DNA of 64,000 nucleotides, from positions 3,548 through 67,547 of the forward strand of contig JBDRHK010000015.1 in NCBI GenBank assembly GCA_043816965.1. The letters run 5' to 3'. Made by a program: the position numbers and the translations under genes. The stretch is from Candidatus Iainarchaeum sp. (GTDB lineage: Archaea > Iainarchaeota > Iainarchaeia > Iainarchaeales > JAFCCJ01). Under the pieces are notes generated by a model. The model saw only the letters and a program-made list of their open reading frames with translations, ran no database searches and had not been told where the DNA came from. Position 1 is the stretch's first letter; the number at the start of each line of letters is the position of its first letter. Positions 1-64,000 of this stretch are shown here, in pieces.

Positions 1-282
1 CACGCAGTGCACATCAACAGTAACCCCGGTCGCAAAATCATACCTGAATGCCCTTGCACAGTAACCATATGCTCCTGTTAATGGGGGAGGGATTCCTCCA
101 CCGGCAGGTCTCGTATAAAAAGAAACCATTGCAGCATCAATTGCCTGCTGCCTTGTGCTTTTGGCGGCCTCAACATCTGCCTTTTCAACAAGGTAAAGGT
201 TTGCATAGGCGGCCGCAAGAATAACAACCACAGCTATTGCAAACATGGCGTCAACACTGAAAGCAAAACCTTTATCAGACAT
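1..282 (-). CDS. Pilin-like protein with class III (prepilin-type) signal peptide; C-terminus lies beyond the window edge
   Basis: Absent from the ORF track because there is no stop in the window. Hand translation from ATG (282-280): MSDKG/FAFSVDAMFAIAVVVILAAAYANLYLVEKA... This is a short charged leader, then Gly, then about 20 hydrophobic residues. The ATG overlaps the stop of ORF 275..916 (ATGTCTGA). Confidence 0.55.
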   Translation of the reverse strand, partial: MSDKGFAFSVDAMFAIAVVVILAAAYANLYLVEKADVEAAKSTRQQAIDAAMVSFYTRPAGGGIPPPLTGAYGYCARAFRYDFATGVTVDVHCV

Positions 283-916
283 TCTTCCACACCTTTAGCG
301 TTATTGTCCCCTGCTCCAAAGGGCAACCTAAACTGTCATTGTCCCTAATGCAATTATGGTATAACTCTTTTTTGAATATCCACTCCTCAAACCCTGGGCC
401 TTGTGTGCCATTAAGAAAAACAACATCCCTTGTCGATGAATACACATTGCTTGCGGACCCGTCAAAAATAGCTCCGCATTCATTTGCAGTCAGGTTTAAT
501 TCAGCAGTGATATTGCCAGAAACTGAACCATTTCCAGTAATATTGCAGGAATAGTCAGATGGAATCCCCAATTTTTCCTTTGTTATTTCTAATTCCGGGG
601 GAGGAGCCGTGAAAAGAGGAATGCAGCCCATCACAGGCGCAAGAGAGGTAAGCGTACCTGCAAAATCGCGTCCTGCCATTCTGCAGGAAAAATATTCATT
701 ATCTGTCGCAAGAAAGGAAGGCTTGCTCATAAGGATAAGTGTGGCGGTCTCCCCAACTGAATAAAGTTCGTTATTGATTTCCGCCTCCCTTTGGTTGTAT
801 TCCTGCAACTCCATAAACTGAAGCATCAGCCCAATTGCAAGAATTATGATTGTGAGGGAAAGGATAAAATCCAATGAAAAAATCTGGCCTTTTTTATTCA
901 ACATATCACCCAACAT
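275..916 (-). CDS. Pilin-like protein (class III signal peptide)
   Basis: N-terminus MLGDMLNKKG/QIFSLDFILSLTIIILAIGLML: basic leader, G/Q junction, acidic residue near +5/+6, hydrophobic helix. Overlaps neighbouring genes within the pilus operon. Confidence 0.6.
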   Translation of the reverse strand: MLGDMLNKKGQIFSLDFILSLTIIILAIGLMLQFMELQEYNQREAEINNELYSVGETATLILMSKPSFLATDNEYFSCRMAGRDFAGTLTSLAPVMGCIPLFTAPPPELEITKEKLGIPSDYSCNITGNGSVSGNITAELNLTANECGAIFDGSASNVYSSTRDVVFLNGTQGPGFEEWIFKKELYHNCIRDNDSLGCPLEQGTITLKVWKNV

Positions 917-1364
917 CCACCGTTTCTCCGCATTTTATTGGAAAGGTTCCATTAAGGGTCGTTGTCTCCCTTGTTACAGCAACAGCCAGTTCCTCCGGGG
1001 CATCACCATAAATATTTCCCGCATCATCAAAATCAAAATTCATTGTCAATTTGTTGCCGGCATAATTTATCTCACAATCCAATGCCCGTCTCTCGCCAAT
1101 AAGAATTAGTTTTGGCACCGAATACGTAATATCAACAGTACTGGTGATTTCTGCCCCTGTTCCCGCAGTAAAAGACTGCGAAAGCTCCTCATTCAAGGTG
1201 TAAATCCTTGCAACCTCGTTTAAAATTGCCCTTCCCTGGGAACGTATTGAAATCGCCTGCTGGCTTTCAGTGACATCATCCATTAAAATTGCCATTCCCT
1301 GCACAAAAAGCATTGCCACCAAAATGGTTAATGTCAAATCAATGCTTACCTGACCCCTCTGCAT
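906..1364 (-). CDS. Pilin-like protein (class III signal peptide)
   Basis: N-terminus MQRG/QVSIDLTLTILVAMLFVQG matches the [KR]G/Q-x-S-x-[DE] plus hydrophobic-helix pattern shared by the locus. Confidence 0.6.
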   Translation of the reverse strand: MQRGQVSIDLTLTILVAMLFVQGMAILMDDVTESQQAISIRSQGRAILNEVARIYTLNEELSQSFTAGTGAEITSTVDITYSVPKLILIGERRALDCEINYAGNKLTMNFDFDDAGNIYGDAPEELAVAVTRETTTLNGTFPIKCGETVDVG

Positions 1365-2582
1365 TCAATCACCATAAAGAATTGCTTTTCCCGCAATATT
1401 AATCAGCTCAGGAACAAGATCTCTTCCGTTAATCCTCTGCAATCCCCCTGATGCGCAGGCCCTCTCCCCAAATTCCTTTACAGCATCAACCCTGACCCCT
1501 GGGCCATTTATCAGGATAGGGAGAGGGTCGCCTGAATGTGCCTTAAGTGAGCAGGGAGTTGAATGGTCCCCTGTAACCGCAATCACCGTATTCTTAAGTC
1601 CCCTTAATTCACCAATCGCCAAATCATCCTTCTCAATAAACTTCATTTTGCCCCTGCAATTTCCATCCTCACCCAAAGAGTCAGTTCCCTTTACATGCAG
1701 GAAGATGAAATCGTATTTATTCAGGGCTTTTTTCGCCTCCCTGAACTTTGCCCCGGCATTTGTTGCAGGGGTACCTGTCGCCCCCTTAACATCTATCAAA
1801 TCCATTCCCAAAAATCTGGCAACTCCCCTGTAAAGTCCCCCGCCTGCAATGCACCCTGCCTTCAGCCCAAACTTTTTCTCAAAACTTTCCAGTTTCGGGA
1901 CAAATGCCGCGCCCCTTATGAGGACATAGTTTGGAATAAGTTTTCCGGATTTTTTCCTTTTTGCATTTTCAGGATTTTTGGAAACCACATCCCTAGCCTT
2001 AGCCAGGAAGTTGTTCATAACCTTTGCGGTAAATTTCGCCTGCCTTGTATTTTTGGTGGGCCTTACGGCAAGAACATTCTCCCCCGCAATATGGGGGTCA
2101 TTGTCGGCCACATCCCCCGATAATCCTTTTCCCCTTGCAATAATTCCCATGCGGTGCGCGGTGCCTGGCTGAACCATAAATTTAATCCCGTTAATTGCAA
2201 TCCCATCCAGTTTCTTTGCATAGGGGGAAGTGTCACCAATCCTCCCTGCTCTCCGGTCTATTATTTTCCCGCCTTTATCCACGGTCGCAAGGTTTGCCCT
2301 GAAACAAACATCTCCCTTTTTTGGGTTCATCCCAATTCCCAAAACCTCAAACAGGCCCCTCCCTGCATAATACTTTTCAGGAGGAAAGCCAAGAATTGAA
2401 AGATGTGCTGTGTCACTCCCAGGCCTTACTCCCCTTCCGATTGTGTCCATTAAGCCAGTGATTCCATTTTTTGCAAGTTTGTTAAGGTTTGGGGTTTTCG
2501 CTTTCTCCAAAGGAGTAAGGCCCCCGAATTCCTTAACCGGCCTATCCCCGAGACCATCCAGAATTACAAGTAAAATCTTCAT
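1365..2582 (-). CDS. apgM: 2,3-bisphosphoglycerate-independent phosphoglycerate mutase, archaeal type
   Basis: MKILLVILDGLGDRP..., GSDTAHLSILGF and TGDHSTP motifs, 405 aa, typical of archaeal ApgM (alkaline-phosphatase superfamily). Ends with TGA. Confidence 0.9.
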   Translation of the reverse strand: MKILLVILDGLGDRPVKEFGGLTPLEKAKTPNLNKLAKNGITGLMDTIGRGVRPGSDTAHLSILGFPPEKYYAGRGLFEVLGIGMNPKKGDVCFRANLATVDKGGKIIDRRAGRIGDTSPYAKKLDGIAINGIKFMVQPGTAHRMGIIARGKGLSGDVADNDPHIAGENVLAVRPTKNTRQAKFTAKVMNNFLAKARDVVSKNPENAKRKKSGKLIPNYVLIRGAAFVPKLESFEKKFGLKAGCIAGGGLYRGVARFLGMDLIDVKGATGTPATNAGAKFREAKKALNKYDFIFLHVKGTDSLGEDGNCRGKMKFIEKDDLAIGELRGLKNTVIAVTGDHSTPCSLKAHSGDPLPILINGPGVRVDAVKEFGERACASGGLQRINGRDLVPELINIAGKAILYGD

Positions 2583-2602
2583 CAGAACCGATATTAATTA
2601 AA

Positions 2603-2968
2603 TCAAACTACTATAAATTCTTGTTGCTTTCCCCCAGAATCAAATGCAGCGATGGATTCCAGGTCATATGGATATGCTGCAATAAGATGGAAATCCCCGA
2701 ATTTTGTAAAACTGCTTAAATCCGCCATTGAGGGATATGCATTGGGGGATGGGTGGGAATGGACACTCCCCATTACCCTGGAATCTATGGGGATAAGCCA
2801 GCTCTTTATTGCGGTGAAATTTCTTCCATAAGTTGCGGGAACCACGACCAATTCATCAATAATGCCATTTTTCTTATCCCCGCCAAGAAGGGAAAAGAAC
2901 TCGTTAGGATAGGTATTGTGAGAAGCAATAATTATTGATTCTATTGTTTCCTTTTTAATTCGGTACAT
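2603..2968 (-). CDS. JAMM/MPN+ metalloprotease domain protein
   Basis: NEFFSLLGG (Glu) and HSHPSPNAYPSMADL (HxHx7Sx2D JAMM motif). The track ORF extends to 3022, but MYRIKKE (ATG at 2968) is the more plausible start. Confidence 0.75.
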   Translation of the reverse strand: MYRIKKETIESIIIASHNTYPNEFFSLLGGDKKNGIIDELVVVPATYGRNFTAIKSWLIPIDSRVMGSVHSHPSPNAYPSMADLSSFTKFGDFHLIAAYPYDLESIAAFDSGGKQQEFIVV

Positions 2969-3015
2969 CGGAACCCCAAATAATAAGGGCAGAAAAATTA
3001 AAATACCGCAACAAA

Positions 3016-3354
3016 TCAGCAATTTTCCAATTGGGAAGGAATTCCGTTTGGGTATTCCTTGGCAGAGCAGACTTGGTTTTTAACATACCAACAGCAACCC
3101 ATAGCATAGCTGGCTCCAGCTGGGGCGAAATCACCTAAATCTGATGGATCAGCCTTACAGTTATTTTCATCGCCACCATATGTATTAATACATGATATTT
3201 TTGCGCCAGACAGCCGGCTAGGGGGATCGGGATTGATCGGAGGTAATATCGAAATTAGCACCACCGAAACAACAACTACGACAACCAATGTCATCAGAAC
3301 AGCCGCACCGACAATCAAAATCAACTTCTTATCCATGCAAACGAATAAGCCCAA
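3016..3354 (-). CDS. Cysteine-rich pilin-paralog lacking the prepilin cleavage motif (membrane-anchored)
   Basis: The C-terminal ~60 aa align with pilin 7861..8193: SC[IL]NTYGG...LGDFAPA..Y..GCCW....VCSAKEY........C, with six conserved Cys and a C-terminal Cys. The N-terminus MDKKLILIVGAAVLMTLVVVVVV has no G/Q-x-x-x-E site. Confidence 0.6.
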   Translation of the reverse strand: MGLFVCMDKKLILIVGAAVLMTLVVVVVVSVVLISILPPINPDPPSRLSGAKISCINTYGGDENNCKADPSDLGDFAPAGASYAMGCCWYVKNQVCSAKEYPNGIPSQLENC

Positions 3355-3377
3355 ACTACTATTTATTTATGCCTGAT

Positions 3378-4568
3378 TCAAATTCCCAGGTAAAAAACTA
3401 TCACCGGCACCATCAGGAACGCCATGCAATTTGTCCTTTTTGTCCCTGTGCAAATTGTGAGCAACCCAACAGCTGCTGAAACAACCAGCAAAAGAATTCC
3501 AACAACCCCGCTAAACCAATAGACCAAAAAGAAAAGTAAAATAATTATTATTTTGTTAATTAGGGAGTAATCGAATCTCGAAAGATTCTTTGCAACAATT
3601 ATTGCCATCACCTCAGCGGCGATTGCCCCCACCCCAATCGCAATCAAGATAACCGCAATGAAAATCAGCAGGGTATTCCAGTCCAGTTTAACCAATTCCT
3701 TGACCGCAACAGCTGCTCCTGTCCTTGTTTTCCCAAGCAGGAAAAGGATAAAGAAACTGAAAATTATATTGGTTGTATTAATCCCGCCCAGCATTACAAG
3801 ATAGCCCTTGCTGCTCATTTTCCCCTTTAGTTTCCCTGCCATGAATGCTGCCTGGCTTGCCCCGACCCCGGGCAGTATGGAAACAAAACCCCCGGCCAGT
3901 GTGCTAAGAAGGGAATATTTTAAGACAGGATTTAATGGATATGAATCCTTTTTCACCAATTGTTTCCTCAATCTTGTTTTCACCCTTAAGGAGTTGAGCA
4001 GCGTGGATAGGCCAAAAAAACCAGTAACCAACGGAAATATTGGATTGCCTATTGCAAGGAAGTTCAGTGAAATTAATCCAATTACTGAGGAAAGCGCTAC
4101 AATAGCAAAACTCCACAGGATTTTATTCTGTTTCTTCTGCCAGAAAACCATAAAGAGAAGAATCAGGATAAGGATGAACGGAACAAACTGGTAAATTATT
4201 TTTCCCCATTCCTCAATGAAGAGAAAGTAAACAGGGGAAATCAGCACCGCAACAACACCCCCAAAAACCCCGCCAATGATTGTGAATTTTATCGCCGAAA
4301 CCCCCTCCCCCTTAAGCAGTAATTTATGCCCGGGAAGAACCGAAAGAAAAGTGCTTTCTTCCCCTGCCCCCAAAAAAACACTTGGGATGAAATCAACAAA
4401 TGACTGCACTGTGCTCATTGCGACAATCATCACCGCAACACCCAGGCCAAATTCCCCGAAAAGGCTGACCGCAACAAGGGCAACAGTGTTTGCATGGATT
4501 CCTGGAACCAGGCCTGTGGCAACTCCAAAAAAACAACCTACAAAAATAAAAAACAGAATCTCAATCAA
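3378..4568 (-). CDS. Polytopic membrane protein, DUF112/TctA-like
   Basis: About 10 or more hydrophobic segments. N-terminal GLVPGIHANT and the later LPGVGASQAA resemble the duplicated TctA/DUF112 motif. Assigned from memory of the family only. Confidence 0.5.
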   Translation of the reverse strand: MIEILFFIFVGCFFGVATGLVPGIHANTVALVAVSLFGEFGLGVAVMIVAMSTVQSFVDFIPSVFLGAGEESTFLSVLPGHKLLLKGEGVSAIKFTIIGGVFGGVVAVLISPVYFLFIEEWGKIIYQFVPFILILILLFMVFWQKKQNKILWSFAIVALSSVIGLISLNFLAIGNPIFPLVTGFFGLSTLLNSLRVKTRLRKQLVKKDSYPLNPVLKYSLLSTLAGGFVSILPGVGASQAAFMAGKLKGKMSSKGYLVMLGGINTTNIIFSFFILFLLGKTRTGAAVAVKELVKLDWNTLLIFIAVILIAIGVGAIAAEVMAIIVAKNLSRFDYSLINKIIIILLFFLVYWFSGVVGILLLVVSAAVGLLTICTGTKRTNCMAFLMVPVIVFYLGI

Positions 4569-4923
4569 CGCTTTCCACTTCCTCGGCGATGATTTCCAGC
4601 TGCCCCTTATATTTCTTAACCACGCCCCTGATTCTCACAAATTCATTTTCCCTTACCCCCGCCAATTCCCTGACAGTTGGGGAGAAAACAACAACCCTCA
4701 AACCCCCTTCCCCCCCGAGTGAAAAGAACAATGTGTCATTTGCGAAAAACCTTTCCCCAACCTTTCCCTGGGAAATAACTCTTTTGTCTAGCCAGCTTTC
4801 ATCAATTTCCCCGGGGGAGATTTCCAATGGCTCCTCCATAAACGCCAGAAACAGGAGCAGGATAATTCCTGCAAGGGAAACCAGGAGAGAAATCTTTTTC
4901 ACCAGAAAATCATTGAATTCCAT
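4561..4923 (-). CDS. Membrane-anchored OB-fold protein
   Basis: N-terminal TM helix, then a ~70-aa beta-rich region ending FVRIRGVVKKYKGQLEIIAEEVE, typical of tRNA_anti-like OB folds. Confidence 0.45.
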   Translation of the reverse strand: MEFNDFLVKKISLLVSLAGIILLLFLAFMEEPLEISPGEIDESWLDKRVISQGKVGERFFANDTLFFSLGGEGGLRVVVFSPTVRELAGVRENEFVRIRGVVKKYKGQLEIIAEEVESVD

Positions 4924-4956
4924 AGCTTATTTGGAAAAGAAAAGAAGATAAATAAT

Positions 4957-4970
4957 TCGTCAATTGACGA
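4957..4970. promoter_or_regulatory. Perfect 14-bp palindrome TCGTCAATTGACGA abutting a TATA-like box upstream of gene 4561..4923
   Basis: Read directly. On the minus strand the order is palindrome, ttatttatc (4947-4955), then ATG at 4923 about 23 nt later. The same arrangement occurs at 34283 and 31935. Confidence 0.45.
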
Positions 4971-4973
4971 ATA

Positions 4974-5567
4974 TTAGATTTTCTCTATTTCGACAGGCCT
5001 GGGCCCCAAAAGGCCCCTTTTAAGCCTAAGCTTAACCCTTTCCCCTTTTTTGAATTTCAAGCCTGATTTTATATTGTGCTTTTTCGCAACAGTCCAGGAC
5101 CTAAGATCAAATTCTGTTTCCACAAGGCAGTTCTCCCCGTCACTCATAATAACCTTTCCAAAACCATAGTTTCTTCTGAAAACCACCCAGAAAATTGCCA
5201 TGAAAATAAATAGCAGAATAATAAGCGCAAAAAAGAAAAAGCTCTGGCCTGAAAATTCAGGGGCAAAAACCGGCCCAAGCCAGCTCAGTTGGGCAATAAT
5301 AATCAAACCGACAAAGAAGTAGAGGTATGCGAAAAAATCCTCCTTGAATTCCTCCCGCCCCTCTGTTGCAAGCTCATAAAGGAGAATAACAATCAGAATT
5401 AATTCCGCAATCAAAAATAATTCATAAGGAATCAAAAATTTGAGAAAAACCCCTGCAATAATAACAAGCAGCAGAATCTGCATCTTGTAAACAAGATATG
5501 TGCGGTGGCTGAAATTGCCGACATTTTTCTCCAGGAATTTTTCAATCAAGCCAATCAGCTCGGGCAA
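4974..5567 (-). CDS. Hypothetical membrane protein
   Basis: Four or five hydrophobic helices followed by a soluble basic C-terminal domain. No recognisable motif. Confidence 0.4.
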   Translation of the reverse strand: MPELIGLIEKFLEKNVGNFSHRTYLVYKMQILLLVIIAGVFLKFLIPYELFLIAELILIVILLYELATEGREEFKEDFFAYLYFFVGLIIIAQLSWLGPVFAPEFSGQSFFFFALIILLFIFMAIFWVVFRRNYGFGKVIMSDGENCLVETEFDLRSWTVAKKHNIKSGLKFKKGERVKLRLKRGLLGPRPVEIEKI

Positions 5568-5980
5568 TTAGTGCTAGAAGGAATATTGTCCCTATCTGTG
5601 CCGTTAATGCACACATGCACAGTCTCATATTTGCTCCTCAAAATAATCTCGTCCCGAAGATAATCTTTGAATGCGGTGGTGTCTAGGTTCATGCTGCCCC
5701 CGGAAAGAATTAAATCCAGCTTAATTGTGTCATCGCCTACAGTCTCAAAAAGTATTTCCTCAATGTACTCCATAGAATCAATCTGGCTCAGTTTGTCGAT
5801 TGTTTTTTCCTTTGCAATTATCAGCGCAATTGTTGAATCTTTTATGACCACGTAATTGGAAAGAATCATGGTAACCAAACCTATTACCGCCGCGAAAACG
5901 ATAATCAGCTCATAGCTGACCTGGCCGGAATTACTAAGCCAATTTGACAGTGGTTGTAGAACCATCTTTTTCAACCTCAA
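5555..5980 (-). CDS. Pilin-like protein (class III signal peptide)
   Basis: ...LSNSG/QVSYELIIVFAAVIGLVTMIL. Overlaps the upstream gene. Confidence 0.6.
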   Translation of the reverse strand: MRLKKMVLQPLSNWLSNSGQVSYELIIVFAAVIGLVTMILSNYVVIKDSTIALIIAKEKTIDKLSQIDSMEYIEEILFETVGDDTIKLDLILSGGSMNLDTTAFKDYLRDEIILRSKYETVHVCINGTDRDNIPSSTNCPS

Positions 5981-6488
5981 GAGTTACCACTATTCCGGCA
6001 TAATTATCCATATTGTCTATTTTTAATCCGCCTGAGCAGTTAACACTGCTACTATCTAATAATAAGTCAAACACCTTGGCACATTTTTCATTATCCCCAT
6101 CAATGTCATTAATGCAGGCAGACGGGGCCGAGTAAGCATTCAATAAAATCCCGTCCAGCGCAACCTGGAAGCAGATCCCATTCACGCAAGTTGCGCCAAT
6201 ATCGCTTAACTGGCAGGTTAGGATGGTGTTCCCAGGCACAAAAAGAGTAATGGTCCTTTTATTTTCCCCGGGAGCAACGCTCACAGCATCAATGGTATTT
6301 GCAAGCTTTTCCGCGGCAAATCTCGCCTGGCCAATCCTTGCGGTTTCCTTGCCGCTTGCGGCGGCAATTGTAAGCGAAGGGTTAACGACAGTCTGAATGA
6401 ACAGGGCAATAATCATCACAAGCATAATTATTTCAATAGAGGCCTGACCCCGCCTGCCTAAATTTTGAAAAAAGGAAATAGAACCCAT
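5934..6488 (-). CDS. Pilin-like protein (class III signal peptide)
   Basis: ...NLGRRG/QASIEIIMLVMIIALFIQ. The start overlaps the end of the peptidase gene. Confidence 0.6.
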   Translation of the reverse strand: MGSISFFQNLGRRGQASIEIIMLVMIIALFIQTVVNPSLTIAAASGKETARIGQARFAAEKLANTIDAVSVAPGENKRTITLFVPGNTILTCQLSDIGATCVNGICFQVALDGILLNAYSAPSACINDIDGDNEKCAKVFDLLLDSSSVNCSGGLKIDNMDNYAGIVVTLEVEKDGSTTTVKLA

Positions 6489-7669
6489 AAAACATCCCCT
6501 ATCAATTGAAGCAACAAATAACCAATCAATATTCCTGGCACAAATGCTGTTGTTCCCTTCACCTCTATCTTTTTCGGAATTAAGCCCTTATTCGCAAGTT
6601 CCTTAATCTCTTTTAATTGCTCCCCTGTAAGGCCGCCGGCGCTTGAGGAACTTGCAACAACCCTTGCCCCTGGCTTAATCGCCTGGTTAAGGGCATCCAA
6701 ATTATTATCCATTAACTGCTTTATAAGTGTTCCTATAGAGGCCCCTTCCAGAATCTCTATTTTTCCGCCCTTTTCAACAATGGTTTTTAGCGGAATCTCC
6801 CCCTCCTCCAGGTCCCTGACATCTTTCTCCATTCCCAAAAGCCTTGCCAATGCCTTTTTTGGCCTGTGGTGCACAACAATTTCAATTGTGAGAGTAATGG
6901 TGAGAATGATAACAAAAACTACGGCAAAACTAAATATTGCGCTTGGCACAGAAAGGTAGAGCGCGAAGGCCAACAGAATGGCCGCAAGGAATTTCTGCAG
7001 GAGATAGCTTATTTTTTTAAGCCCAAGCAAGCCAATCACTGTAACAATTGGCAGATGGAATATTTCAGGAACTCCCAGGAAAATAAGAAGGGTTGCTGTC
7101 CCAACAATCGCCGCAGTTGTTATAACAATGCCGTTAATTTTTCTTTTCACCAATGCAACAACAACCCCCTTCAAATTCATTTTCTTTATCATTTCCCTTC
7201 TATCAATCATGCGCTTTAATGTTATTGCAGTCACCCATGGGACCATTGAAATAATGCTGAAAACGAAAAGCGAAAAAGGGAAGATTGGCTCTGAAACAGA
7301 CGCAAAATTAAAAGTAATGCCGAGAAGTGAAAGGCTTTCTAAACCAATTAAATCCCTGAGGACACCATGGTTTACTGTGTTGATTGTGGCAAGCCCTGTC
7401 ATCAGCTTAACATCGCCCCCCGCCCATCCCCCTGCCTTGTAAAGGAGCAATGAGCCAACGGCGGTGGCGAAGGTTACGGCGCCGGTTACAATGATTATTG
7501 AAGGGTCATTCGCAAGCAGGGACCTGATTCCCTGCAGAATCAGCCCGCCAAAAATAAGTGAAAATGTGAGTTTATTGGAAACAATCCTTTCCCGTAAATC
7601 GGTAAATGTGGCGATAATAAGGGCGATTATTGAAATTATGAAGAAGAAAATAGGAAAGCTGATAGGCAT
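6458..7669 (-). CDS. A24-family prepilin/preflagellin peptidase (FlaK/PibD/EppA-like) with an extra ~105-aa soluble domain
   Basis: Two catalytic Asp contexts: TFTD(24)LRERIVSN and GGWAGGD(86)VKLM (GxGDxK). Multiple TM helices. A soluble segment at aa ~267-373 precedes the last TM helix. Confidence 0.8.
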   Translation of the reverse strand: MPISFPIFFFIISIIALIIATFTDLRERIVSNKLTFSLIFGGLILQGIRSLLANDPSIIIVTGAVTFATAVGSLLLYKAGGWAGGDVKLMTGLATINTVNHGVLRDLIGLESLSLLGITFNFASVSEPIFPFSLFVFSIISMVPWVTAITLKRMIDRREMIKKMNLKGVVVALVKRKINGIVITTAAIVGTATLLIFLGVPEIFHLPIVTVIGLLGLKKISYLLQKFLAAILLAFALYLSVPSAIFSFAVVFVIILTITLTIEIVVHHRPKKALARLLGMEKDVRDLEEGEIPLKTIVEKGGKIEILEGASIGTLIKQLMDNNLDALNQAIKPGARVVASSSSAGGLTGEQLKEIKELANKGLIPKKIEVKGTTAFVPGILIGYLLLQLIGDVLWVLFPFFKI

Positions 7670-7673
7670 GTTA

Positions 7674-7844
7674 TCAGCCCATCAGAGATTCAATAGTTTC
7701 CGACCTGAATGAAAGAATTTTTGCCTGCGCAACATTCGCAATCGAAGCCAAGTTCATGGTTACAACCGAAGCTACCAAAACCAGCACCAGCACAAAGCCG
7801 ATGCTGATAAGGTACTCCAATGAAACTTGTGCCCTATTGTTCAT
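7674..7844 (-). CDS. Small (56 aa) pilin with class III signal peptide, not in the ORF track
   Basis: Hand translation: MNNRA/QVSLEYLISIGFVLVLVLVASVVTMNLASIANVAQAKILSFRSETIESLMG*. 171 nt including the stop. Confidence 0.65.
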   Translation of the reverse strand: MNNRAQVSLEYLISIGFVLVLVLVASVVTMNLASIANVAQAKILSFRSETIESLMG

Positions 7845-7860
7845 GCTTTACACATCATTC

Positions 7861-8193
7861 TTAGCAATCTGTAAGTGCGGGAAGTGGTGTAGCATATTCT
7901 TTTGCAGAACAAACCTTATCTATAGTGTCCCAACAGCAACCAGCAGCGTAGTCTGCATTAGCAGGTGCGAAATCACCCAAAGCTTTGTCTGTTGCGTCAC
8001 CCAAACAGCCAGTGCCGCCTACAGCTCCCATAGTACCGCCATAAGTATTCAAACAGCTTACTTTCGCAGCACTAATTCTTGCCGGTTTGTCGTCACTTAT
8101 GGTTGTCAGCAATACTATAACCACCACAGCAACAAGCACAGCACCGCCAATCAGCAGCAGATACTCAAGTGCACCTTGTCCTTTTCTATCCAT
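7861..8193 (-). CDS. Candidate major pilin, cysteine-rich C-terminal domain
   Basis: MDRKG/QGALEYLLLIGGAVLVAVVVIVLL, with six Cys in the C-terminal domain. A near-perfect Shine-Dalgarno (minus-strand AAGGAGGATGA; tcctcc at 8201-8206) lies 7 nt before the ATG, with TATA-like boxes upstream. Confidence 0.75.
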   Translation of the reverse strand: MDRKGQGALEYLLLIGGAVLVAVVVIVLLTTISDDKPARISAAKVSCLNTYGGTMGAVGGTGCLGDATDKALGDFAPANADYAAGCCWDTIDKVCSAKEYATPLPALTDC

Positions 8194-8278
8194 ATGTTCA
8201 TCCTCCTTTTGTTGGTTATAAATATGATATAATCTATCTAAACATATCCATTCTAGTATTTAAACCTTCTTCCGGCAT

Positions 8279-8443
8279 TTATCCAGTACTTTCCTCAAGC
8301 GCTTCGCCTGAAGTATCCTGGAGCTCCCGGCCAAGTGTTTTTAGATAAAAACCAACTGCCGCTGCAACTGCCAGAACCCCCCCTAAAATAAGGAGCATTT
8401 CAAGCGAACTTTGCGCCCTTTCCTCAAAAATCAATCCTTTCAT
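8279..8443 (-). CDS. Small (54 aa) pilin-like protein with class III signal peptide, not in the ORF track
   Basis: Hand translation: MKGLIFEERA/QSSLEMLLILGGVLAVAAAVGFYLKTLGRELQDTSGEALEESTG*. The ATG overlaps the stop of 8440..9414. Confidence 0.6.
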   Translation of the reverse strand: MKGLIFEERAQSSLEMLLILGGVLAVAAAVGFYLKTLGRELQDTSGEALEESTG

Positions 8444-9414
8444 GAAATACCACCCATTATTGACCTTGAACCAAACAATACAACTGTAAAGCAGATGTAT
8501 GCCACTAATAAGAGGAGTGGGAAGTATATAATACTTTTGCTCATCTTTCCATCTCTCATAAGTGAAATCATTATGCTTGCCGCAAGGGTTTCTATAAGAA
8601 CATATATCTGGATAAGCAGGGTTATGTCCTCCCTTGCCTTATCAGCAGCTTTGATTGCGGCATCATCTGCAACACCCTGGGCCGCAAGTATTAGGAAGCT
8701 TACAACAGTTGAAATAAAACCAAAGATTGCGGGAGCAACCAATGAGCCTGCAGTTACTAAGAAGATTACCTGCAGGCCTGTTTTTGACCTTCTTTCCTTG
8801 TTTATTCTATGTGTGGATCTGACATCTTCCGCAATCTGCTCAAGGATATCTGCCAATCCAGCACCTGCCTTGACAGAGTCAACAATTATTGTGACAGTTC
8901 TCTGTATAAGCCTTGAATCAATCTTGGAAAGAACTTTCAGCGAATTCTCGAAGTTTTCCCCCTCCTCAAGCTTCCTCAGGACATAGCCCATCTCCATTTT
9001 CAGTGCCCCATATTCGGATGCGGCAACTTCCCTCAGGGCATATTCATATGTTCCCCCGGCCCTCAATGTGTCGGCCATCTGCCTCAGCGCATCAGGCAGG
9101 GTTTCCTCAATTTCATCAATCCTTTTAAGTGCGTTCAGCAGGGGAAAGCCGATTGTAAGGTCAATGGCAACTATAAAAACTACTAATGGCAGGCCAGCCA
9201 GAACGCTCGTAAGAGAATCCATTTCAAGATAGTTTATCAGGGCATCAGAACCTGCCCAGGAACCGACAACAAGAAAAATCGACAAAAAAATGGAAAACAA
9301 AATCCAAAGGAAAGGGTCAAACCTGAATCCGCTCCATGCAAGCATTTTTGAGTAATATTTCAAAAAGCCTATGCTGTTCAGGACAGGAATCCTTTCCATC
9401 AGTCTCAATGCCAT
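8440..9414 (-). CDS. Type II secretion system F-domain membrane protein (TadC/FlaJ-like)
   Basis: T2SSF-like cytoplasmic helical domain (LPDALRQMADTLRAGGTYEYALREVA...AGAGLADILEQIAEDV) flanked by TM helices. Confidence 0.75.
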   Translation of the reverse strand: MALRLMERIPVLNSIGFLKYYSKMLAWSGFRFDPFLWILFSIFLSIFLVVGSWAGSDALINYLEMDSLTSVLAGLPLVVFIVAIDLTIGFPLLNALKRIDEIEETLPDALRQMADTLRAGGTYEYALREVAASEYGALKMEMGYVLRKLEEGENFENSLKVLSKIDSRLIQRTVTIIVDSVKAGAGLADILEQIAEDVRSTHRINKERRSKTGLQVIFLVTAGSLVAPAIFGFISTVVSFLILAAQGVADDAAIKAADKAREDITLLIQIYVLIETLAASIMISLMRDGKMSKSIIYFPLLLLVAYICFTVVLFGSRSIMGGIS

Positions 9415-9418
9415 AACA

Positions 9419-10570
9419 TCACACCGTCGGTTGCGCTATTTTTAGGTAATAAACAAGTAAAATCATTATCCCTGGCATAAGCACCAGGTAGAATATTCCC
9501 ATCATTGTGGGGTTAAGCCCAAGGCCGCCAACATTCGGCAGTGGGGAGTTTGTTATTCCCCCAATAACGGCAACAAACACAGGAATAACAATTGCCATAA
9601 AGATAAATATCACCCCGAAGAAATTCATCTTCTCCCCGAAATCCCTCATCGCAATCCTGAGCTCAAAAGAAACATCCTCGGCAATCTTGTTCATTATGTC
9701 CGAGAGGTTTCCCCCTGTCTTAAGCGCACGTATTATGTGGAGCAATGCGCTTCTTAAGGATTTGGATTCTGTCCTCAGTGCAAAGTGCCTTAGGGCAACT
9801 TTAGTGTCTGTTCCCTCCTCAACCTCGGAAATGGTCCTTGAAAATTCCTCTGAAAGGACGCCATAATCAGAAACAGCGATTGCCTGCAGTGTTTTGTAAA
9901 GCCCTATTCCTGCCTTTAATTCTGTTGACATATGCCTGAGGGCAAAGGGAAGCTCAACACTGATTTCCTTACCCCTCTTCATTGCCTTACTTTTTGGGTT
10001 GAGGAAGCAGATAATGGCTGCAAATAGGAACACAAAAATTGCAATAATCGGCGAAAGCAGCAAAATTAAGTTGTTGTCAAGGAACCAGCCAAGTCCTGCA
10101 AACAAAAGCAGCACAAAGAATGCAGCAATCACTGAAACAGAGGTTGAAATCGCAAGATATTGCTGGATGCTGTATTTCATGTTTGCGCTGTAAAGGTAAT
10201 AGCCTAACTCCCCCGCCCCCGGCATTCTTCTCAGAATCTTTGAAATGAACTTTAAGGGAAGCTCAAACAAAAGATAAACCCTGCCCAAGCTCCTGATTGT
10301 GGGGGAACTGAATTCAGTTAAATCCTCAATTCCCTGCACCCTTATTTTTGACAGCTGGCTTTCGGCAATTATTCCCCGCAGTTCGCTTAATCTGCCGCCA
10401 ACTTCCTCAAATTCAACTCCCTGATCCCGATATTTTTTTTTCATCCTGGTTACAATCTTGTCCACCGCATCAAGGTCGATTGATTCCTCATCCTTTTCAA
10501 TCGCGCCGAACTTTTTGGCCGTTTTCTTTTTTTCTTCAACCTGTTTTCTCAGATCATCAAGTTCAGGCAT
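9419..10570 (-). CDS. Type II secretion system F-domain membrane protein (TadB/FlaJ-like)
   Basis: [26 protein letters not shown]...[16 protein letters not shown] plus TM helices. Paired with 8440..9414 like TadB/TadC. Confidence 0.75.
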
Positions 10571-13500
10571 ATTCTCCCCTCTTCTTTAGCAGGTGGTCCT
10601 GGCAGGCTTTTGATACCTCTTCTATAGACCTTATCTTCTTGTCAACAAGGCTCTTAAGAAACCTTTCCCTGTCCTTAAGTTCGGCATCAATCTGCTTTTT
10701 TGACAGTCCGGTGTATTTTTCAAGTGTCCTGAGGTATGCGCTGGAGAAATTGGACCGAATGAGTTGATCAGTTATTGCATCCCTTTCGAAAAGGGTTTGG
10801 GTTGTTGATTTGCCCTCCAAGACCCCGCCAACCTCCGCCATCTCGGTAATTCTTCTAATGGTGCCTTTTTTCCTGTCATGAAGCCTGTGTTCTATAAGCA
10901 CGAAATCAAGCCCTGAAAGCATCATCTTAGGGACATTCATCGGAGGGCTTGTGACCCTTACTAGTGCCTCTTGGGGAGAGTTTGCGTGGACAGTCCCCAT
11001 GCAATTTGAAACAAACAAGCCATTGGCAATGTAATTGTGGTTATCTTTAACAGTCAGGTCGTAAACATATCCCTCGAATTCCCGGTCCTTCACTTCAACT
11101 ATTTCCTCGAACCTGAAATCAGATTCAACTAATTTTAAAAGTTCCTTTCCAATGGAATTTTCGGAAGTTATCATTGCAATTTTTTCCAGTTGCCCTCTCG
11201 ACGGATTTCTTTGGTTAGTTTCGTATGCCTCAATCGTTGACCTTGTTTTTGCATTCATAAAAGATGCCAATTCTGTTTGCGTTAAGTAACAATCGCTCCT
11301 CGCCCTTTTGATTAAACCGGAAATTTTCGGGAACAAATCCATCGAATTTTTTGAAACTTTCAATAGTCCTGCTAGTTTTTGCCTTTTTGCAGAATGCCTG
11401 AAGCCGATTTTCCCCTGGTATTTTTCAAGGTTATCCTTACCATAAATTGAAATTCTGTAGTAAGGGCCAATATTTCCTTTGCCGTCTTTTTCCTGAATAT
11501 TTGTTGAGGAGTGAATCCCGAATCTCTGGAGAATCATCGGAAGTTTTTTTGCCAGGTCGGGGTTTGATGTTGAGAATTGGATTGAGTTTGAATGCAGATT
11601 CACATGGGCCTCAGCATCGAAAAACCCGCATAATAATTCCCCGATATTTGACTCACTTGAACTTAAAGCCTTTTTCGTTATTTTGAATTTTTTTGTTTTA
11701 TTCCCTAGAGGAATATCATACTCCTCTTCAAAAAGTTTAACCAATTTTTTGTCAAAAACATTTACTCTGGAATAGTTTCCATAGTTTTTGACCGATACCT
11801 TGTTTTTGGTGGTTTTTCCAATCCCGTCCGCAAAATTTTCAATGACTGATTTTTCGTTGTTCACAAACTGAATCCCTTCGCTGTGAATGTGCCCATCTCC
11901 ATAAATCAATCCTGCCAAGTAGGGATGTTTTATTTTTTCCGTGGCACTAATCGTGATTGCCTTTGGAAATGCAATGAAATCCCCCCCCTTTGCCTCTTCA
12001 GAATTTATTTCCTGAATGCCATTATGTATCCTGTAAATCGGATGGTCTTTTGTCAAACAAATGCGTTTTCCTGAGCGGGTTTTTATTATTTTCATCATTT
12101 CTTTTGTTTTCTTCTTCCAGACCCGCGTAATTGGCCTGTTTTCAATTTTCAATGTCTTTTTGTTAAAGCTTGGGACAAGCAGTTCTTCACTTAATTCAAC
12201 AAATTTAAATTCTCCGTCGCTTATTGGACATGTTTCATTAAATTGCCTTTCAACAAAATCCCCAATTGCCTCAATATTCCCGTCTGAAAACTGAATTAAT
12301 GTTTCTCCATTTAATGCGCCTTCATGGCCGGTATTCATGGCGGTAAAAAGCGAGAATGCCTCATCATGCCTTATCTCACCAACTATAATTCTGTCAGGCC
12401 TCATCCTGAGGGAATTTTTAGTCAAAATATCCATTGTTATTTCCCCAGTTCCCTCCATTCCCGGGGGCCTTGATTCAAGCCTTATCCAGTGTTTTAAGGG
12501 AAGGTTCAGTTCTGCAGTGTCCTCAATTGAAACAATCCTTTCAGAAGCAGGAATAAATGAGGCAAGAACATTCAAAGTTGTTGTTTTCCCTGAACCGGTT
12601 CCTCCCGCAATCAGAATGTTTGCGGGCTTTACCCTCAATCCCTCAACACAAAGCCAGAGGAATGCAGCGGTTTCAAGGTTTACTGTATTGAGGTTCAGCA
12701 AATCAACTATTGACAACGGGTCTTCCCTGAATTTCCTTATAGTGAGGGTTGCACCACTTACAGATATGGGGGGGATGGTCGCATTAACCCTGCTCCCATC
12801 AGGGAGTCTTGCATCCAGCAAGGGGGCGGAAATATCAACCCTTCTTCCCACCTGCCTTCCTATCCTGTTTACGAGGTCCTCTATCTCGGACTCGGAAAAG
12901 AATTCAATATTGGTTTTCATCATTTCATATTCCCTGTGGAAAACATAAACCGGGCGTTTTGCGCCAATAACCATAATTTCCTCAAGCCTGTCATCCTTTA
13001 TCAGGGAATCAATAAGCCCATATCCGACCATCTCCCTCACAACAGCATCTGCATAAAACTCAAATCTTCTAGTTGGAATCCTTAACTCTTTCGAGGTCTG
13101 CAGGATTTCCATTATTTTCTGCTGGTAAACACTTCTCCTCTCTTCAGGGTCACGGATTTTGTAGGGGATTATGCTGATTATTCTTGTTGCAGCTTCCTTT
13201 ATTGTGTTGATTATTGTTTTATCCCCCTTCGTCGGCCTTGGCACAGGGGTATAGTAGTACATCAGGGGTTGGCCAGGAATTTCATATATTGTCGTATTTC
13301 CGTAAGATGCAACCTTAATTTTCTTTACATTTTCCATCTCCTTTTCGATTGTTGATTTATCCGGTTCTTCCTCTCCTTCTTTGGCGGGAATTCCCTCCAC
13401 CGAGGCAGGCCCCTTAGGCACTTCAGGGGATTTTCTCCTCTCAAAAATGTTCATAATCCCCTCCTTCCTGCTCTCAATTTCAGGAGTCTCCTCTTTTACC

Positions 13501-13682
13501 GGGGCAGCCACTGGCTCTTGGCGGGCCAAAAATTCATCTGCAGAAGGACCATTGGCTATAGGTTGCGAAGTTGCAGGGCCAGTTTCTATAGTAGACCCCT
13601 CTACCTTAATCCCCTTTTTTTCCTTTGCCTTTCTAATCAGATCATCCAAAGGGTTAGACATATATATCCCATTAATCAACAA
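10563..13682 (-). CDS. Type IV pilus/secretion ATPase (VirB11/FlaI/KlbA family) interrupted by an intein
   Basis: Walker [33 protein letters not shown]. The conserved AMNTGHEG...CMGTVHANS box is split by 438 aa. The extein alone would be ~601 aa with a low-complexity acidic N-terminal extension. Confidence 0.9.
11004..12317 (-). mobile_element. Intein (438 aa) with LAGLIDADG homing endonuclease and HTH insert; Ala1 ... Ser-Asn / Cys+1
   Basis: Boundaries by hand: GHEG|[10 protein letters not shown]... and ...[13 protein letters not shown]|CMGTVHAN. Block [18 protein letters not shown] motifs [13 protein letters not shown] and [13 protein letters not shown]. Visibly more AT-rich than the flanking extein. 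Confidence 0.85.
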
Positions 13683-13827
13683 CGTTTCTTTTATTTAATG
13701 GTTTTGGCACGGCTATTTCCCTCCGGGAACTTGCACCCTTCCGGGCACAAGCGAGCTCCGTGCACACGGCGGCTCCCTACGGGGAACCTTGTTCGCTGCG
13801 TTCGCCAATTTGAATTATAAAATCAGC

Positions 13828-15732
13828 CTATTCCTTAGTTTCAATTTCCTTTTTCAATTTTTTTACAAATTCGCCAATCTTAAGCGCCTTCAATACCTTT
13901 TCATCCCTTGTGCGGGGAGTTACGGTTTTTCCTTTTTCTTCCCTTTCACCGACAACAACCATGTAATTAATTTTTTTCATCTGCGCATCCCTTATTTTGT
14001 AGGAAACAGTTTCAGTCCTCAAATCCAGTTCGGTTCTGATTCCCCCGGCCAGCAGTTTTCCATTCACGTCCTCCGCATAATTATTAAATTTCTCACTGAC
14101 AGGAATAACCTTAACCTGAACAGGGCTCAACCAAAGTGGGAACCGCCCGGCATAATGCTCAACAAGAATCCCCATAAACCTTTCAATCGAGCCATAGCAC
14201 GTCCTGTGGAGCATGGTTGGCCTGTGCTCTTTGTCATCCTTTCCGATATAGGAAAGTTCAAACTTCTCAGGCATAGTAAAATCAAGCTGGATTGTTCCGC
14301 ACTGCCAACTCCTTCCCAAAGCATCATTGATATGGAAATCAATCTTTGGCCCGTAAAATGCGCCATCGCCCTCATTCAATTTGTAATCAATCTTCTTTGC
14401 ATTCAATGCATTTTTCAATCCTGATTCTGCGGCCTCCCACATCTCAGCAGAACCCATTGCCTTCTCTGGTTTTGTGCTTAATTCGATTCTGTAATCCTTG
14501 AAGCCAAATGTCCCGTAGATGAAATCAAAAAGATCAATCACGCCGATAACCTCGCCCTTAATCTGCTCGCTTGTGCAATAAATGTGGGCATCATCCTGGG
14601 TAAATTTCCTCACCCTGAACAAACCATTCAGAACCCCGGAAAGCTCATGCCTGTGAACAGTTCCCAGCTCGGCAATCCTTAATGGCAAATCCCTGTAGGA
14701 ATGCCTCCTGGTTTTGTAAATTAAAATTCCTCCAGGACAGTTCATTGGCTTAACAGCATAATCCTCCTCATCAATTTGCGTAAAATACATGTTCTCCTTG
14801 TAGTGGTCCCAATGCCCTGACTTTTCCCACAACTCCCTTTTCAGGATTATGGGTGTGTTGACCTCGCCATAGCCTCTCTTAGAATGCTCATCCCTCCAGA
14901 ATTTCAGGAGCTCATTCCATATCACCATTCCATTCGGATGGAAGAAGGGAACCCCCGGAGATTCAGGGTGGAATGAGTAAAGCTCCAGATCAGTTCCAAT
15001 TTTGATGTGATTTCTTTTCTCTGCCTCTTCAATCAAATGCAGCCACTCATCCAGCATTTTTTTCTCGGGAAAAGCAATTCCATAAATTCTTGTAAGCATT
15101 TTATTTTTTGAGTCTCCTCTCCAATAAGCCCCTGCAATTTTTGTCAATTTAAAGGCGTTAATATAATGCGTATTTGGAACATGTGGCCCTTTGCATAAGT
15201 TATCAAATTCGCCCTGGCGATAGATGCTGACTTTCCCGCCCTTAACTGCATTAACCAGTTCAGTTTTATATGGGTCATTTTTGTAAAAGGCGAGTGCCTC
15301 TTTTTTGGGAACATCCCTTTGGCTTATCCCCCGTTTTTCCTTCACAATCTTCCGCATTTCTTCCTCAATTTTTTTTAGGTCCTCGGGATGCAGTTCTTTT
15401 ATATCATAATCCTGGTAAAAACCGTCATCTATTGCCGTACCCACGCCCAAACCAATATTTTGGCCTTTAAAGACCCTTAATACTGCCTGGGTCATAATAT
15501 GGGATGCGCTGTGCCAGAAAACGCTTTTTCCTTCATCATTTTTGAAAGTGATTATCTCAATCTTCCCATTTTTTTCAATCGGCTTGTTCAAATCCAGCAA
15601 TTCATCATTTACCTTAACCGCGAGCGCGGCCCTTGCAAGGCCGCTGCCTATTGATTCCGCTATCTTCCCGCCGGTAATGCCCTTCTTGAACTTCTTTTTC
15701 GAATTATCCGGAAATGTAAGTTCAATATCCAT
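13828..15732 (-). CDS. thrS: Threonyl-tRNA synthetase (TGS + bacterial/eukaryal-type N2 editing domain + class II core + anticodon-binding domain)
   Basis: MDIELTFPDNSKKKF (TGS), FWHSASHIM (editing-domain His motif), class II motifs, 634 aa from ATG 15732. The track ORF start at 15960 adds 76 implausible residues over the promoter region. Confidence 0.9.
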   Translation of the reverse strand: MDIELTFPDNSKKKFKKGITGGKIAESIGSGLARAALAVKVNDELLDLNKPIEKNGKIEIITFKNDEGKSVFWHSASHIMTQAVLRVFKGQNIGLGVGTAIDDGFYQDYDIKELHPEDLKKIEEEMRKIVKEKRGISQRDVPKKEALAFYKNDPYKTELVNAVKGGKVSIYRQGEFDNLCKGPHVPNTHYINAFKLTKIAGAYWRGDSKNKMLTRIYGIAFPEKKMLDEWLHLIEEAEKRNHIKIGTDLELYSFHPESPGVPFFHPNGMVIWNELLKFWRDEHSKRGYGEVNTPIILKRELWEKSGHWDHYKENMYFTQIDEEDYAVKPMNCPGGILIYKTRRHSYRDLPLRIAELGTVHRHELSGVLNGLFRVRKFTQDDAHIYCTSEQIKGEVIGVIDLFDFIYGTFGFKDYRIELSTKPEKAMGSAEMWEAAESGLKNALNAKKIDYKLNEGDGAFYGPKIDFHINDALGRSWQCGTIQLDFTMPEKFELSYIGKDDKEHRPTMLHRTCYGSIERFMGILVEHYAGRFPLWLSPVQVKVIPVSEKFNNYAEDVNGKLLAGGIRTELDLRTETVSYKIRDAQMKKINYMVVVGEREEKGKTVTPRTRDEKVLKALKIGEFVKKLKKEIETKE

Positions 15733-15855
15733 ATTCACCACTATAATGCTTACTATGAATTCATTAATAAATAATTTAATATAATAAGCCCATAAACTGA
15801 ATTTTACCAATTTCGCGCAGAAGCAGATTAAAGCACTTCTTTCCCAAAATTTTAT

Positions 15856-17088
15856 ATGATTTCGCCCTCGTTCTGCGTAAGGTGCAAGGGAAGGGGCTGG
15901 TGTGGGGGAAACTGCAGAATTCTCGAAAAGCACACCAACCAGCTGAAGGCTCTTTCCCAATTCTCAGGCACAGAACTGCATGGAAACAGCCCTCCTGCGC
16001 TTTTTGTGGGAAGATACGGCTACCCAAAAGTGAATTTAGCCCCGCTTTCCCCGCCATCGATACTCAAGGATTCCTCCATTCTGGAATCCCCTGAAAGGTG
16101 GTTTGGCCTGTCGCAGGAAAAAATAATTTCCATGCGCGAGCAGTTGGTTAGGGGCAATATAAAGGTTGAAATCAATTCAGCAAGGGACCCCTCCTACCAA
16201 ATCGGCGAAATTCAGGAAACCGCAATGGCAGCCTCCCCGGTAGAAGTTGAAATTGATTTGAAAAACCGGCCCATCCCAAAACTTTCCTTCTCAGATTCCT
16301 CTGCACCAATGGGGCCTAGTGCGGAGATGAAAAAATTCACCCTCACTGAAAATCCATCAATTCCCACTAAAGTGGATTACCTGGTTTCTGATACTGATGT
16401 GCTAAGCACAACCGCCCTCAACGAATTATACCGTTCAGGAATTCCTGTTTCTTCCCTGAGCAAATTATTAAGTGCCGGCCTTTTAGGTGTGAAAAAAAGA
16501 AGAAAGTTTGTTCCGACCAGGTGGGCGATAACAGCTGCAGACTCCAACATCGCAAAAGAGATGGTTGAGGAAAAGGTAAAGGGATTCCAGCAGATAGGTT
16601 CCCATTTCCTGTTCAATTCCAACTACCTTGACAACAACTTTTTTGTCCTCCTGATTCCTGGCGAATGGCAGTTCGAGCAGCTTGAGGCATGGGCTCCTGG
16701 AGGAGTGTGGACAGAGGGGGCGAAAGAACCGAGTGTAATTTCTGATTTCGAATTTTACGGAGGGAGGAAGAAATATGCGGACAATGTTGCAGGCGCCTAC
16801 TATGCGGCAAAGCTTGCAGTTGCAGAATATCTGGTGAAAGAGAAGAGGCAGGCAGGGGCGTTAATTTTCAGGGAGATTGGAGCTGGCTACCAGACGCCAA
16901 TGGGCGTTTGGGTAATTCGCGAGGTGGTAAGGAATGCCTTCTCCAAAAAACCAATGGAATTTTTCGATTTGAATTTGGTGCTAAAATACATCGAATCCAG
17001 ATTAAAAATCCCGATGAAATTCTACCGAAAGGAAAGCAAAATCCTCGAAAGAATAAGAACACAGCGCAAATTGAGTGAATGGTATTAA
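15856..17088 (+). CDS. nreA: NreA-like (Nre family, DUF650/DUF651) DNA repair protein with C-terminal PIP box
   Basis: N-terminal Cys cluster CVRCKGRGWCGGNC, ~410 aa, and a C-terminal QRKLSEWY* fitting Qxx[LIM]xx[FWY][FWY]. Family assignment is from memory. Confidence 0.6.
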   Translation: MISPSFCVRCKGRGWCGGNCRILEKHTNQLKALSQFSGTELHGNSPPALFVGRYGYPKVNLAPLSPPSILKDSSILESPERWFGLSQEKIISMREQLVRGNIKVEINSARDPSYQIGEIQETAMAASPVEVEIDLKNRPIPKLSFSDSSAPMGPSAEMKKFTLTENPSIPTKVDYLVSDTDVLSTTALNELYRSGIPVSSLSKLLSAGLLGVKKRRKFVPTRWAITAADSNIAKEMVEEKVKGFQQIGSHFLFNSNYLDNNFFVLLIPGEWQFEQLEAWAPGGVWTEGAKEPSVISDFEFYGGRKKYADNVAGAYYAAKLAVAEYLVKEKRQAGALIFREIGAGYQTPMGVWVIREVVRNAFSKKPMEFFDLNLVLKYIESRLKIPMKFYRKESKILERIRTQRKLSEWY

Positions 17089-17705
17089 TCAGAACTTTCC
17101 AGTTCCTTAATCCCTTTCTCAATCTCCGCCTTTAATTCCTCATATGTGTCGGTAATTGGAATCCCGTGCTTTTCTTTTATGATATTTTTGGGCGGCCTGA
17201 AGAAAACCCCCCTATCCGCCTCCTTCAAAAACGTAATATCGTTGTAACTGTCCCCGACCCCAATTATTTTAAAACCCATTTCATGGAATTTTTGAACGGC
17301 CTTCTTTTTCCCGTCCTGCTGCCTTAGGGAGTAACCAATCAATTCCCCGTTTCCATTAACCTCGATGTTGTTGCACAACAGCGGCGGATAGCCAAGCTGC
17401 GCAACCAATGGCATTGCAAACTCGTAAAATGAATCAGAAAGAATGATTGGAACACTCCTTTCCCTTAACCACTGGATGAAATCTTTCGCTCCCTCAAGAA
17501 CACCCATTGAGCCAATCACTTCCTGTATCTCTTTCAGCCCAATGCCGTTCTCTTTCAGGATTCCAAGCCGCCATTTCATTAATTTATCATAATCTGGCTC
17601 ATCCCTGGTTGTTTTCCTCAGGACCTCAATACCTGTTTTTTCAGCCACTCCAATCCAAATCTCAGGGGTAAAAACACCCTCAAAATCAAGGCATACAAGA
17701 ATCAT
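17085..17705 (-). CDS. thrH: HAD-superfamily phosphoserine phosphatase / homoserine phosphotransferase (ThrH-like)
   Basis: MILVCLDFEGVFTPEIWIGVAEKTGIEVLRKTTRDEPDYDKLMKWRL..., ILSDSFYEF and GDSYND, 206 aa. Very similar in length and motifs to Pseudomonas ThrH as I recall it. Confidence 0.75.
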   Translation of the reverse strand: MILVCLDFEGVFTPEIWIGVAEKTGIEVLRKTTRDEPDYDKLMKWRLGILKENGIGLKEIQEVIGSMGVLEGAKDFIQWLRERSVPIILSDSFYEFAMPLVAQLGYPPLLCNNIEVNGNGELIGYSLRQQDGKKKAVQKFHEMGFKIIGVGDSYNDITFLKEADRGVFFRPPKNIIKEKHGIPITDTYEELKAEIEKGIKELESSD

Positions 17706-17782
17706 CGCTTATTCACTTTAGTGATTGACTATAATTAGTTTTTTAATTGTATTAGTTAACGCCGTTATTTTTCCACCATCCC

Positions 17783-18388
17783 CTAATCCTTCGGCAAGTG
17801 GCTTTCAAGTAAATCTCTATTTAGATTAACGCTCGGGTACTTATACCTTGCTTCTTCTTCCAGGAGCTTTAAAATGACTGACAAGCCATAATTTGCGCTT
17901 TCAGCAGTTACCGATTTCTTAACCATGCTGCCCAGTTCTTTGGAATATCTGCTGATTAGTTCATCCCCCTCAGGTTTCCTGCCAACAGTTCTGGCGTCGC
18001 CCCTCCGATGCGTGAACCATTCAAAAGTATGTGGCATTGAAATCTGATTTTTCCCGTAAAACAGCCTAGATACCTCTACTTTGGCACCAGTCAGTTCTTT
18101 CAATTTATTCGCGAGAATATGGGATGACGGCACAGTTTTCCAACGTCGTGAATAATCGCCTATAAATATATCGACGACCGTTATTTCTTTTGGAAATTCC
18201 CCTTTATTTTTAGGCAAAACGCGGTATTTTTTCAGTGCTGTTTGAAACTTTTCATTTTGTGTTTTATCATCCTTGTTTCTATCGGCACTAAATGGCAGAA
18301 GGATTAGCCGGTTTTTCGCTTTTCCATTCTTTGCGCCCCTTGCAACTGCATTAGCCATTTGGTAACCAATTCTTGCCCCTACATCCAT
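17783..18388 (-). CDS. Hypothetical protein
   Basis: ORF only. 32 open codons lie upstream in frame back to a TGA (see finding). Confidence 0.4.
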   Translation of the reverse strand: MDVGARIGYQMANAVARGAKNGKAKNRLILLPFSADRNKDDKTQNEKFQTALKKYRVLPKNKGEFPKEITVVDIFIGDYSRRWKTVPSSHILANKLKELTGAKVEVSRLFYGKNQISMPHTFEWFTHRRGDARTVGRKPEGDELISRYSKELGSMVKKSVTAESANYGLSVILKLLEEEARYKYPSVNLNRDLLESHLPKD

Positions 18389-18484
18389 GAAAATTATTTT
18401 ATCCGCCTCACTTTGGAGAAGCCCCCTAAAATAATTAACAATGCTGGCTGCATCATAATGCGAAAATTTTTCAAAGAATCTTTT

Positions 18485-18811
18485 TCAGTTCAAGCTCAGA
18501 TTTTCGGCCTCTAAACGCGCCATTAGTTCTCCTTCGTGCGCCCGATTTCTTCGCACGTTTCTATTAAATGCTTCAGTTTCAAGCTCCTCGAGCCTTTTGT
18601 TGAACAATCGTTCTCTGGAATTTATTAATCTTTTTACTAGGGCATGAAATTGCTTTTTCGGCATTGAATTTTTTCCTTTGAGAAGCCTTTCATCGGCGCG
18701 CATCATGGACAGGACTTGCTCACGCAATCTCCCCCGTTTTAAAGAGTTTTTTCTGGCCAGCACTTTTTGCAAAGGCACACTTTTTCTGGCCAGCACTTTT
18801 TTCAAATCCAC
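18485..18811 (-). CDS. Hypothetical highly basic coiled-coil protein with an 11-codon internal duplication
   Basis: KKVLARKSVPLQKVLARKNSL. The DNA repeat tttttctggccagcactttt occurs at ~18747-18768 and 18781-18803. Confidence 0.4.
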   Translation of the reverse strand: MDLKKVLARKSVPLQKVLARKNSLKRGRLREQVLSMMRADERLLKGKNSMPKKQFHALVKRLINSRERLFNKRLEELETEAFNRNVRRNRAHEGELMARLEAENLSLN

Positions 18812-18813
18812 AC

Positions 18814-19776
18814 CTACTTCTCAGGCTTCATAAACTGCGCCAGCAGCGCCTCTAATTGAATCCTCTCGTTCGCCCCTTCAACCAACCTAAAATTATACTC
18901 CCCAATTGTATCAATCAGGTCAATTTTCCTCTTGTCATCAATAACCGATTTATCAAGGTTTACAAGTTCGCGGTACATCTGAACAATTATGTCCTCCCCA
19001 CTCAGCCCATACTCGTAGAGCAATTTATCCAGCTTGTCCCTTGCCTCCATGAATTTCTTCCCGAGCGCAAGTTCGATTAATTCCTTAACCTCTTCAGGCC
19101 TTGCGCGTGAGGAAACACTGTAAACAATTTTCTCAGAAATATCCTTGTCAAGTGTTGAAGCTGCCTGCAGTATATTCACGGCCTTCCTCATGTCCCCCTC
19201 TGAAACATAATTGATGGCAACCAATGCATCATTTGCAATTTTAATTCCCTCAATTTTCGCTATCTTTTCCAGTCTTGCATCAACATCTTTAGATGAAAGC
19301 GGCCTGAACCTGAAAATCACGCACCTGGACTGAATAGGGTCAATTATTTTGCTGGAGTAATTCACATTCAGTATAAACCTGCAGGTTTTTGTGTATTTTT
19401 CCATAGTCCTTCTCATGGCCTGCTGGGCCTCAGGAGTTAAAGCATCTGCCTCATCAAGGAAAATAATCTTGAATTTAGTGTTAAATGCAAGGGTCCTTGC
19501 AAAATCCTTGATATTTTTCCTTACAATCCCTATTCCCCTGTCGTCAGAGGCATTCAATTCAAGGAAATTCTGCCCAAAATGCTCGCCAAAAAGTTCATTA
19601 GCAAGCGCAACAGCTGCAGATGTCTTTCCCACCCCTGCAGGGCCTGAAAACATCATGTTCGGGACATTGCTGTTGGAAACATATCTGCTAAGCCTTTTAG
19701 TAATTTCTTCCTGGCCGATTACCTCATCCAAATTCTTTGGCCTGTATTTTTCAACCCAAGGCAGCTCTAAATCCAT
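18814..19776 (-). CDS. rfcS: Replication factor C small subunit
   Basis: [26 protein letters not shown] (Walker A), FLDEADALT (Walker B), SRC motif (IQSRC), 320 aa. Confidence 0.9.
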
Positions 19777-19847
19777 CTTCCCACCGAAAAAATCATTCCA
19801 TCAAAACAGTTTTAAAGTAATAGATGTTATATTTTAGTGGTGTTGCA

Positions 19848-20204
19848 ATGGCCGAAATTAATACCGAAAAACCGGAAAAAGGGATTCAGATAGTTTCCCT
19901 TGAAAATGTGCCTGGCTACAGGACAGTGGAGATAAAGGGCCTGGTTTGGGCAAGCAGTGTAAGGGCCAAATTTATTCTCAGTGACATAATTGCGATGGTA
20001 AGGATTTTTCTTGGCGGGGAAATTCACGAGTACAGGGACCTCATGAATGAGACAAGGCACGAAATCCTCCAGAGGCTGAACAAAAGCACAAAAGAACTGG
20101 GGGCAAATGCAGTCCTTAATGTGAGGATGGTTTCCTCACAGATAGTTCCCGGAACAATTGAAATCCTCGCCTATGGAACCGCGGCAATAATTGAAAAAGA
20201 GTGA
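19848..20204 (+). CDS. YbjQ/UPF0145 family protein
   Basis: GYRTVEIKGLVWASSVRAKF...GGEIHEY...GANAVLNVRM...ILAYGTAAI is typical of the DUF74/UPF0145 fold. ATG at 19848 follows a TATA-like box. Confidence 0.75.
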   Translation: MAEINTEKPEKGIQIVSLENVPGYRTVEIKGLVWASSVRAKFILSDIIAMVRIFLGGEIHEYRDLMNETRHEILQRLNKSTKELGANAVLNVRMVSSQIVPGTIEILAYGTAAIIEKE

Positions 20205-20737
20205 TTTTATTGGAATTTAACCGCCCACTTAAACTGTTAGCGCTTTTTGCAGTAAGTTACATACTGCTCTATTTCCTGCCGGCCTTGACCCAAATGATCG
20301 GAATTTTCCCCATGCATCCCTGGGGAGATTTAAGTGTCGGGCTTGGAAATCTGGATTACATGTTTTTCCTTATCCCAATTCCGGGGTTCTTCCTGATTTA
20401 CCTCCTTATTGGCTGGATGGATGAATACTTCAATACTGAATTTGGCCATTCGCTATGGTTTCCGATAGTGTTTTTCCTGATGGCAGTACTTGCATTCTAT
20501 GTTGCAATCTTCTGGCAGAACTGCAATTTGCTAACTCTTTCCCCGAGTGTAGGCGGGGAGGTGATACCCTTTACCGGTTGCAGTTCTGAAGCTGCCGGAA
20601 AGCTGCTCCCTGCACTGACTGCGCAATTTGCCGAAAACCTTAAGGAATCAGCATTCCTCATATTTGTCCTTGCCGGAATTCTTGGCTGGGCGTCAAAAAT
20701 GGTACTTGAGAAAATTGAGGAAGAGCCAGAGGATTAA
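20201..20737 (+). CDS. Hypothetical membrane protein
   Basis: Four or five hydrophobic helices and an acidic C-terminus. Confidence 0.4.
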   Translation: MILLEFNRPLKLLALFAVSYILLYFLPALTQMIGIFPMHPWGDLSVGLGNLDYMFFLIPIPGFFLIYLLIGWMDEYFNTEFGHSLWFPIVFFLMAVLAFYVAIFWQNCNLLTLSPSVGGEVIPFTGCSSEAAGKLLPALTAQFAENLKESAFLIFVLAGILGWASKMVLEKIEEEPED

Positions 20738-20775
20738 TTTATAACCCTCATGCAGCCAGATTTTTTGGGTAAAAT

Positions 20776-22020
20776 ATGAAATTCCATGTAGAGGGCTATG
20801 GCTGCTCACTTAACAGGTCTGATACCGAAAAGATACGCCATTTCCTGTCCAAGCACAACTGCACAATTTACCCACTTGATAAGGCTGAAACAATAATAAT
20901 CAACACCTGTGCGGTGAAGGAACCTACCGAATTCAAGATGCTGAACCGCATAAGGGAACTGAAGAAAATAAGCGATTCAAATAATGCCGAACTTATTGTG
21001 TTTGGCTGCCTTGCAGGAATGAATGCCGCAAAGGTGATGGAAATATCGAAGGATATTATCCTAATTCCCCCAAGCCTGGAAGAGCTCGCCAGGCATTTAG
21101 GCATTGAAGAAACTGAATTCTCGCCTGCAATTGAAAGCATAAGGGAGAATGAATTTGTTGCAATAATCCCCATCTCAAGAGGCTGCAGAAACAACTGCAG
21201 CTACTGCGGCGTAAAACAGGTCAGGGGAGAACTAAAAAGTTACGGGATAAAAGAACTTAAGGAGAATTTCACAAAGGAAATTGCAAGGCCTTGCGAGGTC
21301 TGGCTTACCGCGCAGGACACCGCAGACTATGGCTTTGATTTGGGAAATTCCCTTCCTGAATTGCTGGGGCAATTGCTGGAGATTGAGGGAAACTATATGA
21401 TAAGGATTGGGATGATGAATCCCAAAAATTTGATGCGGATTAAGGACGAGCTGATTCCGCTGATGCAGGATGAAAGGGTTTACAAATTCCTCCATATTCC
21501 TGTGCAGTCAGGCTCTGACAGGATTCTGAAAGCAATGAAAAGGAATTACATTGCCGCAGAATTCCTTTCCCTGGCAAAAGAACTCAAGGAAAAAATCCCC
21601 GGGCTGAATATTTCGACAGATGTAATCGTTGGCTTTCCCGGGGAAAGCAAAGATGATTTCAAAAAATCCGTCGAATTGCTGAAAGAGTTAAAGCCAGGGG
21701 TTGTCAACATTTCCCGATATGGGGACAGGCCAAATACTGCTGCGGAAAAGATGGATGGAAAGATACATGGAAGGGATAAGAAGGCAAGGAGCAGGGAACT
21801 TTCCTCCCTTTGCAGGGAGATTTTTCTTGGCGAAAATAAGGCGATGGAGGGAAAAACCCTTAAAATTTTTGTTTCAGAGAAGGGCCCAAAGGGCGGTTTT
21901 GTGGGCAGAAACCTTTCCTACAAGCCGGTTGTAATAGGGAAGGATTTGATGGGTAAAATGGCAAAAGTGAAGATTTTAAGGGCCCATCCATTTTATCTGG
22001 AAGCAATGGCTGAGCTATAA
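20776..22020 (+). CDS. Radical-SAM methylthiotransferase, MiaB/CDKAL1-like (archaeal type)
   Basis: UPF0004 N-domain (GYGCSLNRSD...NTCAV), radical-SAM CRNNCSYCGV and a C-terminal TRAM-like region. Confidence 0.85.
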   Translation: MKFHVEGYGCSLNRSDTEKIRHFLSKHNCTIYPLDKAETIIINTCAVKEPTEFKMLNRIRELKKISDSNNAELIVFGCLAGMNAAKVMEISKDIILIPPSLEELARHLGIEETEFSPAIESIRENEFVAIIPISRGCRNNCSYCGVKQVRGELKSYGIKELKENFTKEIARPCEVWLTAQDTADYGFDLGNSLPELLGQLLEIEGNYMIRIGMMNPKNLMRIKDELIPLMQDERVYKFLHIPVQSGSDRILKAMKRNYIAAEFLSLAKELKEKIPGLNISTDVIVGFPGESKDDFKKSVELLKELKPGVVNISRYGDRPNTAAEKMDGKIHGRDKKARSRELSSLCREIFLGENKAMEGKTLKIFVSEKGPKGGFVGRNLSYKPVVIGKDLMGKMAKVKILRAHPFYLEAMAEL

Positions 22021-22055
22021 ATATTTAATCACTTCCCAATTCAATAATTCAGTGG

Positions 22056-22829
22056 TTGGGAATGGTTTTTAGGGAATCTTTGAAGCAATATGTGCAGAAC
22101 TACAAGACTGCTTTGGGCTTTGCCCTCCTGCTTGTTTTTGTGCTTTTCTTTGTCCTATCCCAGAATTTCTTTGTTTCATCAGGGTCAATCTTCGCCGATT
22201 TCAACATTATCAAGAGCGGAGCAATCGATGCAGTGCTTGCCCTGCTTGCCATTGCGGTCTTTGAGTTTTTCTATGCGATACTTATTACCCTTGTTGTTTT
22301 TGCGGTCAGGAATAACATGAGCAAAGTGAGGGTACAGTATTATCTTTCTGAGAAAATACAGAAATTCTCCTTCAAACTGTTTATTTTCTTCTTTGCATTT
22401 ACCCTTGCGGCCCTTGCCCTCCAGTCATTTCTCCCCCTAGTGGGAATACCCATCGCGGCCGTTAATCTGCTTTTACTTATTGCATCACTTCTATTAATCT
22501 TCTTCCCTCAGGCAGTGGTCATTGACGAATCAGGAATAAGAAGCTCAATAATTGCAAGTGCGGAATTTCTCATGTCCCACCTTAAGGAATCTGCCCAAAT
22601 AATTATTGCCGGGGCGCTAATGCTCATTGCATTGGGGATTTTTGAGTTTGCCCTTGACCAGTTTTTTTTTGCGGGAAATTTCATCACACCCCTGATTTCA
22701 CTGGTGTTCATAATCCCCTTCCTGGAAATAGTAAAATCGGTTATTTACCTGCACAAATTTGAGTTGGTTAAATCCGTTAACAGGGAAATAAAACCAAAAG
22801 CGGCACCGGCATCAGTCAATGCCAACTAG
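22056..22829 (+). CDS. Hypothetical polytopic membrane protein
   Basis: Six or more hydrophobic helices and no motif. Confidence 0.4.
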   Translation: MGMVFRESLKQYVQNYKTALGFALLLVFVLFFVLSQNFFVSSGSIFADFNIIKSGAIDAVLALLAIAVFEFFYAILITLVVFAVRNNMSKVRVQYYLSEKIQKFSFKLFIFFFAFTLAALALQSFLPLVGIPIAAVNLLLLIASLLLIFFPQAVVIDESGIRSSIIASAEFLMSHLKESAQIIIAGALMLIALGIFEFALDQFFFAGNFITPLISLVFIIPFLEIVKSVIYLHKFELVKSVNREIKPKAAPASVNAN

Positions 22830-24413
22830 GTCTGTTCCACTGTCGATAATTTTTCCGGCATCTTTCAAATTTCCGGCCCTGGCCAGGCTGAAACATCCCC
22901 CACAATCTCCACAGCCCCATCTCTCTGATTCCATCCCGGTTTTTTTAAGGGCTTCCCCGTTAACTTTCCCAAATCTTCTAATGCCCCCAACATCGCCGAA
23001 CATGTTGGTATGCATGCCGTTTTTAGAATGCACTAAATCAACAAGCTTCTGGCGCAGTTCCCTGCAGGATGTTTTCTTTTCCGAAAACTTTTTCAGCGCA
23101 AATTCCATGCCATAAAACCCAACAAATGAAACAAGCTCCTTTGCTTCAATTCCTGCTGAAGGAAGGTAATCCCTCCTGGCGAGATTTTCCTCCTTAATCT
23201 TAACAAGCCCGCCAATTCCCTCAATCACTTTGGCGGCATTTTGCAGGAATTCCGGTTTATCCTGTGAATTTTCCGCAATCTTAATCAGATTGACCCCACA
23301 ATTAAGCAGCACCCCTGAAGCATTCTCCAGAACAAAGCCATTGCAGTTTCTTGTCCGGTCCTTTTTCGCATTCAGAAGGCTTACTCCTGATAATTTGATG
23401 TCCCCATCAATCAGCTTGGTTTTGAATTTACTGTCGACAGAAAGGCATGCCTGGAGAAATGGATTTTTATTCGCACGCAAAAATTCATTTGCAAAGAAAA
23501 ACGCATCCTCTCTTGAGGAATTAAAGTCCAGGAGATGGTCGGGAATAAATAGGCCAAGATTGATGGTTGCGGGGGAATTTCCCGAATAGGAGGAGTCCAG
23601 CAATTTGGAGAAAAGCCTGACAATCCTTTCCTTATTTTTCCTGCTTTTTCCGGAAAGGAATTTTGATAAATATATATTTGGGGATGCGATAGACGGCGCG
23701 AATGAAAGCACCGGTTCAAGCTTATTGATTTTCGCATTCAGCCCTATAAGCATTTCCTCAAAGCCATCCTCATTTTCAGGCTCAATGCAATATGCCAAAG
23801 GCCTTGTTGAAAAATCAGCCACATTTGAGATATGGATTACTGACTCAAAGTGCAGGGCCCTCATATCTTCAGGAATCACCTCAAGAAAATTGTACTCCCT
23901 CAGTATTTCCCTCTCGTTTGTGAGCTTGCCAATCCTGTTTTTCACATCATGCACTGGCAGGCCAAGGCGGGTATACTGCCTGTGCGCAATCTCATGCCCA
24001 TACTCCAGAAGCTTAACATCAGCCATCTCCCTTATGAGTGAGGTGGTAATAAAGCCAATGCTTAGGTCCTTTATTTTGTCCTCAACCTCAGAACTTATTT
24101 TCTCAGCAACAGTTCTTGAAAGGCTTGTTTCCCGAAGAAGGGATTTGGTTATGTTTCCCCTGTCAAATGCCTCCTTACTCTCCCCTGAAGTGTAAACCTG
24201 GAGCCGTTCAAAAGAGCTATAGACCTTTGCAGCTTCAGGATTCAGTTCCCACAATATCTCGAGAGCCAGTTTCCTGAGTTCTTTCTCCCCGCCCCCAATG
24301 CCTGAAATCTCCTTGATAACCTTCATTGCCTCGAATTTAGTTGCACCAGCCTCCCGGCATTCATTGGCAATCTTACCTATAGTTTCCTTTACTGGCTTTG
24401 ATTTTACTTTCAT
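22812..24413 (-). CDS. ATP-cone domain protein with large uncharacterised C-terminal region
   Basis: The ATP-cone pattern spans LQVYTSGESKEAFDRGNITKSLLRETSLSRTVAEKISSEVEDKI...SLIREMADVKLLEYGHEIAHRQY. The C-terminus has CGDCGGC but no glycyl-radical RVxGY motif. Confidence 0.45.
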   Translation of the reverse strand: MKVKSKPVKETIGKIANECREAGATKFEAMKVIKEISGIGGGEKELRKLALEILWELNPEAAKVYSSFERLQVYTSGESKEAFDRGNITKSLLRETSLSRTVAEKISSEVEDKIKDLSIGFITTSLIREMADVKLLEYGHEIAHRQYTRLGLPVHDVKNRIGKLTNEREILREYNFLEVIPEDMRALHFESVIHISNVADFSTRPLAYCIEPENEDGFEEMLIGLNAKINKLEPVLSFAPSIASPNIYLSKFLSGKSRKNKERIVRLFSKLLDSSYSGNSPATINLGLFIPDHLLDFNSSREDAFFFANEFLRANKNPFLQACLSVDSKFKTKLIDGDIKLSGVSLLNAKKDRTRNCNGFVLENASGVLLNCGVNLIKIAENSQDKPEFLQNAAKVIEGIGGLVKIKEENLARRDYLPSAGIEAKELVSFVGFYGMEFALKKFSEKKTSCRELRQKLVDLVHSKNGMHTNMFGDVGGIRRFGKVNGEALKKTGMESERWGCGDCGGCFSLARAGNLKDAGKIIDSGTDLVGID

Positions 24414-24427
24414 TTATTTAACTGTAT

Positions 24428-24997
24428 TTGCAACAATTCTTAACTATTGCCAGGCAAAAGTGGATTTTCTTTGAAAAGCAAACTTTTTATTTGTTTTCGC
24501 TTAGAATTACTAATGGTGCTAATTTGGAAATAACCCTTGATAAGACCGACCATAAGATTATTCAGTGCCTTCTTGAGGATGGGCGCATGAGTTTCAGCAG
24601 CATAGCAAAAGACGTCCAGCTTACCGATGTTGCAATAAAGAAAAGGGTTGAAAGGCTTAAGAGAAAGGGCGTGATAAATTCAATAACTGCCGATTTGAAC
24701 CTCAAGGTTTTGGGCTATGAAAATCCGATTTTTGTGCAAATCCGCTCCGAAATGGGCAAGACAAAAAATTTGGTTAAGAGGCTTTCTGATTTTGATTATG
24801 TGATAGAACTCTACCAAATTCTGGGCGAGTATAATCTCCTTGCGAAGTTAGTGCTTCCGGACATTGATTCTGCCGAGAAATTCATTAACCAGCTTGGGGT
24901 TTTGGATGGGATTCTTGACATAAAAACCCAGATGATTCTTAGCGAACTGAAGAAAAGCAATTCTCTCCCCATATTCTCCTTCCAGAAAAAACTTTGA
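24428..24997 (+). CDS. Lrp/AsnC family transcriptional regulator
   Basis: LDKTDHKIIQCLLEDGRMSFSSIAKDVQLTDVAIKKRVERLKRKGVI (HTH_AsnC) plus a RAM-like C-domain. The true start is probably downstream (in-frame TTG at 24524, about 30 nt after TATA-like ctttttatt). Confidence 0.8.
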   Translation: MQQFLTIARQKWIFFEKQTFYLFSLRITNGANLEITLDKTDHKIIQCLLEDGRMSFSSIAKDVQLTDVAIKKRVERLKRKGVINSITADLNLKVLGYENPIFVQIRSEMGKTKNLVKRLSDFDYVIELYQILGEYNLLAKLVLPDIDSAEKFINQLGVLDGILDIKTQMILSELKKSNSLPIFSFQKKL

Positions 24998-25092
24998 TTT
25001 CAATTACGCTTATGGCGCCCTGTATTTTTATGCTTTTTGATGTAAGAAAATCTAATGTTGATTTGTTGATGGGTTTTTGTTGGTGAGCTGAC

Positions 25093-27234
25093 TTGAGAAT
25101 AATAATCGCAGAAAAGGCAATAGCAGGAAGGAGAATTGCGTCAATTCTGGCGGGAAAAGATGTCCCATCCACCATGCTGGGCAATGCACAGGTTTTCAGT
25201 TTTGGGTCTGGTGAGGGCAAAAATATGGTAATTCCCCTGCGCGGCCATATATCTGATGTTGAATTCCCAAAGCAGTACAGCTACTGGTTAGGCACTGATT
25301 TGAAAAAACTGGTTGATGCAGATATAGAGTACATTGGCAAGGAAGTGGCAATAATTTCGGCGCTCAAAGCGGCGGCCAAGGATGCAGACAGTGTTGTAAT
25401 CGCTACTGATGCCGATAGGGAAGGGGAAGCTATTGGTGTTGAGGCACTGAATTATATGAAAGAGACAAATCCGAAAATCAAGGTTGAGAGGGCATATTTT
25501 TCTGCAATAACCCCTAAAGACATTGAAGTTGCGTTTTCCAAATTTTCAAAGGTTGATTATAATTATGCAGATTCCGCAGATTCAAGGAGGGAAATTGACC
25601 TCATCTGGGGTGCTGTTCTAACAAGGTTCCTTTCGCTCATTTCAGGGAGGTTAGGGAAAGAATTCCTTTCGGCAGGAAGGGTTCAGACACCGACACTTGC
25701 AATAATAGTTGACAGGGAGAATGAAAGAAGGGCATTCAAATCAAAAAAATACTGGGATCTGAATGCGGAGTTTGAAAAGGATTCCAAAAAATTCGAGGCC
25801 CAGCATAAGGAAGGGAAGTTTTGGGATAAGGAAAAGGCTGAAAAGGCATTTGAGAAAGGCGGGAAGAAAGGAAAGGTCATAAATGCCATAAAGAAGAAAA
25901 GGATACTGCAAAGGCCAATCCCCTTTAACACAACAGGCTTTCTTCGTGCGGCAACGGCTATCGGCTACACCGCAGGAGAGGCAATGAGTATAGCGGAATC
26001 CCTGTACCAGTCAGGCTATACCTCATATCCAAGAACAGACAACAGCGTCTATTCCCCCACGCTAGACCTGAGAGAAATACTCAATGAACTTTCCAAAATT
26101 CCTGAATTTTCACTGATGACTGGGAAACTCCTCGCAATGCCAAAGTTTGACCCATCAAAAGGAAAGGAATCCAAGGATCATCCACCCATACACCCGGTTA
26201 CCGCCGCACCAAAAGCAAAGATCAGTGAAAAGCAGTGGAAAATCTATGAGCTCATATGCAGGAGGTTTTTCGCTACCTTATGGGAGGAGGCTATAACAAA
26301 CAATGTTACTGTTGAAATTGACCTGAATTCAGAGATTTACCTTGCCCATGGCCAGGTGCTGGAGAAAGCCGGCTGGAAAGAATTTTATCCCTACTCCACC
26401 TTGAAAGAGGTTCATCTCCCTGAGATGGAGAAGGGCGATGAAGTTGACCTTGTAAAACTTTCAATGGATGGGAAGGAAACCCAGCCGCCAAACCGCTACA
26501 GCCAGGCAACGCTCATAAAGTTGATGGAGGATAATGGCTTGGGGACTAAATCAACGCGGCATACAATAATCCAGAAGCTTTTTGTGAGGCATTACATCTC
26601 CGGCCTTAAGGCAATTGAGCCAAATGAAATTGCCTTCTCAGTGATAGGGGCGCTGGAGAAGTATTCTGAGGATCTTGCAAAACCAGAGATGACAGCCAAA
26701 CTCGAAAAGGAAATGGATGAAATTTCTGCCGGAAAGAAAACCAGAAAAGAAGTTGTTACAGATTCAAGGGAAATGCTGAAAAGGATGCTCCTTGAGCTCC
26801 TGGAAAATAAGGACAAAATAGGGGCTGATTTAAGGAAGGCCCTTCAGGCAGATTCAATTCTGGCTAAGTGTGATGTGTGTGAAGGGGATTTGAGAAAGAT
26901 AAAGAGCAGAAACAACAAGTGGTTTTTGGGCTGTACCAATTACCCAAAATGCACAAACACATATCCCCTTCCCCAAAAAGGAAGAATCATTACTGCGACT
27001 GAACTCTGCAAGACCTGCGGCAAAGGGGCAATAAAGGTTTTTGGAAAACGCTATCGCTATGAAATGTGCATTGACCCAAATTGCGCAAGCAAAAAGGACT
27101 GGGCAAAAAAGAAGGAAGAGAAGGAACAAAAAGAGAAAGAAAAGAAAGATGCAGAGGAAAGTGCCGCAAAGGAAACCAAGAAATCAGCTGCAAAAGAAAA
27201 GAAGCCCAAGAAAGCTGCAGCGAAGAAAGATTAA
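25093..27234 (+). CDS. topA: DNA topoisomerase I (type IA) with C-terminal zinc ribbons and a Lys-rich tail
   Basis: TOPRIM MRIIIAEK...DADREGE, active-site SYPRTDN, Cys4 fingers CDVCEG...CTNYPKC and CKTCG...CIDPNC. TTG start. Confidence 0.9.
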   Translation: MRIIIAEKAIAGRRIASILAGKDVPSTMLGNAQVFSFGSGEGKNMVIPLRGHISDVEFPKQYSYWLGTDLKKLVDADIEYIGKEVAIISALKAAAKDADSVVIATDADREGEAIGVEALNYMKETNPKIKVERAYFSAITPKDIEVAFSKFSKVDYNYADSADSRREIDLIWGAVLTRFLSLISGRLGKEFLSAGRVQTPTLAIIVDRENERRAFKSKKYWDLNAEFEKDSKKFEAQHKEGKFWDKEKAEKAFEKGGKKGKVINAIKKKRILQRPIPFNTTGFLRAATAIGYTAGEAMSIAESLYQSGYTSYPRTDNSVYSPTLDLREILNELSKIPEFSLMTGKLLAMPKFDPSKGKESKDHPPIHPVTAAPKAKISEKQWKIYELICRRFFATLWEEAITNNVTVEIDLNSEIYLAHGQVLEKAGWKEFYPYSTLKEVHLPEMEKGDEVDLVKLSMDGKETQPPNRYSQATLIKLMEDNGLGTKSTRHTIIQKLFVRHYISGLKAIEPNEIAFSVIGALEKYSEDLAKPEMTAKLEKEMDEISAGKKTRKEVVTDSREMLKRMLLELLENKDKIGADLRKALQADSILAKCDVCEGDLRKIKSRNNKWFLGCTNYPKCTNTYPLPQKGRIITATELCKTCGKGAIKVFGKRYRYEMCIDPNCASKKDWAKKKEEKEQKEKEKKDAEESAAKETKKSAAKEKKPKKAAAKKD

Positions 27235-27240
27235 AAGTTA

Positions 27241-27320
27241 GGGAACGGGGTTCAAAATAAACCAATTAGCTTGGTGAGCCTAACCCCGTCCCTTGGTTTT
27301 TATTTTTTTGATTTTTTTTA
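27241..27320 (+). terminator. Hairpin plus oligo-T tract downstream of topA
   Basis: gggaacggggtt (27241-27252) pairs with aaccccgtccc (27282-27292, one bulge), followed by ttggtttttatttttttgatttttttta. Confidence 0.45.
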
Positions 27321-27400
27321 CTTTTTAGGATTGGATCCCCCCAATTTCTTGTACGATATAATTACTGCTTATCCACCTTAAAAGTATTTAGTAGTTTTAG

Positions 27401-28006
27401 TTGTACAAAAAAGTACATTTAATTGCCTTTCGTTATACAATATGTTATAATTTACAGGTGGTAATTATAGCATCCAATAAACAAATAGATGACGAGATAA
27501 GGCTGAATATCCTTAATGCCCTGCTAGGGAAGGGGACAGTGCAGCCAAACATAAGGCGGCTGCAAAAAATCACCGGCTACCACAAAGCAACGATAAAGGC
27601 AAGCCTTGATTTTCTGGAAAAAGAAGGGGTTCTTGAAGGCTATGGCCCAAAGGTTGGCTTTAAAAAATTCGGCTACAACCTTGAGGCAAAGGTAATGCTG
27701 CAGATTGACAGTTCAGAAAAGGACATATTCAAAAAATTCCTGAAGCAGGCAGAGGGTGATCCCCACCTCTACAGGATGACGGCAATAATTGGGTCAGGCA
27801 ACCTGAACATTATGACCAACCACATCTATCCTGATGTGGAATCCTACCACAAAAATGTTCAGGAAAGATATTATGAGTCCATTCCTGGAATTTACAAGCT
27901 GATAAAGGATCGGCAAATATTTTATGCCACCGAACCTTATTACAAAAACGTTTCAAGGACAAGTTCAGTGATAGAGCTTATAAGGAAGGAAAAGGGATTC
28001 ACGTGA
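27401..28006 (+). CDS. Winged-helix transcriptional regulator with Lrp-like C-terminal domain
   Basis: LNILNALLGKGTVQPNIRRLQKITGYHKATIKASLDFLEKEGVLEGY. The start is likely GTG 27458. The stop overlaps the next gene start (GTGA). Confidence 0.5.
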   Translation: MYKKVHLIAFRYTICYNLQVVIIASNKQIDDEIRLNILNALLGKGTVQPNIRRLQKITGYHKATIKASLDFLEKEGVLEGYGPKVGFKKFGYNLEAKVMLQIDSSEKDIFKKFLKQAEGDPHLYRMTAIIGSGNLNIMTNHIYPDVESYHKNVQERYYESIPGIYKLIKDRQIFYATEPYYKNVSRTSSVIELIRKEKGFT

Positions 28007-28809
28007 AGGTAATAATAAACCTGAAAAAATCCCTGCAGGAGAATGCCAGCCTCTATTTTGATGCCGGGAAGAAATCCAAAAGAAAGCTAATTGGTTTGGA
28101 AAAGGCCCTGCTTAGTTCTGAGAAAAGGAAAAGTGAGCTGGAAGAGAAGGCAGCAAGGCTTGGGGATGCAAAGGCAATAATGAAAAGGAAGAAGAATTGG
28201 TTTGAAAAATTCCACTGGTGCAATTCAAGCGATGGTTTCCTCATCATTGGGGGGAGGGATGCAAAGAGCAATGAGATTGTGGTAAAGAGGCATATGGAAA
28301 AAGATGACCTTTACTTCCATGCGGAAATCCAGGGAGCCCCTCATGTAATAGTTAAGGCAGATGGGAAAAAGGTAAGTGAGGCGACAAAAAAAGAGGCCGC
28401 AGAATTTGCCGCCGCCTTCTCAAAGGCATGGAGGGAAAAAATACCCGCAATTGATGTTTATTCTGTTTCCCCGGAACAGGTCAGCAAAAACGCCCCAAGC
28501 GGCGAGGCATTGGGCACAGGGGCATTCATGATTTATGGGGAAAGGGAGTATTTCAAGAAAACAGCGCTTGCCTTTGCAACTGGCCTAATTGAGGAAGAAG
28601 GTTCATTTATCGTAATTTCCGGGCCTGAATCTGCGGTGAAAAAGCAGACAAAACACTTTCTAAGGCTTAAACAAGGCCCTTTGGAGAAAGGGGCTGCGGC
28701 AAAGAAAATTAAGCAGATTCTTGAGAGGAAGATTGGAGGGAAAAATCCGGTTGATTTGGATGAGATTAATTCCATGCTCCCGAATGGCGGAATTGAAATC
28801 AGGGAATAG
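28003..28809 (+). CDS. NFACT-R (DUF814) domain protein, short CCDC25-like form of the Rqc2/NEMF family
   Basis: A coiled-coil N-part, then [54 protein letters not shown], the hallmark DUF814 core. Confidence 0.75.
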
Positions 28810-28852
28810 ATATATAAGTATATTTCGGCTAATTGGATTTAGAGGGAGTTCA

Positions 28853-31210
28853 TTGATAGATAAATTGAAGGAAATTGTTTTGAGGGTCCAGGACCCTGAC
28901 CCAAGCCATGTGGGAAGAAATATTATTACCCTAGATAGGCAGTCCAAGGAAAAATTAGGGGTTACATCAGGAGACATAGTCGAGCTGGAAGGCTCAAGAA
29001 AAACCGCGGCAGTCATCTGGCCTGCAAGGCAGGAGGATGAGGGAAAGGACATTATTAGGATGGACAACCTCATAAGGCACAACTCGGGCATAGGTTTGGG
29101 GGAAAGAGTAAGGGTAAGGAGGGCGGCTTATACTGATGCAAAAAGGGTTGTTCTTGCGCCGACACAGGAGGTAAGGATTATTGCCTCAGGATATGACCGG
29201 ATATTGAAGAAAAATTTTATCGGCAGGCCATTGACAAAAGGGGACAATGTCTGGATTTCAGTTTTCGGCTCTGGCTTTGTTTATTCTGTTATTGACACAA
29301 ACCCGCGGGGAATAGTGAAGATTACTGATTTCACCCAATTTGTCCTGAAGCAGGAACCTGTCAAGGATGATTTGGCTGGAATTCCACGCATTGCTTATGA
29401 GGACATTGGCGGATTGGAGGCCCAGGTGCAAAAAGTCAGGGAAATGATAGAGCTTCCTATGCGCCATCCGGAAATTTTCAATAAGCTGGGCATTGCCCCC
29501 CCAAAAGGGGTTTTGCTGCATGGCCCCCCGGGAACCGGAAAAACCCTTTTGGCAAAAGCGGTTGCAAACGAAACCCAGGCACACTTTATTTCTGTTGCCT
29601 CGCCCTCAATAATGAGTAAATTTGTCGGGGAAGCGGAAGAGAGAATAAGGAAACATTTTAAGGATGCCGAGAAAAATGCCCCATCAATAATTTTCTTTGA
29701 TGAGATTGATGCAATTGCCCCAAAAAGGGATGAAGTGGTCGGCGAGGTTGAGAGAAGGGTTGTTGCCCAGATACTTTCCGCAATGGATGGCATGGAGGCA
29801 AGGGGAAATGTGATTGTAATTGCCGCCACAAACAGGCTTAATTCACTGGATGAGGCTTTGCGAAGGCCAGGAAGGTTTGACAGGGAGATTGAAATAGGGG
29901 TGCCTGATGTTACCGGAAGAAAAAAGATTATGCAGATTCACACAAGGGGAATGCCAATCGCTCCGCCATTGGAAAAGGAAAGCATTGACCATGCCCTTAC
30001 TAAAATAAAGGAAAATTATGCGTCTGAAACCACTAAAGAATTGCTTAAAAAGCTTTCAGAAACAAAAACAATGGATGAAAAGAGAAAGTTAATGTCTTCC
30101 TTGGATGAAAAATCCAGAAGCGATTTATCAAACCTGCTGGTATCTGTTTTTTTGGATGATTTGGCAGCCATAACCTATGGTTTTGTCGGGGCTGATTTGG
30201 AGGCCCTTGCAAAAGAGGCTGCGATGAAAGCCCTGAGAAGGTATCTTCCGAAAATACATCTGGAAGACGAAACAATCCCTCCCGAGGTATTGGAATCCCT
30301 TGAGGTAAACAGGAATGATTTCATGAATGCGCTTAAGGAGGTTCAGCCCTCGGCCCTGAGAGAGGTCGCAATAGAAATCCCCAATGTCAGGTGGAAGGAT
30401 ATAGGTGGGTTGAAAGAGGTTAAGCAGGAACTGCAACAGGCGGTTGAATGGCCGCTGAAGAAACCTGAAGCTTTCAAAAAATTAGGGATATCCCCGCCGA
30501 GGGGGGTTTTGCTTTACGGGCCGCCAGGATGCGGAAAAACAATTCTCGCGAAAGCGGTCGCAACAGAGAGTGAGGCAAATTTCATTTCAATCAAGGGCCC
30601 GCAGCTGATTTCAATGTGGGTCGGCGAGAGCGAAAAAGGAATCCGGAAGGTCTTCCATCGCGCAAGGCAGGTTTCCCCGTCAATAATTTTCTTTGATGAG
30701 ATTGATTCCATAGCCTCAAGGAGGGGAGGCAATCATGACGCAGGAACAGGGGAAAGGGTTGTTAACCAGCTGCTTACTGAATTGGACGGAATTGAAAACC
30801 TCAAAGATGTTGTTTTCATAGCCGCCACAAACAGGCCTGATTTGCTTGACCCTGGCCTGATTAGGCCTGGGAGGATTGATAAAGTTATAAGGGTCACCGC
30901 ACCCGACAAGGAGACTAGGCTTGCGATTCTTAAGGTGCATACAAAAGATGTCCCCTTGGCCAAGGACATATCCCTTGAGGAATTGGCAGATAAGACTGAA
31001 GGCTATAGCGGAGCCGATTTGGAAGGCGTGATAAAAGAGGCTGCGCTAATAGCGCTGCAGGAATCCAATTTCAAGGCAATTGTGGTCGATAAAAAGCATA
31101 TTGATGCCGCCCTTCTTAAAATAGTTCCAAGCATCAGCCAGGAAACAGCAGACGCATATGCTGCTTTCAGGACCCAGATGGCGGAATTCAAGCCAAGTTA
31201 TGCCAGATAG
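28853..31210 (+). CDS. cdc48: CDC48/VCP-like AAA+ ATPase (two AAA domains)
   Basis: N-domain ([21 protein letters not shown]...GDIVELEG). D1 [16 protein letters not shown] and D2 [16 protein letters not shown]. Likely TTG start at 28853 after agagggag and a TATA-like box at 28811-28825. The track start 28721 overlaps the previous gene. Ends with TAG. Confidence 0.9.
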
Positions 31211-31216
31211 GCTGTT

Positions 31217-31837
31217 TCAGAATATTGGCTGCAGGATTAAAAAATAAATCCACGGGGCAAACACACCTATTGCGGCAATCGCCATTGCCACCCCCCAAAC
31301 AGGAATGCTCCATGTAAAAACCTTGGAGCCATCCAAAGGCCCAATAGGGAGAAGATTGAACAGGGCGAGGAAGAAATTTATCATTGCCGAATAAGAGAAA
31401 ATGTCTGACACCAAATCCGTCGGCTTAAACACGGCAAGCAGGATAAGGAACATGAATGCCACAACAATATTTGTGGCAGCACCGGCAACAGAAATTAGCC
31501 CATTTTGCTCCCTTGTTATATGGCTGCCAGATATGTAAACTGCGCCAGGTGCGGCAAACAAAAACCTTCCAAAAGTTATCAGCGGAAGGAGTATTGTGAA
31601 AAGCAATCCTGTTGTCCATGCCCTGTATTCTGCGTTAAGCCCATAATATTTGGCAACCTGCCTGTGCGCAAGCTCATGCAAAATAAAGCCAGTTCCAACC
31701 CCGACCAGTGCGATGGGAAGTTTTTCCCCAAAATCACCAAAATTCAGAAATTCCGACAGCACCCATGCAAACCCAAGGCTGATGGTTAACCATGAAATGA
31801 TTAAATCGTTTCTTTCCCTGGATTCCAAAACAACCAC
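31217..31837 (-). CDS. M50 (site-2 protease) family membrane metalloprotease
   Basis: HELAHRQVAKYYG (HExxH) and NLLPIGPLDGSKV (NxxPxxxLDG) within TM helices. Confidence 0.8.
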   Translation of the reverse strand: MVVLESRERNDLIISWLTISLGFAWVLSEFLNFGDFGEKLPIALVGVGTGFILHELAHRQVAKYYGLNAEYRAWTTGLLFTILLPLITFGRFLFAAPGAVYISGSHITREQNGLISVAGAATNIVVAFMFLILLAVFKPTDLVSDIFSYSAMINFFLALFNLLPIGPLDGSKVFTWSIPVWGVAMAIAAIGVFAPWIYFLILQPIF

Positions 31838-31934
31838 CTAAAAGCAGTAATTATTTGTTATCGGCATCACTTAAATAAGCTTTAGGTCTGTTTATCGCCC
31901 CTTTTTGCGTACTAATTTCTTTAAATATAAATAT

Positions 31935-31946
31935 CGTCAATCAACG
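31935..31946 (+). promoter_or_regulatory. Degenerate copy (CGTCAATCAACG) of the CGTCAATTGACG motif abutting the TATA box of the second pilin-like cluster
   Basis: atatcgtcaatcaacgtaatatttaag, with ATG 31982 about 24 nt after the TATA-like aatatttaag. Confidence 0.35.
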
Positions 31947-31981
31947 TAATATTTAAGTTATTTTCCCAGCACCATTATTGC

Positions 31982-32554
31982 ATGAATCCCCGAGGAATTT
32001 TCTCCTTCATATTGGTTTTGCTCTTCATCCAGCTAATTGTTGTTTCTGCAGGAATCAATTCCTCAACCAGCAGGGAAATTGGGGAAGCCATAAACACCCT
32101 CATTGAACTTGAAAACTCCTCCCTGAAAAGGGCCGAGCTGGAGCAGAATCTGGATTTCCTGATAAAAAAGGCTGTTGAGAGGGAGGTTTTCTTTGGAAAT
32201 TCCGAGCCTGAGTTGATTGAGCAGAAACTAAACCATGAAATTGATTCCTTTGTTTCCCAAACTGAAAGCATTTACGGTGCAAGCCCGAAAATGGAATTCA
32301 ATTTAGTTCAGGATTTCCAAAGATTGAAAATTCCCCAAAAAAAGGCCCGCAGGAAACTGGGAAAAGGGGAGCTGCACAACTACTTCAATGTAATGGTTCT
32401 GAACCTTGAGGAAAATATTTTCATCGTGGAATTTGATTATTCCGGGGGCCTGATGAAAGACCATCGCTTCTTTGCGGTAATTTCCTCTCCAAAAACCGAG
32501 CAGTTGTTTGAGATTCCGGCAGGATACACGCAAATCATTACGGTGGTTAGATGA
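31982..32554 (+). CDS. Pilin-like protein (class III signal peptide-like N-terminus)
   Basis: MNPRG/IFSFILVLLFIQLIVVSAG. Confidence 0.5.
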   Translation: MNPRGIFSFILVLLFIQLIVVSAGINSSTSREIGEAINTLIELENSSLKRAELEQNLDFLIKKAVEREVFFGNSEPELIEQKLNHEIDSFVSQTESIYGASPKMEFNLVQDFQRLKIPQKKARRKLGKGELHNYFNVMVLNLEENIFIVEFDYSGGLMKDHRFFAVISSPKTEQLFEIPAGYTQIITVVR

Positions 32555-32892
32555 TAAGTATTGAGGCGATGATTTGCTTCCTTGTGTTTGTAATACTTCT
32601 CGGAATTATTGCCGCAGGAATTGGGGAACAGATTCAATTGTTTGATTTTTCATCAGGCGCATTCATTGCAAGAAATGAATCAGAAAAATGCGCGGTTCTT
32701 GTTGATGCCCTCTATTCGAATGGAGGGGGGACACTGAATGAAAACAAATTTGGCTGCTTTATTTCGGAAAACGGGATTTCCTCAAAGTTTGGGGATTGGG
32801 AAAAGGCATCCCTCACTGTAAGCAATTCTGCAGTGCAGGTTGAGGGGGATTTAAGCATGATTGAGGTTAATGGGGATGGCCATTATAGGTGA
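32551..32892 (+). CDS. Pilin-like small protein (very short leader)
   Basis: MISIEAMICFLVFVILLGIIAAGI: x-S-x-E followed by a hydrophobic helix. ATGA overlap with the upstream gene. Confidence 0.4.
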   Translation: MISIEAMICFLVFVILLGIIAAGIGEQIQLFDFSSGAFIARNESEKCAVLVDALYSNGGGTLNENKFGCFISENGISSKFGDWEKASLTVSNSAVQVEGDLSMIEVNGDGHYR

Positions 32893-33361
32893 GAGGGGCC
32901 TTATATTCAGCCTGGATTTGGCTGTGGCGGTGATGGTTATGTTTGCGATTGCCTTTCTCATACTCCTGCATTCAGCCTCACTAATCGAAAATAACGCTTC
33001 CCTCCAAAACAGGCTCTCTTTGGAAAGAAAGGCAATCTATCTTGCGGATTCCCTTGTAAAAAACCGGAGTCCTGAAAATCCGCTTTTAGGGTCGGCCAGT
33101 TACAATCCTCTCCTGAAAAGGGTGGAAACAAACAAAATTGATTATTCACTACTCAAATCAATTTCAGATAAAAATTTTGGCCTTAATGGAATTTCAATTT
33201 CACTTTTGGAAATCGAATACAAAAACAGGGAAAAGGAAAAAATAATTGAAAACCCCCTTTCTGGCGAATGCATCTCAGTTGAAAGATTTGTCCTGATGCA
33301 AAAAATCTTGCCTGAAAAGGCATTGTTAAGGCTGGTGGTGTGTGATGCATCTCTCAACTGA
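32861..33361 (+). CDS. Pilin-like protein (class III signal peptide)
   Basis: ...IIGERG/LIFSLDLAVAVMVMFAIAFLIL. Confidence 0.55.
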   Translation: MRLMGMAIIGERGLIFSLDLAVAVMVMFAIAFLILLHSASLIENNASLQNRLSLERKAIYLADSLVKNRSPENPLLGSASYNPLLKRVETNKIDYSLLKSISDKNFGLNGISISLLEIEYKNREKEKIIENPLSGECISVERFVLMQKILPEKALLRLVVCDASLN

Positions 33362-33686
33362 GGCCCTATTTTCCCTCTTTCTGCTTTGCTCAGTCCTGCT
33401 GCTCCCAGCCTCCTTTTCCAGCCCATCCTATTCCGAGGTGCTGCTTGTGCAGAAGGGGAATGACCTATTGGCGGTATGGATGATGCAGCGCTCATTTTCG
33501 CAGAGGGAAATCCTTTCTGACATCCAATTGGTTTTTCCCATGCATGCTGTTCTTGTTGAAATTGACGGAAGTGAATACTGGCACAATAAAAGAAATTTTG
33601 CGGGAATGGACGCAACGTCCTCATCAATATTTTTTCTTGATGATTCCCTCCAGCTGAAAGAATTAAGGCTCACCATTTACCACTGA
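33342..33686 (+). CDS. Pilin-like small protein (short leader)
   Basis: MMHLSTEALFSLFLLCSVLLL. Confidence 0.4.
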   Translation: MMHLSTEALFSLFLLCSVLLLPASFSSPSYSEVLLVQKGNDLLAVWMMQRSFSQREILSDIQLVFPMHAVLVEIDGSEYWHNKRNFAGMDATSSSIFFLDDSLQLKELRLTIYH

Positions 33687-34076
33687 AACTTTCCCGGAAT
33701 TTTTTTCCAGTTTCAGCCTGATTTCATTTTCGGCCCTGAAAGGTAAAAGGGAAAAATTTGCATTCACTTCCCTCTCGAGTTTCTTCCCTCTCCCAAGTTC
33801 TGAACTTTCAACTATCAGGATTAATTTCATGTTCTCGTTTTTGAGTTCCCATTGATTTATCACGTTAGAGGAAATTTGGAGGGAACTTCCATCACCAAGG
33901 ACATTCATCCTCTCTATCCCCAATTTTAAATCATCAATAAAGTGCTCGGCATTCCTCACATCCAGGCCAAACTTGGCGGCCTGGACAGTATTGTTTATCG
34001 CAGGAACAAGGAAAAGCAGGCAGGAAAAGAATGCGGCCAGAAGTATGATATATTCCAGGCTTAGTTGTCCGCGCAT
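33663..34076 (-). CDS. Pilin-like protein (class III signal peptide)
   Basis: MRG/QLSLEYIILLAAFFSCLLFLV. Confidence 0.6.
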   Translation of the reverse strand: MRGQLSLEYIILLAAFFSCLLFLVPAINNTVQAAKFGLDVRNAEHFIDDLKLGIERMNVLGDGSSLQISSNVINQWELKNENMKLILIVESSELGRGKKLEREVNANFSLLPFRAENEIRLKLEKNSGKVSVVNGEP

Positions 34077-34247
34077 TCAGATATCCTCAATCTGCTCGAA
34101 TATTTCGCTTGTTTTGTTGTCGATTACCTTTGCCCCCTCCTCGGTTGTTTTCTGGAGCTGGCTTACGAGAAGCAAAACTATCGCAACAACCGCGGCAAGG
34201 ACAATAATCATTTCCACAGAAATCTGCGCTTTTTCCTCATAAAACAT
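34077..34247 (-). CDS. Small (56 aa) pilin with class III signal peptide, not in the ORF track
   Basis: Hand translation: MFYEEKA/QISVEMIIVLAAVVAIVLLLVSQLQKTTEEGAKVIDNKTSEIFEQIEDI*. The stop abuts the ATG of 33663..34076. Confidence 0.6.
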   Translation of the reverse strand: MFYEEKAQISVEMIIVLAAVVAIVLLLVSQLQKTTEEGAKVIDNKTSEIFEQIEDI

Positions 34248-34282
34248 AAGGAAATGATGAAGGGAAGTTATTTTAAATATTA

Positions 34283-34294
34283 CGTCAATTGACG
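34283..34294. promoter_or_regulatory. Palindrome CGTCAATTGACG abutting the TATA box of small-pilin gene 34077..34247
   Basis: On the minus strand: atattcgtcaattgacgtaatatttaaaa, then 23 nt, then ATG 34247. Confidence 0.45.
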
Positions 34295-34316
34295 AATATA
34301 ATCAATTGCCCTTTTT

Positions 34317-34345
34317 TGCCTAGGGTTTCGGAAGGCATAAATACC
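34317..34345 (+). promoter_or_regulatory. Promoter copy 1: tgcctagggtttcggaaggcataaatacc
   Basis: 26/29 identical to 34763-34791. The TATA-like ataaata lies ~25 nt before ATG 34368. Confidence 0.5.
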
Positions 34346-34367
34346 AGTTTGGGCTTATTTGTGAGTT

Positions 34368-34679
34368 ATGGATATTACTTCAGTATGTATTTTTTTCTCA
34401 GCTATCGTGAGCATAATTTTTTTGATTAGCGGAATTCTTATTATTATTTTTAGTAAAAAATGTGCAGATTTTATTGTAAGATTTGAAATAGGATTGCCAG
34501 ATTTCCTGCCACCTAAAATTATTTATAACACTGTTTTCAATAGTGATGAAAAAAGTTATGGGTCTTTTAGAAGGATTATTTTTATTTTGCTCGGTCTTTT
34601 TTTAATTATTGGTTCCCTTTTGAACTTTTTAGTTTGGAGTTTTTTGTTTTGTGGGCTATTTCCCCCACTCACTCTGTAA
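34368..34679 (+). CDS. Hypothetical small membrane protein
   Basis: Three hydrophobic helices in an AT-rich gene. Confidence 0.4.
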   Translation: MDITSVCIFFSAIVSIIFLISGILIIIFSKKCADFIVRFEIGLPDFLPPKIIYNTVFNSDEKSYGSFRRIIFILLGLFLIIGSLLNFLVWSFLFCGLFPPLTL

Positions 34680-34762
34680 AGGTCTTTTTGCTCAACCCCC
34701 CACACCCCGAAAGGGTTGGTGGCTGCCTGAAGATGGATTTTGCACAAAAAGGGAGCTGGCGC

Positions 34763-34791
34763 TGCCCAGGGTTTCGGAAGTAATAAATACC
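34763..34791 (+). promoter_or_regulatory. Promoter copy 2: tgcccagggtttcggaagtaataaatacc
   Basis: See copy 1. The TATA-like box lies ~23 nt before ATG 34812. Confidence 0.5.
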
Positions 34792-34811
34792 GTCACGAAC
34801 TTAAATTATGC

Positions 34812-35828
34812 ATGGTTAGTAAAAGGAAATTTCTATCTGTGCCATTAGATGCTTTAAAAAGGGCGAGAGCAAAAACAAGAACTGCTGAAAAATCATCCTC
34901 TCCAAATCAACCAAAAAAGAAATTTTCGAGAAGGAAAATGCTTGGTTTATTGGGAACTGGTGCCGCAGCAGGTACTGGATTTTACCTATCCCGAAAAAAA
35001 AGATATTTTGGGGTTTTAAAGTTTTTAGGCAGGGAATGGCCCTATTCAGTAAAGCTTTTTTTTAGTTCACATGGGGAAAGAAATAATGCACAAAAAATTT
35101 TAGAGGAGTTAGATAAATCCAAAAAGAAAGGAAGAAAATATGACCTCGTTTTTTTGGAGGGCCCCATTAGTGAAGAAATGAAAAAACAATTTATGAATGG
35201 TTTTTCAAGAATTCGAAGTAACTATTTAAGTGGAAAATATCGGGATGAAAAGGGGATTCAATCTGATCTTCAAAAAGAGTATGGTAAACTGGTTCCTTTT
35301 CCTGAATTTACCGTTGAATTGTTTGCCGGATGTATAAAAAGAGGAGTATCTATTGAGCCTATCGAGGTTTATTCTCCTAACAGGTTTGTAAAATTGACTA
35401 GTCATGAATTGTATAAGGATGACTCTCTTCGAAATTATAGAAAAATTCCAAAAACTGATATTGAATCAAAAAAGAAAGCTGCAATGGAATACTTAGTTGC
35501 CAGAACAAATTATTTAAGATTTAGAAATAAAATGATTGAAATAACTTTAGAAGATAAAGTAAAAGAAAGATTTAAATCTTTAAAGGTTAAAGATGGAAGA
35601 TTAACTGATATGCTTTTTGTTGGAGCAGATCATCAGTCACTTTCAGATACCTTTGCTAAAAAAAGAAGCTGGGATTTAGATTATGAATTTGAGAGTGTTT
35701 TGCCCTCTAGATTTGAGACAGTATTTAAGCAAACCTTGTTAAGAATGGTTGAAGATCCAAAGTATGTTCCCAGTGAAAGAGATTTGGAAAAAATAATGAA
35801 CTATCTGGATATGGGACATGACTTGTAA
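34812..35828 (+). CDS. Hypothetical protein with N-terminal RR-containing signal/anchor (weak TraB/GumN/TIKI-like motif pattern)
   Basis: FSRRKMLGLLGTGAAAGTGFYL (Tat-like RR plus hydrophobic stretch). FFSSHGE...DLVFLEG...LFVGADHQ loosely recalls the TraB/TIKI GxxH..E..GxxH pattern. The track start 34740 lies inside the promoter copy. Confidence 0.35.
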   Translation: MVSKRKFLSVPLDALKRARAKTRTAEKSSSPNQPKKKFSRRKMLGLLGTGAAAGTGFYLSRKKRYFGVLKFLGREWPYSVKLFFSSHGERNNAQKILEELDKSKKKGRKYDLVFLEGPISEEMKKQFMNGFSRIRSNYLSGKYRDEKGIQSDLQKEYGKLVPFPEFTVELFAGCIKRGVSIEPIEVYSPNRFVKLTSHELYKDDSLRNYRKIPKTDIESKKKAAMEYLVARTNYLRFRNKMIEITLEDKVKERFKSLKVKDGRLTDMLFVGADHQSLSDTFAKKRSWDLDYEFESVLPSRFETVFKQTLLRMVEDPKYVPSERDLEKIMNYLDMGHDL

Positions 35829-35897
35829 AAAGATATTCAGGTAATTCATCTAAGTAATCTAATCATATTGCCCCTGGTTCAAACCCCCCACAGCCAG

Positions 35898-36602
35898 TTA
35901 CCCCTTCCTCTTCCTAATTAAAACCGCCGCGAAAAAGCCCACAATAAGTGCGGTTGCGACTATTGGGATAAGGAACAAAATTGCCTGCTCAAAAGTAATT
36001 ATCGGGTCTGTGGGGATATCGGTCCACATTACCTGTTTATCTTCAGGAACCAGATTTTCCCCGGCCTTCCCTATCTCATCTTCCCTTTCAGCAGCTGGTT
36101 TTGGCTCCTCCCCGCCTGCCACAGTGGTTCCTCCTCCGGAATCGACTAAATCCTTATCAGCCACAGGTGCCACAATATTGTCCACCCCGCCATCACCGAA
36201 CATTTGAGGAGGGGCCATTGTTTCAGAGGATGCAAGTGTGCCTGTTGACATATAATAAATTCCAAAACTGCTTGCAAACAAAAGCAAAAATCCAACCAAT
36301 GCAATTGCCGAGATTGAAAGAACTATCAGTATTGTTGTATCGCTCTCATCCCCCTCAAGAAGGTTCTTCCCCTTCCTTGTGAGCGTATAATACTTCCATT
36401 TTCTCCCCTCATCAATCTGCTCAATAATCTCTGACTTAAGGAGAATGTCCAAATGCTGCTTAATGCTGGGAGAAGCCATCTCCATTTTAGAGGCAATTTC
36501 AGTAAGTGTGTGGTTCCTCTCCTTTAGCAGCTTAATTATTTGCACCCTGGTATCAGAACTCAGGGCCTTGAATTCTGTTGATGAAAGTGTCAGTTCAGCC
36601 AT
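35898..36602 (-). CDS. ArsR-family wHTH regulator fused to TM segments (membrane-anchored)
   Basis: FKALSSDTRVQIIKLLKERNHTLTEIASKMEMASPSIKQHLDILLKSEIIEQ...KYYTLTRKG, followed by two TM helices flanking an acidic/Gly-rich loop. Confidence 0.75.
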   Translation of the reverse strand: MAELTLSSTEFKALSSDTRVQIIKLLKERNHTLTEIASKMEMASPSIKQHLDILLKSEIIEQIDEGRKWKYYTLTRKGKNLLEGDESDTTILIVLSISAIALVGFLLLFASSFGIYYMSTGTLASSETMAPPQMFGDGGVDNIVAPVADKDLVDSGGGTTVAGGEEPKPAAEREDEIGKAGENLVPEDKQVMWTDIPTDPIITFEQAILFLIPIVATALIVGFFAAVLIRKRKG

Positions 36603-36612
36603 GCAAATCACA

Positions 36613-36675
36613 TAGTTAGCTAATTACATAACTATCCTTTTTAAGCTTTAAATAGCTTTCATTTTAGTTAGCTAA
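36613..36675. promoter_or_regulatory. Two exact copies of TAGTTAGCTAA (core palindrome TTAGCTAA) in the divergent ArsR/membrane-protein intergenic region
   Basis: Copies at 36613-36623 and 36665-36675, spaced 52 bp apart. Confidence 0.5.
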
Positions 36676-36728
36676 CCGGCTTTCTGAAAGGATTAAATAC
36701 TCGAATGGAGTAATAAATTAGGGTCAAA

Positions 36729-37562
36729 ATGGTTGATTTGAACACTCTGAATGTGGAGCAAATAGCTACGGATAGCGTAAACTACATCCAGAACAACTTT
36801 ATCCCCAGTGTTTTTGCCCTTGACCCGGGTGCGATTGCAATAGTGGGGATTGCGGCATTAATCCTGATTGCAATTATATTCAAAACAAGCCAGATTCTTT
36901 TCACCTTGGTAAAAAAATTATTCCTCCTTATAATTGTCGGCTTCTCCCTTTTCTTTTTCATTTCAACTTTTGGGGAAAAGCTTCTGGCCGAAGGCTTTAG
37001 TGGCCAACTAATAATAGTTGGTGTTGTGGGCATTTCCCTGGGGTTGGTTGCACTTGTAATGGCTCTTCTCTCTGCGCACAGGCACACAAAAAGTGCAATT
37101 GCCGGAAGCAGGTCTGAGGTGTTTGAGGAAAAAGTGGCGAAAGAAAAGAAGGAACCGCTGCAAGAGGGCAAAACAACATTTTCTGCCAGCGGCTTCCTGG
37201 ACTCAATGCAGAACGACAGGAGCATTCTTGCGGTTTTGAGCTATGTGATTATCGCCCAGTTTGGCGTTTTCAGTTCAGTTACCCTTGCCGCCCCAAATTC
37301 AACAACAGGAATGGTGCTTGCTGCCGTTTTCTTTATCGGGGCATTTATTTTCATAAAGAGCTCATACCACAACTATCTCACAGGGGTAAAGCATCTCCTG
37401 ATTGCTGCGGCATTTGCCCTGGTCCTTTCTGTCGTGCTTGGGCTTTACTGGGCCGAGATTCCACAGGATATTTTGTTTTCAATAGAATATTTCGCATCGC
37501 CCTCGATGATTGCATTTGCAACAAGCATAGCGGTAAGCCTCTTGATGGGAAGCAAGGAGTGA
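36729..37562 (+). CDS. Hypothetical polytopic membrane protein
   Basis: Seven or more hydrophobic helices. Divergent from the ArsR-like gene. Confidence 0.4.
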   Translation: MVDLNTLNVEQIATDSVNYIQNNFIPSVFALDPGAIAIVGIAALILIAIIFKTSQILFTLVKKLFLLIIVGFSLFFFISTFGEKLLAEGFSGQLIIVGVVGISLGLVALVMALLSAHRHTKSAIAGSRSEVFEEKVAKEKKEPLQEGKTTFSASGFLDSMQNDRSILAVLSYVIIAQFGVFSSVTLAAPNSTTGMVLAAVFFIGAFIFIKSSYHNYLTGVKHLLIAAAFALVLSVVLGLYWAEIPQDILFSIEYFASPSMIAFATSIAVSLLMGSKE

Positions 37563-37843
37563 TTCAAATGCCCCTTGATGTTGGATGGCCTGGTGGCAAG
37601 AAGAAGGCAAAGAAGCATGAAAACCAGGTTATGGCCGACTCTGGAAAGGAAAAGATTGAAGAGATTCTTATCAGCTCATTAAAGAAGGAAATTGGCGGGG
37701 ATAATGTATTTTTCCTAATTAAAATGGAGCCGACAAATGTGGGGTGGCGTGCGGAAGTGAAAATAAACAACGCCCTGTATGAAATAAAACTCAACAAGTT
37801 TGGCGAACTCATGAGCTATAGTGAAATTTCAAAAGCTAAGTGA
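37559..37843 (+). CDS. Hypothetical small protein
   Basis: ORF with ATGA-type overlap to the upstream gene. Weak PepSY-like feel only. Confidence 0.3.
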   Translation: MIQMPLDVGWPGGKKKAKKHENQVMADSGKEKIEEILISSLKKEIGGDNVFFLIKMEPTNVGWRAEVKINNALYEIKLNKFGELMSYSEISKAK

Positions 37844-38663
37844 TCTTTCTCAAGTATTTCTGCATCTTCAGCGCATCTTCCTCTAAATTGGGGCTTTCAC
37901 AAATGACCGTTCCTGAAACACCCGATTCCTTCAATGCTTCAATTGCAAGTTTGTAATTCAGGGTGTTTCCCGCATCATCAAAATTCAAATGCTTCCTCTC
38001 ACCCTTCTCAGTGAATTTTATTCCCGAACAATGGAAGTGCGCGTCCTTCAGGAACTTTTTATCCACAGTGCCCAATGCCTTAATGAAATCTTTCTTCTCT
38101 TTAAGGCAGCCAACACCTCTTGCATGGAGATGGGAAAAATCAATCACAGGATAGACAGAATCAATCTCATTGGAGAGGGTAGCGATTTCCTCCAGCGAAC
38201 CAAACTGGCTTCCCTTGCCCGTAGTTTCCAGGCCAATTTTGATTTCAATCCCCTCGTGTTTCAACTGCTCATCAATTTTCATCAATGCCCCCTCCACACT
38301 TACATAAGCAATTTCAGATCCCATCCCCAAATAGAAACCAGGGTGTGCAACGATGATTTTTGCCCCTGCCGCGGCACCGATCCTCGCGCTGTCAAGAATC
38401 CTCTTTTTGCTTGCCTCAAGTTTTGCCCTTTCCTTTGCATTAAGGTTGATGTAATAAGGGGCATGTACACTCAGTGAAATATCCTGTTTTTCCGCAACTT
38501 TCCTGACCTCTGCAGCAAGTTCCAATCCCATATTTACTCCATAAACAAACTCCAGCTCCATTGCCCCCAAACCCAGTTCGGCAACCCTTTCAATACCAGA
38601 AACAGTATCCTGCTTTTTTGTGGAACATGGGATTCCTGCAGTCCCAAAAAGAATTTTCGCCAT
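37836..38663 (-). CDS. Xylose-isomerase-like TIM-barrel protein, endonuclease IV (AP endonuclease 2) family
   Basis: ILFGTAGIP...GLGAMELEF, SVHAPYYINL, VAHPGFY, IGLETTG, DFSHLHA: the metal-ligand pattern of the Nfo-like family. Confidence 0.65.
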   Translation of the reverse strand: MAKILFGTAGIPCSTKKQDTVSGIERVAELGLGAMELEFVYGVNMGLELAAEVRKVAEKQDISLSVHAPYYINLNAKERAKLEASKKRILDSARIGAAAGAKIIVAHPGFYLGMGSEIAYVSVEGALMKIDEQLKHEGIEIKIGLETTGKGSQFGSLEEIATLSNEIDSVYPVIDFSHLHARGVGCLKEKKDFIKALGTVDKKFLKDAHFHCSGIKFTEKGERKHLNFDDAGNTLNYKLAIEALKESGVSGTVICESPNLEEDALKMQKYLRKIT

Positions 38664-38699
38664 ATTAGCAATTAAATTGTAAAATTAATAAAAAGGCAA

Positions 38700-39575
38700 T
38701 CATCCTTTCCTCTGTGTCTGCCGATATGCGTCCTGACTTACCTCTTTTATAAGATTCCCCAGTATTTCAATATCCCTTTTTCCTCTAATTGGCAATTTAT
38801 TAACAATTTTCTGCGCCTCTTCAAGTTTTCCTGATAATGCAAGACAGATAACAACCATGCGAACATTGCCATCTCTTCTATAGTTCCTCGCAAGATTTTC
38901 AAGAGTGGTATGCGTCTTAATTTCTTCAGTAATTAAACTCCTTACAGTTCTTGCATCCTCCGATTTCATAAGAAGTAATTTTTCATAAATCTCAAGAGCT
39001 TTTATGAATTTTTTGGCTATGCAAAAATTTATGGCGGCAAGTCTATACTTCCCCCGCCTAAGAGAAATATTCCCCAATTTTTCTAATGCTTTCCTATCAT
39101 TTAATGCTTCTGCTATGCTGGAAGCCACTGAAAAATTCCCCCGCCTTTCAGCAGATGCCATCAGATCCCCCATCAAACCGATCTGCCCCATCCTCCTAAG
39201 AATGAAAGGAATATGCTCAAAGTCCTTCATCCCTGAATTTAATAACCTCTTAAGTGTTCTTTCTGCCGCATTATTTTCGCCATTAATCATATGATTTAAA
39301 GCGGTTTTTAAAATAATTTCATCAGGGCTAAGATGAGACTTATTCAAATCTGCCAATATTTGAGAAAGGGCCTGTTTTTTAGGTTTAAAACTCCTGGCGG
39401 TTTTTCCTTTATGGCTTACAGCCCGCTTGTCAACGGATGAAGGTTTACTTTGAGTTGGTTTGAGAAGGATTAAGTTGGTAGTTTTCCTATTACCCATAAA
39501 AGAAGAACACTTCCACGAAATATAATAATTTGCTTCTTTAAAAATTCCGAAAAAACCAATAAAAACAGAATTCAA
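38700..39575 (-). CDS. Hypothetical alpha-helical repeat protein
   Basis: ORF only. TPR-like helical periodicity. The start is possibly the internal MGNRK. Confidence 0.3.
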   Translation of the reverse strand: MNSVFIGFFGIFKEANYYISWKCSSFMGNRKTTNLILLKPTQSKPSSVDKRAVSHKGKTARSFKPKKQALSQILADLNKSHLSPDEIILKTALNHMINGENNAAERTLKRLLNSGMKDFEHIPFILRRMGQIGLMGDLMASAERRGNFSVASSIAEALNDRKALEKLGNISLRRGKYRLAAINFCIAKKFIKALEIYEKLLLMKSEDARTVRSLITEEIKTHTTLENLARNYRRDGNVRMVVICLALSGKLEEAQKIVNKLPIRGKRDIEILGNLIKEVSQDAYRQTQRKG

Positions 39576-39578
39576 AAT

Positions 39579-39815
39579 TCACATTTTCCTTATTCCGTCG
39601 CAGGAAGGATATGCCGCGCAGCCCCAGAAATTTCCATATTTTCCAACTCTAGGAGCCATCGCAATCCCGCATTCAGGGCATAGTGGCGCTTTCCCGATAG
39701 TTTGGGTGTGCTTGCCGCAGACAGGCTGTTTTGCCTTGTTATAGGCCACAGCATTTCCATCGCATACAGTGCATTTCATCAAAATCAACCTTGCCGGATT
39801 ATATGTAAGACTCAT
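39579..39815 (-). CDS. Stand-alone topoisomerase-type C4 zinc-finger protein
   Basis: CTVCDG...CGKH and CPECG...FWGCAAYPSCDG (zf-C4_Topoisom signature). Confidence 0.7.
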   Translation of the reverse strand: MSLTYNPARLILMKCTVCDGNAVAYNKAKQPVCGKHTQTIGKAPLCPECGIAMAPRVGKYGNFWGCAAYPSCDGIRKM

Positions 39816-39891
39816 ATGTTTAAATTACTTTTCACGAAGGGGACTCAATTCTTTTTTAATATTGTTTTTACAACTATTAAATAGGTACAAT

Positions 39892-41019
39892 ATGAAAAGG
39901 AACATTTTTGACAATGCCAGGGGTGAAAAGCGCATTTTCAAGGACGAAAGATATCTCTATCCGGAATTTGTCCCTGAGAGGCTTTCCCACAGGGATTCTG
40001 AAATCAACAGCCTTGTATACGCATTCAATCCTGTTGCCAAGGGCGGAAAACCCCATAATGTTTTTGTCACAGGGGCAACAGGGACAGGGAAAACAGTGAG
40101 CGTGAAATATGTCCTGAACGAACTGGAGGAATACAGCGACAGGGCTAAGAAACTATACCTGAACTGTTTTGAATACAATTCCCGCCATGCAATCCTATCA
40201 AAAATCGCGAATTTTCTTGGGGCGCCGATTCCAAGAAGGGGCCTTGCAACAGACGAGATTTACTCCAAGATGCTGGAGGCAATGAAAAAGGTGGATTTCT
40301 TCCCGATAATAATCCTTGATGAAATCGACCAGATAATGAACATAACAGAATCCTCCAATCTGCTTTATGATTTATTGAGGGTAATTGAGTATCAGAGAAA
40401 CCGTTTCGGACTTGCGATAATTTCCAATGACCCGTCTTTCACCTCAAAACTTGACTCAAGGGTCAAAAGTTCCCTTGCGGAGGAGAAAGTTGTTTTCAAT
40501 CCCTATACCCCGATCCAGATTAAGGACATATTGAAAGAAAGGGCAAACTACGCTTTCCAGGGGGATGCGCTTAATGAAGAGGTAATCCCAGTTGCCGCAG
40601 CCCATGCCGCGAAAAGGGGAGGGGATGCGAGGGTTGCGATAGAGGCGCTCTGGAAAGCAGGAAGGGAAGCTGAAAGGGAAAATGCGGGGAAAGTTGAATT
40701 AAAGCATTTGAAAATGGCATTTGAGATTGTGGATTCGGTTTCTGCCCTGAAGCACGTGAAGGAGCTTGATGACAACGAAAAGGCGGTTCTCAAAATCATC
40801 GCCGAGCTTAGCCCAATCGCTTCAGGGGATTTGTATGAGAAATACTGCGCTTCAGAAAAGGAGCCCCTTTCCCAGCGCAGGGTGAGTGAATTCGTAACCA
40901 ACCTCGAAAAAAGGAATTTAGTTTCTGCAGCTCTTATAAGCATGGGCAACAAGGGAAAAACAAGGCAGATTTCCCTCACTGCGCCAAAAGATGCCGTGCT
41001 GAAAGAATTAACGGATTAA
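39892..41019 (+). CDS. orc1/cdc6: Orc1/Cdc6 replication initiator
   Basis: YLYPEFVPERLSHRDSEINSL, Walker A GATGTGKT, Walker B ILDEID, RGGDARVAIEAL and a C-terminal winged helix. ATG 39892 rather than the track start 39769. Confidence 0.9.
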   Translation: MKRNIFDNARGEKRIFKDERYLYPEFVPERLSHRDSEINSLVYAFNPVAKGGKPHNVFVTGATGTGKTVSVKYVLNELEEYSDRAKKLYLNCFEYNSRHAILSKIANFLGAPIPRRGLATDEIYSKMLEAMKKVDFFPIIILDEIDQIMNITESSNLLYDLLRVIEYQRNRFGLAIISNDPSFTSKLDSRVKSSLAEEKVVFNPYTPIQIKDILKERANYAFQGDALNEEVIPVAAAHAAKRGGDARVAIEALWKAGREAERENAGKVELKHLKMAFEIVDSVSALKHVKELDDNEKAVLKIIAELSPIASGDLYEKYCASEKEPLSQRRVSEFVTNLEKRNLVSAALISMGNKGKTRQISLTAPKDAVLKELTD

Positions 41020-41100
41020 TTCGATAACACCTTCTTTCGTACGCCGCACCGGAAACCCACTCCCGAAGGCGTATTTAAAGACCCAATACAAAATTTTATT

Positions 41101-42363
41101 ATGGGTATTAAAGGACTTGATTGTAAAACAGAATATCATTGGTTTGATGAGCCAGATACTGTAAGAGTTAGATTAGAAAAAGAGCTCTGGGAAATATTTA
41201 TAAATAAGGCAATTGCGAAGGCAGGCTCAAGAACCAGATTAGCAAATGCAACTGGACTATGCAAGGTAACTGTTTTCAATTATTTCCACAATATAAGTTT
41301 GACCGTAGGAGGGGTAAAGAAAATTCTTAATTTTTTAAACATTGATTACATGTCGGTTGAAGATAAAGTTAGGGAAATTGCTTGGACTAAAAACATTAAA
41401 TTGCCAATAAAACTTAATACGCCATCTATGGCTACTATTTTAGCAGCAGTAATTGGAGATGGAACTATTAGTGAAGTGCACGTAGAATATAAAAACAAGG
41501 ATAGTGAGCTACTGAATAAAGTCGAGAAAGAAATAAAAAAGACTTTTGGAAATGTTAAAATAGATCATAGAATTTCTGAGAAGGGCATTCCTTATATAGT
41601 TGCTAACAAAATTGTTAAAAGAGTTTTAATAAACGTTGGAGTGCCCGTTGGCAAAAAATTAAATAAAAATTCTGGAGTTCCAAAGATTATTGTGAATGGT
41701 TCAAAAAGAATGCAAAAAGCATTTATTCAGCAATTATTTGATGATGAAGGTTGGGTTGAAAACACCAATTATAAAATTGGATTATCGCAAGCCAATGAGT
41801 GTACTAATGCAATTAACAAAAAATTTTTTTCTGGAATGAAAATAAACAAGCCCTACAGCATAAATAAAATCCCCGAAGAAAATCGAAATAATGTTTTGCC
41901 TCCTCAACTCTTAACAGGCATAAGAAAAATCCTACATGAAAAATTTTTAGTCGAGTCCAATCTAAGGCTAAAAAGAATAATAAGGCGGAGAAAAGGATAT
42001 GTTACTGCATTCTGGGAACTTAATGTGGGCAAGAAAGAATCATTATTAAACTTCAAAAATAGAATTGGATTTTATTGCAAGAGAAAAAGAAAAGACTTTG
42101 ATTTAATGGTTGGATTAAGAGAAAGCATGGTTCCAAAAGACATTCTAAGTCAAATATTTTACGAAGGAGCGAATCTTTCGAAGGAAAATGGGAGGTTTAA
42201 AGTTAAGGAAATATCCAAAAAGGTAAATCTCCACCCGTCCCGTATCAGGAAGAGGCTACAGACTCTCGTAAAAAGAGGTGTTTTTTATAAGAAAAATGGC
42301 GACTATGGCCTAAATCATAGTTATTTAATTAAAACCTTTTTTAACTCAACTAATAGGGGTTTA
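41101..42363 (+). mobile_element. LAGLIDADG homing-endonuclease-like ORF (421 codons) with HTH/wHTH segments, open in frame into the downstream GTPase
   Basis: LAAVIGDGTIS and FIQQLFDDEGWVE (two LAGLIDADG motifs). HTH-like GSRTRLANATGLCKVTVFNYF. Markedly AT-rich. No stop before ATG 42364. A TATA-like tatttaaag lies ~25 nt upstream of 41101. Confidence 0.7.
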
Positions 42364-43560
42364 ATGCAAATAGGTTGTGTGGGTAAACCATCGAGTGGTA
42401 AGAGCACGTTTTTCAGTGCTGCAACACTTACTGATGTTGAAATTGATATGCGGCCATTCACAACTATCAAAGCTAATATTGGAACAGGATATATAACGAC
42501 AAAATGCGTGCATGGGGAATTTGGCAAACAGTGCCAACCCCAGAATAGTAAATGCGTAAATGGCATTAGACTCATACCAATTCAACTTTTAGATGTTGCA
42601 GGGCTAATTGAAGGTAGCTGGCAAGGTAAAGGACTTGGAAATTCTTTCATGTCGGATTTAATGCAAGCAAGTGCTTTAATCCATGTTTTGGATGTTGCCG
42701 GAATAACAGATGCGCAGGGCAATGTCTGTGGTTCAGGAACGCATGATCCGGCAGTTGACATTAAGTTTCTCGAGAGGGAGATTTCATATTGGATAAAAAG
42801 CATTTTAACAAAAAACTGGGCTAAAATAAGTAAACAATCCGGATTGAATGAGAAGGGTCCTGGAGTAGCATTGGCAAAACAGTTGAGCGGATTGGGAATA
42901 AGTGAAGATTGTGTGAATGATGTTTTGAAAGAAGGCAATTTCAGTGATAAGCCATATTCATGGAACGAAGAAGAAATTTTGAGATTTAGCGGGCTGGTTA
43001 GGGATAAAAGCAAACCTTTGTTGATTGCTGCCAATAAGATAGATCTTGCTGGGGCGCGAGAAAAATATGAAAAAATAAAGAAAGAATTTCCAAATTATAA
43101 GATTTTTCCAACTTCCGGAGCGGCAGAGCTTGCATTAAGAAAAGCAGAGAGAAATGGGATAATAAAGTATGTTCCAGGTGAAGATAAGTTCGAGATTGTA
43201 AAAGGAGATATTGATGAAAAGCAAAGGAAAGGATTAGATTTTATTCAGAAAAATATCCTTGATAAATATGGTTCGACCGGGATACAGAACGTGTTAAATA
43301 AAACAGCATTTGAACTTTTGGATTTGATAGTAGTTTATCCTGTTGAGGACCAGAATAAGTGGACAAGTGGGCAGGGAAATATTCTCCCAGATGCTTATTT
43401 GTTGAAGAGAGGAAGTACTCCAAAAGATTTATCTGGCAAAATTCACAGTGATTTTATTGATAAGTATATTGGGTCAATAAATTGCAAAACAGGCCAAAAG
43501 ATTTCTGAAAATTATAAACTGCAAAACAACGATGTTATCAAAATTATGCTCTCTCACTAA
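42364..43560 (+). CDS. YchF/OLA1-like P-loop GTPase with C-terminal TGS domain
   Basis: MQIGCVGKPSSGKSTFF (G1), DVAGL (G3), NKID (G4) and a TGS-like C-terminus. 398 aa from ATG 42364 is the normal family length. Confidence 0.85.
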   Translation: MQIGCVGKPSSGKSTFFSAATLTDVEIDMRPFTTIKANIGTGYITTKCVHGEFGKQCQPQNSKCVNGIRLIPIQLLDVAGLIEGSWQGKGLGNSFMSDLMQASALIHVLDVAGITDAQGNVCGSGTHDPAVDIKFLEREISYWIKSILTKNWAKISKQSGLNEKGPGVALAKQLSGLGISEDCVNDVLKEGNFSDKPYSWNEEEILRFSGLVRDKSKPLLIAANKIDLAGAREKYEKIKKEFPNYKIFPTSGAAELALRKAERNGIIKYVPGEDKFEIVKGDIDEKQRKGLDFIQKNILDKYGSTGIQNVLNKTAFELLDLIVVYPVEDQNKWTSGQGNILPDAYLLKRGSTPKDLSGKIHSDFIDKYIGSINCKTGQKISENYKLQNNDVIKIMLSH

Positions 43561-43707
43561 CATTATATAAGATTTTATAAGATTTAAGAATTTACCAACA
43601 ATTCCTATCTGCATTCAACCACAATTAATCAATTTATGGAAAAAGCCTTATTAGGATATACTAAAATTCAGTCAATATATTTATGGATTTCCCTCAGAAT
43701 ATATATT

Positions 43708-45081
43708 ATGGCTGATTTATGGACAGACAAATATTCCCCGAAAACTCCTGAGGAATTTGTCGGAAACAGCGAAATTCTCGCAAAAGCCCTTGATTGGGCC
43801 AATGGATGGGGCCAGGGGAAAAAACAATCCCCGCTGCTTTTATGGGGCCAGACAGGCTCAGGGAAAACATTGCTGGCATATTTGATTGCAAAGCTGCAGG
43901 ATTGGGAGATGTTTGAGTTAAATGCATCTGATTTCAGGTCCAAAGATATAATTGAAAGAATTGCAGGTGCGGCGGCGGCAAATGCGAGCTTCTCCGGAAA
44001 GAAAAGGCTTGTGCTGATTGATGAGTTGGACGGGCTGCACGGCACCAAGGACAGGGGCGGAGCCGGAGCGATTGCTTCTGTAATCCGGCAGGCGCAGAAC
44101 CCGATGATTTTAACCGCGAATGACATTTACTCCAACAGGAATATTTCCTCCCTGAGGTTTGCCTGCACAACACTGGAATTCAAGAAAATAAATTACCTTT
44201 CCATTGCAAAACGCCTGAGGGAAATTCTGGATGGGGAGAATGCAAAGTATGATCCTGAAGCAGTAAAGGAACTCGCAAAAAACTCCGGGGGGGATTTTCG
44301 TTCTGCGCTTCTGGATTTACAGACCCTTGCAATGGAGGATGAAATAGGGATGAAGGAAGTCCAGTCCATGGGGGGGAGGGAAAGAAGCGAAAAGATATTT
44401 ACAGTTATGAAATACGTCTTTAAAGGAAAGGATTTAGGGGAGATAAGGAAGGCAAGGATGGCATCTGACCTAAGCAATGATTTATTGCAAAGATGGGTTG
44501 AGGAAAACATCCCTAGGCAGTATTCCGGCGCAGATATGGCAAAGGCATTTGACAGGTTCAGCAGGTCTGATATTTTTAACGGGAGGATAAGAAGGATGCA
44601 GTACTGGGGCTTTCTCCGTTATTCATCAGAACTTATGACCTCAGGAATTGCATTTTCTAGGGAGAATGATTACAGTTCATTTGTCCCCTACCAGTTCCCA
44701 ACACTCCTCTCTAAACTTTCAAAATCCCGCCCAATAAGGGAGCTGAAAAAAGGGCTTGGGAGAAAAGTGGGGAAACAAATACACTCCTCAGCAAGGGATG
44801 TTATGGCCCATGACCTCCCTTTTATGCAGATGCTTTTCGAGCAGAAAGAACTTGCCCCAAGAATCGCCGCCCAGTTTGACCTGAATGAGAAAGAAGTTGC
44901 GTTCCTAATGAACACAAAACCAGAAACAAAGAAAGTGCAAAAAGTAATTGAGGAGGCTGCTGAATTGAGAACCCAAAACATTACTGAAAAAAGGTCAATC
45001 TTCCGCGAAAACTTCAGCTCCAAGGAAAAAATCGAAGAGAAACCGGAAGAAGAAAGCGGCAACCAAACCAAATTATTCTAA
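43708..45081 (+). CDS. rfcL: Replication factor C large subunit
   Basis: LWTDKYSPKTPEEFVGN, GQTGSGKT (Walker A), LIDELDG (Walker B), acidic/basic C-terminal tail ending NQTKLF. Confidence 0.85.
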   Translation: MADLWTDKYSPKTPEEFVGNSEILAKALDWANGWGQGKKQSPLLLWGQTGSGKTLLAYLIAKLQDWEMFELNASDFRSKDIIERIAGAAAANASFSGKKRLVLIDELDGLHGTKDRGGAGAIASVIRQAQNPMILTANDIYSNRNISSLRFACTTLEFKKINYLSIAKRLREILDGENAKYDPEAVKELAKNSGGDFRSALLDLQTLAMEDEIGMKEVQSMGGRERSEKIFTVMKYVFKGKDLGEIRKARMASDLSNDLLQRWVEENIPRQYSGADMAKAFDRFSRSDIFNGRIRRMQYWGFLRYSSELMTSGIAFSRENDYSSFVPYQFPTLLSKLSKSRPIRELKKGLGRKVGKQIHSSARDVMAHDLPFMQMLFEQKELAPRIAAQFDLNEKEVAFLMNTKPETKKVQKVIEEAAELRTQNITEKRSIFRENFSSKEKIEEKPEEESGNQTKLF

Positions 45082-45143
45082 TCATGAATTAACCTACCCA
45101 AAAGAATAAATATAATAATCTGCCTAATTATGTCGGTGTTTTT

Positions 45144-45569
45144 ATGAGAAAACCAAGAAAGCCATCTACCCCGACTCCTGATGGGAAAATGGTAAAAGGA
45201 GAACAAATGGAAAAAAGGCTTGGCGACAGGCGTCAAATAGAAACCTGGACTAAAGAGCACCCGCTGCCTAAAGAAATTTACGGTAGACGAAACCCCCCCC
45301 TTAGTTATGCAATTGTTAATGGTGCCGGAAAAAACAGAAAAGTTATTGATTTACGTGAGTCTGAACATGGGGAGCCGTATCCTTATAAGGAAGGGCTGAA
45401 AGTAGTAAAAGGAAGAAGAGATGGTCTGGTTAAACGTGTTATTAAACGTGTTATGAAAACAAATTCCAAATACCCTTTTCTCAATGGAAAGGTCATAACT
45501 TCGGAAGATGCAGGGCCGCGATTAGCAACCACGAGAAGAGAAAGAGGGGAAAGGCGCATAAAAAAATAA
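45144..45569 (+). CDS. Hypothetical basic protein
   Basis: ORF only. Confidence 0.3.
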   Translation: MRKPRKPSTPTPDGKMVKGEQMEKRLGDRRQIETWTKEHPLPKEIYGRRNPPLSYAIVNGAGKNRKVIDLRESEHGEPYPYKEGLKVVKGRRDGLVKRVIKRVMKTNSKYPFLNGKVITSEDAGPRLATTRRERGERRIKK

Positions 45570-45586
45570 AACCAAGGGCCAGCTTT

Positions 45587-47224
45587 CTAAATTTCAATTT
45601 CCATAACACTAACAGGCATTTCCAAACCAAACGCATCAAGGGTTTTCCTGTTTATTTCCCCGAGAACACCCCTCTTCTTTCCCATTGAAATTTCCCCGCT
45701 TTTCCCCTTCTCAAATGCAGGGTCGCTGGAATCTGAAATGGAATAATTAATTCCCAAATTGCTGCAGACCGCATCGAGGACAGATTTCATCTGGGTAAAC
45801 CCAAATCTCCTGTCGCTTACCACAATACATAGCTTTTCCATTTCCTTAACGCCAGTTTCGTTTTTAGGGCCCAGTTCAAGTGCCCTCCCTATTTCAAAAA
45901 TCCTCTGAGGATAATCTGCGTTCTTGTTCCTGAATAAAAATCCCAAATGCTCGGGGTAAAGCCTTTTTCGCATAATTACCCAGTTAAGTGAAACAGGATT
46001 GGCAAGCTCAACAAATTTCTCGCCCTTAAGGCCAATCTTTCTCTCCTGCCTCTCCCTGGAGCTAAGGACAAAAGTGAGAATTTCCTGCAGGCCCAAACCA
46101 ACACAGACATCCCTCACCTTATCAAGGTAAATGCTTTCCACCCTTTCATGCCCGACAACATCCATCTCCACCTTTTCCGGTTTTATGGAATTAAATCCCT
46201 CACTAATAAGCACATCCTCAATAACATCCACTGCATGTATTATATCTCTTCTATAATCCGCATAAGTAACCTCAACTTTCTTACCCTTCAATTTCCCGAC
46301 CATTCCTGATTTCTGAATTAGGGAAAGGAAATGTCTAGATGTAAAATCAATTCCCGACATCTTCCTTGCAAAATCCAAATCAACAGAAATTTTCTTCGTT
46401 CCAAATTCAGGAGTTGTTAATTTCTTTCCATTATACTTAATCTCGACAGATTCAATCTTCCCGCCCCTGTCTGCCAAAGCCATGCAGATTATTTTCAGCG
46501 CGGTGTTAATCTTCTCCTGATCAAAACCAGTGACATCAACAAACAAATTCCTTGTTTTTTCAGTTATCTTCCCGCTTCCAGCAGAATTGATGATTGGCGG
46601 CATTGAAAGAACCTCGCCCTTGCTGTCCACCAGCAGTGGAAACTTGTCAAACTTCGCAATTAAATGTCCGTACTCCTTTCCCTTCGGATGCTCCTGCAGA
46701 ATTTCATCCAGCCTCATTTTCACACCATAATCAAGCGGAATAAATTCCTCACTCTTCTTGGCGGCATAGTACTTAACATTTCCATGAACCTGATCCAAAT
46801 CAAATAAACCTATTGCAACTTCATCCCGTTTCCTGCCAAAAGTCATGCAGATTTTCTCCTGCAACTGAACTATCTGGCGAATAAATTCATCAGTAACTTT
46901 AACCCCCCTCGCAATCGCATATGCTGCCTTTGGCCTTATATTTTTGAGAGCAGGGTCAACCTCAGCTGAAATCCCTGATTTCTTAACCTTGTATTCAGGC
47001 ATTCCTTTCCTTATACCCAATCTCCCCTTAAGTTCCCTTGCAATTCCTTCAGTGCTCCACAAATCTGGCCGGTTGGTATCTTTCATATCAACCTTTAGCA
47101 AATCCCCTTCCCAGGCATCAACCTCGCCCTTGACATACATGAGCGCGTCCTCAAGTTCCTGCTTGGAGAATTTCTTCCCGATTAATTTTTCCAGATCTTT
47201 CTTCTCAACTTCCACAGTAGGCAT
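45587..47224 (-). CDS. pheT: Phenylalanyl-tRNA synthetase beta subunit (archaeal type)
   Basis: MPTVEVEKKDLEKLIGK... B3/4 and B5 domains, 545 aa, directly downstream of pheS. Confidence 0.9.
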   Translation of the reverse strand: MPTVEVEKKDLEKLIGKKFSKQELEDALMYVKGEVDAWEGDLLKVDMKDTNRPDLWSTEGIARELKGRLGIRKGMPEYKVKKSGISAEVDPALKNIRPKAAYAIARGVKVTDEFIRQIVQLQEKICMTFGRKRDEVAIGLFDLDQVHGNVKYYAAKKSEEFIPLDYGVKMRLDEILQEHPKGKEYGHLIAKFDKFPLLVDSKGEVLSMPPIINSAGSGKITEKTRNLFVDVTGFDQEKINTALKIICMALADRGGKIESVEIKYNGKKLTTPEFGTKKISVDLDFARKMSGIDFTSRHFLSLIQKSGMVGKLKGKKVEVTYADYRRDIIHAVDVIEDVLISEGFNSIKPEKVEMDVVGHERVESIYLDKVRDVCVGLGLQEILTFVLSSRERQERKIGLKGEKFVELANPVSLNWVIMRKRLYPEHLGFLFRNKNADYPQRIFEIGRALELGPKNETGVKEMEKLCIVVSDRRFGFTQMKSVLDAVCSNLGINYSISDSSDPAFEKGKSGEISMGKKRGVLGEINRKTLDAFGLEMPVSVMEIEI

Positions 47225-47225
47225 T

Positions 47226-48665
47226 TTATTTCACCATTTTGCTGTTTCTTAACCAGTTCAAATCTTCGCTGAACAAATATCTAATATCTTTAATCCCAAG
47301 CTTAAACATCGCCAACCTGTCAATTCCAATCCCCCAAGCAATTGCCTGGCCCTTAATCCCCAAATTCTCCAGCATCTCAGGCCTGAACATTCCACTTCCC
47401 CCCAATTCAATCCACCCTAAATCAGGGTGCTTGGCGGAAAGTTGCACAGATGGTTCTGTAAATGGATAATAATCGGGATAAAATTTCACTTCTTCAGCCC
47501 CCGCAAATTCAATCGCAAACTGTTTCAACATCCCTAGCAGATGCCTGAAATTCAAATCTTCGCCGACAATAAATCCCTCACACTGGTTGAACTCAATCAA
47601 ATGCGTGGCATCCAAAACATCAGGCCTAAAGCATCGCGCAATCGCAAAATATTTCCCAGGAACCTGCAGATTGTGAATCAGCTGCCTTGCCGAATGTGCG
47701 GTCCCATGCGCGGCAGGCATCAATTTTGCCGCAATTTCCTCAACCCAGCTATAACCCCAGCCAGAAGAGGCAGAAACACCTCCTGTTTCGTGCGCATCCT
47801 TCACTGCCTTGACAATTTTCTTGTCAGGCAACTTTCCCAATTTAGGATTCTTCAATTGATAGGTATCGGACCAGCTCCTTGCAGGATGGTTCTGCGGCTG
47901 GAAGAGAACATCAAAATTGTAAAACTCCTGAACAACTAGAGGGGCATACATTTCCTTAAAGCCCAGTTCAGTTAACTTCCTCCTAACACTATTAAGGAAC
48001 TGAACATAAGGCTGCTTCTTTCCAATAAATATTTTCGGAACCTCGCCATGGATGTTATACTTTCTTTCCTTAACTCCCTTAAGCTGGGAAAGAACCTTCT
48101 CCCCTGGAGAATTAATCTTCACCTTCCTTTCAACAGCCTCTCTCTTCTCAACCAGCCCCCGCTTAATCAAATTCGCAACTTCAGATTCGGCCGTATTTTC
48201 AATTTCCGAGAGAATGCTTTTCCCGGATTTCCTTGAAAGAAAATCCTTCCCAACCTCTGTAATTTCAATCTCCTGTTTTCCGGGAACAATCGCAATATAC
48301 GCATTCCTCTTGTTCAAACCAAGAGCAATATTGAATTCCTGCTGGTCCAATTCAGCACTCTTTTTCAAATCATCAAAGCCCTGCCTTTCCCTCCCGCTCA
48401 AAGAATTCAGCATCCTTTCCTCAGGAAGCCCTTTCTCCAAAGCAGTCTTCCCCTTGGCAGTAAGCCCAAGCATAATTTCTCCGCTTTCGCTTAGGTCAAC
48501 AATCTTTTTCTCAGCCATCCATGCCATTGCCCTCCGCGCAGAATCAATTCCAATTCCTGCCCTTTCGCCCAATTCCTTGGCATTCATTTCCCCCCCTTCA
48601 GAGAGGGCCTTAAGCGAATCCTGCTCTATTTTTGACAAACTCTCGGCAATTGCTTTCAGATCCAT
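47226..48665 (-). CDS. pheS: Phenylalanyl-tRNA synthetase alpha subunit (archaeal type)
   Basis: Class II core motifs (HPARSWSDTY, FRPD..DATHL.EF.Q.EG, GSGMFRPE), 479 aa. Confidence 0.9.
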   Translation of the reverse strand: MDLKAIAESLSKIEQDSLKALSEGGEMNAKELGERAGIGIDSARRAMAWMAEKKIVDLSESGEIMLGLTAKGKTALEKGLPEERMLNSLSGRERQGFDDLKKSAELDQQEFNIALGLNKRNAYIAIVPGKQEIEITEVGKDFLSRKSGKSILSEIENTAESEVANLIKRGLVEKREAVERKVKINSPGEKVLSQLKGVKERKYNIHGEVPKIFIGKKQPYVQFLNSVRRKLTELGFKEMYAPLVVQEFYNFDVLFQPQNHPARSWSDTYQLKNPKLGKLPDKKIVKAVKDAHETGGVSASSGWGYSWVEEIAAKLMPAAHGTAHSARQLIHNLQVPGKYFAIARCFRPDVLDATHLIEFNQCEGFIVGEDLNFRHLLGMLKQFAIEFAGAEEVKFYPDYYPFTEPSVQLSAKHPDLGWIELGGSGMFRPEMLENLGIKGQAIAWGIGIDRLAMFKLGIKDIRYLFSEDLNWLRNSKMVK

Positions 48666-48730
48666 AATAACCCTACTATTTGAACAATGAATTAATTAAA
48701 TATTAAATAGGTGTATATATAAGTTGTCTT

Positions 48731-49123
48731 ATGAAAGATAAGAAAAAAGAGTTAATTCTGCTGGATTCCAGCGCGGTCCTAAATGACTTCAATTTCGAGT
48801 TTGATTCTGAAAAGGGCTATTACACAACCTCGAAAGTATTTGGCGAATTCAGGGATTTAAGGTCAAGGGCATTGGTTGATAATGCCCTGAAAATGGAAAC
48901 CCTGAAAATTGTCGACGCCTGCCCATTGAGCGTCCAGAATACAATGAAAGAGATTGGAAGAACCAGGCTTAGCGATGCCGATATTTCAATAGCGGCACTT
49001 GCAAGGGATTTCAAAAAAAAGAACGAAATTTTCTTAGTAATAACCGATGATTTCAGCCTGCAGGCCGCGCTGAAAAAAATCGGAATAAAATTCAAAGGGG
49101 TTTTCCGCGGAAGCATAAAATAG
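48731..49123 (+). CDS. PIN-domain protein (Nob1-like), no zinc ribbon
   Basis: LLDSSAVLN...SDADISIAALA...VITDDFSLQ matches the acidic PIN residues. 130 aa. Confidence 0.55.
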   Translation: MKDKKKELILLDSSAVLNDFNFEFDSEKGYYTTSKVFGEFRDLRSRALVDNALKMETLKIVDACPLSVQNTMKEIGRTRLSDADISIAALARDFKKKNEIFLVITDDFSLQAALKKIGIKFKGVFRGSIK

Positions 49124-49936
49124 CTATGCTTCAATTTCAACTTCAATTTCCTCTTCACCAATTCCTGTTTCGAGTTCCGAGTGATTAACGATATATTCCT
49201 GAACCCTGCCGCTTATTTCTTTTCTTTTGAGATAGGCGCCCCCAAAGACTATCAGCAAAAACAAACCGGAAAGGACTAGCAAGTTATAATCCGAAATAAT
49301 TTCGAGGACAATTCCGCTGATTAGGCTAAACAGGTCAAGCCCTTCGGGAACAATCGGCTTAGGTACCCTGTATTCGATATTGATGATTGTCCTGTTTGTG
49401 CCGTGCAGCTCAACATTGTTAGGCCCAAAAAGCGTTGCCTCCGGCGGGAGAAGGTCAGCGGAAATCTCTGCCTCAAAAGGCAAGATAAATTGTATTTTGG
49501 TTTCATCCGGTATAGAAATCAGCCCGCCGCTTATGAAATTCTGAAACACATCCTCCCTGAATTTCCAGTCTGTTTCCCTTAAAGTATCTGATTCAATAAC
49601 CGCAATCCCGTCCAGCCCATACTCAAAAGTAACTGAGTTTTCACCATAACTTATGCTCACATCATGGATTCTATTTTCCCCCTGTATTTCGCCAAAGTGC
49701 GGGCCAAACCAGGAGAAATCAGCCCTCCACGCATCAATGCTTGATGTGTTTTCACTCGCGGTTTGGGCAAAGATATCCCTTTCCCCGGCGAAAAAACTGA
49801 GCTCATATTTTTCAGTTATTTTCGCATTGCCCTCATCGTCAACCTCAACCGTAATAATATTCTCCCTTACACTGAGAGAATTTACCACGGGAACAATAAG
49901 GCAGAATAACAGGGCCAGTGCAATAAATTTCTTCAT
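49124..49936 (-). CDS. Secreted/anchored hypothetical protein
   Basis: Signal peptide MKKFIALALLFCLIVPVVNS, a C-terminal TM helix and an acidic tail. Confidence 0.4.
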   Translation of the reverse strand: MKKFIALALLFCLIVPVVNSLSVRENIITVEVDDEGNAKITEKYELSFFAGERDIFAQTASENTSSIDAWRADFSWFGPHFGEIQGENRIHDVSISYGENSVTFEYGLDGIAVIESDTLRETDWKFREDVFQNFISGGLISIPDETKIQFILPFEAEISADLLPPEATLFGPNNVELHGTNRTIINIEYRVPKPIVPEGLDLFSLISGIVLEIISDYNLLVLSGLFLLIVFGGAYLKRKEISGRVQEYIVNHSELETGIGEEEIEVEIEA

Positions 49937-50125
49937 AGTATTATAAGTGCTTTAATTGATTATAAATTTATTCATTTTATGAGTGCCGAAAAATATCCTG
50001 AAAAAATAAAAATTGCGGAAAGTATCCCAATTAATTTTATTTAGTTAATGAATTTCATTTTTTTCCCTTAAAACATTGATTTAAATTCCCCCCAGATTTA
50101 TCTATTATAGTTCTATGGTGTTTTG

Positions 50126-50812
50126 ATGAAGATTCAGTACCTTGCCCACTCGTTTTTCAAGTTTTCATTCAAAGGGCTGAATGTTTTGGTTGACCCTTTC
50201 ATCAATCACAACTCGAAAGATGCGAAGTACAAATCACTCATCGAATGCCCTGTTTGTGAGGATGATCTTAATGACATAAGCCTTATTCTAGTCACCCATG
50301 AGCATTTCGACCACTGCGACAGGCAGGCAATTGAGTGCATTGCGAAAAGGGACTCAGCCTGTGTTGTTGCCCATGAAAGTGTCATGAGGAATCTGGATAT
50401 TCCCGATACGCTGAAAAAGCCGGTTTCAATAGGCGAGAATATAAATTTTAAGGGCGCGGCTGTAAAGGCATTTCCTGCCCATCATCCAAGTTCATTTTAT
50501 CCAATGTCATTTCTCCTAACCTGTGATAATCTTTCACTTTTCCATGCAGGGGACACTGACATACTTGATGCCTTCAATAGCATCACTCCTGATATTGCCC
50601 TCCTCCCAATAGGCGGGAATATGACAATGGACCTGATTGATGCCGTAAAGGTAACCAAAACAATGAAGCCAAGAGCAGCGATACCAATGCACTACAACAC
50701 ATTTGATTTCATAATGGCCGATCCAAGTGAATTCAGCTACAGGATTAATAAGAGCATATTGAAAACAAAGCCCATTATCCTTGAACCAGGCAAATCATTT
50801 TCCCTTGAATAA
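50126..50812 (+). CDS. Metallo-beta-lactamase-fold hydrolase (UPF0173-like)
   Basis: MKIQYLAHSFF...LVDPF, LVTHEHFDH, HAGDT. Confidence 0.75.
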   Translation: MKIQYLAHSFFKFSFKGLNVLVDPFINHNSKDAKYKSLIECPVCEDDLNDISLILVTHEHFDHCDRQAIECIAKRDSACVVAHESVMRNLDIPDTLKKPVSIGENINFKGAAVKAFPAHHPSSFYPMSFLLTCDNLSLFHAGDTDILDAFNSITPDIALLPIGGNMTMDLIDAVKVTKTMKPRAAIPMHYNTFDFIMADPSEFSYRINKSILKTKPIILEPGKSFSLE

Positions 50813-51514
50813 TTCTTCCGCACTTTTCAGGTCTTCCTTATCGCCAATATCTGCACAGAGCCCATCATAAATTTTAACCATTACTTTCCCTTCTTTGGCG
50901 AGGGCATTAATGGCGTCAACAATTTCATACTCCCTGCGCTTGCTCATCTTGACTTTTTCTATCTTCTTGAAAATCTTTTCATTGAAGCGGTAAATGCCTG
51001 CATTAATTATTTTGGAACTGATACTCCCGAATTCCGGCTTCTCCACAATTTTTTCCAGCCTCTCTCCCGATAATTCCATAACCCCATATCTCCAGGGGTC
51101 ATCAACCTCCCTTCCCACAACAACCGCATCAGATGTATCGAATTCATCCTTGTGGGCAAGGCCCGTTATCAGTTCCTTTTCAACAACAACATCTCCATTC
51201 ATTACAAGAAAATCGCCCTCACCTATAAACTCCTTTGCAAGCCCGATTGCATGGGCAGTCCCCAGCTGTTTTTCCTGCCAGAGATAGTTGATGGGAACTC
51301 CCCTATAACTTCCCTTGAAATAGTTCTCAACATTTTCCTTCAAATAACCGACAACAATCTCAATCTCCCCAATCCCTGCATCCACCAATGAATCAAGAAT
51401 CCTCTCAAGAATCGGCCTGCCGCCCAACTTAACCATGACTTTTGGGATTCCATTTGTAAGGGGCCTTAACCGCACTCCCTTTCCTGCCCCAAGAACAACA
51501 GATTTCATCATCAC
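50795..51514 (-). CDS. Sugar-phosphate nucleotidyltransferase
   Basis: VVLGAGKGVRLRPLTNGIPKVMV (GxGxRLxPLT), 239 aa. Confidence 0.8.
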   Translation of the reverse strand: MMMKSVVLGAGKGVRLRPLTNGIPKVMVKLGGRPILERILDSLVDAGIGEIEIVVGYLKENVENYFKGSYRGVPINYLWQEKQLGTAHAIGLAKEFIGEGDFLVMNGDVVVEKELITGLAHKDEFDTSDAVVVGREVDDPWRYGVMELSGERLEKIVEKPEFGSISSKIINAGIYRFNEKIFKKIEKVKMSKRREYEIVDAINALAKEGKVMVKIYDGLCADIGDKEDLKSAEELFKGK

Positions 51515-51516
51515 AC

Positions 51517-52428
51517 CTATAATTCAATCTCCATAAGGTCCTTGGCAGCATAGCTTTGGGCAAAAACCATCCTTGCCTCATTTTCCATTTTTTCGGTTTC
51601 CTTATGCCTTGGGGAAATATGGGTCAGGTATAATTTTCCGGCCCCTGCCCTTTCAGCGAGCCTTGCAACATCCTTAACCATGGAGTGTTTTGTTTCAACA
51701 GCACGGGATTTCATCTTTTCGGTGAATGATGATTCATGAATTAAAATATCTGCCCCGCTAATTTCCTCAAGGTAACTCTCACTCACAACAGTGTCCATCA
51801 CAACCGCAATCATTTTACCCTTTCTCCCTTTCGAGTAATCCATCACCTGCTCAGGCTTGAATCTTTTATTGCCGACTTTAACACTCTCTCCCTTTTGCAG
51901 TTTGCTCCAAAGAGGCCCCTCAGGAATTTCCAGTTTAAGTGCCGTTTCCCTTGAAAACTTTCCGGCCTTTCCCTCCTCCCTGAAAACATATCCCCTTGTC
52001 GGCACCTCATGCTTCAGTGGAAAGCTGCTTACCTCAAAACCATTGCCATTCAGGATTACGCCGTTTTTTGCCTCAACACATTTAATCTCGAAATTCGGTT
52101 TCAGCCCGATAAGATTAATGCTCTTTTCCACGAATTCCTTTACTCCCTTTGGGCCATATACCTTGACCGGATAATCCCTCCCATGCAAAGCCATTGTGGC
52201 AAACAATCCTGGAAGGCCCAAAACATGGTCTGCATGGAAATGGGAAAGGAAAATATTCTGGATTTTCATATAGCTGACCTTTGCCCTAATCATCTGCCTT
52301 TGCGTTCCCTCAGCACAGTCAAAAAGGAACCACTCACCATTGAACCTGAGGGCTATAGAACTCAGGTTTCTGTCCTTCGTGGGGTTGCTGCACCCTGTCC
52401 CTAAAAAAATGATTTTCATTTTCTCCAT
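51517..52428 (-). CDS. rnz: Ribonuclease Z (tRNA 3' endonuclease)
   Basis: IIFLGTG..., LFDCAEGTQRQ, HFHADH (HxHxDH), 303 aa. Confidence 0.85.
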   Translation of the reverse strand: MEKMKIIFLGTGCSNPTKDRNLSSIALRFNGEWFLFDCAEGTQRQMIRAKVSYMKIQNIFLSHFHADHVLGLPGLFATMALHGRDYPVKVYGPKGVKEFVEKSINLIGLKPNFEIKCVEAKNGVILNGNGFEVSSFPLKHEVPTRGYVFREEGKAGKFSRETALKLEIPEGPLWSKLQKGESVKVGNKRFKPEQVMDYSKGRKGKMIAVVMDTVVSESYLEEISGADILIHESSFTEKMKSRAVETKHSMVKDVARLAERAGAGKLYLTHISPRHKETEKMENEARMVFAQSYAAKDLMEIEL

Positions 52429-52531
52429 TAGGAATTACTTGCCTGAAAAGATTTAATAAAGAAATCATGCCTTACTGGAACGATTAACCGCAACATTAGG
52501 TTAATTAATTTGTTTATTTACTATTCTAACT

Positions 52532-53554
52532 ATGGCTGAGAAATCCAAATACCCGGATACCAATAAGATAGAGGTTCCCCGCAAGCTTATTGACCAGGTT
52601 ATCGGGCAGGAATCTTCAGTGGAGCTTATCCGGAAAGCCGCCGCGCAAAAAAGAAATGTATTGCTTGTAGGCCTCCCAGGAACTGGAAAATCAATGCTTG
52701 CCCAGGCAATGTCTGAAATTCTGCCGATTCAGCGTTTGGTGGATGTCCTAATTTACCCCAATTCCGAGGATGCCAATACCCCGAAAGTGAGGGTTATGAG
52801 GGCAGGAGAGGGGCAGAAAGTTCTCCAACGGGCAAGGCTGGATGCAAAGGGCCAGGAAGACAATATTAGGCTGATGGGCCTGCTTCTCCCTTTGGGCTGG
52901 TTTATAATAACCTGGCTGATGTATGCTGTTTTTGGCTTAATGCATGTGAATGTTTATGCCGCAAGCCTTATTTTGGGCGGATTCCTTATAGTCGCACTTG
53001 CATTAGGGAGCCAGATGAAAATAAGGCAGGGAACAACAATCCCAAAACTCCTAATTAACAATGCCGGAAAAAAGATTGCCCCTTTTATTGAGGCAACTGG
53101 TGCAAGGGCAGGTGCATTGCTAGGGGATGTAAGGCATGACCCGCTGCAATGTTTTTACGGCTTTAACGTGCTTTATTTACAAAAAGAAGATCAAAATGGA
53201 TCTGAATTTGTAGAAAAACCATTTTTAGAGCTTTGGGAAGAAATGTACGAAAAGTATGGCAAAGAAGTTATACGAAACAGTAAAGGATACGAAGCAATAA
53301 TGATTCCGCCTGAGGAAAAGATTTATACTTTGGGGCATAAAGATGGCAAGGTCATTTTATCAAGAATACTTTCCCTTAACAGACAGCCTTTTGAGGGAGA
53401 GCTTGTTGAATTAAAAGTTGGAGATAAGACAGTTTCATTGACGCCAGAGCATAAAGTAGATACTGCAAAAGGCGACAAAGAGGCAGGTCAGATTTCTGAA
53501 AGAGACGGTTTGATTAAACTGGTTAAGGTTGAACTTGCCAAGATTCTCAGTTAG
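52532..53554 (+). CDS. lonB: LonB protease N-terminal fragment (AAA+ Walker A + TM hairpin) fused to intein N-fragment
   Basis: VIGQESSVELIRKAAAQKRNVLLVGLPGTGKSMLA, two TM helices, GALLGDVRHDPLQ, then Cys207 onwards is a Hint N-region. Stop at 53552-53554. Confidence 0.85.
   Translation: MAEKSKYPDTNKIEVPRKLIDQVIGQESSVELIRKAAAQKRNVLLVGLPGTGKSMLAQAMSEILPIQRLVDVLIYPNSEDANTPKVRVMRAGEGQKVLQRARLDAKGQEDNIRLMGLLLPLGWFIITWLMYAVFGLMHVNVYAASLILGGFLIVALALGSQMKIRQGTTIPKLLINNAGKKIAPFIEATGARAGALLGDVRHDPLQCFYGFNVLYLQKEDQNGSEFVEKPFLELWEEMYEKYGKEVIRNSKGYEAIMIPPEEKIYTLGHKDGKVILSRILSLNRQPFEGELVELKVGDKTVSLTPEHKVDTAKGDKEAGQISERDGLIKLVKVELAKILS
53150..53551 (+). mobile_element. Intein N-terminal splicing fragment (IntN, 134 aa)
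   Basis: CFYGFNVLYLQ... (block A, Cys1) and VSLTPEHKV (block B TxxH). Terminated by a stop about 30 aa after block B. Confidence 0.75.
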
Positions 53555-53607
53555 AGATATGCCCTATCTTGTTGATAAGGGGCAGCCTCCAGAAAATTAA
53601 CGTTCAA

Positions 53608-54108
53608 TTAGGCTTCAACAAATTGCCCTGTTTCTAGATTTCTTTTGCATTTGTCCCAAGTATAAACTCTGCCATTCATTGCAATGTAAACGCCGTTCTC
53701 AAGGACATTTATAAGGCCAATTGCCACCCCGATATTAAATGAGGCATCTGAATTAGAGAATTTTTCTGGCCTCATAGCGCCTGTCAAAATTATAACTTTA
53801 TTAATATCGCTTAGATTTTTGGCAGTTTCAATCATTGTATCTGTTCCATGGGTAATTATAATTTTATCAGCATCTGCCTTTTGGCAAGCAGCATATATTT
53901 TCTACCTGTCTTTTTCTGTAATGTCTAGGCTATCTTTTTTGAGAACTGAGATCACTTCAAAATCAAAGCAGGGATTTACTTTTTGCAGTATTCTTGTTAC
54001 GGCAGGTTCAGCGATTTCAAAGGCATACCCATTTGTCGTTCTTGGATAGTCTTTATCAATTGTTCCCCCAGTTTGAATGAAAAATATCTTCATAGTATAA
54101 CCAAGCAA
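53608..54108 (-). pseudogene. Short L-asparaginase-family (N-domain) gene interrupted by one in-frame TAG
   Basis: MKIFFIQTGGTIDKDY (TGGTI) ...EKDR-TAG(53902-53904)-KIYAACQKADADKIIITHGTDTM (HGTDT)...ILTGAMRP. The two track ORFs (53902..54108 and 53608..53835) are in the same frame. Confidence 0.6.
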
Positions 54109-54319
54109 TAAAATAGTTTAAATAACATAGGATTCAAAGTAGGCCGTATTTTTAAAAAATTCACCACCTCCAATAGAGAATTTTTTCTAAGGACTCTGAT
54201 TTTCTCGGCTTAAACCTTTGCACGCCTGATTTCTACTTTTGGTGCAAAGGATTTAATGCCTCCAAAATCAGCAGAGACGTCCACGAAAAAATTCATTATT
54301 CTTGGAGGTGGTTTGATTG

Positions 54320-54451
54320 ATGAATTTTCAAAATATTCAACTTCCCACAAGGGGAGAGATAAGGATGGCTGAAGAACTAGCCAGGTCAAATCCGGAGAAC
54401 CTGACAGACAGGGAACTCTGGATTCTGAAAGAGACAGTGGGTGATTTCTAA
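54320..54451 (+). CDS. Small ORF (43 aa) with strong SD, translationally coupled (TAATG) to the LAGLIDADG gene
   Basis: GGAGGTG at 54304-54310, ATG at 54320. MNFQNIQLPTRGEIRMAEELARSNPENLTDRELWILKETVGDF*. The stop overlaps ATG 54451. Confidence 0.4.
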   Translation: MNFQNIQLPTRGEIRMAEELARSNPENLTDRELWILKETVGDF

Positions 54452-55527
54452 TGCTTTTCCCGCATCGGAAGCCTACTCCCAAAATAGTTTATAAGAGTGA
54501 AAAACAGAATTTTAACAGAAGGGCTATAATGTTGATCACTGAACAAGACATAATTAATACTTATTCACAAGAGGAACAATGCTCTTGTAGAAAATATGTT
54601 GAATACAAGGAACTAATGCGAGAGAATCCTTCTTTTGGTTATAAGCGTTGTGCAAAACTATTAGGCGTTTCTCAGGGCAGAGTAAGGTGGTGGCATACCA
54701 AAGGGGCAAAGAGAGCAGTTCCATTAGCCCTGAAGGCGGTTGAGAAACTTAAGAACGTTGGCATAATTCCATTTACTGAAGAGCACAAACACGCCAACGT
54801 AATTCTCAATATTTTAGGGACCCTTTTTGGAGATGGCGGAATTGACAGAAGGCTCAATACAGCGGCGTTCATCTCCTCAGACAAAAAGGATGTTGATTTA
54901 TGGAAGAAAGATTTGCTCGAGGCATTTCCCTTTGCAAAAAACAAAATGAATCTTGTAGAAGGGGGAGAGTGGGGGCATTCATATAACATTAGGACTTTTG
55001 ATAGGAGTATTATAAGATTCTTTGTTGCATTAGGAGCGCCAGTTGGGGATAAGGTTGCTATAAAATACAGTTTGCCAAACTACATTTTCAACGTATCCTA
55101 CGAACATAGGATTGCATTTTTGGATGGTATGTTAGCATCAGAGGTCTCAGTTCCGAGATTTAGGGACGATTCTTACCAGAACAAGAGATTCACAGATTTC
55201 AGTTTAAGTTTATCAAAAATTGATACATTACAAGACGAGCATAGGCTTTTTATGAGGAGTTTTGAAGATTTATTAAATTCTGTTGAAGTGGCCACAACAG
55301 GTAATCTGAGAAAAGATTTTCATCTAAAAAGAAAAAGAAAGGACGGTCATTTAAGTTCGCCTTACAGGATTTTCATTAGAACAATTTTTTGGAGAGTTTT
55401 ATATTTCAACAATTTATTTCCTTTAAGGTACTGTCATGGCAAGAAAAAACGTCTGCAAAAAGAAATTGAATTTGCAGTAAACTACAAGCAGAAATCTGTT
55501 AAACGGGGATTGGAGAAATGCCTATGA
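54451..55527 (+). mobile_element. Free-standing LAGLIDADG homing endonuclease gene with N-terminal HTH
   Basis: ILGTLFGDGGID and IAFLDGMLASEVS (two LAGLIDADG motifs). HTH-like YKRCAKLLGVSQGRVRWW. Alternative start ATG 54529. Confidence 0.7.
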
Positions 55528-55637
55528 AATCTGTTTTAAAAATACTATTGGTGTTGGCTATACTTGCTGGTTTTATTTTTTTAGCATCCTATGTATTTGG
55601 TTTTATTAATATGCTTGTTTTTTCTACAATTTTCTAA
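55524..55637 (+). CDS. Small hydrophobic peptide ORF (37 aa), ATGA-coupled to the endonuclease gene
   Basis: MKSVLKILLVLAILAGFIFLASYVFGFINMLVFSTIF*. Hand translation with no further support. Confidence 0.25.
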   Translation: MKSVLKILLVLAILAGFIFLASYVFGFINMLVFSTIF

Positions 55638-55726
55638 CTGCGGCAAATCGAGTTGTAGAAATGTAATTTTATTGTGATATCCTTGCAATGCAAGATATTT
55701 AATAATATTGTAATTATTATCTATTT

Positions 55727-55849
55727 ATGGAACATAAATCAAAAACAGAGAGGGTTTCTTCAGTATCTAAGCGGCCTTTTAGGGGTCATGTCTATAATGT
55801 TACAACTGAAACAGGCAACCTCTTTGTTGAGGATGTTCTGGTTCACAAT
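55727..55849 (+). mobile_element. Intein C-terminal splicing fragment (IntC, 41 aa; blocks F and G, His-Asn / Ser+1)
   Basis: [22 protein letters not shown] followed by Ser at 55850-55852. Confidence 0.75.
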
Positions 55850-57148
55850 TCGGGCGGGTTGGGAACACCCCCTCACTTGCGTGTTGAGCCAGGAATGGTC
55901 CACAGGGTTAATGGAGGGGTTCTCTTTTTGGATGAGATTTCCACTCTCTCCCCAAAATCCCAGCAGGAATTGCTTACAGCAATGCAGGAAAAGAAATTCT
56001 CAATTACGGGCCAAAGCGAGATGAGTTCAGGTGCAATGACAAGGACAGAGCCGGTTCCATGCGATTTTGTCCTTATTGCCGCAGGGAATTACAATGATTT
56101 GAGAAAAGTTCATCCTGCACTTAGGAGCAGGATAAGGGGCTATGGTTATGAGGTCTATATGAACCTTGAAATGGAAGACAATGAGGAGAACAGGAAAAAG
56201 ATTGTGCAGTTTATTGCGCAGGAAGTAACAAAGGATGCCAAAATCCCGCATTTCTCGGCAGATGCAATTGAGTCAATTATTTTCGAGGCAAGGAGAAGGG
56301 CAGGAAGGAAAAATAAACTCACCCTTAAGTTAAGGGATTTAGGCGGGCTGGTCAGGGCCGCAGGAGACATTGCAAAGGAAAAAGGCCATGGCCTGGTTGA
56401 CGCACAGGATGTTCTCGAGGCAAAGATGTCGGCAAGAACCCTGGAACAGCAGATGGTTAACAAAATTATTGATGAAAAGAAGGATTATGATGTTTACCTT
56501 TTTGAGGGAAGTGCCATTGGGAGGGTTAACGGCCTTGCGGTTTCAGCAGACGGGGATGCGGGGCTCATCCTGCCCATAGAGGCAGAAGTTGCCCCTGCCC
56601 AGAGCAGTGCTGAAGGCAAGCTAATTGCAACCGGAAAGCTTGGGGAGATAGCAAAGGAAGCTGTGCAGAATGTCTCCGCAATAATAAAGAAATTGAGCGG
56701 AAAAGACATTGCCAGCCATGACCTCCATATTCAGTTCCTCCAAACCTACTCAGGTGTTGAGGGCGACAGCGCGTCAGTTAGTGTTGCAACAGCGGTGATT
56801 TCCGCGCTTGAGGGAATTCCTGTAAAGCAGAGCCTTGCAATGACCGGTTCTTTAAGTGTCAGGGGAGAGGTTCTGCCAGTGGGAGGTGTTACGGCGAAAG
56901 TTTCAGCTGCAATCTTTGCTGGATTTAAGGAAGTAATTGTCCCATATGCAAATAAGGACGATATTATTCTTCACAAAGAACGCCTGGATAAAATAAAAGT
57001 AATTCCCGCAAAAAACCTTTCCGATGTCCTGGAAAATGCATTTGAAAAATCCCCTAAAAAGAAAAAGTTCATGACCTCCTTGAAAAAACTGCTTCACATC
57101 GAACTTTCAAATGTAGTGGAAAAAGTGATTCCCAAAACAGTGGCATGA
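55727..57148 (+). CDS. lonB: Intein C-fragment fused to LonB C-terminal part (Walker B, sensor regions, Lon protease domain)
   Basis: [41 protein letters not shown]|[31 protein letters not shown]...GDSASVS...GGVTAKV. Confidence 0.85.
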
Positions 57149-58420
57149 TTAAACAATCTGAATTCTTCCGTCGCGGAAAATGAACTCTTTTTTATTAAGT
57201 TGGAAATCCTTTTTTGAGCCAAAGCCCTTTACGGCAATTGAATTTTTTGCCTTTTCAATTTCCCCCACCTTTCCAACCCATTTTCCATCTTTATTGTAAA
57301 CAGGAAGGCCAATCATCAGTTTTGTGATTTTATCCCTGACCTCAAATACGCCGGATGCCCAGGTGACTATTAGCGCAACAACAAAGCTTGCAAAGGCGCT
57401 CAGGATAAACACATACAAATCTATGTTTTGTATAATAACATGCTTGCCTGCTTCAAGGACAAAAAGAATCAGAAGCACATAAATCCCGCTGAGGAAATAT
57501 GTTCTTAAGTAGAACGCCTTCTTGAGGTGAATGGCGTCTATTGCCCTGCCAATAAGAAAAACAATTATTGCAAGTGCGCCGAACTCCATAAGCCCGCCCA
57601 AACCATTGGCCGCATTATTAACCACATTATCCGTAACCCCTGCAGAATAGTACTCGAATAACGCCGTTATAAATTTCGGGTATGCGGTAATGCCCCCGAA
57701 GACAAAAAGCAGAAGCACAACAACATATGCAAATACTGAGGTCCTTTGGAGGGAAAAACTCCTTGCGAAAGAGACCACAAATTTCTCAATTTTTTCCTCA
57801 AGCCCAAGCCCCCTCAGAATTGCGTAAAGGCCGACAATGGCTGCAATTATCATGATAAAAAGTTCCTGCCTCCCTATCGCATAGAGGATTGCCCCAAAAA
57901 GAATTATTATCCCCGGGATGAGAAAGAAAATCCTCGCAAGTGCAGGGTCCTTTAAGGCGGCCTTTATTGTGTAATATGTGGATTCCACCTGCTTTGCCTG
58001 CTTTATTATCAGGATCTCTTTGGAAATTATCGGGAGCCTGCTTTGCAAAATCGGAATAACCTGGTCATCTTCCGCGCCATCAGTAACCAGGACAAAGCCA
58101 TCGGCGGGAAAATTCTCCAACACCTTGTCAATCTGCTGATTAATCTTCTTGTCTGACTCATAATCTGTTTTACCATGCCCTGTAAGGGTCACAATTTCCG
58201 CAGCGGCAGAATGCTTCTTTACCTCGTCAAATTTCTTAACCGCGGCAAAAATGCTGTTTACATCACTATCGGAAGGGTCCTTTATCGCGAGTTTTGCGGC
58301 GGCATTAATGTTTGCCTTTCTCCCCAATATCGGGCCGGTAATTCCTGCCTTTATCCCGAGGTCGTTGTCCCTATCAACACATACTACGAGAATATTGTTC
58401 AGTTCAGCCATTGCAAACAA
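57149..58420 (-). CDS. DUF373-like archaeal membrane protein
   Basis: N-terminal soluble domain ILVVCVDRDNDLGIKAGITGPILGR...DPSDSDVNSIFAA, six or seven TM helices and a small C-terminal beta domain. Family recalled from memory. Confidence 0.5.
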   Translation of the reverse strand: MFAMAELNNILVVCVDRDNDLGIKAGITGPILGRKANINAAAKLAIKDPSDSDVNSIFAAVKKFDEVKKHSAAAEIVTLTGHGKTDYESDKKINQQIDKVLENFPADGFVLVTDGAEDDQVIPILQSRLPIISKEILIIKQAKQVESTYYTIKAALKDPALARIFFLIPGIIILFGAILYAIGRQELFIMIIAAIVGLYAILRGLGLEEKIEKFVVSFARSFSLQRTSVFAYVVVLLLFVFGGITAYPKFITALFEYYSAGVTDNVVNNAANGLGGLMEFGALAIIVFLIGRAIDAIHLKKAFYLRTYFLSGIYVLLILFVLEAGKHVIIQNIDLYVFILSAFASFVVALIVTWASGVFEVRDKITKLMIGLPVYNKDGKWVGKVGEIEKAKNSIAVKGFGSKKDFQLNKKEFIFRDGRIQIV

Positions 58421-58492
58421 CCCTTAGTAAGTTATTTATATTATTGTTAGCATCTAATATAAGTATATTACGGCTATACAAACAATAAAAAA

Positions 58493-59467
58493 ATGCCTTT
58501 TTGGGGCCTGAAAATGGATACTGAAAAAATGAAACAGGTTGTATTTTTGGTGGTGGTTGCCATAATTGCGGCTGCCCTGCTGATTGGCTTATTTGCAATG
58601 GATTTCATCATTGCGAATGCGCCAATAATTCTGGGAATTATCTTCATTATAGTGCTCCTCATAATTCTGCTTAATTTCGGGCTTATTATTTTCCTCAAGG
58701 ATTATGAAAGGGCAGTAATTTTTCGTTTTGGAAAGGTGAACAGGGTAGGCGGGCCTGGATGGGCCATAATGATTCCTGTTCTTGAGAGCTTTACAAAAGT
58801 TGATACAAGAGTTCACACAATTGATGTAACCAAACAGGACGTGATAACAAAAGACGGAATTGAGGTAAGGGCAGATGCGGTAATCTACATCAGGGTTAAG
58901 AGGGACAAGCAATCCGTGATAAATTCTGTTATTGAGGTTGAGAATTATGAAAAGGCGTCATTGCTTTATGTTGTTGCATTAATCCGTGATATTGCGGGTT
59001 CACTGGAATTGAATGAACTCATCTCAAATATTGACGCATTGAATAAGCGCCTTACCGATGGCCTGGATAAAATTTCCGTAAACTGGGGAGTTGACTGTGA
59101 GACCGTTGAAATAAAGGACATCCAAATTCCAAGGCTGGTTCTTGATGCGATGCACGAGGAAAAGGCGGCGGTCCAGCAGAAGCTGGCGAGAATGGAATCT
59201 GCAAAGGCCCACCAGGCAGAAATTGATGCAGTTAAGGAGGCAGCGGAAAACTTAAGTGACAGGGCACTTGCATACTATTATGTGAAGGCACTTGAAAAAT
59301 TGGGGGAAGGGCAGAGCACAAAATTCATTTTCCCAATGGAGCTGACCAAGCTAGCCTCAGCTGTTAGTGGCGGAGGCTCCAAGAGCGAGGATTTGGAGGA
59401 GCTGTTCAGGAAATATGCCCCTGCAATAAAGAAAATCGTCGGTGCAGCGGCAAAGAAAAAGAAATAA
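58493..59467 (+). CDS. SPFH/band-7 (stomatin/prohibitin-like) protein
   Basis: TM anchor, then YERAVIFRFGKV...GPGWAIMIPVLE...VDTRVHTIDV...TKDGIEVRADAVIYIRV. Confidence 0.85.
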   Translation: MPFWGLKMDTEKMKQVVFLVVVAIIAAALLIGLFAMDFIIANAPIILGIIFIIVLLIILLNFGLIIFLKDYERAVIFRFGKVNRVGGPGWAIMIPVLESFTKVDTRVHTIDVTKQDVITKDGIEVRADAVIYIRVKRDKQSVINSVIEVENYEKASLLYVVALIRDIAGSLELNELISNIDALNKRLTDGLDKISVNWGVDCETVEIKDIQIPRLVLDAMHEEKAAVQQKLARMESAKAHQAEIDAVKEAAENLSDRALAYYYVKALEKLGEGQSTKFIFPMELTKLASAVSGGGSKSEDLEELFRKYAPAIKKIVGAAAKKKK

Positions 59468-59485
59468 CCATTTTTTTTCATAAAT

Positions 59486-60481
59486 CTACTTTTTCAGAAT
59501 CACAAATGCCGCAACCAAGCCCATGATTAACCATGAGCCGAGTGTGACAAGCAGAATAAGCATTGAATCCCCTGAAACAATTGCCACTGCCTCAATAATC
59601 CCCCCAATGAGAAGGAAGAAGAGGGCGAAGAAAAGCAAAATCAAAACATCCTTTGCAATAATCTCAAATTCATGGGTCATGTATTTCTTTTTTGTAATCG
59701 CGACCGAAATAATTCCCCCCGCAATCGCGCCTATGAAATAACCCACCAATTCAGGAATTCCATGCGGCACAAATGAAACCGCCCTTAGAATTCCCATCCC
59801 GATATCAGTTGTCAAAATTTCCTTCCCTATAAACAAGCCCATTACAGATGCATTCCAGCTTAGGAGCCAGAGGGCACCTGCCCCTAGAAGAAATGAAAGC
59901 AGCACTGCAAGCAGCAAAACCATCGTGTTGTTCATGAAGACCAATTCAAAGCATGCCGGAATTGATTTTGTTGAATCGTTCTTGCATTCACTGTAACCCT
60001 TGCCAACCTCAACGGCTTTTGCGGTTGTGATTTCGGTGAAATTGCCCCCTGTTATCGCCCTCCAGCTGTTCTCCTGCTCCATGAAAACTTTGTCTTTGGT
60101 GGGCATAATGCACTCAAATCCACCTCCCTCAGCGCAGTTTTGGGGCTTTTCCAAAGGGAGTACTACAAACCAGAAACTGTAGCTTATAACCAGGCCTATG
60201 AAGAACCAGCCATAGATTTTTACTAAACTAAAATGCCTTGCCATAAACCCCAAAGTCGGACCTGGATGCCTTGCCTCGGCGGTTTCCTCAGCCACGAAAA
60301 TGCTGTGTATTATTGGCATAAGGCCCAATGCCACAATCAGCAATGCGGAAACACTTGCCGCATTCGGGAACAAATGATAGCTGATAAAAATCGCAAAACT
60401 TGAGAGCAGAATGGACATTACAAGTATCTTTACAGGATGGGTCCTAACCCCAGAATAACTGAAAATCGCTTCCAGAACCAT
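59486..60481 (-). CDS. SpoIIM/DUF95-like membrane protein
   Basis: VPHGIPELVGYFIGAIAGG motif with multiple TM helices. The ATG at 60481 follows a TATA-like box and avoids overlap with csl4. Confidence 0.5.
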   Translation of the reverse strand: MVLEAIFSYSGVRTHPVKILVMSILLSSFAIFISYHLFPNAASVSALLIVALGLMPIIHSIFVAEETAEARHPGPTLGFMARHFSLVKIYGWFFIGLVISYSFWFVVLPLEKPQNCAEGGGFECIMPTKDKVFMEQENSWRAITGGNFTEITTAKAVEVGKGYSECKNDSTKSIPACFELVFMNNTMVLLLAVLLSFLLGAGALWLLSWNASVMGLFIGKEILTTDIGMGILRAVSFVPHGIPELVGYFIGAIAGGIISVAITKKKYMTHEFEIIAKDVLILLFFALFFLLIGGIIEAVAIVSGDSMLILLVTLGSWLIMGLVAAFVILKK

Positions 60482-60614
60482 AATATTGAGATTACAGCAC
60501 CGCAATTTATATATCTTTCTAATTAAAAGAATCTTATAGGCATAGAAAAGTATAAGCAGTTTTATTGCAGGCAAAATAACTGATTTTATGCGGTTTTTTA
60601 AAGAGGGGATTTGA

Positions 60615-61181
60615 TTGAAAAAAGACAAGGAAATGGTTTATCCAGGCAGCTTTCTTTCAACTGAAGAGGAATTTGTTCCTGGAAAAAATGCATATGGTGA
60701 TGAGGAAGGCAATGTCACTTCGACCACTGTTGGCGAAAAAGACCTTGACATGGAAACAAGGGAAGCCAATGTGATACAGAAAACCGGCGAGGTAAAGCCC
60801 CTTGATGTTGGGAGCATAGTTATTGCAAGGGTATCTCTTGTGAAGGACAGCTCGGCAATGGTTGAGATGCTCTCAGCGGAGAAAGATGGCGAGGAAAGGA
60901 AAATACTGAAATCCTATGCAAGCATTCCTGTCTCAAATATCAGCACAGAATATGTCAGGAATGTCAAGGACATGTTCAGGATTGGGGATTTTGTAAAGGC
61001 AAGGGTCGCAAAAGTTGTTCCTTGGGGAATTGATTTGGAAACAAGGGACAAAGGACTGGGGGTCATAAAGGCATACTGCGTTGAGTGCAGGAAGCCGATG
61101 GAATTGTTTGATGGTAATTTGAAATGCCCTGGCTGCGGGGCATCAAGCCCAAGAAAAGTTTCCGCAGACTACGTACATTAA
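60615..61181 (+). CDS. csl4: Exosome complex RNA-binding protein Csl4
   Basis: VYPGSFLSTEEEFVPGKNAY, an S1 domain and a C-terminal zinc ribbon CVECR...CPGCG. Conserved csl4-rpoL adjacency. Confidence 0.8.
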   Translation: MKKDKEMVYPGSFLSTEEEFVPGKNAYGDEEGNVTSTTVGEKDLDMETREANVIQKTGEVKPLDVGSIVIARVSLVKDSSAMVEMLSAEKDGEERKILKSYASIPVSNISTEYVRNVKDMFRIGDFVKARVAKVVPWGIDLETRDKGLGVIKAYCVECRKPMELFDGNLKCPGCGASSPRKVSADYVH

Positions 61182-61194
61182 AGGAGGAATTCAA

Positions 61195-61470
61195 TTGGAC
61201 ATAGAAATTGTAAAAAATGAAAAGAATTTGCTGGAGTTTATTCTGAAGGGGGAGAGGCACACCTACCCAAACCTTTTGAAAAGCGCACTTTTGGAGGATT
61301 CAAGCGTTGAATTTGTTTCCTATATCCTTGACCATCCAATGGACAATGATTCAAGGTTTGTGGTGAGAACCAAAAAATCCACCCCGAAAAAGGCGCTGGA
61401 AGATGCAACAAAAAAGATTGAATCAGATATTAATGCATTTGATTTGGCGATGAAAAAGGCCCTTAAATAA
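61195..61470 (+). CDS. rpoL: DNA-directed RNA polymerase subunit L (Rpo11)
   Basis: LEFILKGERHTYPNLLKSAL...VEFVSYILDHP...RFVVRTK, 91 aa. Confidence 0.8.
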   Translation: MDIEIVKNEKNLLEFILKGERHTYPNLLKSALLEDSSVEFVSYILDHPMDNDSRFVVRTKKSTPKKALEDATKKIESDINAFDLAMKKALK

Positions 61471-61509
61471 TTGCATTAATTTAAATAAGTCTCCACTCAA
61501 TTCATATTC

Positions 61510-62355
61510 ATGCTTAAGGAACTAAAGGAAAAATTAAGGTGGCTGGACCCCTTCACCTATGTTGACATGTTTATTGTTGATAAGGTTAAGGGACAAAACA
61601 AAACCATCCAGAACATAGTTTTCCTTTTCAGCATGGCTCTGGTCTCGGTTTTATTTTACCTATTTGCAATTAAGGGGGCAGAACTTTCATTCCTCCCCAT
61701 AATAATTTTCATTGTATTTACTGCACTCATATATTTCGTTTTGAAAGAAGAATATGTTGAATGGGGCATTTACCTTGCAACAGCATTCATTCTTGCACTG
61801 GTTGTTTTTTCAGCTTCAGGATTAATCCTTGGCACAGATTCCCCGATGGTGATAGTGGTGAGTGGTTCAATGGAGCCATTCTACTATAGGGGGGATGTTG
61901 TCTTTTTGCAGGGAGTGCCACCCGAACAACTCGTGGGCAAGGAAGTGACAATTGACCGTTCCCTTAAGGGCATTCCACTAAGCCAGTTGGGCCGGATAAT
62001 AAGATCCAATGGCGAAACAACCGCAATCCAGTTCAACGATGGCCCTCTTTTGGAACTGGATGCTAAGGGGGATATTGTTGTTTACCCATCCAGCTACATA
62101 AACGGCCCGGTAATCCATCGCATTGTGGCAAAAATTAATGCAAAGGACGGCATTTACCTAATCACAAAAGGGGACAACAATACCAAACTCGATCAGGAAA
62201 CTGCAATAAGCCCAACATTAGTGGATGCCTCAAAAATAACTGGGAGGAGTGTTTTCGACATTCCTGCAATTGGGTATGTAAAGCTCATACTTTTTGATGA
62301 CCTGTCAATTTTAATTTTCGGCTGCCCAAATCAATTGGGATGCCCCTTTCCATGA
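61510..62355 (+). CDS. Signal peptidase I (archaeal/ER S26B type)
   Basis: VVSGSMEP (catalytic Ser), GDVVFLQG, VIHRIV (His), TKGDNN. Confidence 0.8.
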   Translation: MLKELKEKLRWLDPFTYVDMFIVDKVKGQNKTIQNIVFLFSMALVSVLFYLFAIKGAELSFLPIIIFIVFTALIYFVLKEEYVEWGIYLATAFILALVVFSASGLILGTDSPMVIVVSGSMEPFYYRGDVVFLQGVPPEQLVGKEVTIDRSLKGIPLSQLGRIIRSNGETTAIQFNDGPLLELDAKGDIVVYPSSYINGPVIHRIVAKINAKDGIYLITKGDNNTKLDQETAISPTLVDASKITGRSVFDIPAIGYVKLILFDDLSILIFGCPNQLGCPFP

Positions 62356-62573
62356 GATATTGTGTATAAAATGCTGAATTTATGCGTAGAAATCAGTTTT
62401 TAGGCATTTTTCAGATTAAGTATCTATTATTAATAGAATTCTCAAAGGGAAAAATTTTAAATACTACTTCATATAATATGTAATAGATAAGTCCCCCGCC
62501 ATTCTGTAAGGAACGGCGGGCTTTCTCTTATTTTAACATTGTTTTTTATTGTTTTCATGGCCTAATTTCTTGG

Positions 62574-63212
62574 ATGAGTCAAAATAAAAATTTGAGAAAG
62601 GTCTTGTTTATAGACGGCAGTAATTTGTATCACAGTATGAAGGATAACGACTACGACCCCAACAATCTCCATTTTCTAAAGTTTTGTGAAAAAATTTCGA
62701 GGGAGGAGAAGCCTGTCGTTCGCTATTATACTGCCCCGAGAAAAAGGCAAGATGGTCTCAGAAAGTATGTTAATCAACAAAACTTCCATGAGAAAATAAA
62801 GGGACAAAACCCTAACCTATCTATCTATTTTGGGAGATTACAGAGCAATCATAGAATAAAAGACCTTTATGATAATGCGATTATGAAAAGTTTTGGGTTT
62901 GATGAAGAAACTATCCTAAAAATTCATACTTTAATGAAAGCATTGAAACTACATACACTTCATAAAGAAAAGGGGGTTGATGTAAAAATCGCTGTTGACT
63001 TAATAGATATGGCACAAAGAAATGAATACGACATTGCCATTTTGGTTTCCGGGGACGCGGATATTACCCCGTCTGTAAAACTTGCCAGAAGAGAAGGCAA
63101 AAAAATCATCAACGCCCATTTTTACAAGTGCAGTTCTTCAGAGCTTCGAATGGCCTGCAATTCACATTTTGTTTTAGCTGAAAAGACCTTTGAAGGGTGT
63201 TGGATTAGCTAA
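62574..63212 (+). CDS. NYN/LabA-like domain protein
   Basis: VLFIDGSNLYHS...KGVDVKIAVDLIDMA...DIAILVSGDADITP matches the NYN acidic residues. Confidence 0.7.
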   Translation: MSQNKNLRKVLFIDGSNLYHSMKDNDYDPNNLHFLKFCEKISREEKPVVRYYTAPRKRQDGLRKYVNQQNFHEKIKGQNPNLSIYFGRLQSNHRIKDLYDNAIMKSFGFDEETILKIHTLMKALKLHTLHKEKGVDVKIAVDLIDMAQRNEYDIAILVSGDADITPSVKLARREGKKIINAHFYKCSSSELRMACNSHFVLAEKTFEGCWIS

Positions 63213-63310
63213 TATGCAAATATTATTGCACAGAACCTTATCCAGAATTAACCCCTTCCCATGAGAGAGGTTTTTAAGGATAATCAAACTAAATGGTTTT
63301 AGTGGTAAAA

Positions 63311-64000
63311 ATGACTGAACTAATGCTTGAGAGCGCAACCAATTTCAAGAAGTGCATTGATGCAATTTCCGTGCTTATAGATGAGGCGGAATTCACAATC
63401 GACAAGGAAAAACTGAGCCTAAAGGCAACAGACCCAAGCCAGATTTCAATGATTGATTTCGAGATTCCAAAATCAGCATTCAAGGAATTCAATCTTGCCG
63501 CACCTACCAAAATCGGCCTTGATCTGGATTATTTAAGCCAGATAATGGCAAGGGCAAGCGCAAAGGACTCGCTGAAACTCTCTTTGGATGAGGAAAAATC
63601 AAGGCTGAAAATCACATTCAAGGGGGATTCAACACGCTCCTTTTCTGTTTCGCTTGTTGATGTCAGTGCAACTGAGCCCCCATCACCGAAAATAGAATTC
63701 GACGCCGAGATAAGGATAAAGGCAGACGCCCTGCAGAACGGGCTCAAAGATGCGGCACTTATTTCCTCGCACATAACAGTCGGGGCAGATGCAGAGGAAT
63801 TCTATATCAAGGCATCTTCCTCAAAGGGAAATTTGAAAAACGACACAAAGAAGGGCGATGCCTCTCTTGTAGAAATGAAGGTGAAAAACCCGGCAAGCGC
63901 AACCTTCCCCCTGGATTACTTGGCAGATATGGTAAAGGCAGCCAGCTCAGACACAGATGTAACGGTAAACCTCAAAAACGACGCGCCAATTGAAATCTCC
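63311..64000 (+). CDS. pcn: PCNA sliding clamp, 3'-truncated by window edge
   Basis: Not in the track because there is no stop. Hand translation: MTELMLESATNFKKCIDAISVLIDEAEFTIDKEKLSLKATDPSQISMIDFEIP...FPLDYLADMVKAASSDTDVTVNLKNDAPIEIS. Confidence 0.85.
   Translation, partial: MTELMLESATNFKKCIDAISVLIDEAEFTIDKEKLSLKATDPSQISMIDFEIPKSAFKEFNLAAPTKIGLDLDYLSQIMARASAKDSLKLSLDEEKSRLKITFKGDSTRSFSVSLVDVSATEPPSPKIEFDAEIRIKADALQNGLKDAALISSHITVGADAEEFYIKASSSKGNLKNDTKKGDASLVEMKVKNPASATFPLDYLADMVKAASSDTDVTVNLKNDAPIEIS

Follow-up and report, generated by a model that had tools for sequence, protein, structure and literature searches.

A predicted Epd-like type IV pilus operon in an Iainarchaeota archaeon, with an embedded OB-fold and TctA-like gene pair that may serve DNA uptake

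A hallmark of Epd/Tad systems is a platform that is split into one gene for its N-terminal half and one for its C-terminal half (PMC6668835). In Methanococcus maripaludis, transformation is abolished by deletion of either MMJJ_13020 (OB fold, one transmembrane [TM] segment) or MMJJ_13030 (TctA-like, 11 TM); insertional disruption of eppA, epdJ/K/L or pilin genes has the same effect (PMC10133366). An archaeal "System 1" has been reported from DPANN (bioRxiv 10.64898/2026.04.22.720090).

Here we analyzed a DNA stretch of 64,000 nucleotides (the window), in which positions 1-13682 can be firmly assigned, on the sequence data, as the main type IV pilus operon, Epd-like in kind, of an Iainarchaeota (Diapherotrites, DPANN) archaeon (Table 1). 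Proteins that are 100% identical to ones encoded here are annotated in a Candidatus Diapherotrites MAG. The whole reading, i.e., an Epd-like pilus operon combined with an OB-fold/TctA-like DNA-uptake route, is given a probability of roughly 0.6; if it is true, the locus would be a pilus builder as well as a DNA importer, and two supposed housekeeping genes would be uptake genes. The gene content, order, all-minus-strand layout and frequent overlaps are as claimed in the first-pass annotation: a single array spans the region, with gaps of at most 85 nt from the ATPase to nt 1 and overlaps of 4-47 nt between many neighbouring genes. The Pfam set in this array comprises T2SSE, two T2SSF, Peptidase_A24 with Arc_PepC, apgM, Prok-JAB, TctA (DUF112), OB-fold and DUF2101. 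The earlier reading of the locus, as type IV pilus-like machinery with numerous pilin-like genes, is supported.

Table 1. Features of the predicted pilus array, in the direction of transcription (a slash marks a predicted cleavage site)
Feature	Coordinates	Strand	Evidence and remarks
Secretion ATPase precursor, T2SSE/VirB11 family	10563..13682	-	Pfam T2SSE E=5.5e-40
Class 2 (KlbA-type) intein, 438 aa, LAGLIDADG homing endonuclease + HTH	11004..12317	-	Pfam Intein_splicing, LAGLIDADG_3, HTH_3
Platform protein 1, TadC-like, one T2SSF domain	9419..10570	-	Pfam T2SSF E=5e-20
Platform protein 2, TadB-like, one T2SSF domain	8440..9414	-	Pfam T2SSF E=1.3e-15
Short pilin pilG, 54 aa, RA/QSSLE	8279..8443	-	Pfam Class_IIIsignal 27.1 bits, above cut-off
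Spacer upstream of pilF, largest in array	8194..8278	-	TATA-like box TTTAAATA (8257-8264), GGAGG Shine-Dalgarno (8202-8206)
Candidate major pilin pilF, 110 aa, KG/QGALEYLLLIGGAVLVA	7861..8193	-	Pfam Class_IIIsignal 32.4 bits
Short pilin pilE, 56 aa, RA/QVSLEY	7674..7844	-	Pfam Class_IIIsignal 20.1 bits, below cut-off
EppA-like class III signal (prepilin) peptidase, 403 aa	6458..7669	-	Pfam Peptidase_A24 + Arc_PepC
Pilin-like pilD, 184 aa, 6 Cys, RG/QASIE	5934..6488	-	Consensus KG/Q.S.EF
Pilin-like pilC, 141 aa, SG/QVSYE	5555..5980	-	Pfam Class_IIIsignal only 13.1 bits
DUF2101 membrane protein, ~4 TM + C-terminal domain	4974..5567	-	Pfam DUF2101 E=1e-13
Membrane-anchored OB-fold protein, 120 aa	4561..4923	-	Pfam PF01336 E=1e-6
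TctA-like (DUF112) polytopic membrane protein, 396 aa	3378..4568	-	Pfam TctA E=7e-44, full model length
Cys-rich pilF paralog	3016..3354	-	BLASTP vs pilF 45% identity, E=6e-26
Small JAMM/MPN metalloprotease	2603..3022	-	Pfam Prok-JAB E=4.5e-9; likely start 2968, 121 aa
apgM, archaeal cofactor-independent phosphoglycerate mutase	1365..2582	-	NCBIfam PRK04024 498.5 bits, above cut-off
Distal pilin-like pilB, 152 aa, RG/QVSID	906..1364	-	Ortholog consensus G/Q.SFD
Distal pilin-like pilA, 208-213 aa, KG/QIFSLD	275..916	-	Start 901-904 or 916
Distal pilin-like pil0, KG/FAFSVD	1..282	-	Incomplete at window edge; consensus KG/F.F..D

Eight ORFs (pilG, pilF, pilE, pilD, pilC, pilB, pilA and pil0) carry a class III-type N-terminus, and all six N-termini listed earlier (QVSLE, QGALE, QSSLE, QVSYE, QASIE, QVSID) were found in the translations; at least nine such genes had been counted, from which the Cys-rich pilF paralog, having no cleavage motif, must be removed. 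A strict regular expression ([KR][GAS]-x-x-[SAT]-x-[ED] plus a hydrophobic stretch) matched 8 times in the window as compared to a mean of 0.04 in shuffled sequence. Only 2 of the 9 candidates reach the Pfam Class_IIIsignal cut-off. The proposed [KR][GA]/Q signature has exceptions in pil0, with Phe at +1, and in pilC, whose cleavage site is atypical because Ser instead of Lys or Arg occupies -2; in place of the acidic residue proposed at +5, pilA and pil0 have Asp at +6. Alignments of orthologs indicated that the class III N-termini of all eight families are conserved over dozens of species and that Q+1 with an acidic residue at +5 or +6 is conserved family by family, e.g., in pilG (consensus KA/Q.S.E; Q+1 in 37/37 and E+5 in 36/37), pilC (consensus KG/Q.S.E; Q+1 and E+5 in 35/35) and pilA (Q+1 and D+6 in 37/37), while pilE orthologs, with a mature length of 50-55 aa, have Q+1 and Y+6 in 68/68. 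As the same gene order is found in dozens of related species, these motifs represent conserved features and not chance.

The pilD ortholog comes after the peptidase in 77 of 84 loci, and the position of pilB is the same in AR10 and other relatives. The array had been said to continue past nt 1, and this is borne out by two complete relatives, where, after the pil0 ortholog (~123 aa at full length), the array closes with a single further class III-like gene. Another pilin-like cluster, at 31982-34247, falls beyond the range first reported. For pilA, AlphaFold gave a helix at 3-59 plus a beta-domain (pLDDT 84, pTM 0.78); the pilD model was poor and unreliable (pLDDT 42; just a long N-terminal helix, then strands). 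The pilA protein, with 6 Cys and 6 N-x-S/T sites, is matched by 205 cluster representatives at E<=1e-3 and by no Pfam family; comparison of its model with solved structures returned weak fold matches only, none of them significant for solved pilins.

The gene pilF is a well-supported candidate for the major pilin and, as already suggested in the first-pass annotation, the best one: it alone in the array is preceded by a perfect GGAGG, it has its own TATA-like box, and its N-terminus is near-invariant in 54 orthologs, 49 of which have a strong Shine-Dalgarno sequence and 16 a TATA-like box upstream. We infer that the spacer before pilF would act as a promoter. The C-terminal head of ~60 aa contains 6 Cys, and the orthologs fall into two length classes, one of 56-61 aa that lacks Cys and one of 81-138 aa in which nearly all have 4-8 Cys; the 245 homologs are mostly from DPANN MAGs, some of them named "class III signal peptide-containing protein" or UPF0333. 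In the filament, pilF would be a Flp-like helix bearing a small disulfide-bonded, fast-evolving head. Its Cys-rich paralog (probable start codon ATG at 3336, MDKKLILIVGA) has lost the cleavage site through a 6-residue deletion of GQGALE and, no class III substrate, would be a signal-anchored or Sec-type protein; among the fetched loci, it is present only here and in an 83%-identical relative.

The ATPase is a T2SSE secretion ATPase, and a 438-aa intein inside the ORF had been overlooked. The ORF encodes 1039 aa (likely start at the ATG at 13661), of which the mature extein represents ~600 aa, and the closest solved structures are, in order, CpaF of the Tad pilus (E=3.4e-70), A. fulgidus GspE 2oap and FlaI. 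The intein lies between NTGHEG and CMGTVHAN, and aligns with PDB 2jmz (Mja KlbA intein, MJ0781), across the extein junction MNTGHDG/ALAYDEPIYLSDGN as well; an intein occupies this site in ~19 of 64 related ATPases, and the ATPase gene of the 83%-identical relative is intein-free (598-aa stop-to-stop ORF; called product 592 aa). Platform protein 1, whose gene shares 8 nt with the end of the ATPase gene at its stop, aligns with UpsF 16-252 of 484, i.e., the N-terminal half in archaeal platforms that have two domains, and platform protein 2 aligns with FlaJ 215-462 of 465 and UpsF 282-479 of 484, i.e., the C-terminal half. The peptidase is polytopic (~8-10 hydrophobic segments) with a soluble Arc_PepC domain; among NCBIfam models, EppA scored best (47 bits) as compared to FlaK (23 bits), both far below their cut-offs, and the aligned part runs from position 6 to 329 of the 334 in the EppA model. 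Across 8 homologs, Asp24 and the GGD86 motif were invariant; both catalytic aspartates (Asp24, Asp86) are present.

Assembly would begin with splicing of the class 2 KlbA-type intein out of the ATPase precursor, in which Cys+1 would attack the N-terminal junction directly. The peptidase would then cut prepilins after [KR][GA], leaving Gln1 and Glu5, and the ATPase hexamer with the TadC1/TadC2 platform would polymerise pilF, with pilG, pilE, pilD, pilC, the distal pilB, pilA and pil0 and one gene past the window serving as minor, priming or tip pilins.

Synteny was assessed in 80 fetched loci from 283 relatives found, among which gene order is conserved at 27-40% peptidase identity. Of 60 evaluable loci, 48 have an OB gene, a TctA gene or both (both in 35) in the 6 kb downstream of the peptidase. 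The earlier description of the interleaved genes as housekeeping is wrong for at least part of them. The other 12 loci had no detectable OB or TctA gene, and one divergent clade has, as partner of its OB gene, a gene for a membrane protein without a Pfam match. The same conserved array keeps genes for ThrRS and phosphoglycerate mutase, which are plainly unrelated to pili, and therefore synteny alone is no proof of cooperation between OB/TctA and the pilus. The stop of apgM abuts the pilB ATG (gap 0 nt), and apgM is probably a true housekeeping gene co-transcribed with the array. ThrRS and apgM would be passengers, as may be the JAMM protein, whose translation contains the H-x-H-x7-S-x2-D motif (HSHPSPNAYPSMAD) and of which 44 of the 60 evaluable loci have a homolog downstream of the peptidase. 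The DUF2101 gene and pilC share 13 nt; in Methanobacterium sp. UBA8 the gene immediately after an EppA-type peptidase likewise encodes DUF2101 (E=2e-44), an arrangement also seen in 3 other Methanobacteriota loci, and DUF2101 is a probable accessory membrane partner of this peptidase type.

The OB-fold protein has a TM segment at aa 5-33, an acidic linker and a C-terminal OB domain of nucleic-acid-binding type, predicted to be extracellular. Of 58 family members, 47 match PF01336 and 8 match, below threshold, DUF4131, the family of the ComEC N-terminus; PDB profile matches of the family are nucleic-acid-binding OB folds (TiaS, YhaM, RPA32, AspRS). The TctA-like protein has ~11-12 hydrophobic segments, and its gene overlaps the OB gene by 8 nt, with overlapping or abutting ORFs in relatives too. 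Because the corresponding pair and the Epd pilus are genetically required for transformation in M. maripaludis, and the pair here matches by architecture and adjacency, we propose with moderate confidence that it works with the pilus as a DNA-uptake route, in which the OB-fold protein would capture DNA and the TctA-like permease would be the channel.

The main competing possibility, for which we see an appreciable but clearly smaller chance, is a pure adhesion or host-attachment pilus, with DUF2101, OB, TctA, JAB and apgM as unrelated housekeeping genes held in place by slow gene-order change in the phylum. The conserved ThrRS and phosphoglycerate mutase genes fit this possibility, M. maripaludis attaches to surfaces by its Epd pilus (PMC6668835), and dependence on cell contact is common among DPANN archaea; the adhesion role advanced in the first-pass annotation is plausible, but it is just one of two functions demonstrated for the characterised homologous system. 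Against this possibility speak gene order that persists at such low peptidase identity, embedded genes that overlap translationally with pilin genes or one another, and a DUF2101-peptidase adjacency that recurs in Methanobacteriota. Moreover, the OB/TctA pair has the architecture and adjacency of the pair required for transformation, and its chance placement in a pilus operon was roughly estimated at <1% (~1,300-gene genome).

Nutrient uptake by a bindosome-like or pseudopilus system, in which a short filament or pilin-like proteins deliver carboxylate to the TctA-like transporter (cf. the class III-processed binding proteins of Sulfolobus), appears improbable. While TctA proteins are tricarboxylate transporters in bacteria (PMC10133366), a recent survey proposes archaeal type IV filament machineries functionalised for substrate scavenging, and the ATPase has a sub-threshold NCBIfam match to the bindosome ATPase BasE (159 bits), this ATPase is nearer to CpaF, the partner of TctA is a nucleic-acid-type OB fold, and Pfam and NCBIfam scans found no class III-signal substrate-binding protein in the locus. 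An archaellum (motility) locus is highly improbable, as the FlaI model, although the top NCBIfam match of the ATPase, scores 293 bits, far under its cut-off of 550, the platform proteins match FlaJ only weakly and are encoded by two genes, the pilins are short with Gln at +1, the peptidase is nearer to EppA than to FlaK, and no archaellin, FlaH, FlaF/G or FlaC/D/E domain occurs anywhere in the window.

The predicted pilus system fits the known Epd-like type of archaea ("clade 1" or "System 1"), to which bacterial Tad/Flp pili are the sister group. The window yielded neither a secondary ATPase (FlaH/KaiC-like or MinD-like) nor a nuclease or archaeosortase, which counts against the proposed reading. 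The locus shares with Epd/Tad systems the split platform, i.e., two T2SSF genes instead of one two-domain gene, and its ATPase has CpaF of the Tad pilus as nearest solved relative. The ATPase intein agrees with the class 2 definition (PMC4031507) in Ala1, a T-x-x-H block B (TKDH), a C-terminal Ser-Asn and Cys+1. With regard to M. maripaludis, the peptidase covers nearly the whole EppA model with both Asp invariant, and the pilins are like known EppA substrates (PMC3875500) in Q+1 and acidic +5/+6. Compared by domain architecture and adjacency only, the OB-fold protein has the same architecture as MMJJ_13020, and the TctA-like protein resembles MMJJ_13030 in family and in its adjacency to the OB gene.

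Analysis of the translations with Pfam found a single minus-strand array, as the first-pass annotation had described it, in which all gaps from the ATPase gene to nt 1 are at most 85 nt and overlaps of 4-47 nt are common when the most plausible start codons are used. Pfam also bore out the earlier assignments of a T2SSE ATPase, two T2SSF proteins, a peptidase with Peptidase_A24 and Arc_PepC domains, apgM, a Prok-JAB protein, TctA (DUF112) and an OB-fold protein, and added a DUF2101 membrane protein that had not been named before. Scans for tRNAs and Rfam families were empty.

Features of the pilus locus and of other regions of the window (a slash marks the predicted cleavage site; empty cells, nothing reported)
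Feature	Coordinates	Strand	Basis or N-terminus
T2SSE ATPase	10563-13682	minus	Pfam
Intein in the ATPase	11004-12317	minus	Pfam
T2SSF platform proteins, two (TadC1, TadC2)	9419-10570 and 8440-9414	minus	Pfam, one PF00482 domain each
pilG, class III-type	8279-8443	minus	RA/QSSLE
pilF, class III-type	7861-8193	minus	KG/QGALEY
pilE, class III-type	7674-7844	minus	RA/QVSLEY
Peptidase_A24 + Arc_PepC protein	6458-7669	minus	Pfam
pilD, class III-type	5934-6488	minus	RG/QASIE
pilC, class III-type	5555-5980	minus	SG/QVSYE
DUF2101 membrane protein	4974-5567	minus	Pfam
OB-fold protein (OB)	4561-4923	minus	Pfam
TctA (DUF112)	3378-4568	minus	Pfam
Cys-rich pilF paralog	3016-3354	minus	
Prok-JAB	2603-3022	minus	Pfam
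apgM	1365-2582	minus	Pfam
pilB, class III-type	906-1364	minus	RG/QVSID
pilA, class III-type	275-916	minus	KG/QIFSLD
pil0, class III-type	1-282	minus	KG/FAFSVD
Second pilin-like cluster	31982-34247 plus 31217-31837	both	
Second cluster, 56-aa ORF	34077-34247	minus	KA/QISVE
Second cluster, 137-aa ORF	33663-34076	minus	RG/QLSLEY
Replication genes	18814-19776, 25093-27234, 39769-41019, 43636-45081		
LAGLIDADG/HTH-like region fused to GTPase	41101-43560	plus	
LonB-like protease, apparently split	52532-57148	plus	
AAA N-terminal piece	52532-53554	plus	
ORF without Pfam match	54451-55527	plus	
Lid + Lon_C piece	55727-57148	plus	

Word-indexed homolog searches returned 8 proteins for the peptidase and 3 for pilD, and a scan of species-representative genomes with an alignment of the peptidase returned 283 relatives. 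Of these, 80 loci were fetched, nearly all from Iainarchaeota/Diapherotrites MAGs and including the complete genomes AR10 (CP010424) and CP064981, with Methanobacteriota at the tail of the list. Among the fetched loci one gene order recurs at 27-40% peptidase identity, i.e., ThrRS, ATPase, TadC1, TadC2, three short pilins, peptidase, two mid-size pilins, DUF2101, OB, TctA, JAB, phosphoglycerate mutase and three distal pilins. The ortholog of pil0, the pilin-like gene cut by the window edge, encodes approx. 123-125 aa in AR10 and CP064981; a further class III-like gene comes next, after which the array stops at a convergent gene. The window therefore falls short of roughly 1.3 genes on its left side, and the earlier claim that the locus runs past the edge was borne out by these left flanks.

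Judged by sequence, all parts of an Epd/Tad-like pilus machine, catalytic residues included, are present. Compared to solved structures, the ATPase matched Tad CpaF best (240 bits, E = 3.4e-70), with A. fulgidus GspE at 213 bits and FlaI at 194 bits. Two adjacent platform genes with a single T2SSF domain each, an arrangement that characterizes Epd-like systems, were found next to it; in alignments with two-domain UpsF/FlaJ, one product covers the N-half and the other the C-half, and such a split platform is a hallmark of Epd-like and Tad systems (Denise et al., PMC6668835). A long EppA-type peptidase (about 9 TM) with two catalytic Asp residues, also typical of Epd-like systems, is represented here by the Peptidase_A24 plus Arc_PepC protein, which has about 8-10 hydrophobic segments and in which Asp24 and the GGD86 motif (i.e., D24/D86) are invariant among the homologs aligned. 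This peptidase spans positions 6-329 of the 334 positions of the NCBIfam EppA model and scores above FlaK, both scores being far under the equivalog cut-offs; as the EppA score is 47 bits and the cut-off is 450 bits, strict EppA orthology is unproven. Sequence searches of the PDB gave no matches for the two platform proteins or the peptidase.

Residues 456-893 of the ATPase represent an intein of 438 aa with LAGLIDADG_3 and HTH_3 domains (Pfam), which aligns, splice junction included, to the intein of Methanocaldococcus jannaschii KlbA (MJ0781). The sequence reads ALNGETL...TKDH...FVSN/C (slash, splice point), i.e., Ala1, T-x-x-H in block B, a C-terminal Ser-Asn and Cys+1. Class 2 inteins are defined by Ala1, Thr/His in block B, Ser at G:6, Asn at G:7 and Cys+1 (PMC4031507), and by all sequence criteria the intein is of class 2 (KlbA) and located at the KlbA insertion site. 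The M. jannaschii intein shares with it the insertion site (after NTGH[DE]G), which the window ATPase has in common with MJ0781, as well as the ATPase family, Ala1, T-x-x-H, the Ser-Asn end and Cys+1. In contrast, the matched chain of PDB entry 2jmz has only 186 aa, junction residues included, as compared to 438 aa with a LAGLIDADG endonuclease and HTH in the window, and related Iainarchaeota hold a Cys1 intein family or nothing at the same site. An 83%-identical relative has an intein-free ATPase, and inteins at the exact site were found in about 19 of 64 related ATPases, in two types (Ala-initiated KlbA-like and Cys1 "CLT"). This site looks like a homing hot spot. Scoring of the window and of loci L006, L008, L009, L020, L023, L031, L035, L042, L061, L062, L070, L071, L074 and L084 distinguished three states after NTGH[DE]G (Ala1 KlbA-type class 2 intein, Cys1 'CLT..K' intein, empty); the ATPase gene of another fetched locus, L064, apparently carries an insertion at another position.

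A second intein was considered elsewhere in the window, in a single ORF in which a LAGLIDADG/HTH-like region of approx. 420 aa is fused in frame to an Obg/YchF-like GTPase, and was rejected. The LAGLIDADG part precedes the GTPase's own start, which is apparently MQIGCVGKPSSGKST at about residue 421, and the ORF is not a canonical intein because it has no N-extein. The pieces of an apparently split LonB-like protease flank a dip in GC content to 0.37; this split may represent an insertion or a degraded intein.

The N-termini quoted in the first-pass annotation are present in the translations, and class III-type N-termini were found in eight ORFs of the array. A strict class III regular expression matched 8 times in the 64-kb window as compared to a mean of 0.04 in shuffles; of these matches, two belong to a second cluster (33.6-34.3 kb) and another arose by chance within the peptidase gene. 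Each pilin motif is kept within its ortholog family, with Gln at +1 and the acidic residue in nearly all members. N-termini with Gln +1 and Glu +5 are features of M. maripaludis EppA substrates (PMC3875500), and the combination seen in Epd-like systems, i.e., a short class III signal peptide, Gln +1, Glu +5 and a short major pilin, is found at the locus, with processing predicted. The Flp motif G/xxxxEY is completed in pilF and pilE, where Tyr +6 occurs in 58 of 59 and 68 of 68 orthologs, respectively. With the Pfam class III signal peptide family (PF04021; DUF361/UPF0333; gathering cut-off 23.7 bits), pilF (32.4 bits) and pilG (27.1 bits) scored above and pilE (20.1 bits) and pilC (13.1 bits) below the cut-off, and the four class III-type ORFs that remain, as well as the Cys-rich paralog, were either without a match or outside the scan.

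Overall, pilF is the best candidate for the major pilin, because it is preceded by the only long spacer of the array (85 nt, containing a TTTAAATA box), because its GGAGG Shine-Dalgarno sequence, noted as strong in the first reading, is the only perfect one in the array and is matched by a strong one in 49 of 54 orthologs, and because the first approx. 20 mature residues are almost invariant among orthologs and the C-terminus is variable. The lengths of pilF orthologs are bimodal, with proteins of 56-61 aa that have no Cys and proteins of 81-138 aa that nearly all have an even number of Cys (4-8). These KGQGALEYLLLIGGAVLVA-type pilins of Iainarchaeota and related MAGs (loci L005-L084) thus come in two size classes, of which the smaller is Flp-sized; tandem copies occur in L007, L012, L046 and L074. 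The Cys-rich gene, previously listed among the class III paralogs, is indeed a pilF paralog (45% identity, E = 6e-26), specific to this lineage, but it lacks the class III motif: a 6-residue deletion takes out GQGALE, and the protein is therefore not a predicted peptidase substrate.

The family of pilA has 205 cluster representatives and corresponds to no Pfam family (DUF7287 and DUF7288 match 1 of 60 members each, weakly). The AlphaFold model of pilA is confident (pLDDT 84), with an N-terminal helix of 57 residues and a beta-domain in which cysteines are conserved; its matches to solved structures are weak. The model of pilD, based on a 3-sequence alignment, was unreliable (pLDDT 42) and was left out of the fold search.

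The OB protein has one N-terminal TM helix (aa 5-33), an acidic linker and a PF01336 domain, and its gene overlaps by 8 nt that of TctA, which matches PF01970 over the full model length and has about 11-12 hydrophobic segments. The locus thus shows the transformation-module architecture of a single-TM OB-fold gene beside an approx. 11-TM TctA-family permease gene. We determined the frequency of this pair by profile iteration with HMMER only, at 60 non-duplicate loci with at least 4 kb available downstream of the peptidase. OB was found at 43 and TctA at 40 of these loci, both at 35 and at least one at 48, and the two ORFs typically overlap; neither was detected at 12 of the 60 loci. The OB family is of a nucleic-acid-binding type, with PF01336 in 47 of 58 members and PDB matches to TiaS, YhaM, RPA32 and AspRS. 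DUF4131, the N-terminal TM plus OB domain of ComEC, matched 8 of the 58 members below its threshold (cut-off 31.6 bits; best E = 1.8e-4) and did not match the window OB protein itself; a resemblance of the family to the ComEC N-terminal domain is a lead only. In a divergent GC-rich Iainarchaeota clade (L063, L067, L070-L072, L075, L080, L081, L084), what comes after the OB gene is an ORF of 320-375 aa for a polytopic membrane protein, which would represent TctA in a strongly diverged form or else a protein that has replaced it; with no Pfam match in the two scanned and marginal similarity to the TctA profile, its assignment as TctA was not supported.

In M. maripaludis, the adjacent genes MMJJ_13020 (OB-fold) and MMJJ_13030 (TctA-like) are each essential for natural transformation, and the same defect results when insertions disrupt eppA, epdJ/K/L or any of several pilin genes (Fonseca et al. 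2023, PMC10133366). Transformation of Methanoculleus thermophilus requires a type IV-like pilus together with a TctA homolog, and no clear OB homolog was found there (PMC10133366). These genetic data represent the only existing lead on how DNA crosses the membrane in archaea, which lack identifiable ComEC homologs; the TctA-like protein was proposed as the archaeal DNA transporter by Fonseca et al. (PMC10133366). No report of an OB/TctA pair inside a pilus operon was found in the literature searched, the coverage of which was incomplete and hence no proof of novelty.

We hypothesize, with a probability of roughly 0.45, that in Iainarchaeota the Epd-like pilus, an extracellular membrane-anchored OB protein that binds DNA and a TctA-like permease make up a single machine for DNA uptake, co-transcribed and conserved throughout the phylum. 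The TctA-like protein would then be the long-sought archaeal functional analogue of ComEC, OB would take the role of ComEA or of the ComEC N-terminal domain, and the machine could serve a genome-reduced DPANN cell to scavenge nucleotides and exchange genes. As a pair of the same architecture lies inside an Epd-like operon and is conserved in dozens of deeply diverged DPANN species, it provides a testable, independent argument for the three parts working together. If the hypothesis is true, the fused modules would lend independent comparative support to the model derived from Methanococcus genetics, and the pair bears on nucleotide and gene acquisition by genome-reduced DPANN archaea.

Under the mechanism proposed, the intein would splice via direct Cys+1 attack to yield an active ATPase of approx. 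600 aa, the peptidase would take off leaders of 4-19 residues, and the ATPase and the TadC1/TadC2 platform would polymerise pilF, with the remaining seven or eight pilin-like proteins priming or tipping the fibre. As the window contains no PilT-like gene, retraction, if any, would depend on the single ATPase, as is reportedly the case for CpaF. With moderate confidence, the external OB domain would receive DNA brought to the cell surface, and the TctA-like protein would conduct it across the membrane.

The DUF2101 gene overlaps pilC by 13 nt, and in Methanobacterium sp. UBA8 as well as in three other Methanobacteriota loci a DUF2101 gene is located directly 3' of an EppA-type peptidase gene, which argues that DUF2101 belongs to the pilus system and suggests it as a new peptidase-associated component. 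The first-pass annotation had described housekeeping genes as interleaved within the array. This description does not hold for OB/TctA, which match the transformation-pair architecture and lie in the operon at 48 of 60 loci, or for DUF2101, which lies beside the peptidase in Methanobacteriota; ThrRS and phosphoglycerate mutase are also conserved in the same array, and synteny alone is therefore no proof of function. In Methanobacteriota (L082, L083, L077), the EppA-type peptidase gene has a phosphoglycerate mutase gene approx. 3 kb upstream, and in one Iainarchaeota locus (L002/L016) the slot after JAB holds a bacterial-type iPGM instead of apgM. The recurrence of phosphoglycerate mutase near this peptidase is probably a coincidence, though an odd one.

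The second pilin-like cluster comprises the 56-aa and 137-aa ORFs, then four divergently transcribed small genes, two of which have class III-like N-termini (RG/IFSF and ERG/LIFSLD). It is directly adjoined by a gene for an M50-family peptidase; an M50 peptidase was also found in the M. maripaludis transformation screen (PMC10133366). Genes for replication proteins (RFC small and large subunits, topoisomerase I, Cdc6/Orc1) occur at scattered positions in the window, the GC skew of which changes sign several times, and a replication origin may be located near the Cdc6 gene.

On the features compared here, the pilus is an ordinary member of the known Epd-like class. The Epd pilus corresponds to the 'clade 1' T4P of Makarova et al. 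(2016, PMC4858521) and to the archaeal TFF 'System 1' (Sivabalasarma & Albers 2026 preprint), and System 1 has already been noted in some DPANN (PMC4858521; Sivabalasarma & Albers 2026 preprint). Like the M. maripaludis Epd system, the locus combines one secretion ATPase with two neighbouring platform genes of one T2SSF domain each and a long EppA-type peptidase that contains Arc_PepC. In both, the pilin-like genes are many, short Flp-sized ones included, and encode short signal peptides that end in Gly/Ala and are followed by Gln +1 and Glu +5. In contrast to M. maripaludis, where the pilin/eppA genes, epdJKL, the major pilin and the OB/TctA pair are at separate loci, the components form one co-directional array of approx. 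14-15 kb; the two central short pilins (pilF and pilE) have a Flp-like Tyr +6, which M. maripaludis pilins lack (PMC3875500), the candidate major pilin has a 6-Cys, disulfide-rich head, and the ATPase contains an intein. Pfam scans of window ORFs detected neither a MinD/FleN- or FlaH/KaiC-like ATPase nor a DUF2341 adhesin; these are frequent, not universal, components and could lie elsewhere in the genome.

The bacterial Tad/Flp system resembles the locus in that CpaF is the best solved relative of the ATPase, in the split platform and short G/xxxxEY pilins, and in having a single ATPase and no PilT-like retraction ATPase. Conversely, the window represents an archaeal monoderm cell with an archaeal EppA-type peptidase in place of the TadV type, and Pfam found no secretin RcpA, TadZ or TadD/E/F/G domains at the locus; by these features the system works like Tad and is not a member of bacterial Tad/Flp. 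A T2SS/bindosome reading was rejected or down-weighted, and an archaellum was rejected as its set of archaellins, FlaH, FlaF/G, a single FlaJ and a FlaK peptidase was not found in the window. For the OB/TctA pair, the closest known system is MMJJ_13020/MMJJ_13030. The Methanococcus pair is far from the pilus genes, whereas the window pair lies between the pilin blocks of the operon; the likeness is one of domain architecture and adjacency, in that a gene for a single-TM, nucleic-acid-binding OB-fold protein is located immediately upstream of an approx. 11-TM TctA-family permease gene and an Epd-type pilus co-occurs.

Follow-up and report, generated by a model that had tools for sequence, protein, structure and literature searches.

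We find that a small cysteine-rich domain is encoded twice at this archaeal locus, once as the head of a prepilin (P0001) and once on a protein that most likely stays in the membrane by means of an uncleaved signal anchor (P0002). With moderate confidence, we read the pair as one six-Cys surface module carried on two N-terminal scaffolds, pilin and anchor, with exchange between them. The window, by which we mean the whole 64,000-nucleotide stretch analysed, comes from a Diapherotrites/Iainarchaeia MAG (Candidatus Iainarchaeum sp.) and encodes an Epd-like type IV pilus operon, recognized by Pfam and NCBIfam profiles and a motif scan. The two genes and their parts are as follows (a slash marks the cleavage site):

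7861..8193, minus strand: prepilin gene P0001, 110 aa (ORF; PF04021, E=8e-8)
8179..8193, minus strand: predicted class III signal peptide of P0001, MDRKG/QGALEY (PF04021)
~8098..8178, minus strand: hydrophobic H-domain of P0001, followed by a short linker
7864..8082, minus strand: six-Cys head of P0001 (stop codon 7861..7863)
7864..8103, minus strand: replaceable head cassette of the pilin gene, between the near-invariant 5' segment (codons 1-30) and the next pilin gene
3016..3336, minus strand: anchored paralogue P0002, 106 aa (ORF; alignment to homologues; syntenic orthologue P0003 in the related MAG locus L002)
3244..3324, minus strand: 27-residue hydrophobic segment of P0002, after MDKK
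3220..3243, minus strand: Pro-rich linker of P0002, PPINPDPP
3019..3219, minus strand: six-Cys domain of P0002 (stop codon 3016..3018)
3097..3240, minus strand: mosaic core of P0002, from the linker to the CCW motif (no alignment to the syntenic orthologue; closest to pilin-head alleles)
3341..3370, minus strand: promoter-like element of the anchored gene, TATA-like ATAAATAAATA then AGTTTGGGCTTATTCGT, ending 4 nt before the ATG

P0001 has the make-up of a canonical EppA-type prepilin, in agreement with the leader recognized by the original prediction. Its match to PF04021 (Class_IIIsignal) scores 32.4 bits, above the gathering score of 23.7, and a GGAGG lies 9 nt upstream of its ATG. EppA substrates carry Gly, Ala or Ser at -1, Gln at +1, Glu at +5 and a charged residue at -2, with the site placed before the H-domain (PMC4371748). 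P0001 conforms to this class III rule (MDR-K-G/QGALEY, ahead of the H-domain), and its mature N-terminus would read Q-G-A-L-E, with both the +1 Gln and the +5 Glu present. An NCBI MAG protein of identical sequence bears the annotation 'class III signal peptide-containing protein', and the closest N-terminal relatives of P0001 are headless UPF0333 pilins of 51-67 aa.

P0002 begins differently. The mechanical ORF 3016..3354 opens on a TTG. Translation almost certainly begins instead at the ATG at 3336, giving 106 aa that begin MDKKLILIVG...: this codon is aligned with the start codons of the two homologues, and a conserved TATA-like element precedes it by ~30 nt. Each of the three anchored genes, in the window, L002 and L001, has the promoter-like element in front of it, whereas the pilin gene has none; from its archaeal TATA position, the element would act as a promoter, and P0002 is apparently expressed. 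No Pfam or NCBIfam model matched P0002, which has neither +1 Gln nor +5 Glu and no class III site, as had been claimed. P0002, P0003 and a further anchored protein, P0005, all fail the class III rule through a Lys or Glu directly before the H-domain, and PF04021 finds none of them even at E<=1. In P0002, MDKK is followed by 27 hydrophobic residues; the segment length (27-28) is kept in P0003 and P0005, and no small-x-small motif is conserved after it in the three members. We read the KK and 27-residue segment as a probable signal anchor that would keep the protein in the membrane, a topology and lack of cleavage read from the sequence and not from a trained predictor.

The relationship between the two proteins, which the original prediction had drawn from a shared C-terminal domain, holds under pairwise alignment: P0001 and P0002 match over their full length (BLASTP, E=4e-26, 45% identity), their ~65-aa domains alone are 58% identical, and their six Cys align. 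Searching the window by tblastn with either domain gave E~1e-18 and no third copy. The six Cys, including a CC pair and a C-terminal Cys, are invariant in five of five full-length family members. The domain also lies outside described families, as had been suspected, and is very rare: it has no match in Pfam or NCBIfam profile searches, the top hit of a profile search against the PDB had E=1.6, and Foldseek of an AF2 model against the PDB returned nothing at E<=0.001, the models being of low confidence (pLDDT 64 and 54). Only six relatives were found among ~15 billion proteins, and the domain seems confined to a small number of Iainarchaeia (Diapherotrites, DPANN) genomes. The family sample comprises six sequences, of which two lie on ~0.5-kb contigs, and their unrooted tree would fit either scaffold as the first to carry the module. 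We regard the domain as an extracellular, probably disulfide-stabilised surface module; disulfides are plausible because all Cys-bearing pilin-like ectodomains in the window have even Cys counts and the relative's MAG encodes two membrane-anchored DsbA-like CxxC proteins.

P0001 lies within a cluster whose further genes are listed here, together with two pilin-like genes downstream:

10563..13682, minus strand: pilus assembly ATPase, T2SSE family (Pfam), split by an intein
~11004..12319, minus strand: LAGLIDADG/HTH intein inside the ATPase (Pfam)
9419..10570, minus strand: platform-protein gene, T2SSF family (PF00482, E=5e-20)
8440..9414, minus strand: platform-protein gene, T2SSF family (PF00482, E=1e-15)
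8279..8443, minus strand: short headless pilin, 54 aa, ...ER-A/QSSLEM (PF04021, E=4e-6)
7674..7844, minus strand: short headless pilin, 56 aa, MNNR-A/QVSLEY (PF04021, E=6e-4, under the cutoff)
6458..7669, minus strand: large EppA-like prepilin peptidase, 403 aa (PF01478 Peptidase_A24, E=5e-11; PF06819 Arc_PepC, E=2e-8)
5934..6488, minus strand: pilin-like protein, 184 aa, RR-G/QASIEI, 6 Cys (motif scan)
5555..5980, minus strand: pilin-like protein, 141 aa, 2 Cys (motif scan)
906..1364, minus strand: downstream pilin-like protein, MQR-G/QVSIDL, 2 Cys (motif alone, no Pfam match)
275..916, minus strand: downstream pilin-like protein, KK-G/QIFSLDF, 6 Cys (motif alone, no Pfam match)

With a T2SSE ATPase, two T2SSF proteins, a Peptidase_A24 plus Arc_PepC peptidase and at least five +1-Gln pilin-like genes, this cluster has the composition of archaeal TFF system 1 (Epd-like). 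[quoted passage not shown] The peptidase is presumed to process the +1-Gln prepilins of the locus; its best NCBIfam match is PrePilPeptEppA, far below the equivalog cutoff (NF053826, 47.3 bits vs 450), and we call it EppA-like by size, domain content and substrate motif only. Compared with L002, the two platform proteins are 88-90% identical in amino acids, the headless pilins 98% (8279..8443) and 96% (7674..7844, which occurs in locus L041 too), and the pilin-like proteins at 5934..6488 and 5555..5980 are 75% identical to their orthologues. The L002 ATPase orthologue has no intein segment.

The pilin heads are replaced between loci. The L002 pilin has a 30-aa N-terminus identical to that of P0001 and an unrelated head; at the nucleotide level, the flanks of the gene are 85-94% identical between the window and L002, whereas the head gives no alignment. 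Against L041, the flanks are 95-100% identical and the head 76%. Across 36 metagenome loci, one invariant N-terminus, GQGALEYLLLIGGAVLV, bears many unrelated small Cys-rich heads, which differ across strains and in tandem gene pairs, and hhalign found one common metagenome head family to be unrelated to the six-Cys head. These comparisons show the pilin heads of the clade as swappable cassettes recombined between near-invariant flanks. Such Cys-rich heads are common in this archaeal group, though the six-Cys domain itself is very rare.

The anchored gene has a history of its own. P0003 occupies the syntenic position in L002, and P0005, at another locus of that MAG, is its second anchored copy; the neighbourhood of P0005 is without pilus machinery genes, save for a peptidase A24 gene ~6 kb off. 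The pilin of this MAG, by contrast, carries an unrelated head. The 5' end of P0002 (the anchor) and its tail are 81-84% identical to P0003 in nucleotides, and a blastn alignment of the window with L002 stops at 3240 and restarts at 3096. Between these points, the P0002 core is 74% identical to the pilin head of P0006, 64% to P0001 and 53% to P0003, and is thus nearer to another strain's pilin head than to that of its own genome, whereas the tail is 81% identical to P0003 and 52-56% to pilin heads. Informative sites divide accordingly (pilin-head vs P0003, 16:4 in the core and 3:10 in the tail; Fisher p=0.003). The alignments thus show P0002 as a mosaic, its anchor and tail orthologous to P0003 and its core of the pilin-head type, and, because of this composition, they indicate that the anchored and pilin scaffolds have exchanged a module. 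Between the heads of P0001 and P0002, synonymous sites have reached saturation (dS~1.9), and the exchange is therefore old or came from an unsampled allele. The gene is under purifying selection, with a dN/dS of ~0.3 and all six Cys kept. Neither the interchangeable heads nor the recombinant core of P0002 had figured in the original prediction.

We envisage the module at work as follows. The P0001 precursor would be inserted via its H-domain, cut after Gly5 (KG/QGALEY) by the adjacent EppA-like peptidase, and polymerised by the upstream-encoded ATPase and two platform proteins, so that the module may be displayed along or on the pilus. P0002 would be transcribed from its own promoter and display the module at the cell surface on a Pro-rich stalk behind its presumably uncleaved KK and 27-residue signal anchor, N-in/C-out. 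The role is most likely adhesion to, or recognition of, surfaces or partner/host cells, the pilus acting at long range and the anchored copy in close contact, although this is a generic reading from pilus biology.

Other explanations must be weighed against this one. The original prediction derived the anchored gene from a duplicated pilin that lost its G-QGALEY segment by a small in-frame deletion and now serves as an anchor, decoy or regulator of the pilus. BLASTP does draw a single 6-residue gap at exactly the cleavage segment, MD[RK]K is common to both proteins, and P0002 and P0003 follow the pilus operon on its own strand, 4.5 kb further downstream; the N-terminal similarity is, however, marginal when hydrophobic composition is controlled, exceeding TM-only shuffles only weakly (z=1.8-2.5, p=0.02-0.06). 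The reading of this gap as a deletion fares poorly: the anchored N-terminus is kept in three genes, the genome that holds two of these has a pilin without this head, and the anchor and tail of P0002 are orthologous to those of P0003. The N-terminal coding regions have no DNA-level similarity, despite an almost invariant pilin N-terminus, and the blindness of PF04021 to every anchored member, the different and itself conserved promoter element and the position of P0005 away from pilus machinery genes all speak against it. We consider a small deletion unlikely; the anchored protein emerges from these comparisons as an independent conserved gene family and not a recently decapitated pilin, one whose origin may still have been a pilin in the distant past. 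That the similarity reflects chance between short Cys-containing ORFs, or that the ORFs are non-coding, is a reading that could appeal only to small size and family rarity, and we reject it as next to impossible in view of the BLASTP E-value, orthologues with dN/dS<1 in other assemblies and the presence of both proteins in the NCBI MAG annotation; on this evidence, P0001 and P0002 are real paralogues.

It is quite improbable that P0002 mainly stores sequence to be transferred by gene conversion to the expressed pilin, producing antigenic variation in the manner of pilE/pilS. Sequence has indeed moved between P0001-type and P0002 genes, the pilin head lies between near-invariant segments suited to homologous recombination, and close strains differ sharply in the head, as the comparison with L041 shows. 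P0002, however, is a complete gene and a single potential donor without an array, and it shares no long identical tracts with P0001 (64% in the core); the mosaic points to the anchored gene as a recipient of conversion at least as much as a donor, and most metagenome head diversity consists of unrelated domains that P0002 could not donate. Just as doubtful is a P0002 that is not anchored at all, from which signal peptidase I would free a ~65-aa soluble Cys-rich peptide, for instance a toxin, a signal or a bacteriocin-like factor, with the fold reused independently in the pilin. Secreted peptides are typically small and may well have six Cys, an 'SGA/K' motif follows the P0002 linker, and there is a faint NCBIfam match to a TOMM bacteriocin family (E=0.046). 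This match is noise (13.5 bits vs a cutoff of 33), and it falls on the pilin copy; moreover, the hydrophobic segment of all three members far exceeds a cleavable h-region in length, there is no conserved small-x-small motif close to where it ends, and none of the adjacent genes is of a bacteriocin-type processing or export kind. The preferred reading thus remains a shared six-Cys module on pilin and anchor scaffolds.

Among known systems, the Epd pili of Methanococcus maripaludis (system 1) have the same locus logic as the window, in which several pilins accompany an ATPase, two platform genes and a large prepilin peptidase dedicated to them, and the same processing motif, [KR][GA]/Q with +5 Glu (PMC4371748 for the rules and the Epd table). 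The main Epd pilin is without a globular head, whereas P0001 adds the ~65-aa six-Cys module, and the peptidase of the window stands well apart from the EppA equivalog in score (47 vs 450 bits). We know of no Epd system with a non-pilin paralogue carrying the pilin head. In haloarchaea, several pilins share an almost identical H-domain and differ in their C-terminal parts (2013 work, in PMC4371748), the same pattern of constant H-domain and variable C-terminal part as in the clade of the window. Those pilins, however, are PibD substrates within one genome, and their heads are not small Cys-rich modules. To our knowledge, no exchange of haloarchaeal pilin heads with a signal-anchored paralogue has been described.

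In the pilE/pilS system of Neisseria, too, the N-terminal region of the pilin is conserved and its head variable, and the pilS copies are silent, promoterless and numerous. The P0002 mosaic resembles this system in the transfer of sequence between a pilin gene and another locus that bears head sequence but no pilin N-terminus. Unlike pilS, P0002 is not a silent donor but, as far as its sequence tells, a single complete gene under selection and apparently expressed, with its own ATG, anchor and conserved TATA-like element. In the bindosome of Sulfolobus, one extracellular domain type occurs, in different proteins, behind a class III (pilin-like) signal or behind other membrane anchors. Bindosome proteins are named as PibD substrates (PMC4371748). 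They are large solute-binding proteins of known function, whereas the module described here is a 65-aa Cys-rich domain, with both versions in one genome.

The two minus-strand reading frames that the original prediction had paired, a prepilin and a protein without a prepilin cleavage site, are real, and they carry a common C-terminal domain of ~65 aa with six cysteines:

7861..8193, minus strand: P0001, pilin ORF of 110 aa, beginning MDRKGQGALEYLLLIGG
3016..3354, minus strand: P0002, ORF with a plausible start at the ATG at 3336, giving 106 aa beginning MDKKLILIVGAAVLM

The predicted paralogy holds: the proteins match at E=4e-26 (BLASTP), their C-terminal domains are 58% identical, and all six cysteines align, including a CC pair and the C-terminal Cys, and are invariant in every full-length member that we found. 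Within the window, the two domains cross-match at E~1e-18 (tblastn), and neither domain, used as query, finds a third copy. P0001 has the canonical leader, matching PF04021 (Class III signal peptide) above the gathering score; P0002 has no match in Pfam or NCBIfam.

The domain also lies outside any known family, as had been suspected: HMM searches give no match in Pfam or NCBIfam, PDB sequence searches give none either, and a scan of viral contigs returned no viral relatives. With the domain profile as query, a word-indexed search across 5.8 billion clusters recovered only the two window proteins; P0003 and P0005, each of 107 aa, came out of an exhaustive HMMER scan that covered 1.84 billion representatives. 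A eukaryotic repeat protein from the same scan (P0004) matched a short GCC..VCSAK motif five times and was rejected as spurious. Searching with a four-protein profile added P0006, a 106-aa pilin form, and also P0007, an ORF on a 529-bp ENA contig (L042). P0007 opens with a pilin N-terminus, goes on into the first part of a six-Cys-like head (P0003/P0005 subtype), and turns into glycosyltransferase-like sequence at the CCW position; it is probably a chimeric short-read assembly but, if genuine, would add a third allele type to the pilin-borne heads.

The window is a chromosome fragment from a MAG annotated as Candidatus Diapherotrites archaeon and otherwise carries ordinary archaeal housekeeping genes (e.g., ThrRS, RFC, topoisomerase, CDC48, and Nre). 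The P0001 gene belongs to a type IV filament operon whose genes all run in one direction:

Genes of the type IV filament operon, in operon order
10563..13682, minus strand: T2SSE pilus assembly ATPase, split by a LAGLIDADG homing-endonuclease/HTH intein
9419..10570, minus strand: first T2SSF platform gene
8440..9414, minus strand: second T2SSF platform gene
between the second T2SSF gene and P0001, minus strand: pilin of 54 aa
7861..8193, minus strand: pilin P0001, 110 aa
after P0001, minus strand: pilin of 56 aa
after the 56-aa pilin, minus strand: prepilin peptidase of 403 aa (Peptidase_A24 and Arc_PepC; best NCBIfam match EppA)
last in the operon, after the peptidase, minus strand: two larger pilin-like proteins

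The intein spans 11004..12319 (minus strand), and the orthologous ATPase (592 aa) of L002, a syntenic locus in a related Iainarchaeum MAG, is without it. All pilin substrates of the operon carry [KR][GA]/Q (slash, cleavage position), which is the EppA rule of G, A, or S at -1 and Gln at +1, often with Glu at +5 (PMC4371748). Archaeal TFF 'system 1' (Epd-like) is defined by two platform genes together with a dedicated peptidase; it is reported from methanogens and DPANN, and its main pilin has no globular head (bioRxiv 10.64898/2026.04.22.720090). Downstream of the operon lie genes for a DUF2101 protein, an OB-fold protein, and a TctA-family membrane protein, then P0002, and beyond it a JAB protein, phosphoglycerate mutase, and two more pilin-like genes. 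Class III signal proteins are also encoded in another small cluster (33663..34229, minus strand), apart from this operon and divergent from an ORF at 34368: a 137-aa protein beginning MRGQLSLEY and a ~70-aa protein with the segment EEK-A/QISVEM.

Pilin heads in this group behave as cassettes. The syntenic pilin of L002 is identical to P0001 over its first 30 residues and then continues into an unrelated 6-Cys head; the DNA alignment between window and L002 ends at window position 8104 and restarts at 7844. We considered this L002 head as a diverged form of the six-Cys domain and rejected the idea, as there is no BLASTP alignment at E<=100. In L041, a 522-bp contig from another sample (SAMN08473120), the flanks are 95-100% identical to the window, and the six-Cys head reaches only 76% nucleotide and ~70% amino-acid identity. 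The first 35 pilin codons (window 8089..8193 versus L041 26..130) show zero synonymous differences, the head has a pS of 0.45, and the adjacent short-pilin gene is 95% identical in nucleotides; the synonymous-free 5' end suggests either recent homogenisation or nucleotide-level constraint. The excess divergence affects dN and dS alike, which favours replacement of alleles over rapid point substitution, and there is no evidence of positive selection (dN/dS about 0.2-0.35).

The same architecture recurs widely. Scanning metagenomes for DNA that encodes GQGALEYLLLIGGAVLV gave 36 loci (L005-L040) from many environments, almost all of which place the same N-terminus on differing small Cys-rich heads, usually with 4-6 Cys; a few of the proteins are 385-581 aa long, and the genes often stand in tandem pairs (L011, L019, L021, L023, and L028). 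These pilins are a clade-wide family with an invariant stem and variable heads. The possibility that the six-Cys domain is a diverged member of the common metagenomic C-C-CC-C-C head family was rejected at an hhalign probability of 0.2%. A query of the N-terminal 40 aa, in a search that did not return the query's own cluster, found its nearest other relatives mostly among headless pilins of 51-67 aa. Together with the head swaps, this argues that P0001 is an Epd-type pilin stem to which an exchangeable head has been added.

The anchored protein belongs to a small family of its own. Its type of N-terminus recurs in P0003 and P0005 (MNKKVILIVGAAVLV and MKKEFFILKSF, respectively), both from one MAG, Candidatus Iainarchaeum archaeon AB_3033_Bin_152. 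L002 is syntenic with window 14241..2589 at 82-88% nucleotide identity and carries P0003 in exactly the position of P0002, between TctA and JAB; P0005 lies elsewhere in that MAG, between RadA- and RPA-like genes. As predicted, P0002 has no cleavage site; the anchored members all lack a small residue at -1 and a Gln at +1, and PF04021 fails to detect any of them even with a limit of E<=1. In each protein, two or three charged residues precede a hydrophobic stretch of 27-28 residues, and from these sequence features the N-terminus may act as an uncleaved N-in/C-out signal anchor. P0002 and P0003 differ with a dN/dS of ~0.3, which indicates that the protein is under purifying selection.

Upstream of P0002, P0003, and P0005 there is a TATA-like box, then AGTTTGGRCTTATTYGT, 4-5 nt, and ATG. 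This shared element supports the ATG at 3336 as the start codon of P0002 and supports a promoter of the anchored gene's own. The archaeal TATA box usually stands at -26/-27, from which the anchored-gene transcript would be nearly leaderless. A promoter-like cassette (GGTTTCGGAAGnnATAAATACC, then AGTTTGGGCTTATTTGT) is also present at 34324..34362 (plus strand), upstream of an ORF for a 103-aa small membrane protein (34368..34679) unrelated to the six-Cys genes. It contains the 17-mer found upstream of all three anchored genes (3341..3370, minus strand, in the window), and its upstream half occurs again at 34770..34791 (plus strand), where 0.01 chance matches are expected; the cassette may represent a site for a common regulator or a promoter that was duplicated. 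Upstream of the P0005 promoter element, a GC-rich, structured-looking segment (9860..9970 of L001, the contig of P0005) has no Rfam match at E<=0.1.

Sequence has passed between the two scaffolds. Neighbouring genes are 75-98% identical in amino acids between window and L002, whereas P0002 and P0003 are only 44% identical, with most of the divergence in the middle of the gene. In blastn against L002, the anchor-coding 5' end of P0002 (to 3241) and its last 81 nt (from 3096) align, and the core at 3240..3097 gives no alignment. This core is 74% identical in nucleotides to the pilin head of P0006 and 64% to that of P0001, but only 53% to P0003; past CCW, the tail shares 81% with P0003 and 52-56% with the pilin heads. 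Informative amino-acid sites group P0002 with the pilin heads at 16:4 in the core and 3:10 in the tail (Fisher p=0.003). P0002 is therefore a recombinant in which an orthologous anchor and tail enclose a core of the pilin-head type. P0001 and P0002 are saturated at synonymous sites, so the exchange is either old or took place with an unsampled allele. Among 44 pilin heads in all fetched loci, with power limited by short contigs, only the six-Cys module also occurs on a non-class-III scaffold.

A tempting account of the anchored form, put forward originally, is a decapitated pilin in which the G-QGALEY segment was deleted and the cleavage site lost with it. The resemblance of the two N-termini is marginal when hydrophobic composition is allowed for (z=1.8-2.5), the N-terminal coding DNA of P0001 and P0002 fails to align, the promoters of the pilin and anchored genes differ, and the anchored N-terminus is older than both the L002-lineage split and the P0003/P0005 duplication. 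We correct this account as unsupported. A tree of the module, with five taxa and unrooted, is not one from which the order of scaffolds can be read. Two further readings are unlikely: that P0002 is a pilS-like donor cassette, for which the recombinant core speaks and against which the promoter-like element and purifying selection do, and that it is a secreted peptide, against which the length of the hydrophobic stretch speaks. An artefact is very improbable, given purifying selection and the syntenic P0003.

AF2 models built from a 5-sequence alignment reach a pLDDT of 64 for P0001 and 54 for P0002, and Foldseek against the PDB returned only noise; the P0001 model shows a long helix at the N-terminus and then a beta-hairpin, which is no more than suggestive. 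Every Cys-bearing pilin-like ectodomain of the window has an even number of cysteines:

Cysteine counts
275..916: 6
906..1364: 2
5555..5980: 2
5934..6488: 6
7861..8193: 6
3016..3336: 6

The two short headless pilins of the window have none. L001 encodes two membrane-anchored DsbA-like CxxC proteins and three glutaredoxin-like proteins (1746..3300, 3449..3916, and 7173..7409), a set that bears on extracytoplasmic disulfide formation in these archaea. Given the even counts and the DsbA-like proteins of the related MAG, disulfide bonding in the six-Cys domain is plausible.

In the model that we propose, P0001 would insert into the membrane via its H-domain, the neighbouring EppA-like peptidase would cleave it behind Gly5, and the ATPase and platform proteins would polymerise it, so that the module is shown on the pilus. 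P0002, expressed from its own promoter, would present this module at the membrane, raised on a Pro-rich stalk. Pilin heads are swapped between strains by recombination within conserved flanking segments, and recombination has also carried sequence from one to the other of the pilin and anchored genes. From pilus biology and the diversification pattern, we infer that the module may serve in adhesion or recognition. That the matched pair is a self- or kin-recognition 'lock and key' made from one domain, the pilus head binding the same module on a cell surface, strikes us as a long shot; the bound copy would then belong to a kin cell or, during docking or retraction, to the pilus-bearing cell itself, and recombination between the genes would preserve compatibility as the module diverges from strain to strain.

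DPANN archaea are regarded as dependent on cell-to-cell contact, and to our knowledge their surface appendages are almost unstudied. As this locus shows, the group's Epd-type pilins swap small cysteine-rich heads as cassettes on an invariant N-terminus, and at least one head is common to a separately expressed membrane-anchored protein with which it has recombined. This provides a testable handle on how cells vary long-range (pilus) and short-range (membrane) presentation, and a newly defined ~65-aa domain as an object for structural work. The practical impact is modest, the family being tiny, its members uncharacterised, and variable pilin heads already familiar. What is new is (i) an undescribed, extremely rare six-Cys module, (ii) its use both as a pilin head and on a signal-anchored paralogue, and (iii) evidence of recombination between these two. 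Both the pilus system and the combination of a conserved stem with a variable head already have precedents in Epd pili, PilA1-6 of Haloferax, and pilE/pilS of Neisseria.

Follow-up and report, generated by a model that had tools for sequence, protein, structure and literature searches.

Archaeal type IV filaments are in some cases controlled by membrane-bound transcription factors. The helix-turn-helix (HTH) regulators ArnR and ArnR1 of Sulfolobus acidocaldarius regulate the archaellum and other type IV pilus genes, and the ArnR boxes, TCGAC-N5-GTCGA, lie in a flaB promoter fragment from -43 to -84 (PMC6396743). ArnR is confined to Sulfolobales and Desulfurococcales (PMC4858521). PMC6396743 also describes EarA as controlling a type IV filament operon through the fla promoter, and gives imperfect inverted repeats of 13-17 bp, AT-rich in the centre, as the sites of Lrp-type dimers. 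MsvR binds DNA as a homodimer, its boxes being TTCGTA-N4-TACGAA in Methanothermobacter and TTCG-N7-9-CGAA in Methanosarcina acetivorans (PMC3729527).

The window, by which we mean the whole 64-kb stretch of DNA analysed here, belongs to a 'Ca. Diapherotrites'/Iainarchaeota (DPANN) MAG and contains three promoters of pilus-related genes that carry the same palindrome. It is probable, judging from sequence and its conservation, that the three sites are copies of one operator bound by a dimeric winged-helix factor that co-regulates pilus-related operons in Iainarchaeota (DPANN). The sites and the TATA-like boxes next to them are:

4956..4971, no strand: dyad site i, TTCGTCAATTGACGAA, a perfect 16-bp palindrome
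34281..34296, no strand: dyad site ii, TTCGTCAATTGACGTA in gene sense, 33 nt to the ATG at 34247
31933..31948, no strand: dyad site iii, ATCGTCAATCAACGTA, 33 nt to the ATG at 31982
4948..4955, minus strand: TATA-like box of site i, TTATTTAT in gene sense, abutting dyad i; TATA function presumed from archaeal promoter geometry
31949..31956, plus strand: TATA-like box of the p190 arm, ATATTTAA
34273..34280, minus strand: TATA-like box of the pilin arm, ATATTTAA

The initial annotation had described a 12-mer at these places, and its three coordinates and sequences were all correct when the window was read again. The exact 12-mer, CGTCAATTGACG, is found at 4958-4969 within site i and at 34283-34294 within site ii, while site iii has the variant CGTCAATCAACG (31935-31946). 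The enrichment statistics proposed with that annotation gave two exact copies in the window against 0.00 expected from 100 dinucleotide shuffles. When up to two mismatches are allowed there are three matches, the shuffle mean is 1.46 and three are reached in 20 of the 100 shuffles; this count in the window is by itself not significant, and site iii thus depends on its context. It has the flank TAATATTTAA and the ATG distance in common with the other sites, and it recurs in other genomes. The relaxed dyad WTCG-N8-CGWA occurs at three places in the 64 kb, all of them these promoters. The three-site observation is therefore genuine and above chance.

Site i begins 3 nt past the stop codon of a DUF2101 gene, and the ATG of the OB-fold gene is 32 nt away. 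From the end of the 12-mer to the ATG there are 34 nt at site i (ATG 4923) and 35 nt at sites ii and iii (ATG 34247 and 31982), and at all three the palindrome directly abuts the TATA-like box. The three promoters do share one geometry, as first proposed, but the distance of 23-24 nt given from TATA box to ATG must be corrected, as the octamer ends 24-25 nt before the ATG; the centre of the box at 4948..4955 is about 28 nt before the ATG at 4923. Leaderless geometry is frequent in this genome: among 40 first genes, a TATA-like hexamer is placed 27-34 nt ahead of the start in 18, and a Shine-Dalgarno-like sequence is found in 9/40 of the first genes compared with 12/23 operon-internal genes. 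Leaderless starts at the dyad promoters would fit both this geometry and the missing Shine-Dalgarno sequences.

The genes downstream are those initially annotated, that is, OB-fold and TctA/DUF112 genes, a 56-aa pilin with a class III signal and a 190-aa pilin-like protein:

2603..4923, minus strand: operon of site i, four genes, with the same gene order in L009 and L124-L127
4561-4923, minus strand: OB-fold membrane protein (PF01336), site i operon
3378-4568, minus strand: TctA/DUF112 permease (PF01970), site i operon
3016-3354, minus strand: pilin-like protein, 112 aa, site i operon
2603-3022, minus strand: JAB/MPN protein, site i operon
31982..33686, plus strand: p190 arm, four pilin-like or minor-pilin-like genes (190, 113, 166 and 114 aa)
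33663..34247, minus strand: pilin arm, two genes
34077-34247, minus strand: class III signal pilin, 56 aa, pilin arm
33663-34076, minus strand: pilin-like protein, 137 aa, pilin arm
31217..31837, minus strand: M50 (site-2-protease-type) membrane metalloprotease with HELAH and NxxPxxxLDG motifs

The N-termini of the p190-arm proteins resemble class III signal peptides, and their homologues are syntenic in more than 25 loci. The M50 gene adjoins the cassette at nearly all loci and reads divergently from the same dyad in many lineages.

The dyad was compared across individual loci retrieved via the pilin, TctA or the motif itself. What is conserved is a core, TTCG-N8-CGAA, rather than the entire 12-mer; the local form is (T)TCGTCAAT-YR-ACG(A/T)A. 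A scan of a genome collection with TCGTCAATYRACGWAWTATTT, a pattern that itself included the TATA part, gave 27 archaeal matches at 22 loci, which carry the labels Iainarchaeum, Diapherotrites or uncultured archaeon throughout, and five single matches in bacteria. About four matches would be expected by chance according to our own estimate. The genes downstream of the matches encode small pilins (nine), p190-family proteins (ten), and one each of a T2SSE ATPase, an M50 protein and a CBM96/Big_7 surface protein; where the start could be assigned, the ATG is usually 35±1 nt past the palindrome. Site iii had been called a degenerate copy. This does not hold, since CAATCAACG is the most frequent variant (15/27 archaeal matches) and site iii is thus no decayed copy.

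In metagenome pilin loci, an unbiased set of 78 distinct upstream regions, TTCG-N8-CGAA with at most one mismatch is found in 57, compared with 4.3% of random 100-nt windows. The N8 spacing is specific: 70 dyads have it in the related loci, about 720 kb in total, while the other spacings in the range N4-N12 give 3-11 each, with about nine expected. Information content has its maxima at the dyad and at the TATA box, with no conservation in the flanks. Of 28 distinct dyads ahead of p190-type genes, 22 leave 32-34 nt to the start codon, and the pilin dyads fall into distance classes of 32-35, 40-44 and 50-53 nt across lineages. L009 and L124-L127, whose TctA proteins show 39-90% identity, each have exactly one dyad upstream of the OB-fold gene.

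If the three promoters were recent duplicates, the palindrome might be a passenger of shared ancestry alone. Sites ii and iii do have more than 25 nt in common, TATA box included, and the dyad flanks of L009 hardly differ from those of the window. However, the dyad is kept at all three promoter classes despite 39-50% protein identity and unalignable intergenic surroundings, and the enrichment is specific to one spacing, so that this explanation is hardly credible. More widely, orthologous operons of the pilin, p190 and OB/TctA types keep the dyad in front although their proteins share only 39-86% identity and the flanks have diverged. As dozens of related genomes have this dyad before the same pilus genes, it is the predicted docking site of one regulator.

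The inward-facing copies at 31933-31948 and 34281-34296 might alternatively be inverted repeats used in recombination, serving inversion or exchange of the cassette. Its orientation relative to the M50 gene indeed varies between genomes, and in L039 the cassette interior has been replaced, starting about 25 nt past each TATA-like box and thus near the start-codon positions of the window. This is nevertheless very unlikely, as site i and its orthologues are solitary within a co-directional gene string, and the strict 32-35 nt to the start codons together with the fused TATA box indicate transcription. Inversion between inward-facing promoters would leave expression unchanged, no recombinase is conserved near the cassette among the compared loci, and rare homologous recombination between repeats of about 30 bp explains the inversions equally well.

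The BRE is the element normally read by TFB, and in euryarchaea its canonical form is CGAAA, to which the proximal half ACGAA(A) of the dyad is similar. In the window the palindrome abuts the TATA box precisely at the BRE place, and it might be a BRE in extended or alternative form that TFB or a pilus-dedicated TFB paralogue reads, with no separate regulator. TFIIB homologues have been found in many archaeal type IV pilus loci (Makarova et al., 2016, PMC4858521), which would favour such a reading. None of about 65 window proteins scanned has a TFIIB domain, however, the TATA-distal half is better conserved than the proximal one, and a BRE is asymmetric while this element has two-fold symmetry. 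In several other lineages the dyad is about 10 nt, or one helical turn, farther from the TATA box, in the middle between the divergent pilin and M50 promoters. No BRE or extended core promoter could shift in this way, and a BRE without a separate regulator is accordingly quite unlikely. The initial designation as BRE position is right for the lineage of the window and wrong elsewhere; the proximal half merely coincides with the BRE position in this genome. Of the two options initially left standing, a separate operator is favoured over an extended promoter by conservation amid diverged flanks, by the N8 specificity and by this displacement.

At all three window promoters the proposed operator is fused to the TATA box. 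Were transcription to start at the ATG or 1-2 nt before it, the dyad would reach from about -49 to about -34 and place its TATA-proximal half (ACGAA/ACGTA) where TFB normally reads the BRE, so that occupancy would have to affect TBP/TFB assembly directly, at all three promoters at once. A dimeric winged-helix factor could in this manner switch the pilus-related operons together. We lean towards a recruiter or activator, because the site is just upstream of the BRE in most lineages and the displacement keeps the helical phase. Repression through BRE occlusion is nearly as likely in the lineage of the window; a BRE-overlapping site fits repression, and a site upstream of the BRE fits activation. 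Such opposite geometry at orthologous promoters is a difficulty for the reading with one factor.

Two genes in the window encode candidate regulators:

35898..36611, minus strand: ArsR-family protein (ArsR237), a winged helix (residues ~10-90) followed by two transmembrane segments
24428..24997, plus strand: Lrp/AsnC regulator (AsnC189), the alternative candidate

The membrane-anchored ArsR237 is the most likely binder of the dyad. Its gene points towards the pilin cassette, and in 36 loci, of which about 26 are distinct, an ArsR/HTH_5 protein with two transmembrane segments (ArsR-TM) flanks the cassette and is oriented into it. The recognition helix P[ST][IV]KQH is invariant across lineages, which parallels the invariant TTCG/CGAA. 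ArsR237 matches Pfam HTH_5 with an E-value of 6.9e-10, and its PDB matches are ArsR-family structures only; it scores below the NCBIfam family cut-offs. The MsvR model is hit weakly, in its N-terminal part, by the DNA-binding domain of ArsR237 (27.9 bits). ArsR-TM is not adjacent to the cassette in several group B/C lineages, where the N-terminus of the next gene was read as PheRS-alpha-like. Neither is it adjacent in the AR10 clade (L003-L008, L066, L094, L110), where an AsnC gene takes its place. These AsnC genes are orthologues of AsnC189 (70-79% identity) and sit immediately upstream of the pilin dyad, with the same orientation, and the local TTCGTCAATTGACGAA matches the description of an Lrp-type site, so that a genuine operator might have AsnC189 and not ArsR-TM as its binder. 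This is rather improbable: the adjacency is seen in one clade only, as against the distinct loci with ArsR-TM, and group C dyads, e.g., TTCGTCTTTCGCCGAA, are without an AT-rich symmetric centre. In the window the AsnC gene is paired with an ATP-cone gene about 7 kb from the cassette, and since the pair has moved as a unit in AR10, the adjacency there may represent a single rearrangement. The relaxed-dyad search found no dyad upstream of ArsR237 or AsnC189 in the window, and the autoregulation typical of both families is thus not seen there.

As to known systems, the Lrp-family sites (Ptr2, LrpA, Ss-LrpB) and EarA resemble the dyad in placing archaeal regulators beside the BRE/TATA region. The Lrp consensus lacks the conserved TTCG/CGAA ends, the AT-rich centre of Lrp sites is missing from group C dyads, and the EarA sites, unlike the dyad, are repeated 6-mers (TACATA). 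ArsR-family dimers read dyad operators, and ArsR237 shares HTH_5 with the ArsR/SmtB family (HlyU, SdpR and Phr-type winged-helix dimers), where its membrane anchor is atypical. MsvR boxes overlap core promoter elements, and they are identical to the dyad in the outer tetranucleotides and the 8-bp spacing. However, MsvR serves an oxidative-stress regulon in methanogens while the dyad precedes pilus genes in a DPANN archaeon, ArsR237 is membrane-anchored and has neither a V4R domain nor the conserved cysteines, and the regulator's own promoter in the window, unlike that of MsvR, is without the site. The dyad differs from the ArnR box in sequence and spacing, in being present once rather than twice per promoter and in being fused to the TATA box, and ArsR237 differs from ArnR in belonging to ArsR/HTH_5 and in that no HAMP or sensor domain was detected. 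ArnR/ArnR1 are nevertheless the closest functional analogy, as they and the candidate ArsR237 are HTH factors with two transmembrane segments, and both systems have inverted-repeat boxes upstream of the core promoter of type IV filament genes, the regulation being predicted in the present case.

The window was read again, and all three palindromes were found at the positions and with the sequences reported in the initial annotation. They share the dyad core TTCG-N8-CGAA:

4956-4971, dyad site i, TTCGTCAATTGACGAA, ATG at 4923 (OB-fold/TctA operon)
34281-34296, dyad site ii, TTCGTCAATTGACGTA in gene sense, ATG at 34247 (pilin arm)
31933-31948, dyad site iii, ATCGTCAATCAACGTA, ATG at 31982 (p190 arm)

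The identical promoter geometry claimed for them also holds, the distance from the end of the palindrome to the ATG being 34-35 nt in all three cases. In the gene sense each palindrome is directly followed by the 10-nt sequence (A/T)AWTATTTAW with its TATA-like octamer; the proximal half-site ends 1-2 nt ahead of the TATA-like box, and the ATG comes 24-25 nt further on from the octamer. The exact 12-mer is found twice in the window, while shuffled sequences give an expectation of 0.00. Three matches with up to two mismatches are not significant by themselves, and site iii therefore stands on its context. The three sites are the only matches in the 64 kb to the relaxed dyad WTCG-N8-CGWA. Compared with the motif TTCG-N7-9-CGAA, site i is exact, and sites ii and iii have one mismatch each. 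A terminator hairpin of the upstream DUF2101 gene was considered for site i and rejected, since a loopless 12-mer palindrome makes a poor fold and no gene upstream of sites ii and iii runs in the same direction.

The exact-sequence look-up of the 56-aa pilin and of the OB-fold protein gave no record, and the analysis was therefore run through homologues. Among these, a protein from a MAG labelled Candidatus Diapherotrites (now Iainarchaeota, DPANN) shows 100% identity to the OB-fold protein. Site i serves an OB-fold membrane protein, a TctA/DUF112 permease, a pilin-like protein and a JAB protein. Gene annotation places this operon in a type IV pilus locus, as had been proposed for the OB-fold/DUF112 block; the locus also encodes an A24 prepilin peptidase, two T2SSF proteins and an intein-containing T2SSE ATPase. 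Likewise, the genes downstream of sites ii and iii are the two arms of a pilin locus: site ii serves a 56-aa pilin with a class III signal together with the 137-aa pilin-like protein p137, while site iii serves four pilin-like genes (p190, p113, p166 and p114) that are convergent with this pair.

Several features of these genes may be mentioned. The 56-aa pilin (34077-34247) is unusually conserved for a pilin, with 20 invariant positions among 30 homologues of 66-93% identity, and after signal cleavage it would consist of about one hydrophobic helix and a short charged tail. The membrane-anchored OB-fold protein, of the nucleic-acid-binding type, and the TctA-like permease (3378-4923) are conserved as a pair with their own dyad promoter (L009, L124-L127 among the fetched comparison loci), and a role in nucleic-acid uptake would be conceivable. 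A gene for a cofactor-independent phosphoglycerate mutase (1365-2582) lies within the co-directional pilus string, flanked by the JAB gene on one side and by two pilin-like genes on the other; the gene order is the same in L124 (6316-7515), from a genome with 46% TctA identity. A second common promoter-like block, GGGTTTCGGAAG(G/T)(C/A)ATAAATACC, is found at 34323-34346 and 34769-34792, 5' of the two genes whose insertion separates the cassette from the ArsR gene. The pattern GGCATAAATA..AGTTTGGGCTTATTYGT..ATGGAT is common to 34347-34359 and 3344-3356 (- strand), where it belongs to the upstream region and start of two genes, one for a 103-aa membrane protein (34368) and the other the pilin-like gene 3016-3354, respectively. 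Inteins, homing-endonuclease domains or a split gene are found in three regions of the window:

10563-13682, intein/homing-endonuclease region
41101-43560, intein/homing-endonuclease region
52532-57148, region of the apparently split LonB

The T2SSE pilus ATPase is interrupted by Intein_splicing, LAGLIDADG_3 and HTH_3 domains and an Obg-like GTPase by LAGLIDADG_3. LonB is apparently split: its N-terminal AAA part is encoded by the ORF 52532-53554 and its Lon_C part by the ORF 55727-57148, and an unassigned 358-aa ORF lies between the two. The CDC48 homologue in L008 (8704-9687) also contains an intein.

The small pilin has many close homologues according to the homology search. In the orthologous loci, all of which were obtained via the pilin, TctA or the motif itself, and where gene starts were assigned by simple rules, the motif is present on both arms at an unchanged distance to the ATG, for instance as TCGTCAATCAACGAAATATTTAA in L001. 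The arms in the AR10 genome carry TTCGTCAATTGTCGAA and TTCGTCAATTGACGTA, again with the same ATG distance as in the window. A pattern search was performed with TCGTCAATYRACGWAWTATTT, a pattern that included the TATA part, on a collection of 596 Gb with one genome per species. In archaea it found 27 matches, spread over 22 loci that all come from Iainarchaeum, Diapherotrites or unnamed archaea, and in bacteria five single matches; by our own estimate about four matches are expected by chance. The genes that follow the archaeal matches encode nine small pilins, ten p190-family proteins, a T2SSE ATPase, an M50 protease and a CBM96/Big_7 surface protein, and a few cases are ambiguous.

Eighty pilin loci taken from metagenomes provide an unbiased view, since they were retrieved by protein and not by motif. 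TTCG-N8-CGAA with at most one mismatch is found in 57 of the 78 distinct pilin upstream regions, compared to 4.3% of random windows. The spacing is specific as well; in all 720 kb fetched, N8 occurs 70 times and each of the other spacings from N4 to N12 only 3-11 times. The p190 arm has the same geometry in 22 of 28 distinct sites. For the OB-fold/TctA operon, five further genomes, with TctA identities down to 39%, each have one dyad and no more, located as in the window. The information content has its maxima on the dyad and the TATA box, with nothing left in the flanks. Pilin loci of the P0089 lineage (50% identity, L010-L016) contain neither a dyad nor an ArsR gene, and mark the edge of the motif's range. 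A single motif copy in L035 (JAGVWE010000003.1, 6632-7289) lies 65 nt ahead of a 75-aa protein that has no Pfam match and is followed by a PIN-domain protein (PF01850). From reading it by eye we take the 75-aa protein to be antitoxin-like; the pair looks VapBC-like rather than like a pilus gene, and this copy of the motif may have arisen by chance or may be a genuine further target.

The initial annotation placed the palindrome at the BRE position, and left the choice between a common operator and a locus-specific extended promoter. The position is correct for the window, where the proximal half of the dyad occupies the BRE position at all three sites, but the dyad is not the BRE itself. In the group B/C lineages about 10-15 nt separate the same dyad from the TATA box (GCTTTTTAW) downstream of it, and the distances from dyad to ATG fall in classes of 32-35, 40-44 and 50-53 nt, several members of the last class having a Shine-Dalgarno leader. 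Where the dyad is upstream, it lies in the middle of a divergent pair of promoters, one for the pilin and one for M50, and each of them has a TATA box of its own at 11-13 nt from a dyad end. The dyad has two-fold symmetry, the distal half being better conserved. The BRE, which is read by TFB, keeps a fixed position relative to the TATA box at orthologous promoters and is not symmetric. Since a BRE can neither shift one helical turn from the TATA box nor be symmetric, the sequences argue that the dyad is a separate operator, fused to the TATA box in the Iainarchaeum-type lineage, and an extended promoter is improbable. A dedicated TFB paralogue as the reader was also considered and rejected, the scanned window proteins including none of TFIIB type.

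The three transcripts are assumed to be leaderless, since the centre of the TATA box is about 28 nt ahead of the ATG, within the 26-28 nt expected of a leaderless archaeal promoter, no Shine-Dalgarno-like sequence is found at any of the three sites, and the same pattern is seen at many first genes in the window. A leaderless start would put the dyad at about -49 to -34, and a dimer bound there would necessarily contact TFB at the BRE or push it away. Most lineages have the dyad just upstream of the BRE, which is the usual place of archaeal activators. The displacement among lineages also preserves the helical phase, and this matters more for a protein-protein contact than for occlusion. Because of this position and the phase-preserving displacement we lean slightly towards a factor acting by recruitment or activation; in this lineage repression is almost equally likely.

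The conserved locus order is CDC48, M50, dyad, pilin-p137 convergent with p114-p166-p113-p190, second dyad and an ArsR-family gene pointing into the pilin cassette. The genes of interest as binder or partner are

31217-31837, M50, site-2-protease-type membrane metalloprotease
35898-36611, ArsR237 (ArsR-TM), ArsR-family candidate regulator
24428-24997, AsnC189, Lrp/AsnC regulator

Homologues of the window ArsR protein are found in 36 loci. ArsR237 matches HTH_5 (PF01022) at residues 20-64 (E 6.9e-10, 39.1 bits, cut-off 22); its Pfam matches are of the HTH type only, and a sequence search of the PDB returned only ArsR-family chains. The domain is a distant member of ArsR. The translation shows two hydrophobic stretches (~93-120 and ~207-231) with an acidic stretch between them. 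In lineages whose dyads differ in the interior but keep TTCG/CGAA, the recognition helix P[ST][IV]KQH does not vary, and together with synteny this makes an ArsR237 dimer a candidate for binding the dyad. A WTCG-N8-CGWA match that could be autoregulatory was seen neither around 36612-36728 nor close to the AsnC gene of the window. The AR10 clade has an AsnC gene in the ArsR position, and in several other lineages no regulator adjoins the cassette. The local sites, with their centre CAATTG, would fit the description of Lrp-type operators as inverted repeats of 13-17 bp that are AT-rich at the centre (PMC6396743), but group C sites such as TTCGTCTTTCGCCGAA do not. Taken together, we give ArsR-TM somewhat less than an even chance of being the binder and consider AsnC quite improbable; what is left falls to an unlinked factor.

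The M50 protein contains HELAH and an LDG motif of the NxxPxxxLDG type, and the arrangement M50, cassette, ArsR-TM is widely conserved. As in site-2-protease modules, M50 is encoded beside a candidate factor with a putative N-in transmembrane segment. M50 adjoins the small pilin almost everywhere in the window and the 88 fetched loci, including the distant, dyad-less P0089 lineage, and in many lineages the two are divergent around a single dyad, a pattern suggestive of a functional connection of the protease with the pilin system. The proposed link between M50 and ArsR-TM is weakened, however, because M50 also accompanies the pilin in lineages without an adjacent ArsR-TM. A wider reading, which we consider unlikely, is that the dyad is the DNA end of an Iainarchaeota-wide membrane-to-promoter module. 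A two-pass membrane-anchored ArsR-type factor on one side of the cassette and the co-regulated M50 on the other would then jointly control the regulon by tethering or regulated intramembrane proteolysis, and the regulon would comprise the small pilin, minor pilins, the OB-fold/TctA pair (possibly for nucleic-acid uptake) and surface adhesins.

When window 31217-34296 is compared with L001, L029, L036 and L042 and with L003, L018, L033, L034 and L043, the pilin cassette proves to be inverted, from one genome to another, against the M50 and ArsR genes on its flanks. Recombination between the two inward-facing promoter copies would be expected to give this, with no effect on expression. In L039 (JAFCCJ010000020.1, 2298-2420 and 6770-6888, corresponding to window 31973-34257), a close relative with flanks of 80-85% identity, both dyad promoters are kept while the whole interior of the cassette is replaced by about 4.5 kb of other DNA. 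From the translations, we take one ORF there to be an IS6/SWIM-like transposase and the small genes to be wHTH- and AbrB-like. An inverted repeat without any ORF, CACGGTTCCYTTGCATTYYCAGCTCA...TGTTTGCAAGGTCGGCTGATTTT, follows each L039 promoter and is unique to that locus among the loci fetched; neither it nor the dyad motif was matched in the viral contigs searched. A small RNA at this place was rejected, as there is no Rfam match and the fold is no better than shuffled (z = +0.85, -0.54).

DPANN pili are thought to mediate attachment to hosts, and we know of no genetic system in which to study them. The sharply defined short operator joins three pilus-related operons, a membrane-anchored candidate regulator and the intramembrane protease encoded nearby in one hypothesis, which is testable in vitro and in metatranscriptomes. 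The same operator placed on the BRE or one turn upstream is a natural experiment on recruiting versus excluding TFB. If the membrane-to-promoter module were true, its regulon would be the machinery for the host contact of a DPANN cell, and the one-turn shift onto the BRE would mark a changed engagement of TFB by the factor.

A literature search for pilin promoters, cis-regulatory elements or regulons in DPANN or Diapherotrites found nothing relevant. Membrane-bound and pfam12840 regulators have been described near type IV pilus genes, with no DPANN cis element (Makarova et al., 2016; PMC4858521). The nearest sequence analogue of the dyad is the box of MsvR, which binds TTCGTA-N4-TACGAA / TTCG-N7-9-CGAA as a homodimer (PMC3729527); here it is the N8 spacing that is enriched. 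MsvR has a C-terminal V4R domain and conserved cysteines, is confined to methanogens and has its box upstream of its own gene, whereas ArsR237 lacks V4R, comes from an Iainarchaeota organism and has no site at its promoter. ArsR237 scores 27.9 bits against a cut-off of 220, and only with the N-terminal part of the MsvR model. Membership was therefore rejected, and the likeness is one of mechanism. The nearest functional analogue is ArnR/ArnR1 of Sulfolobus, membrane-bound HTH proteins that regulate type IV filament genes through inverted repeats, and ArsR237 similarly has an N-terminal HTH and two putative transmembrane segments. The ArnR family has been reported only in Sulfolobales and Desulfurococcales (PMC4858521), and its boxes lie within a -43 to -84 fragment of the flaB promoter (PMC6396743). 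ArnR also has HAMP and sensor domains and boxes of the form TCGAC-N5-GTCGA, whereas ArsR237 has no HAMP match in Pfam and the dyad sequence is different. Compared with these systems the dyad would class as the operator of a pilus regulon, with its fusion to the TATA box and its phase-preserving shift among lineages as the unusual traits.
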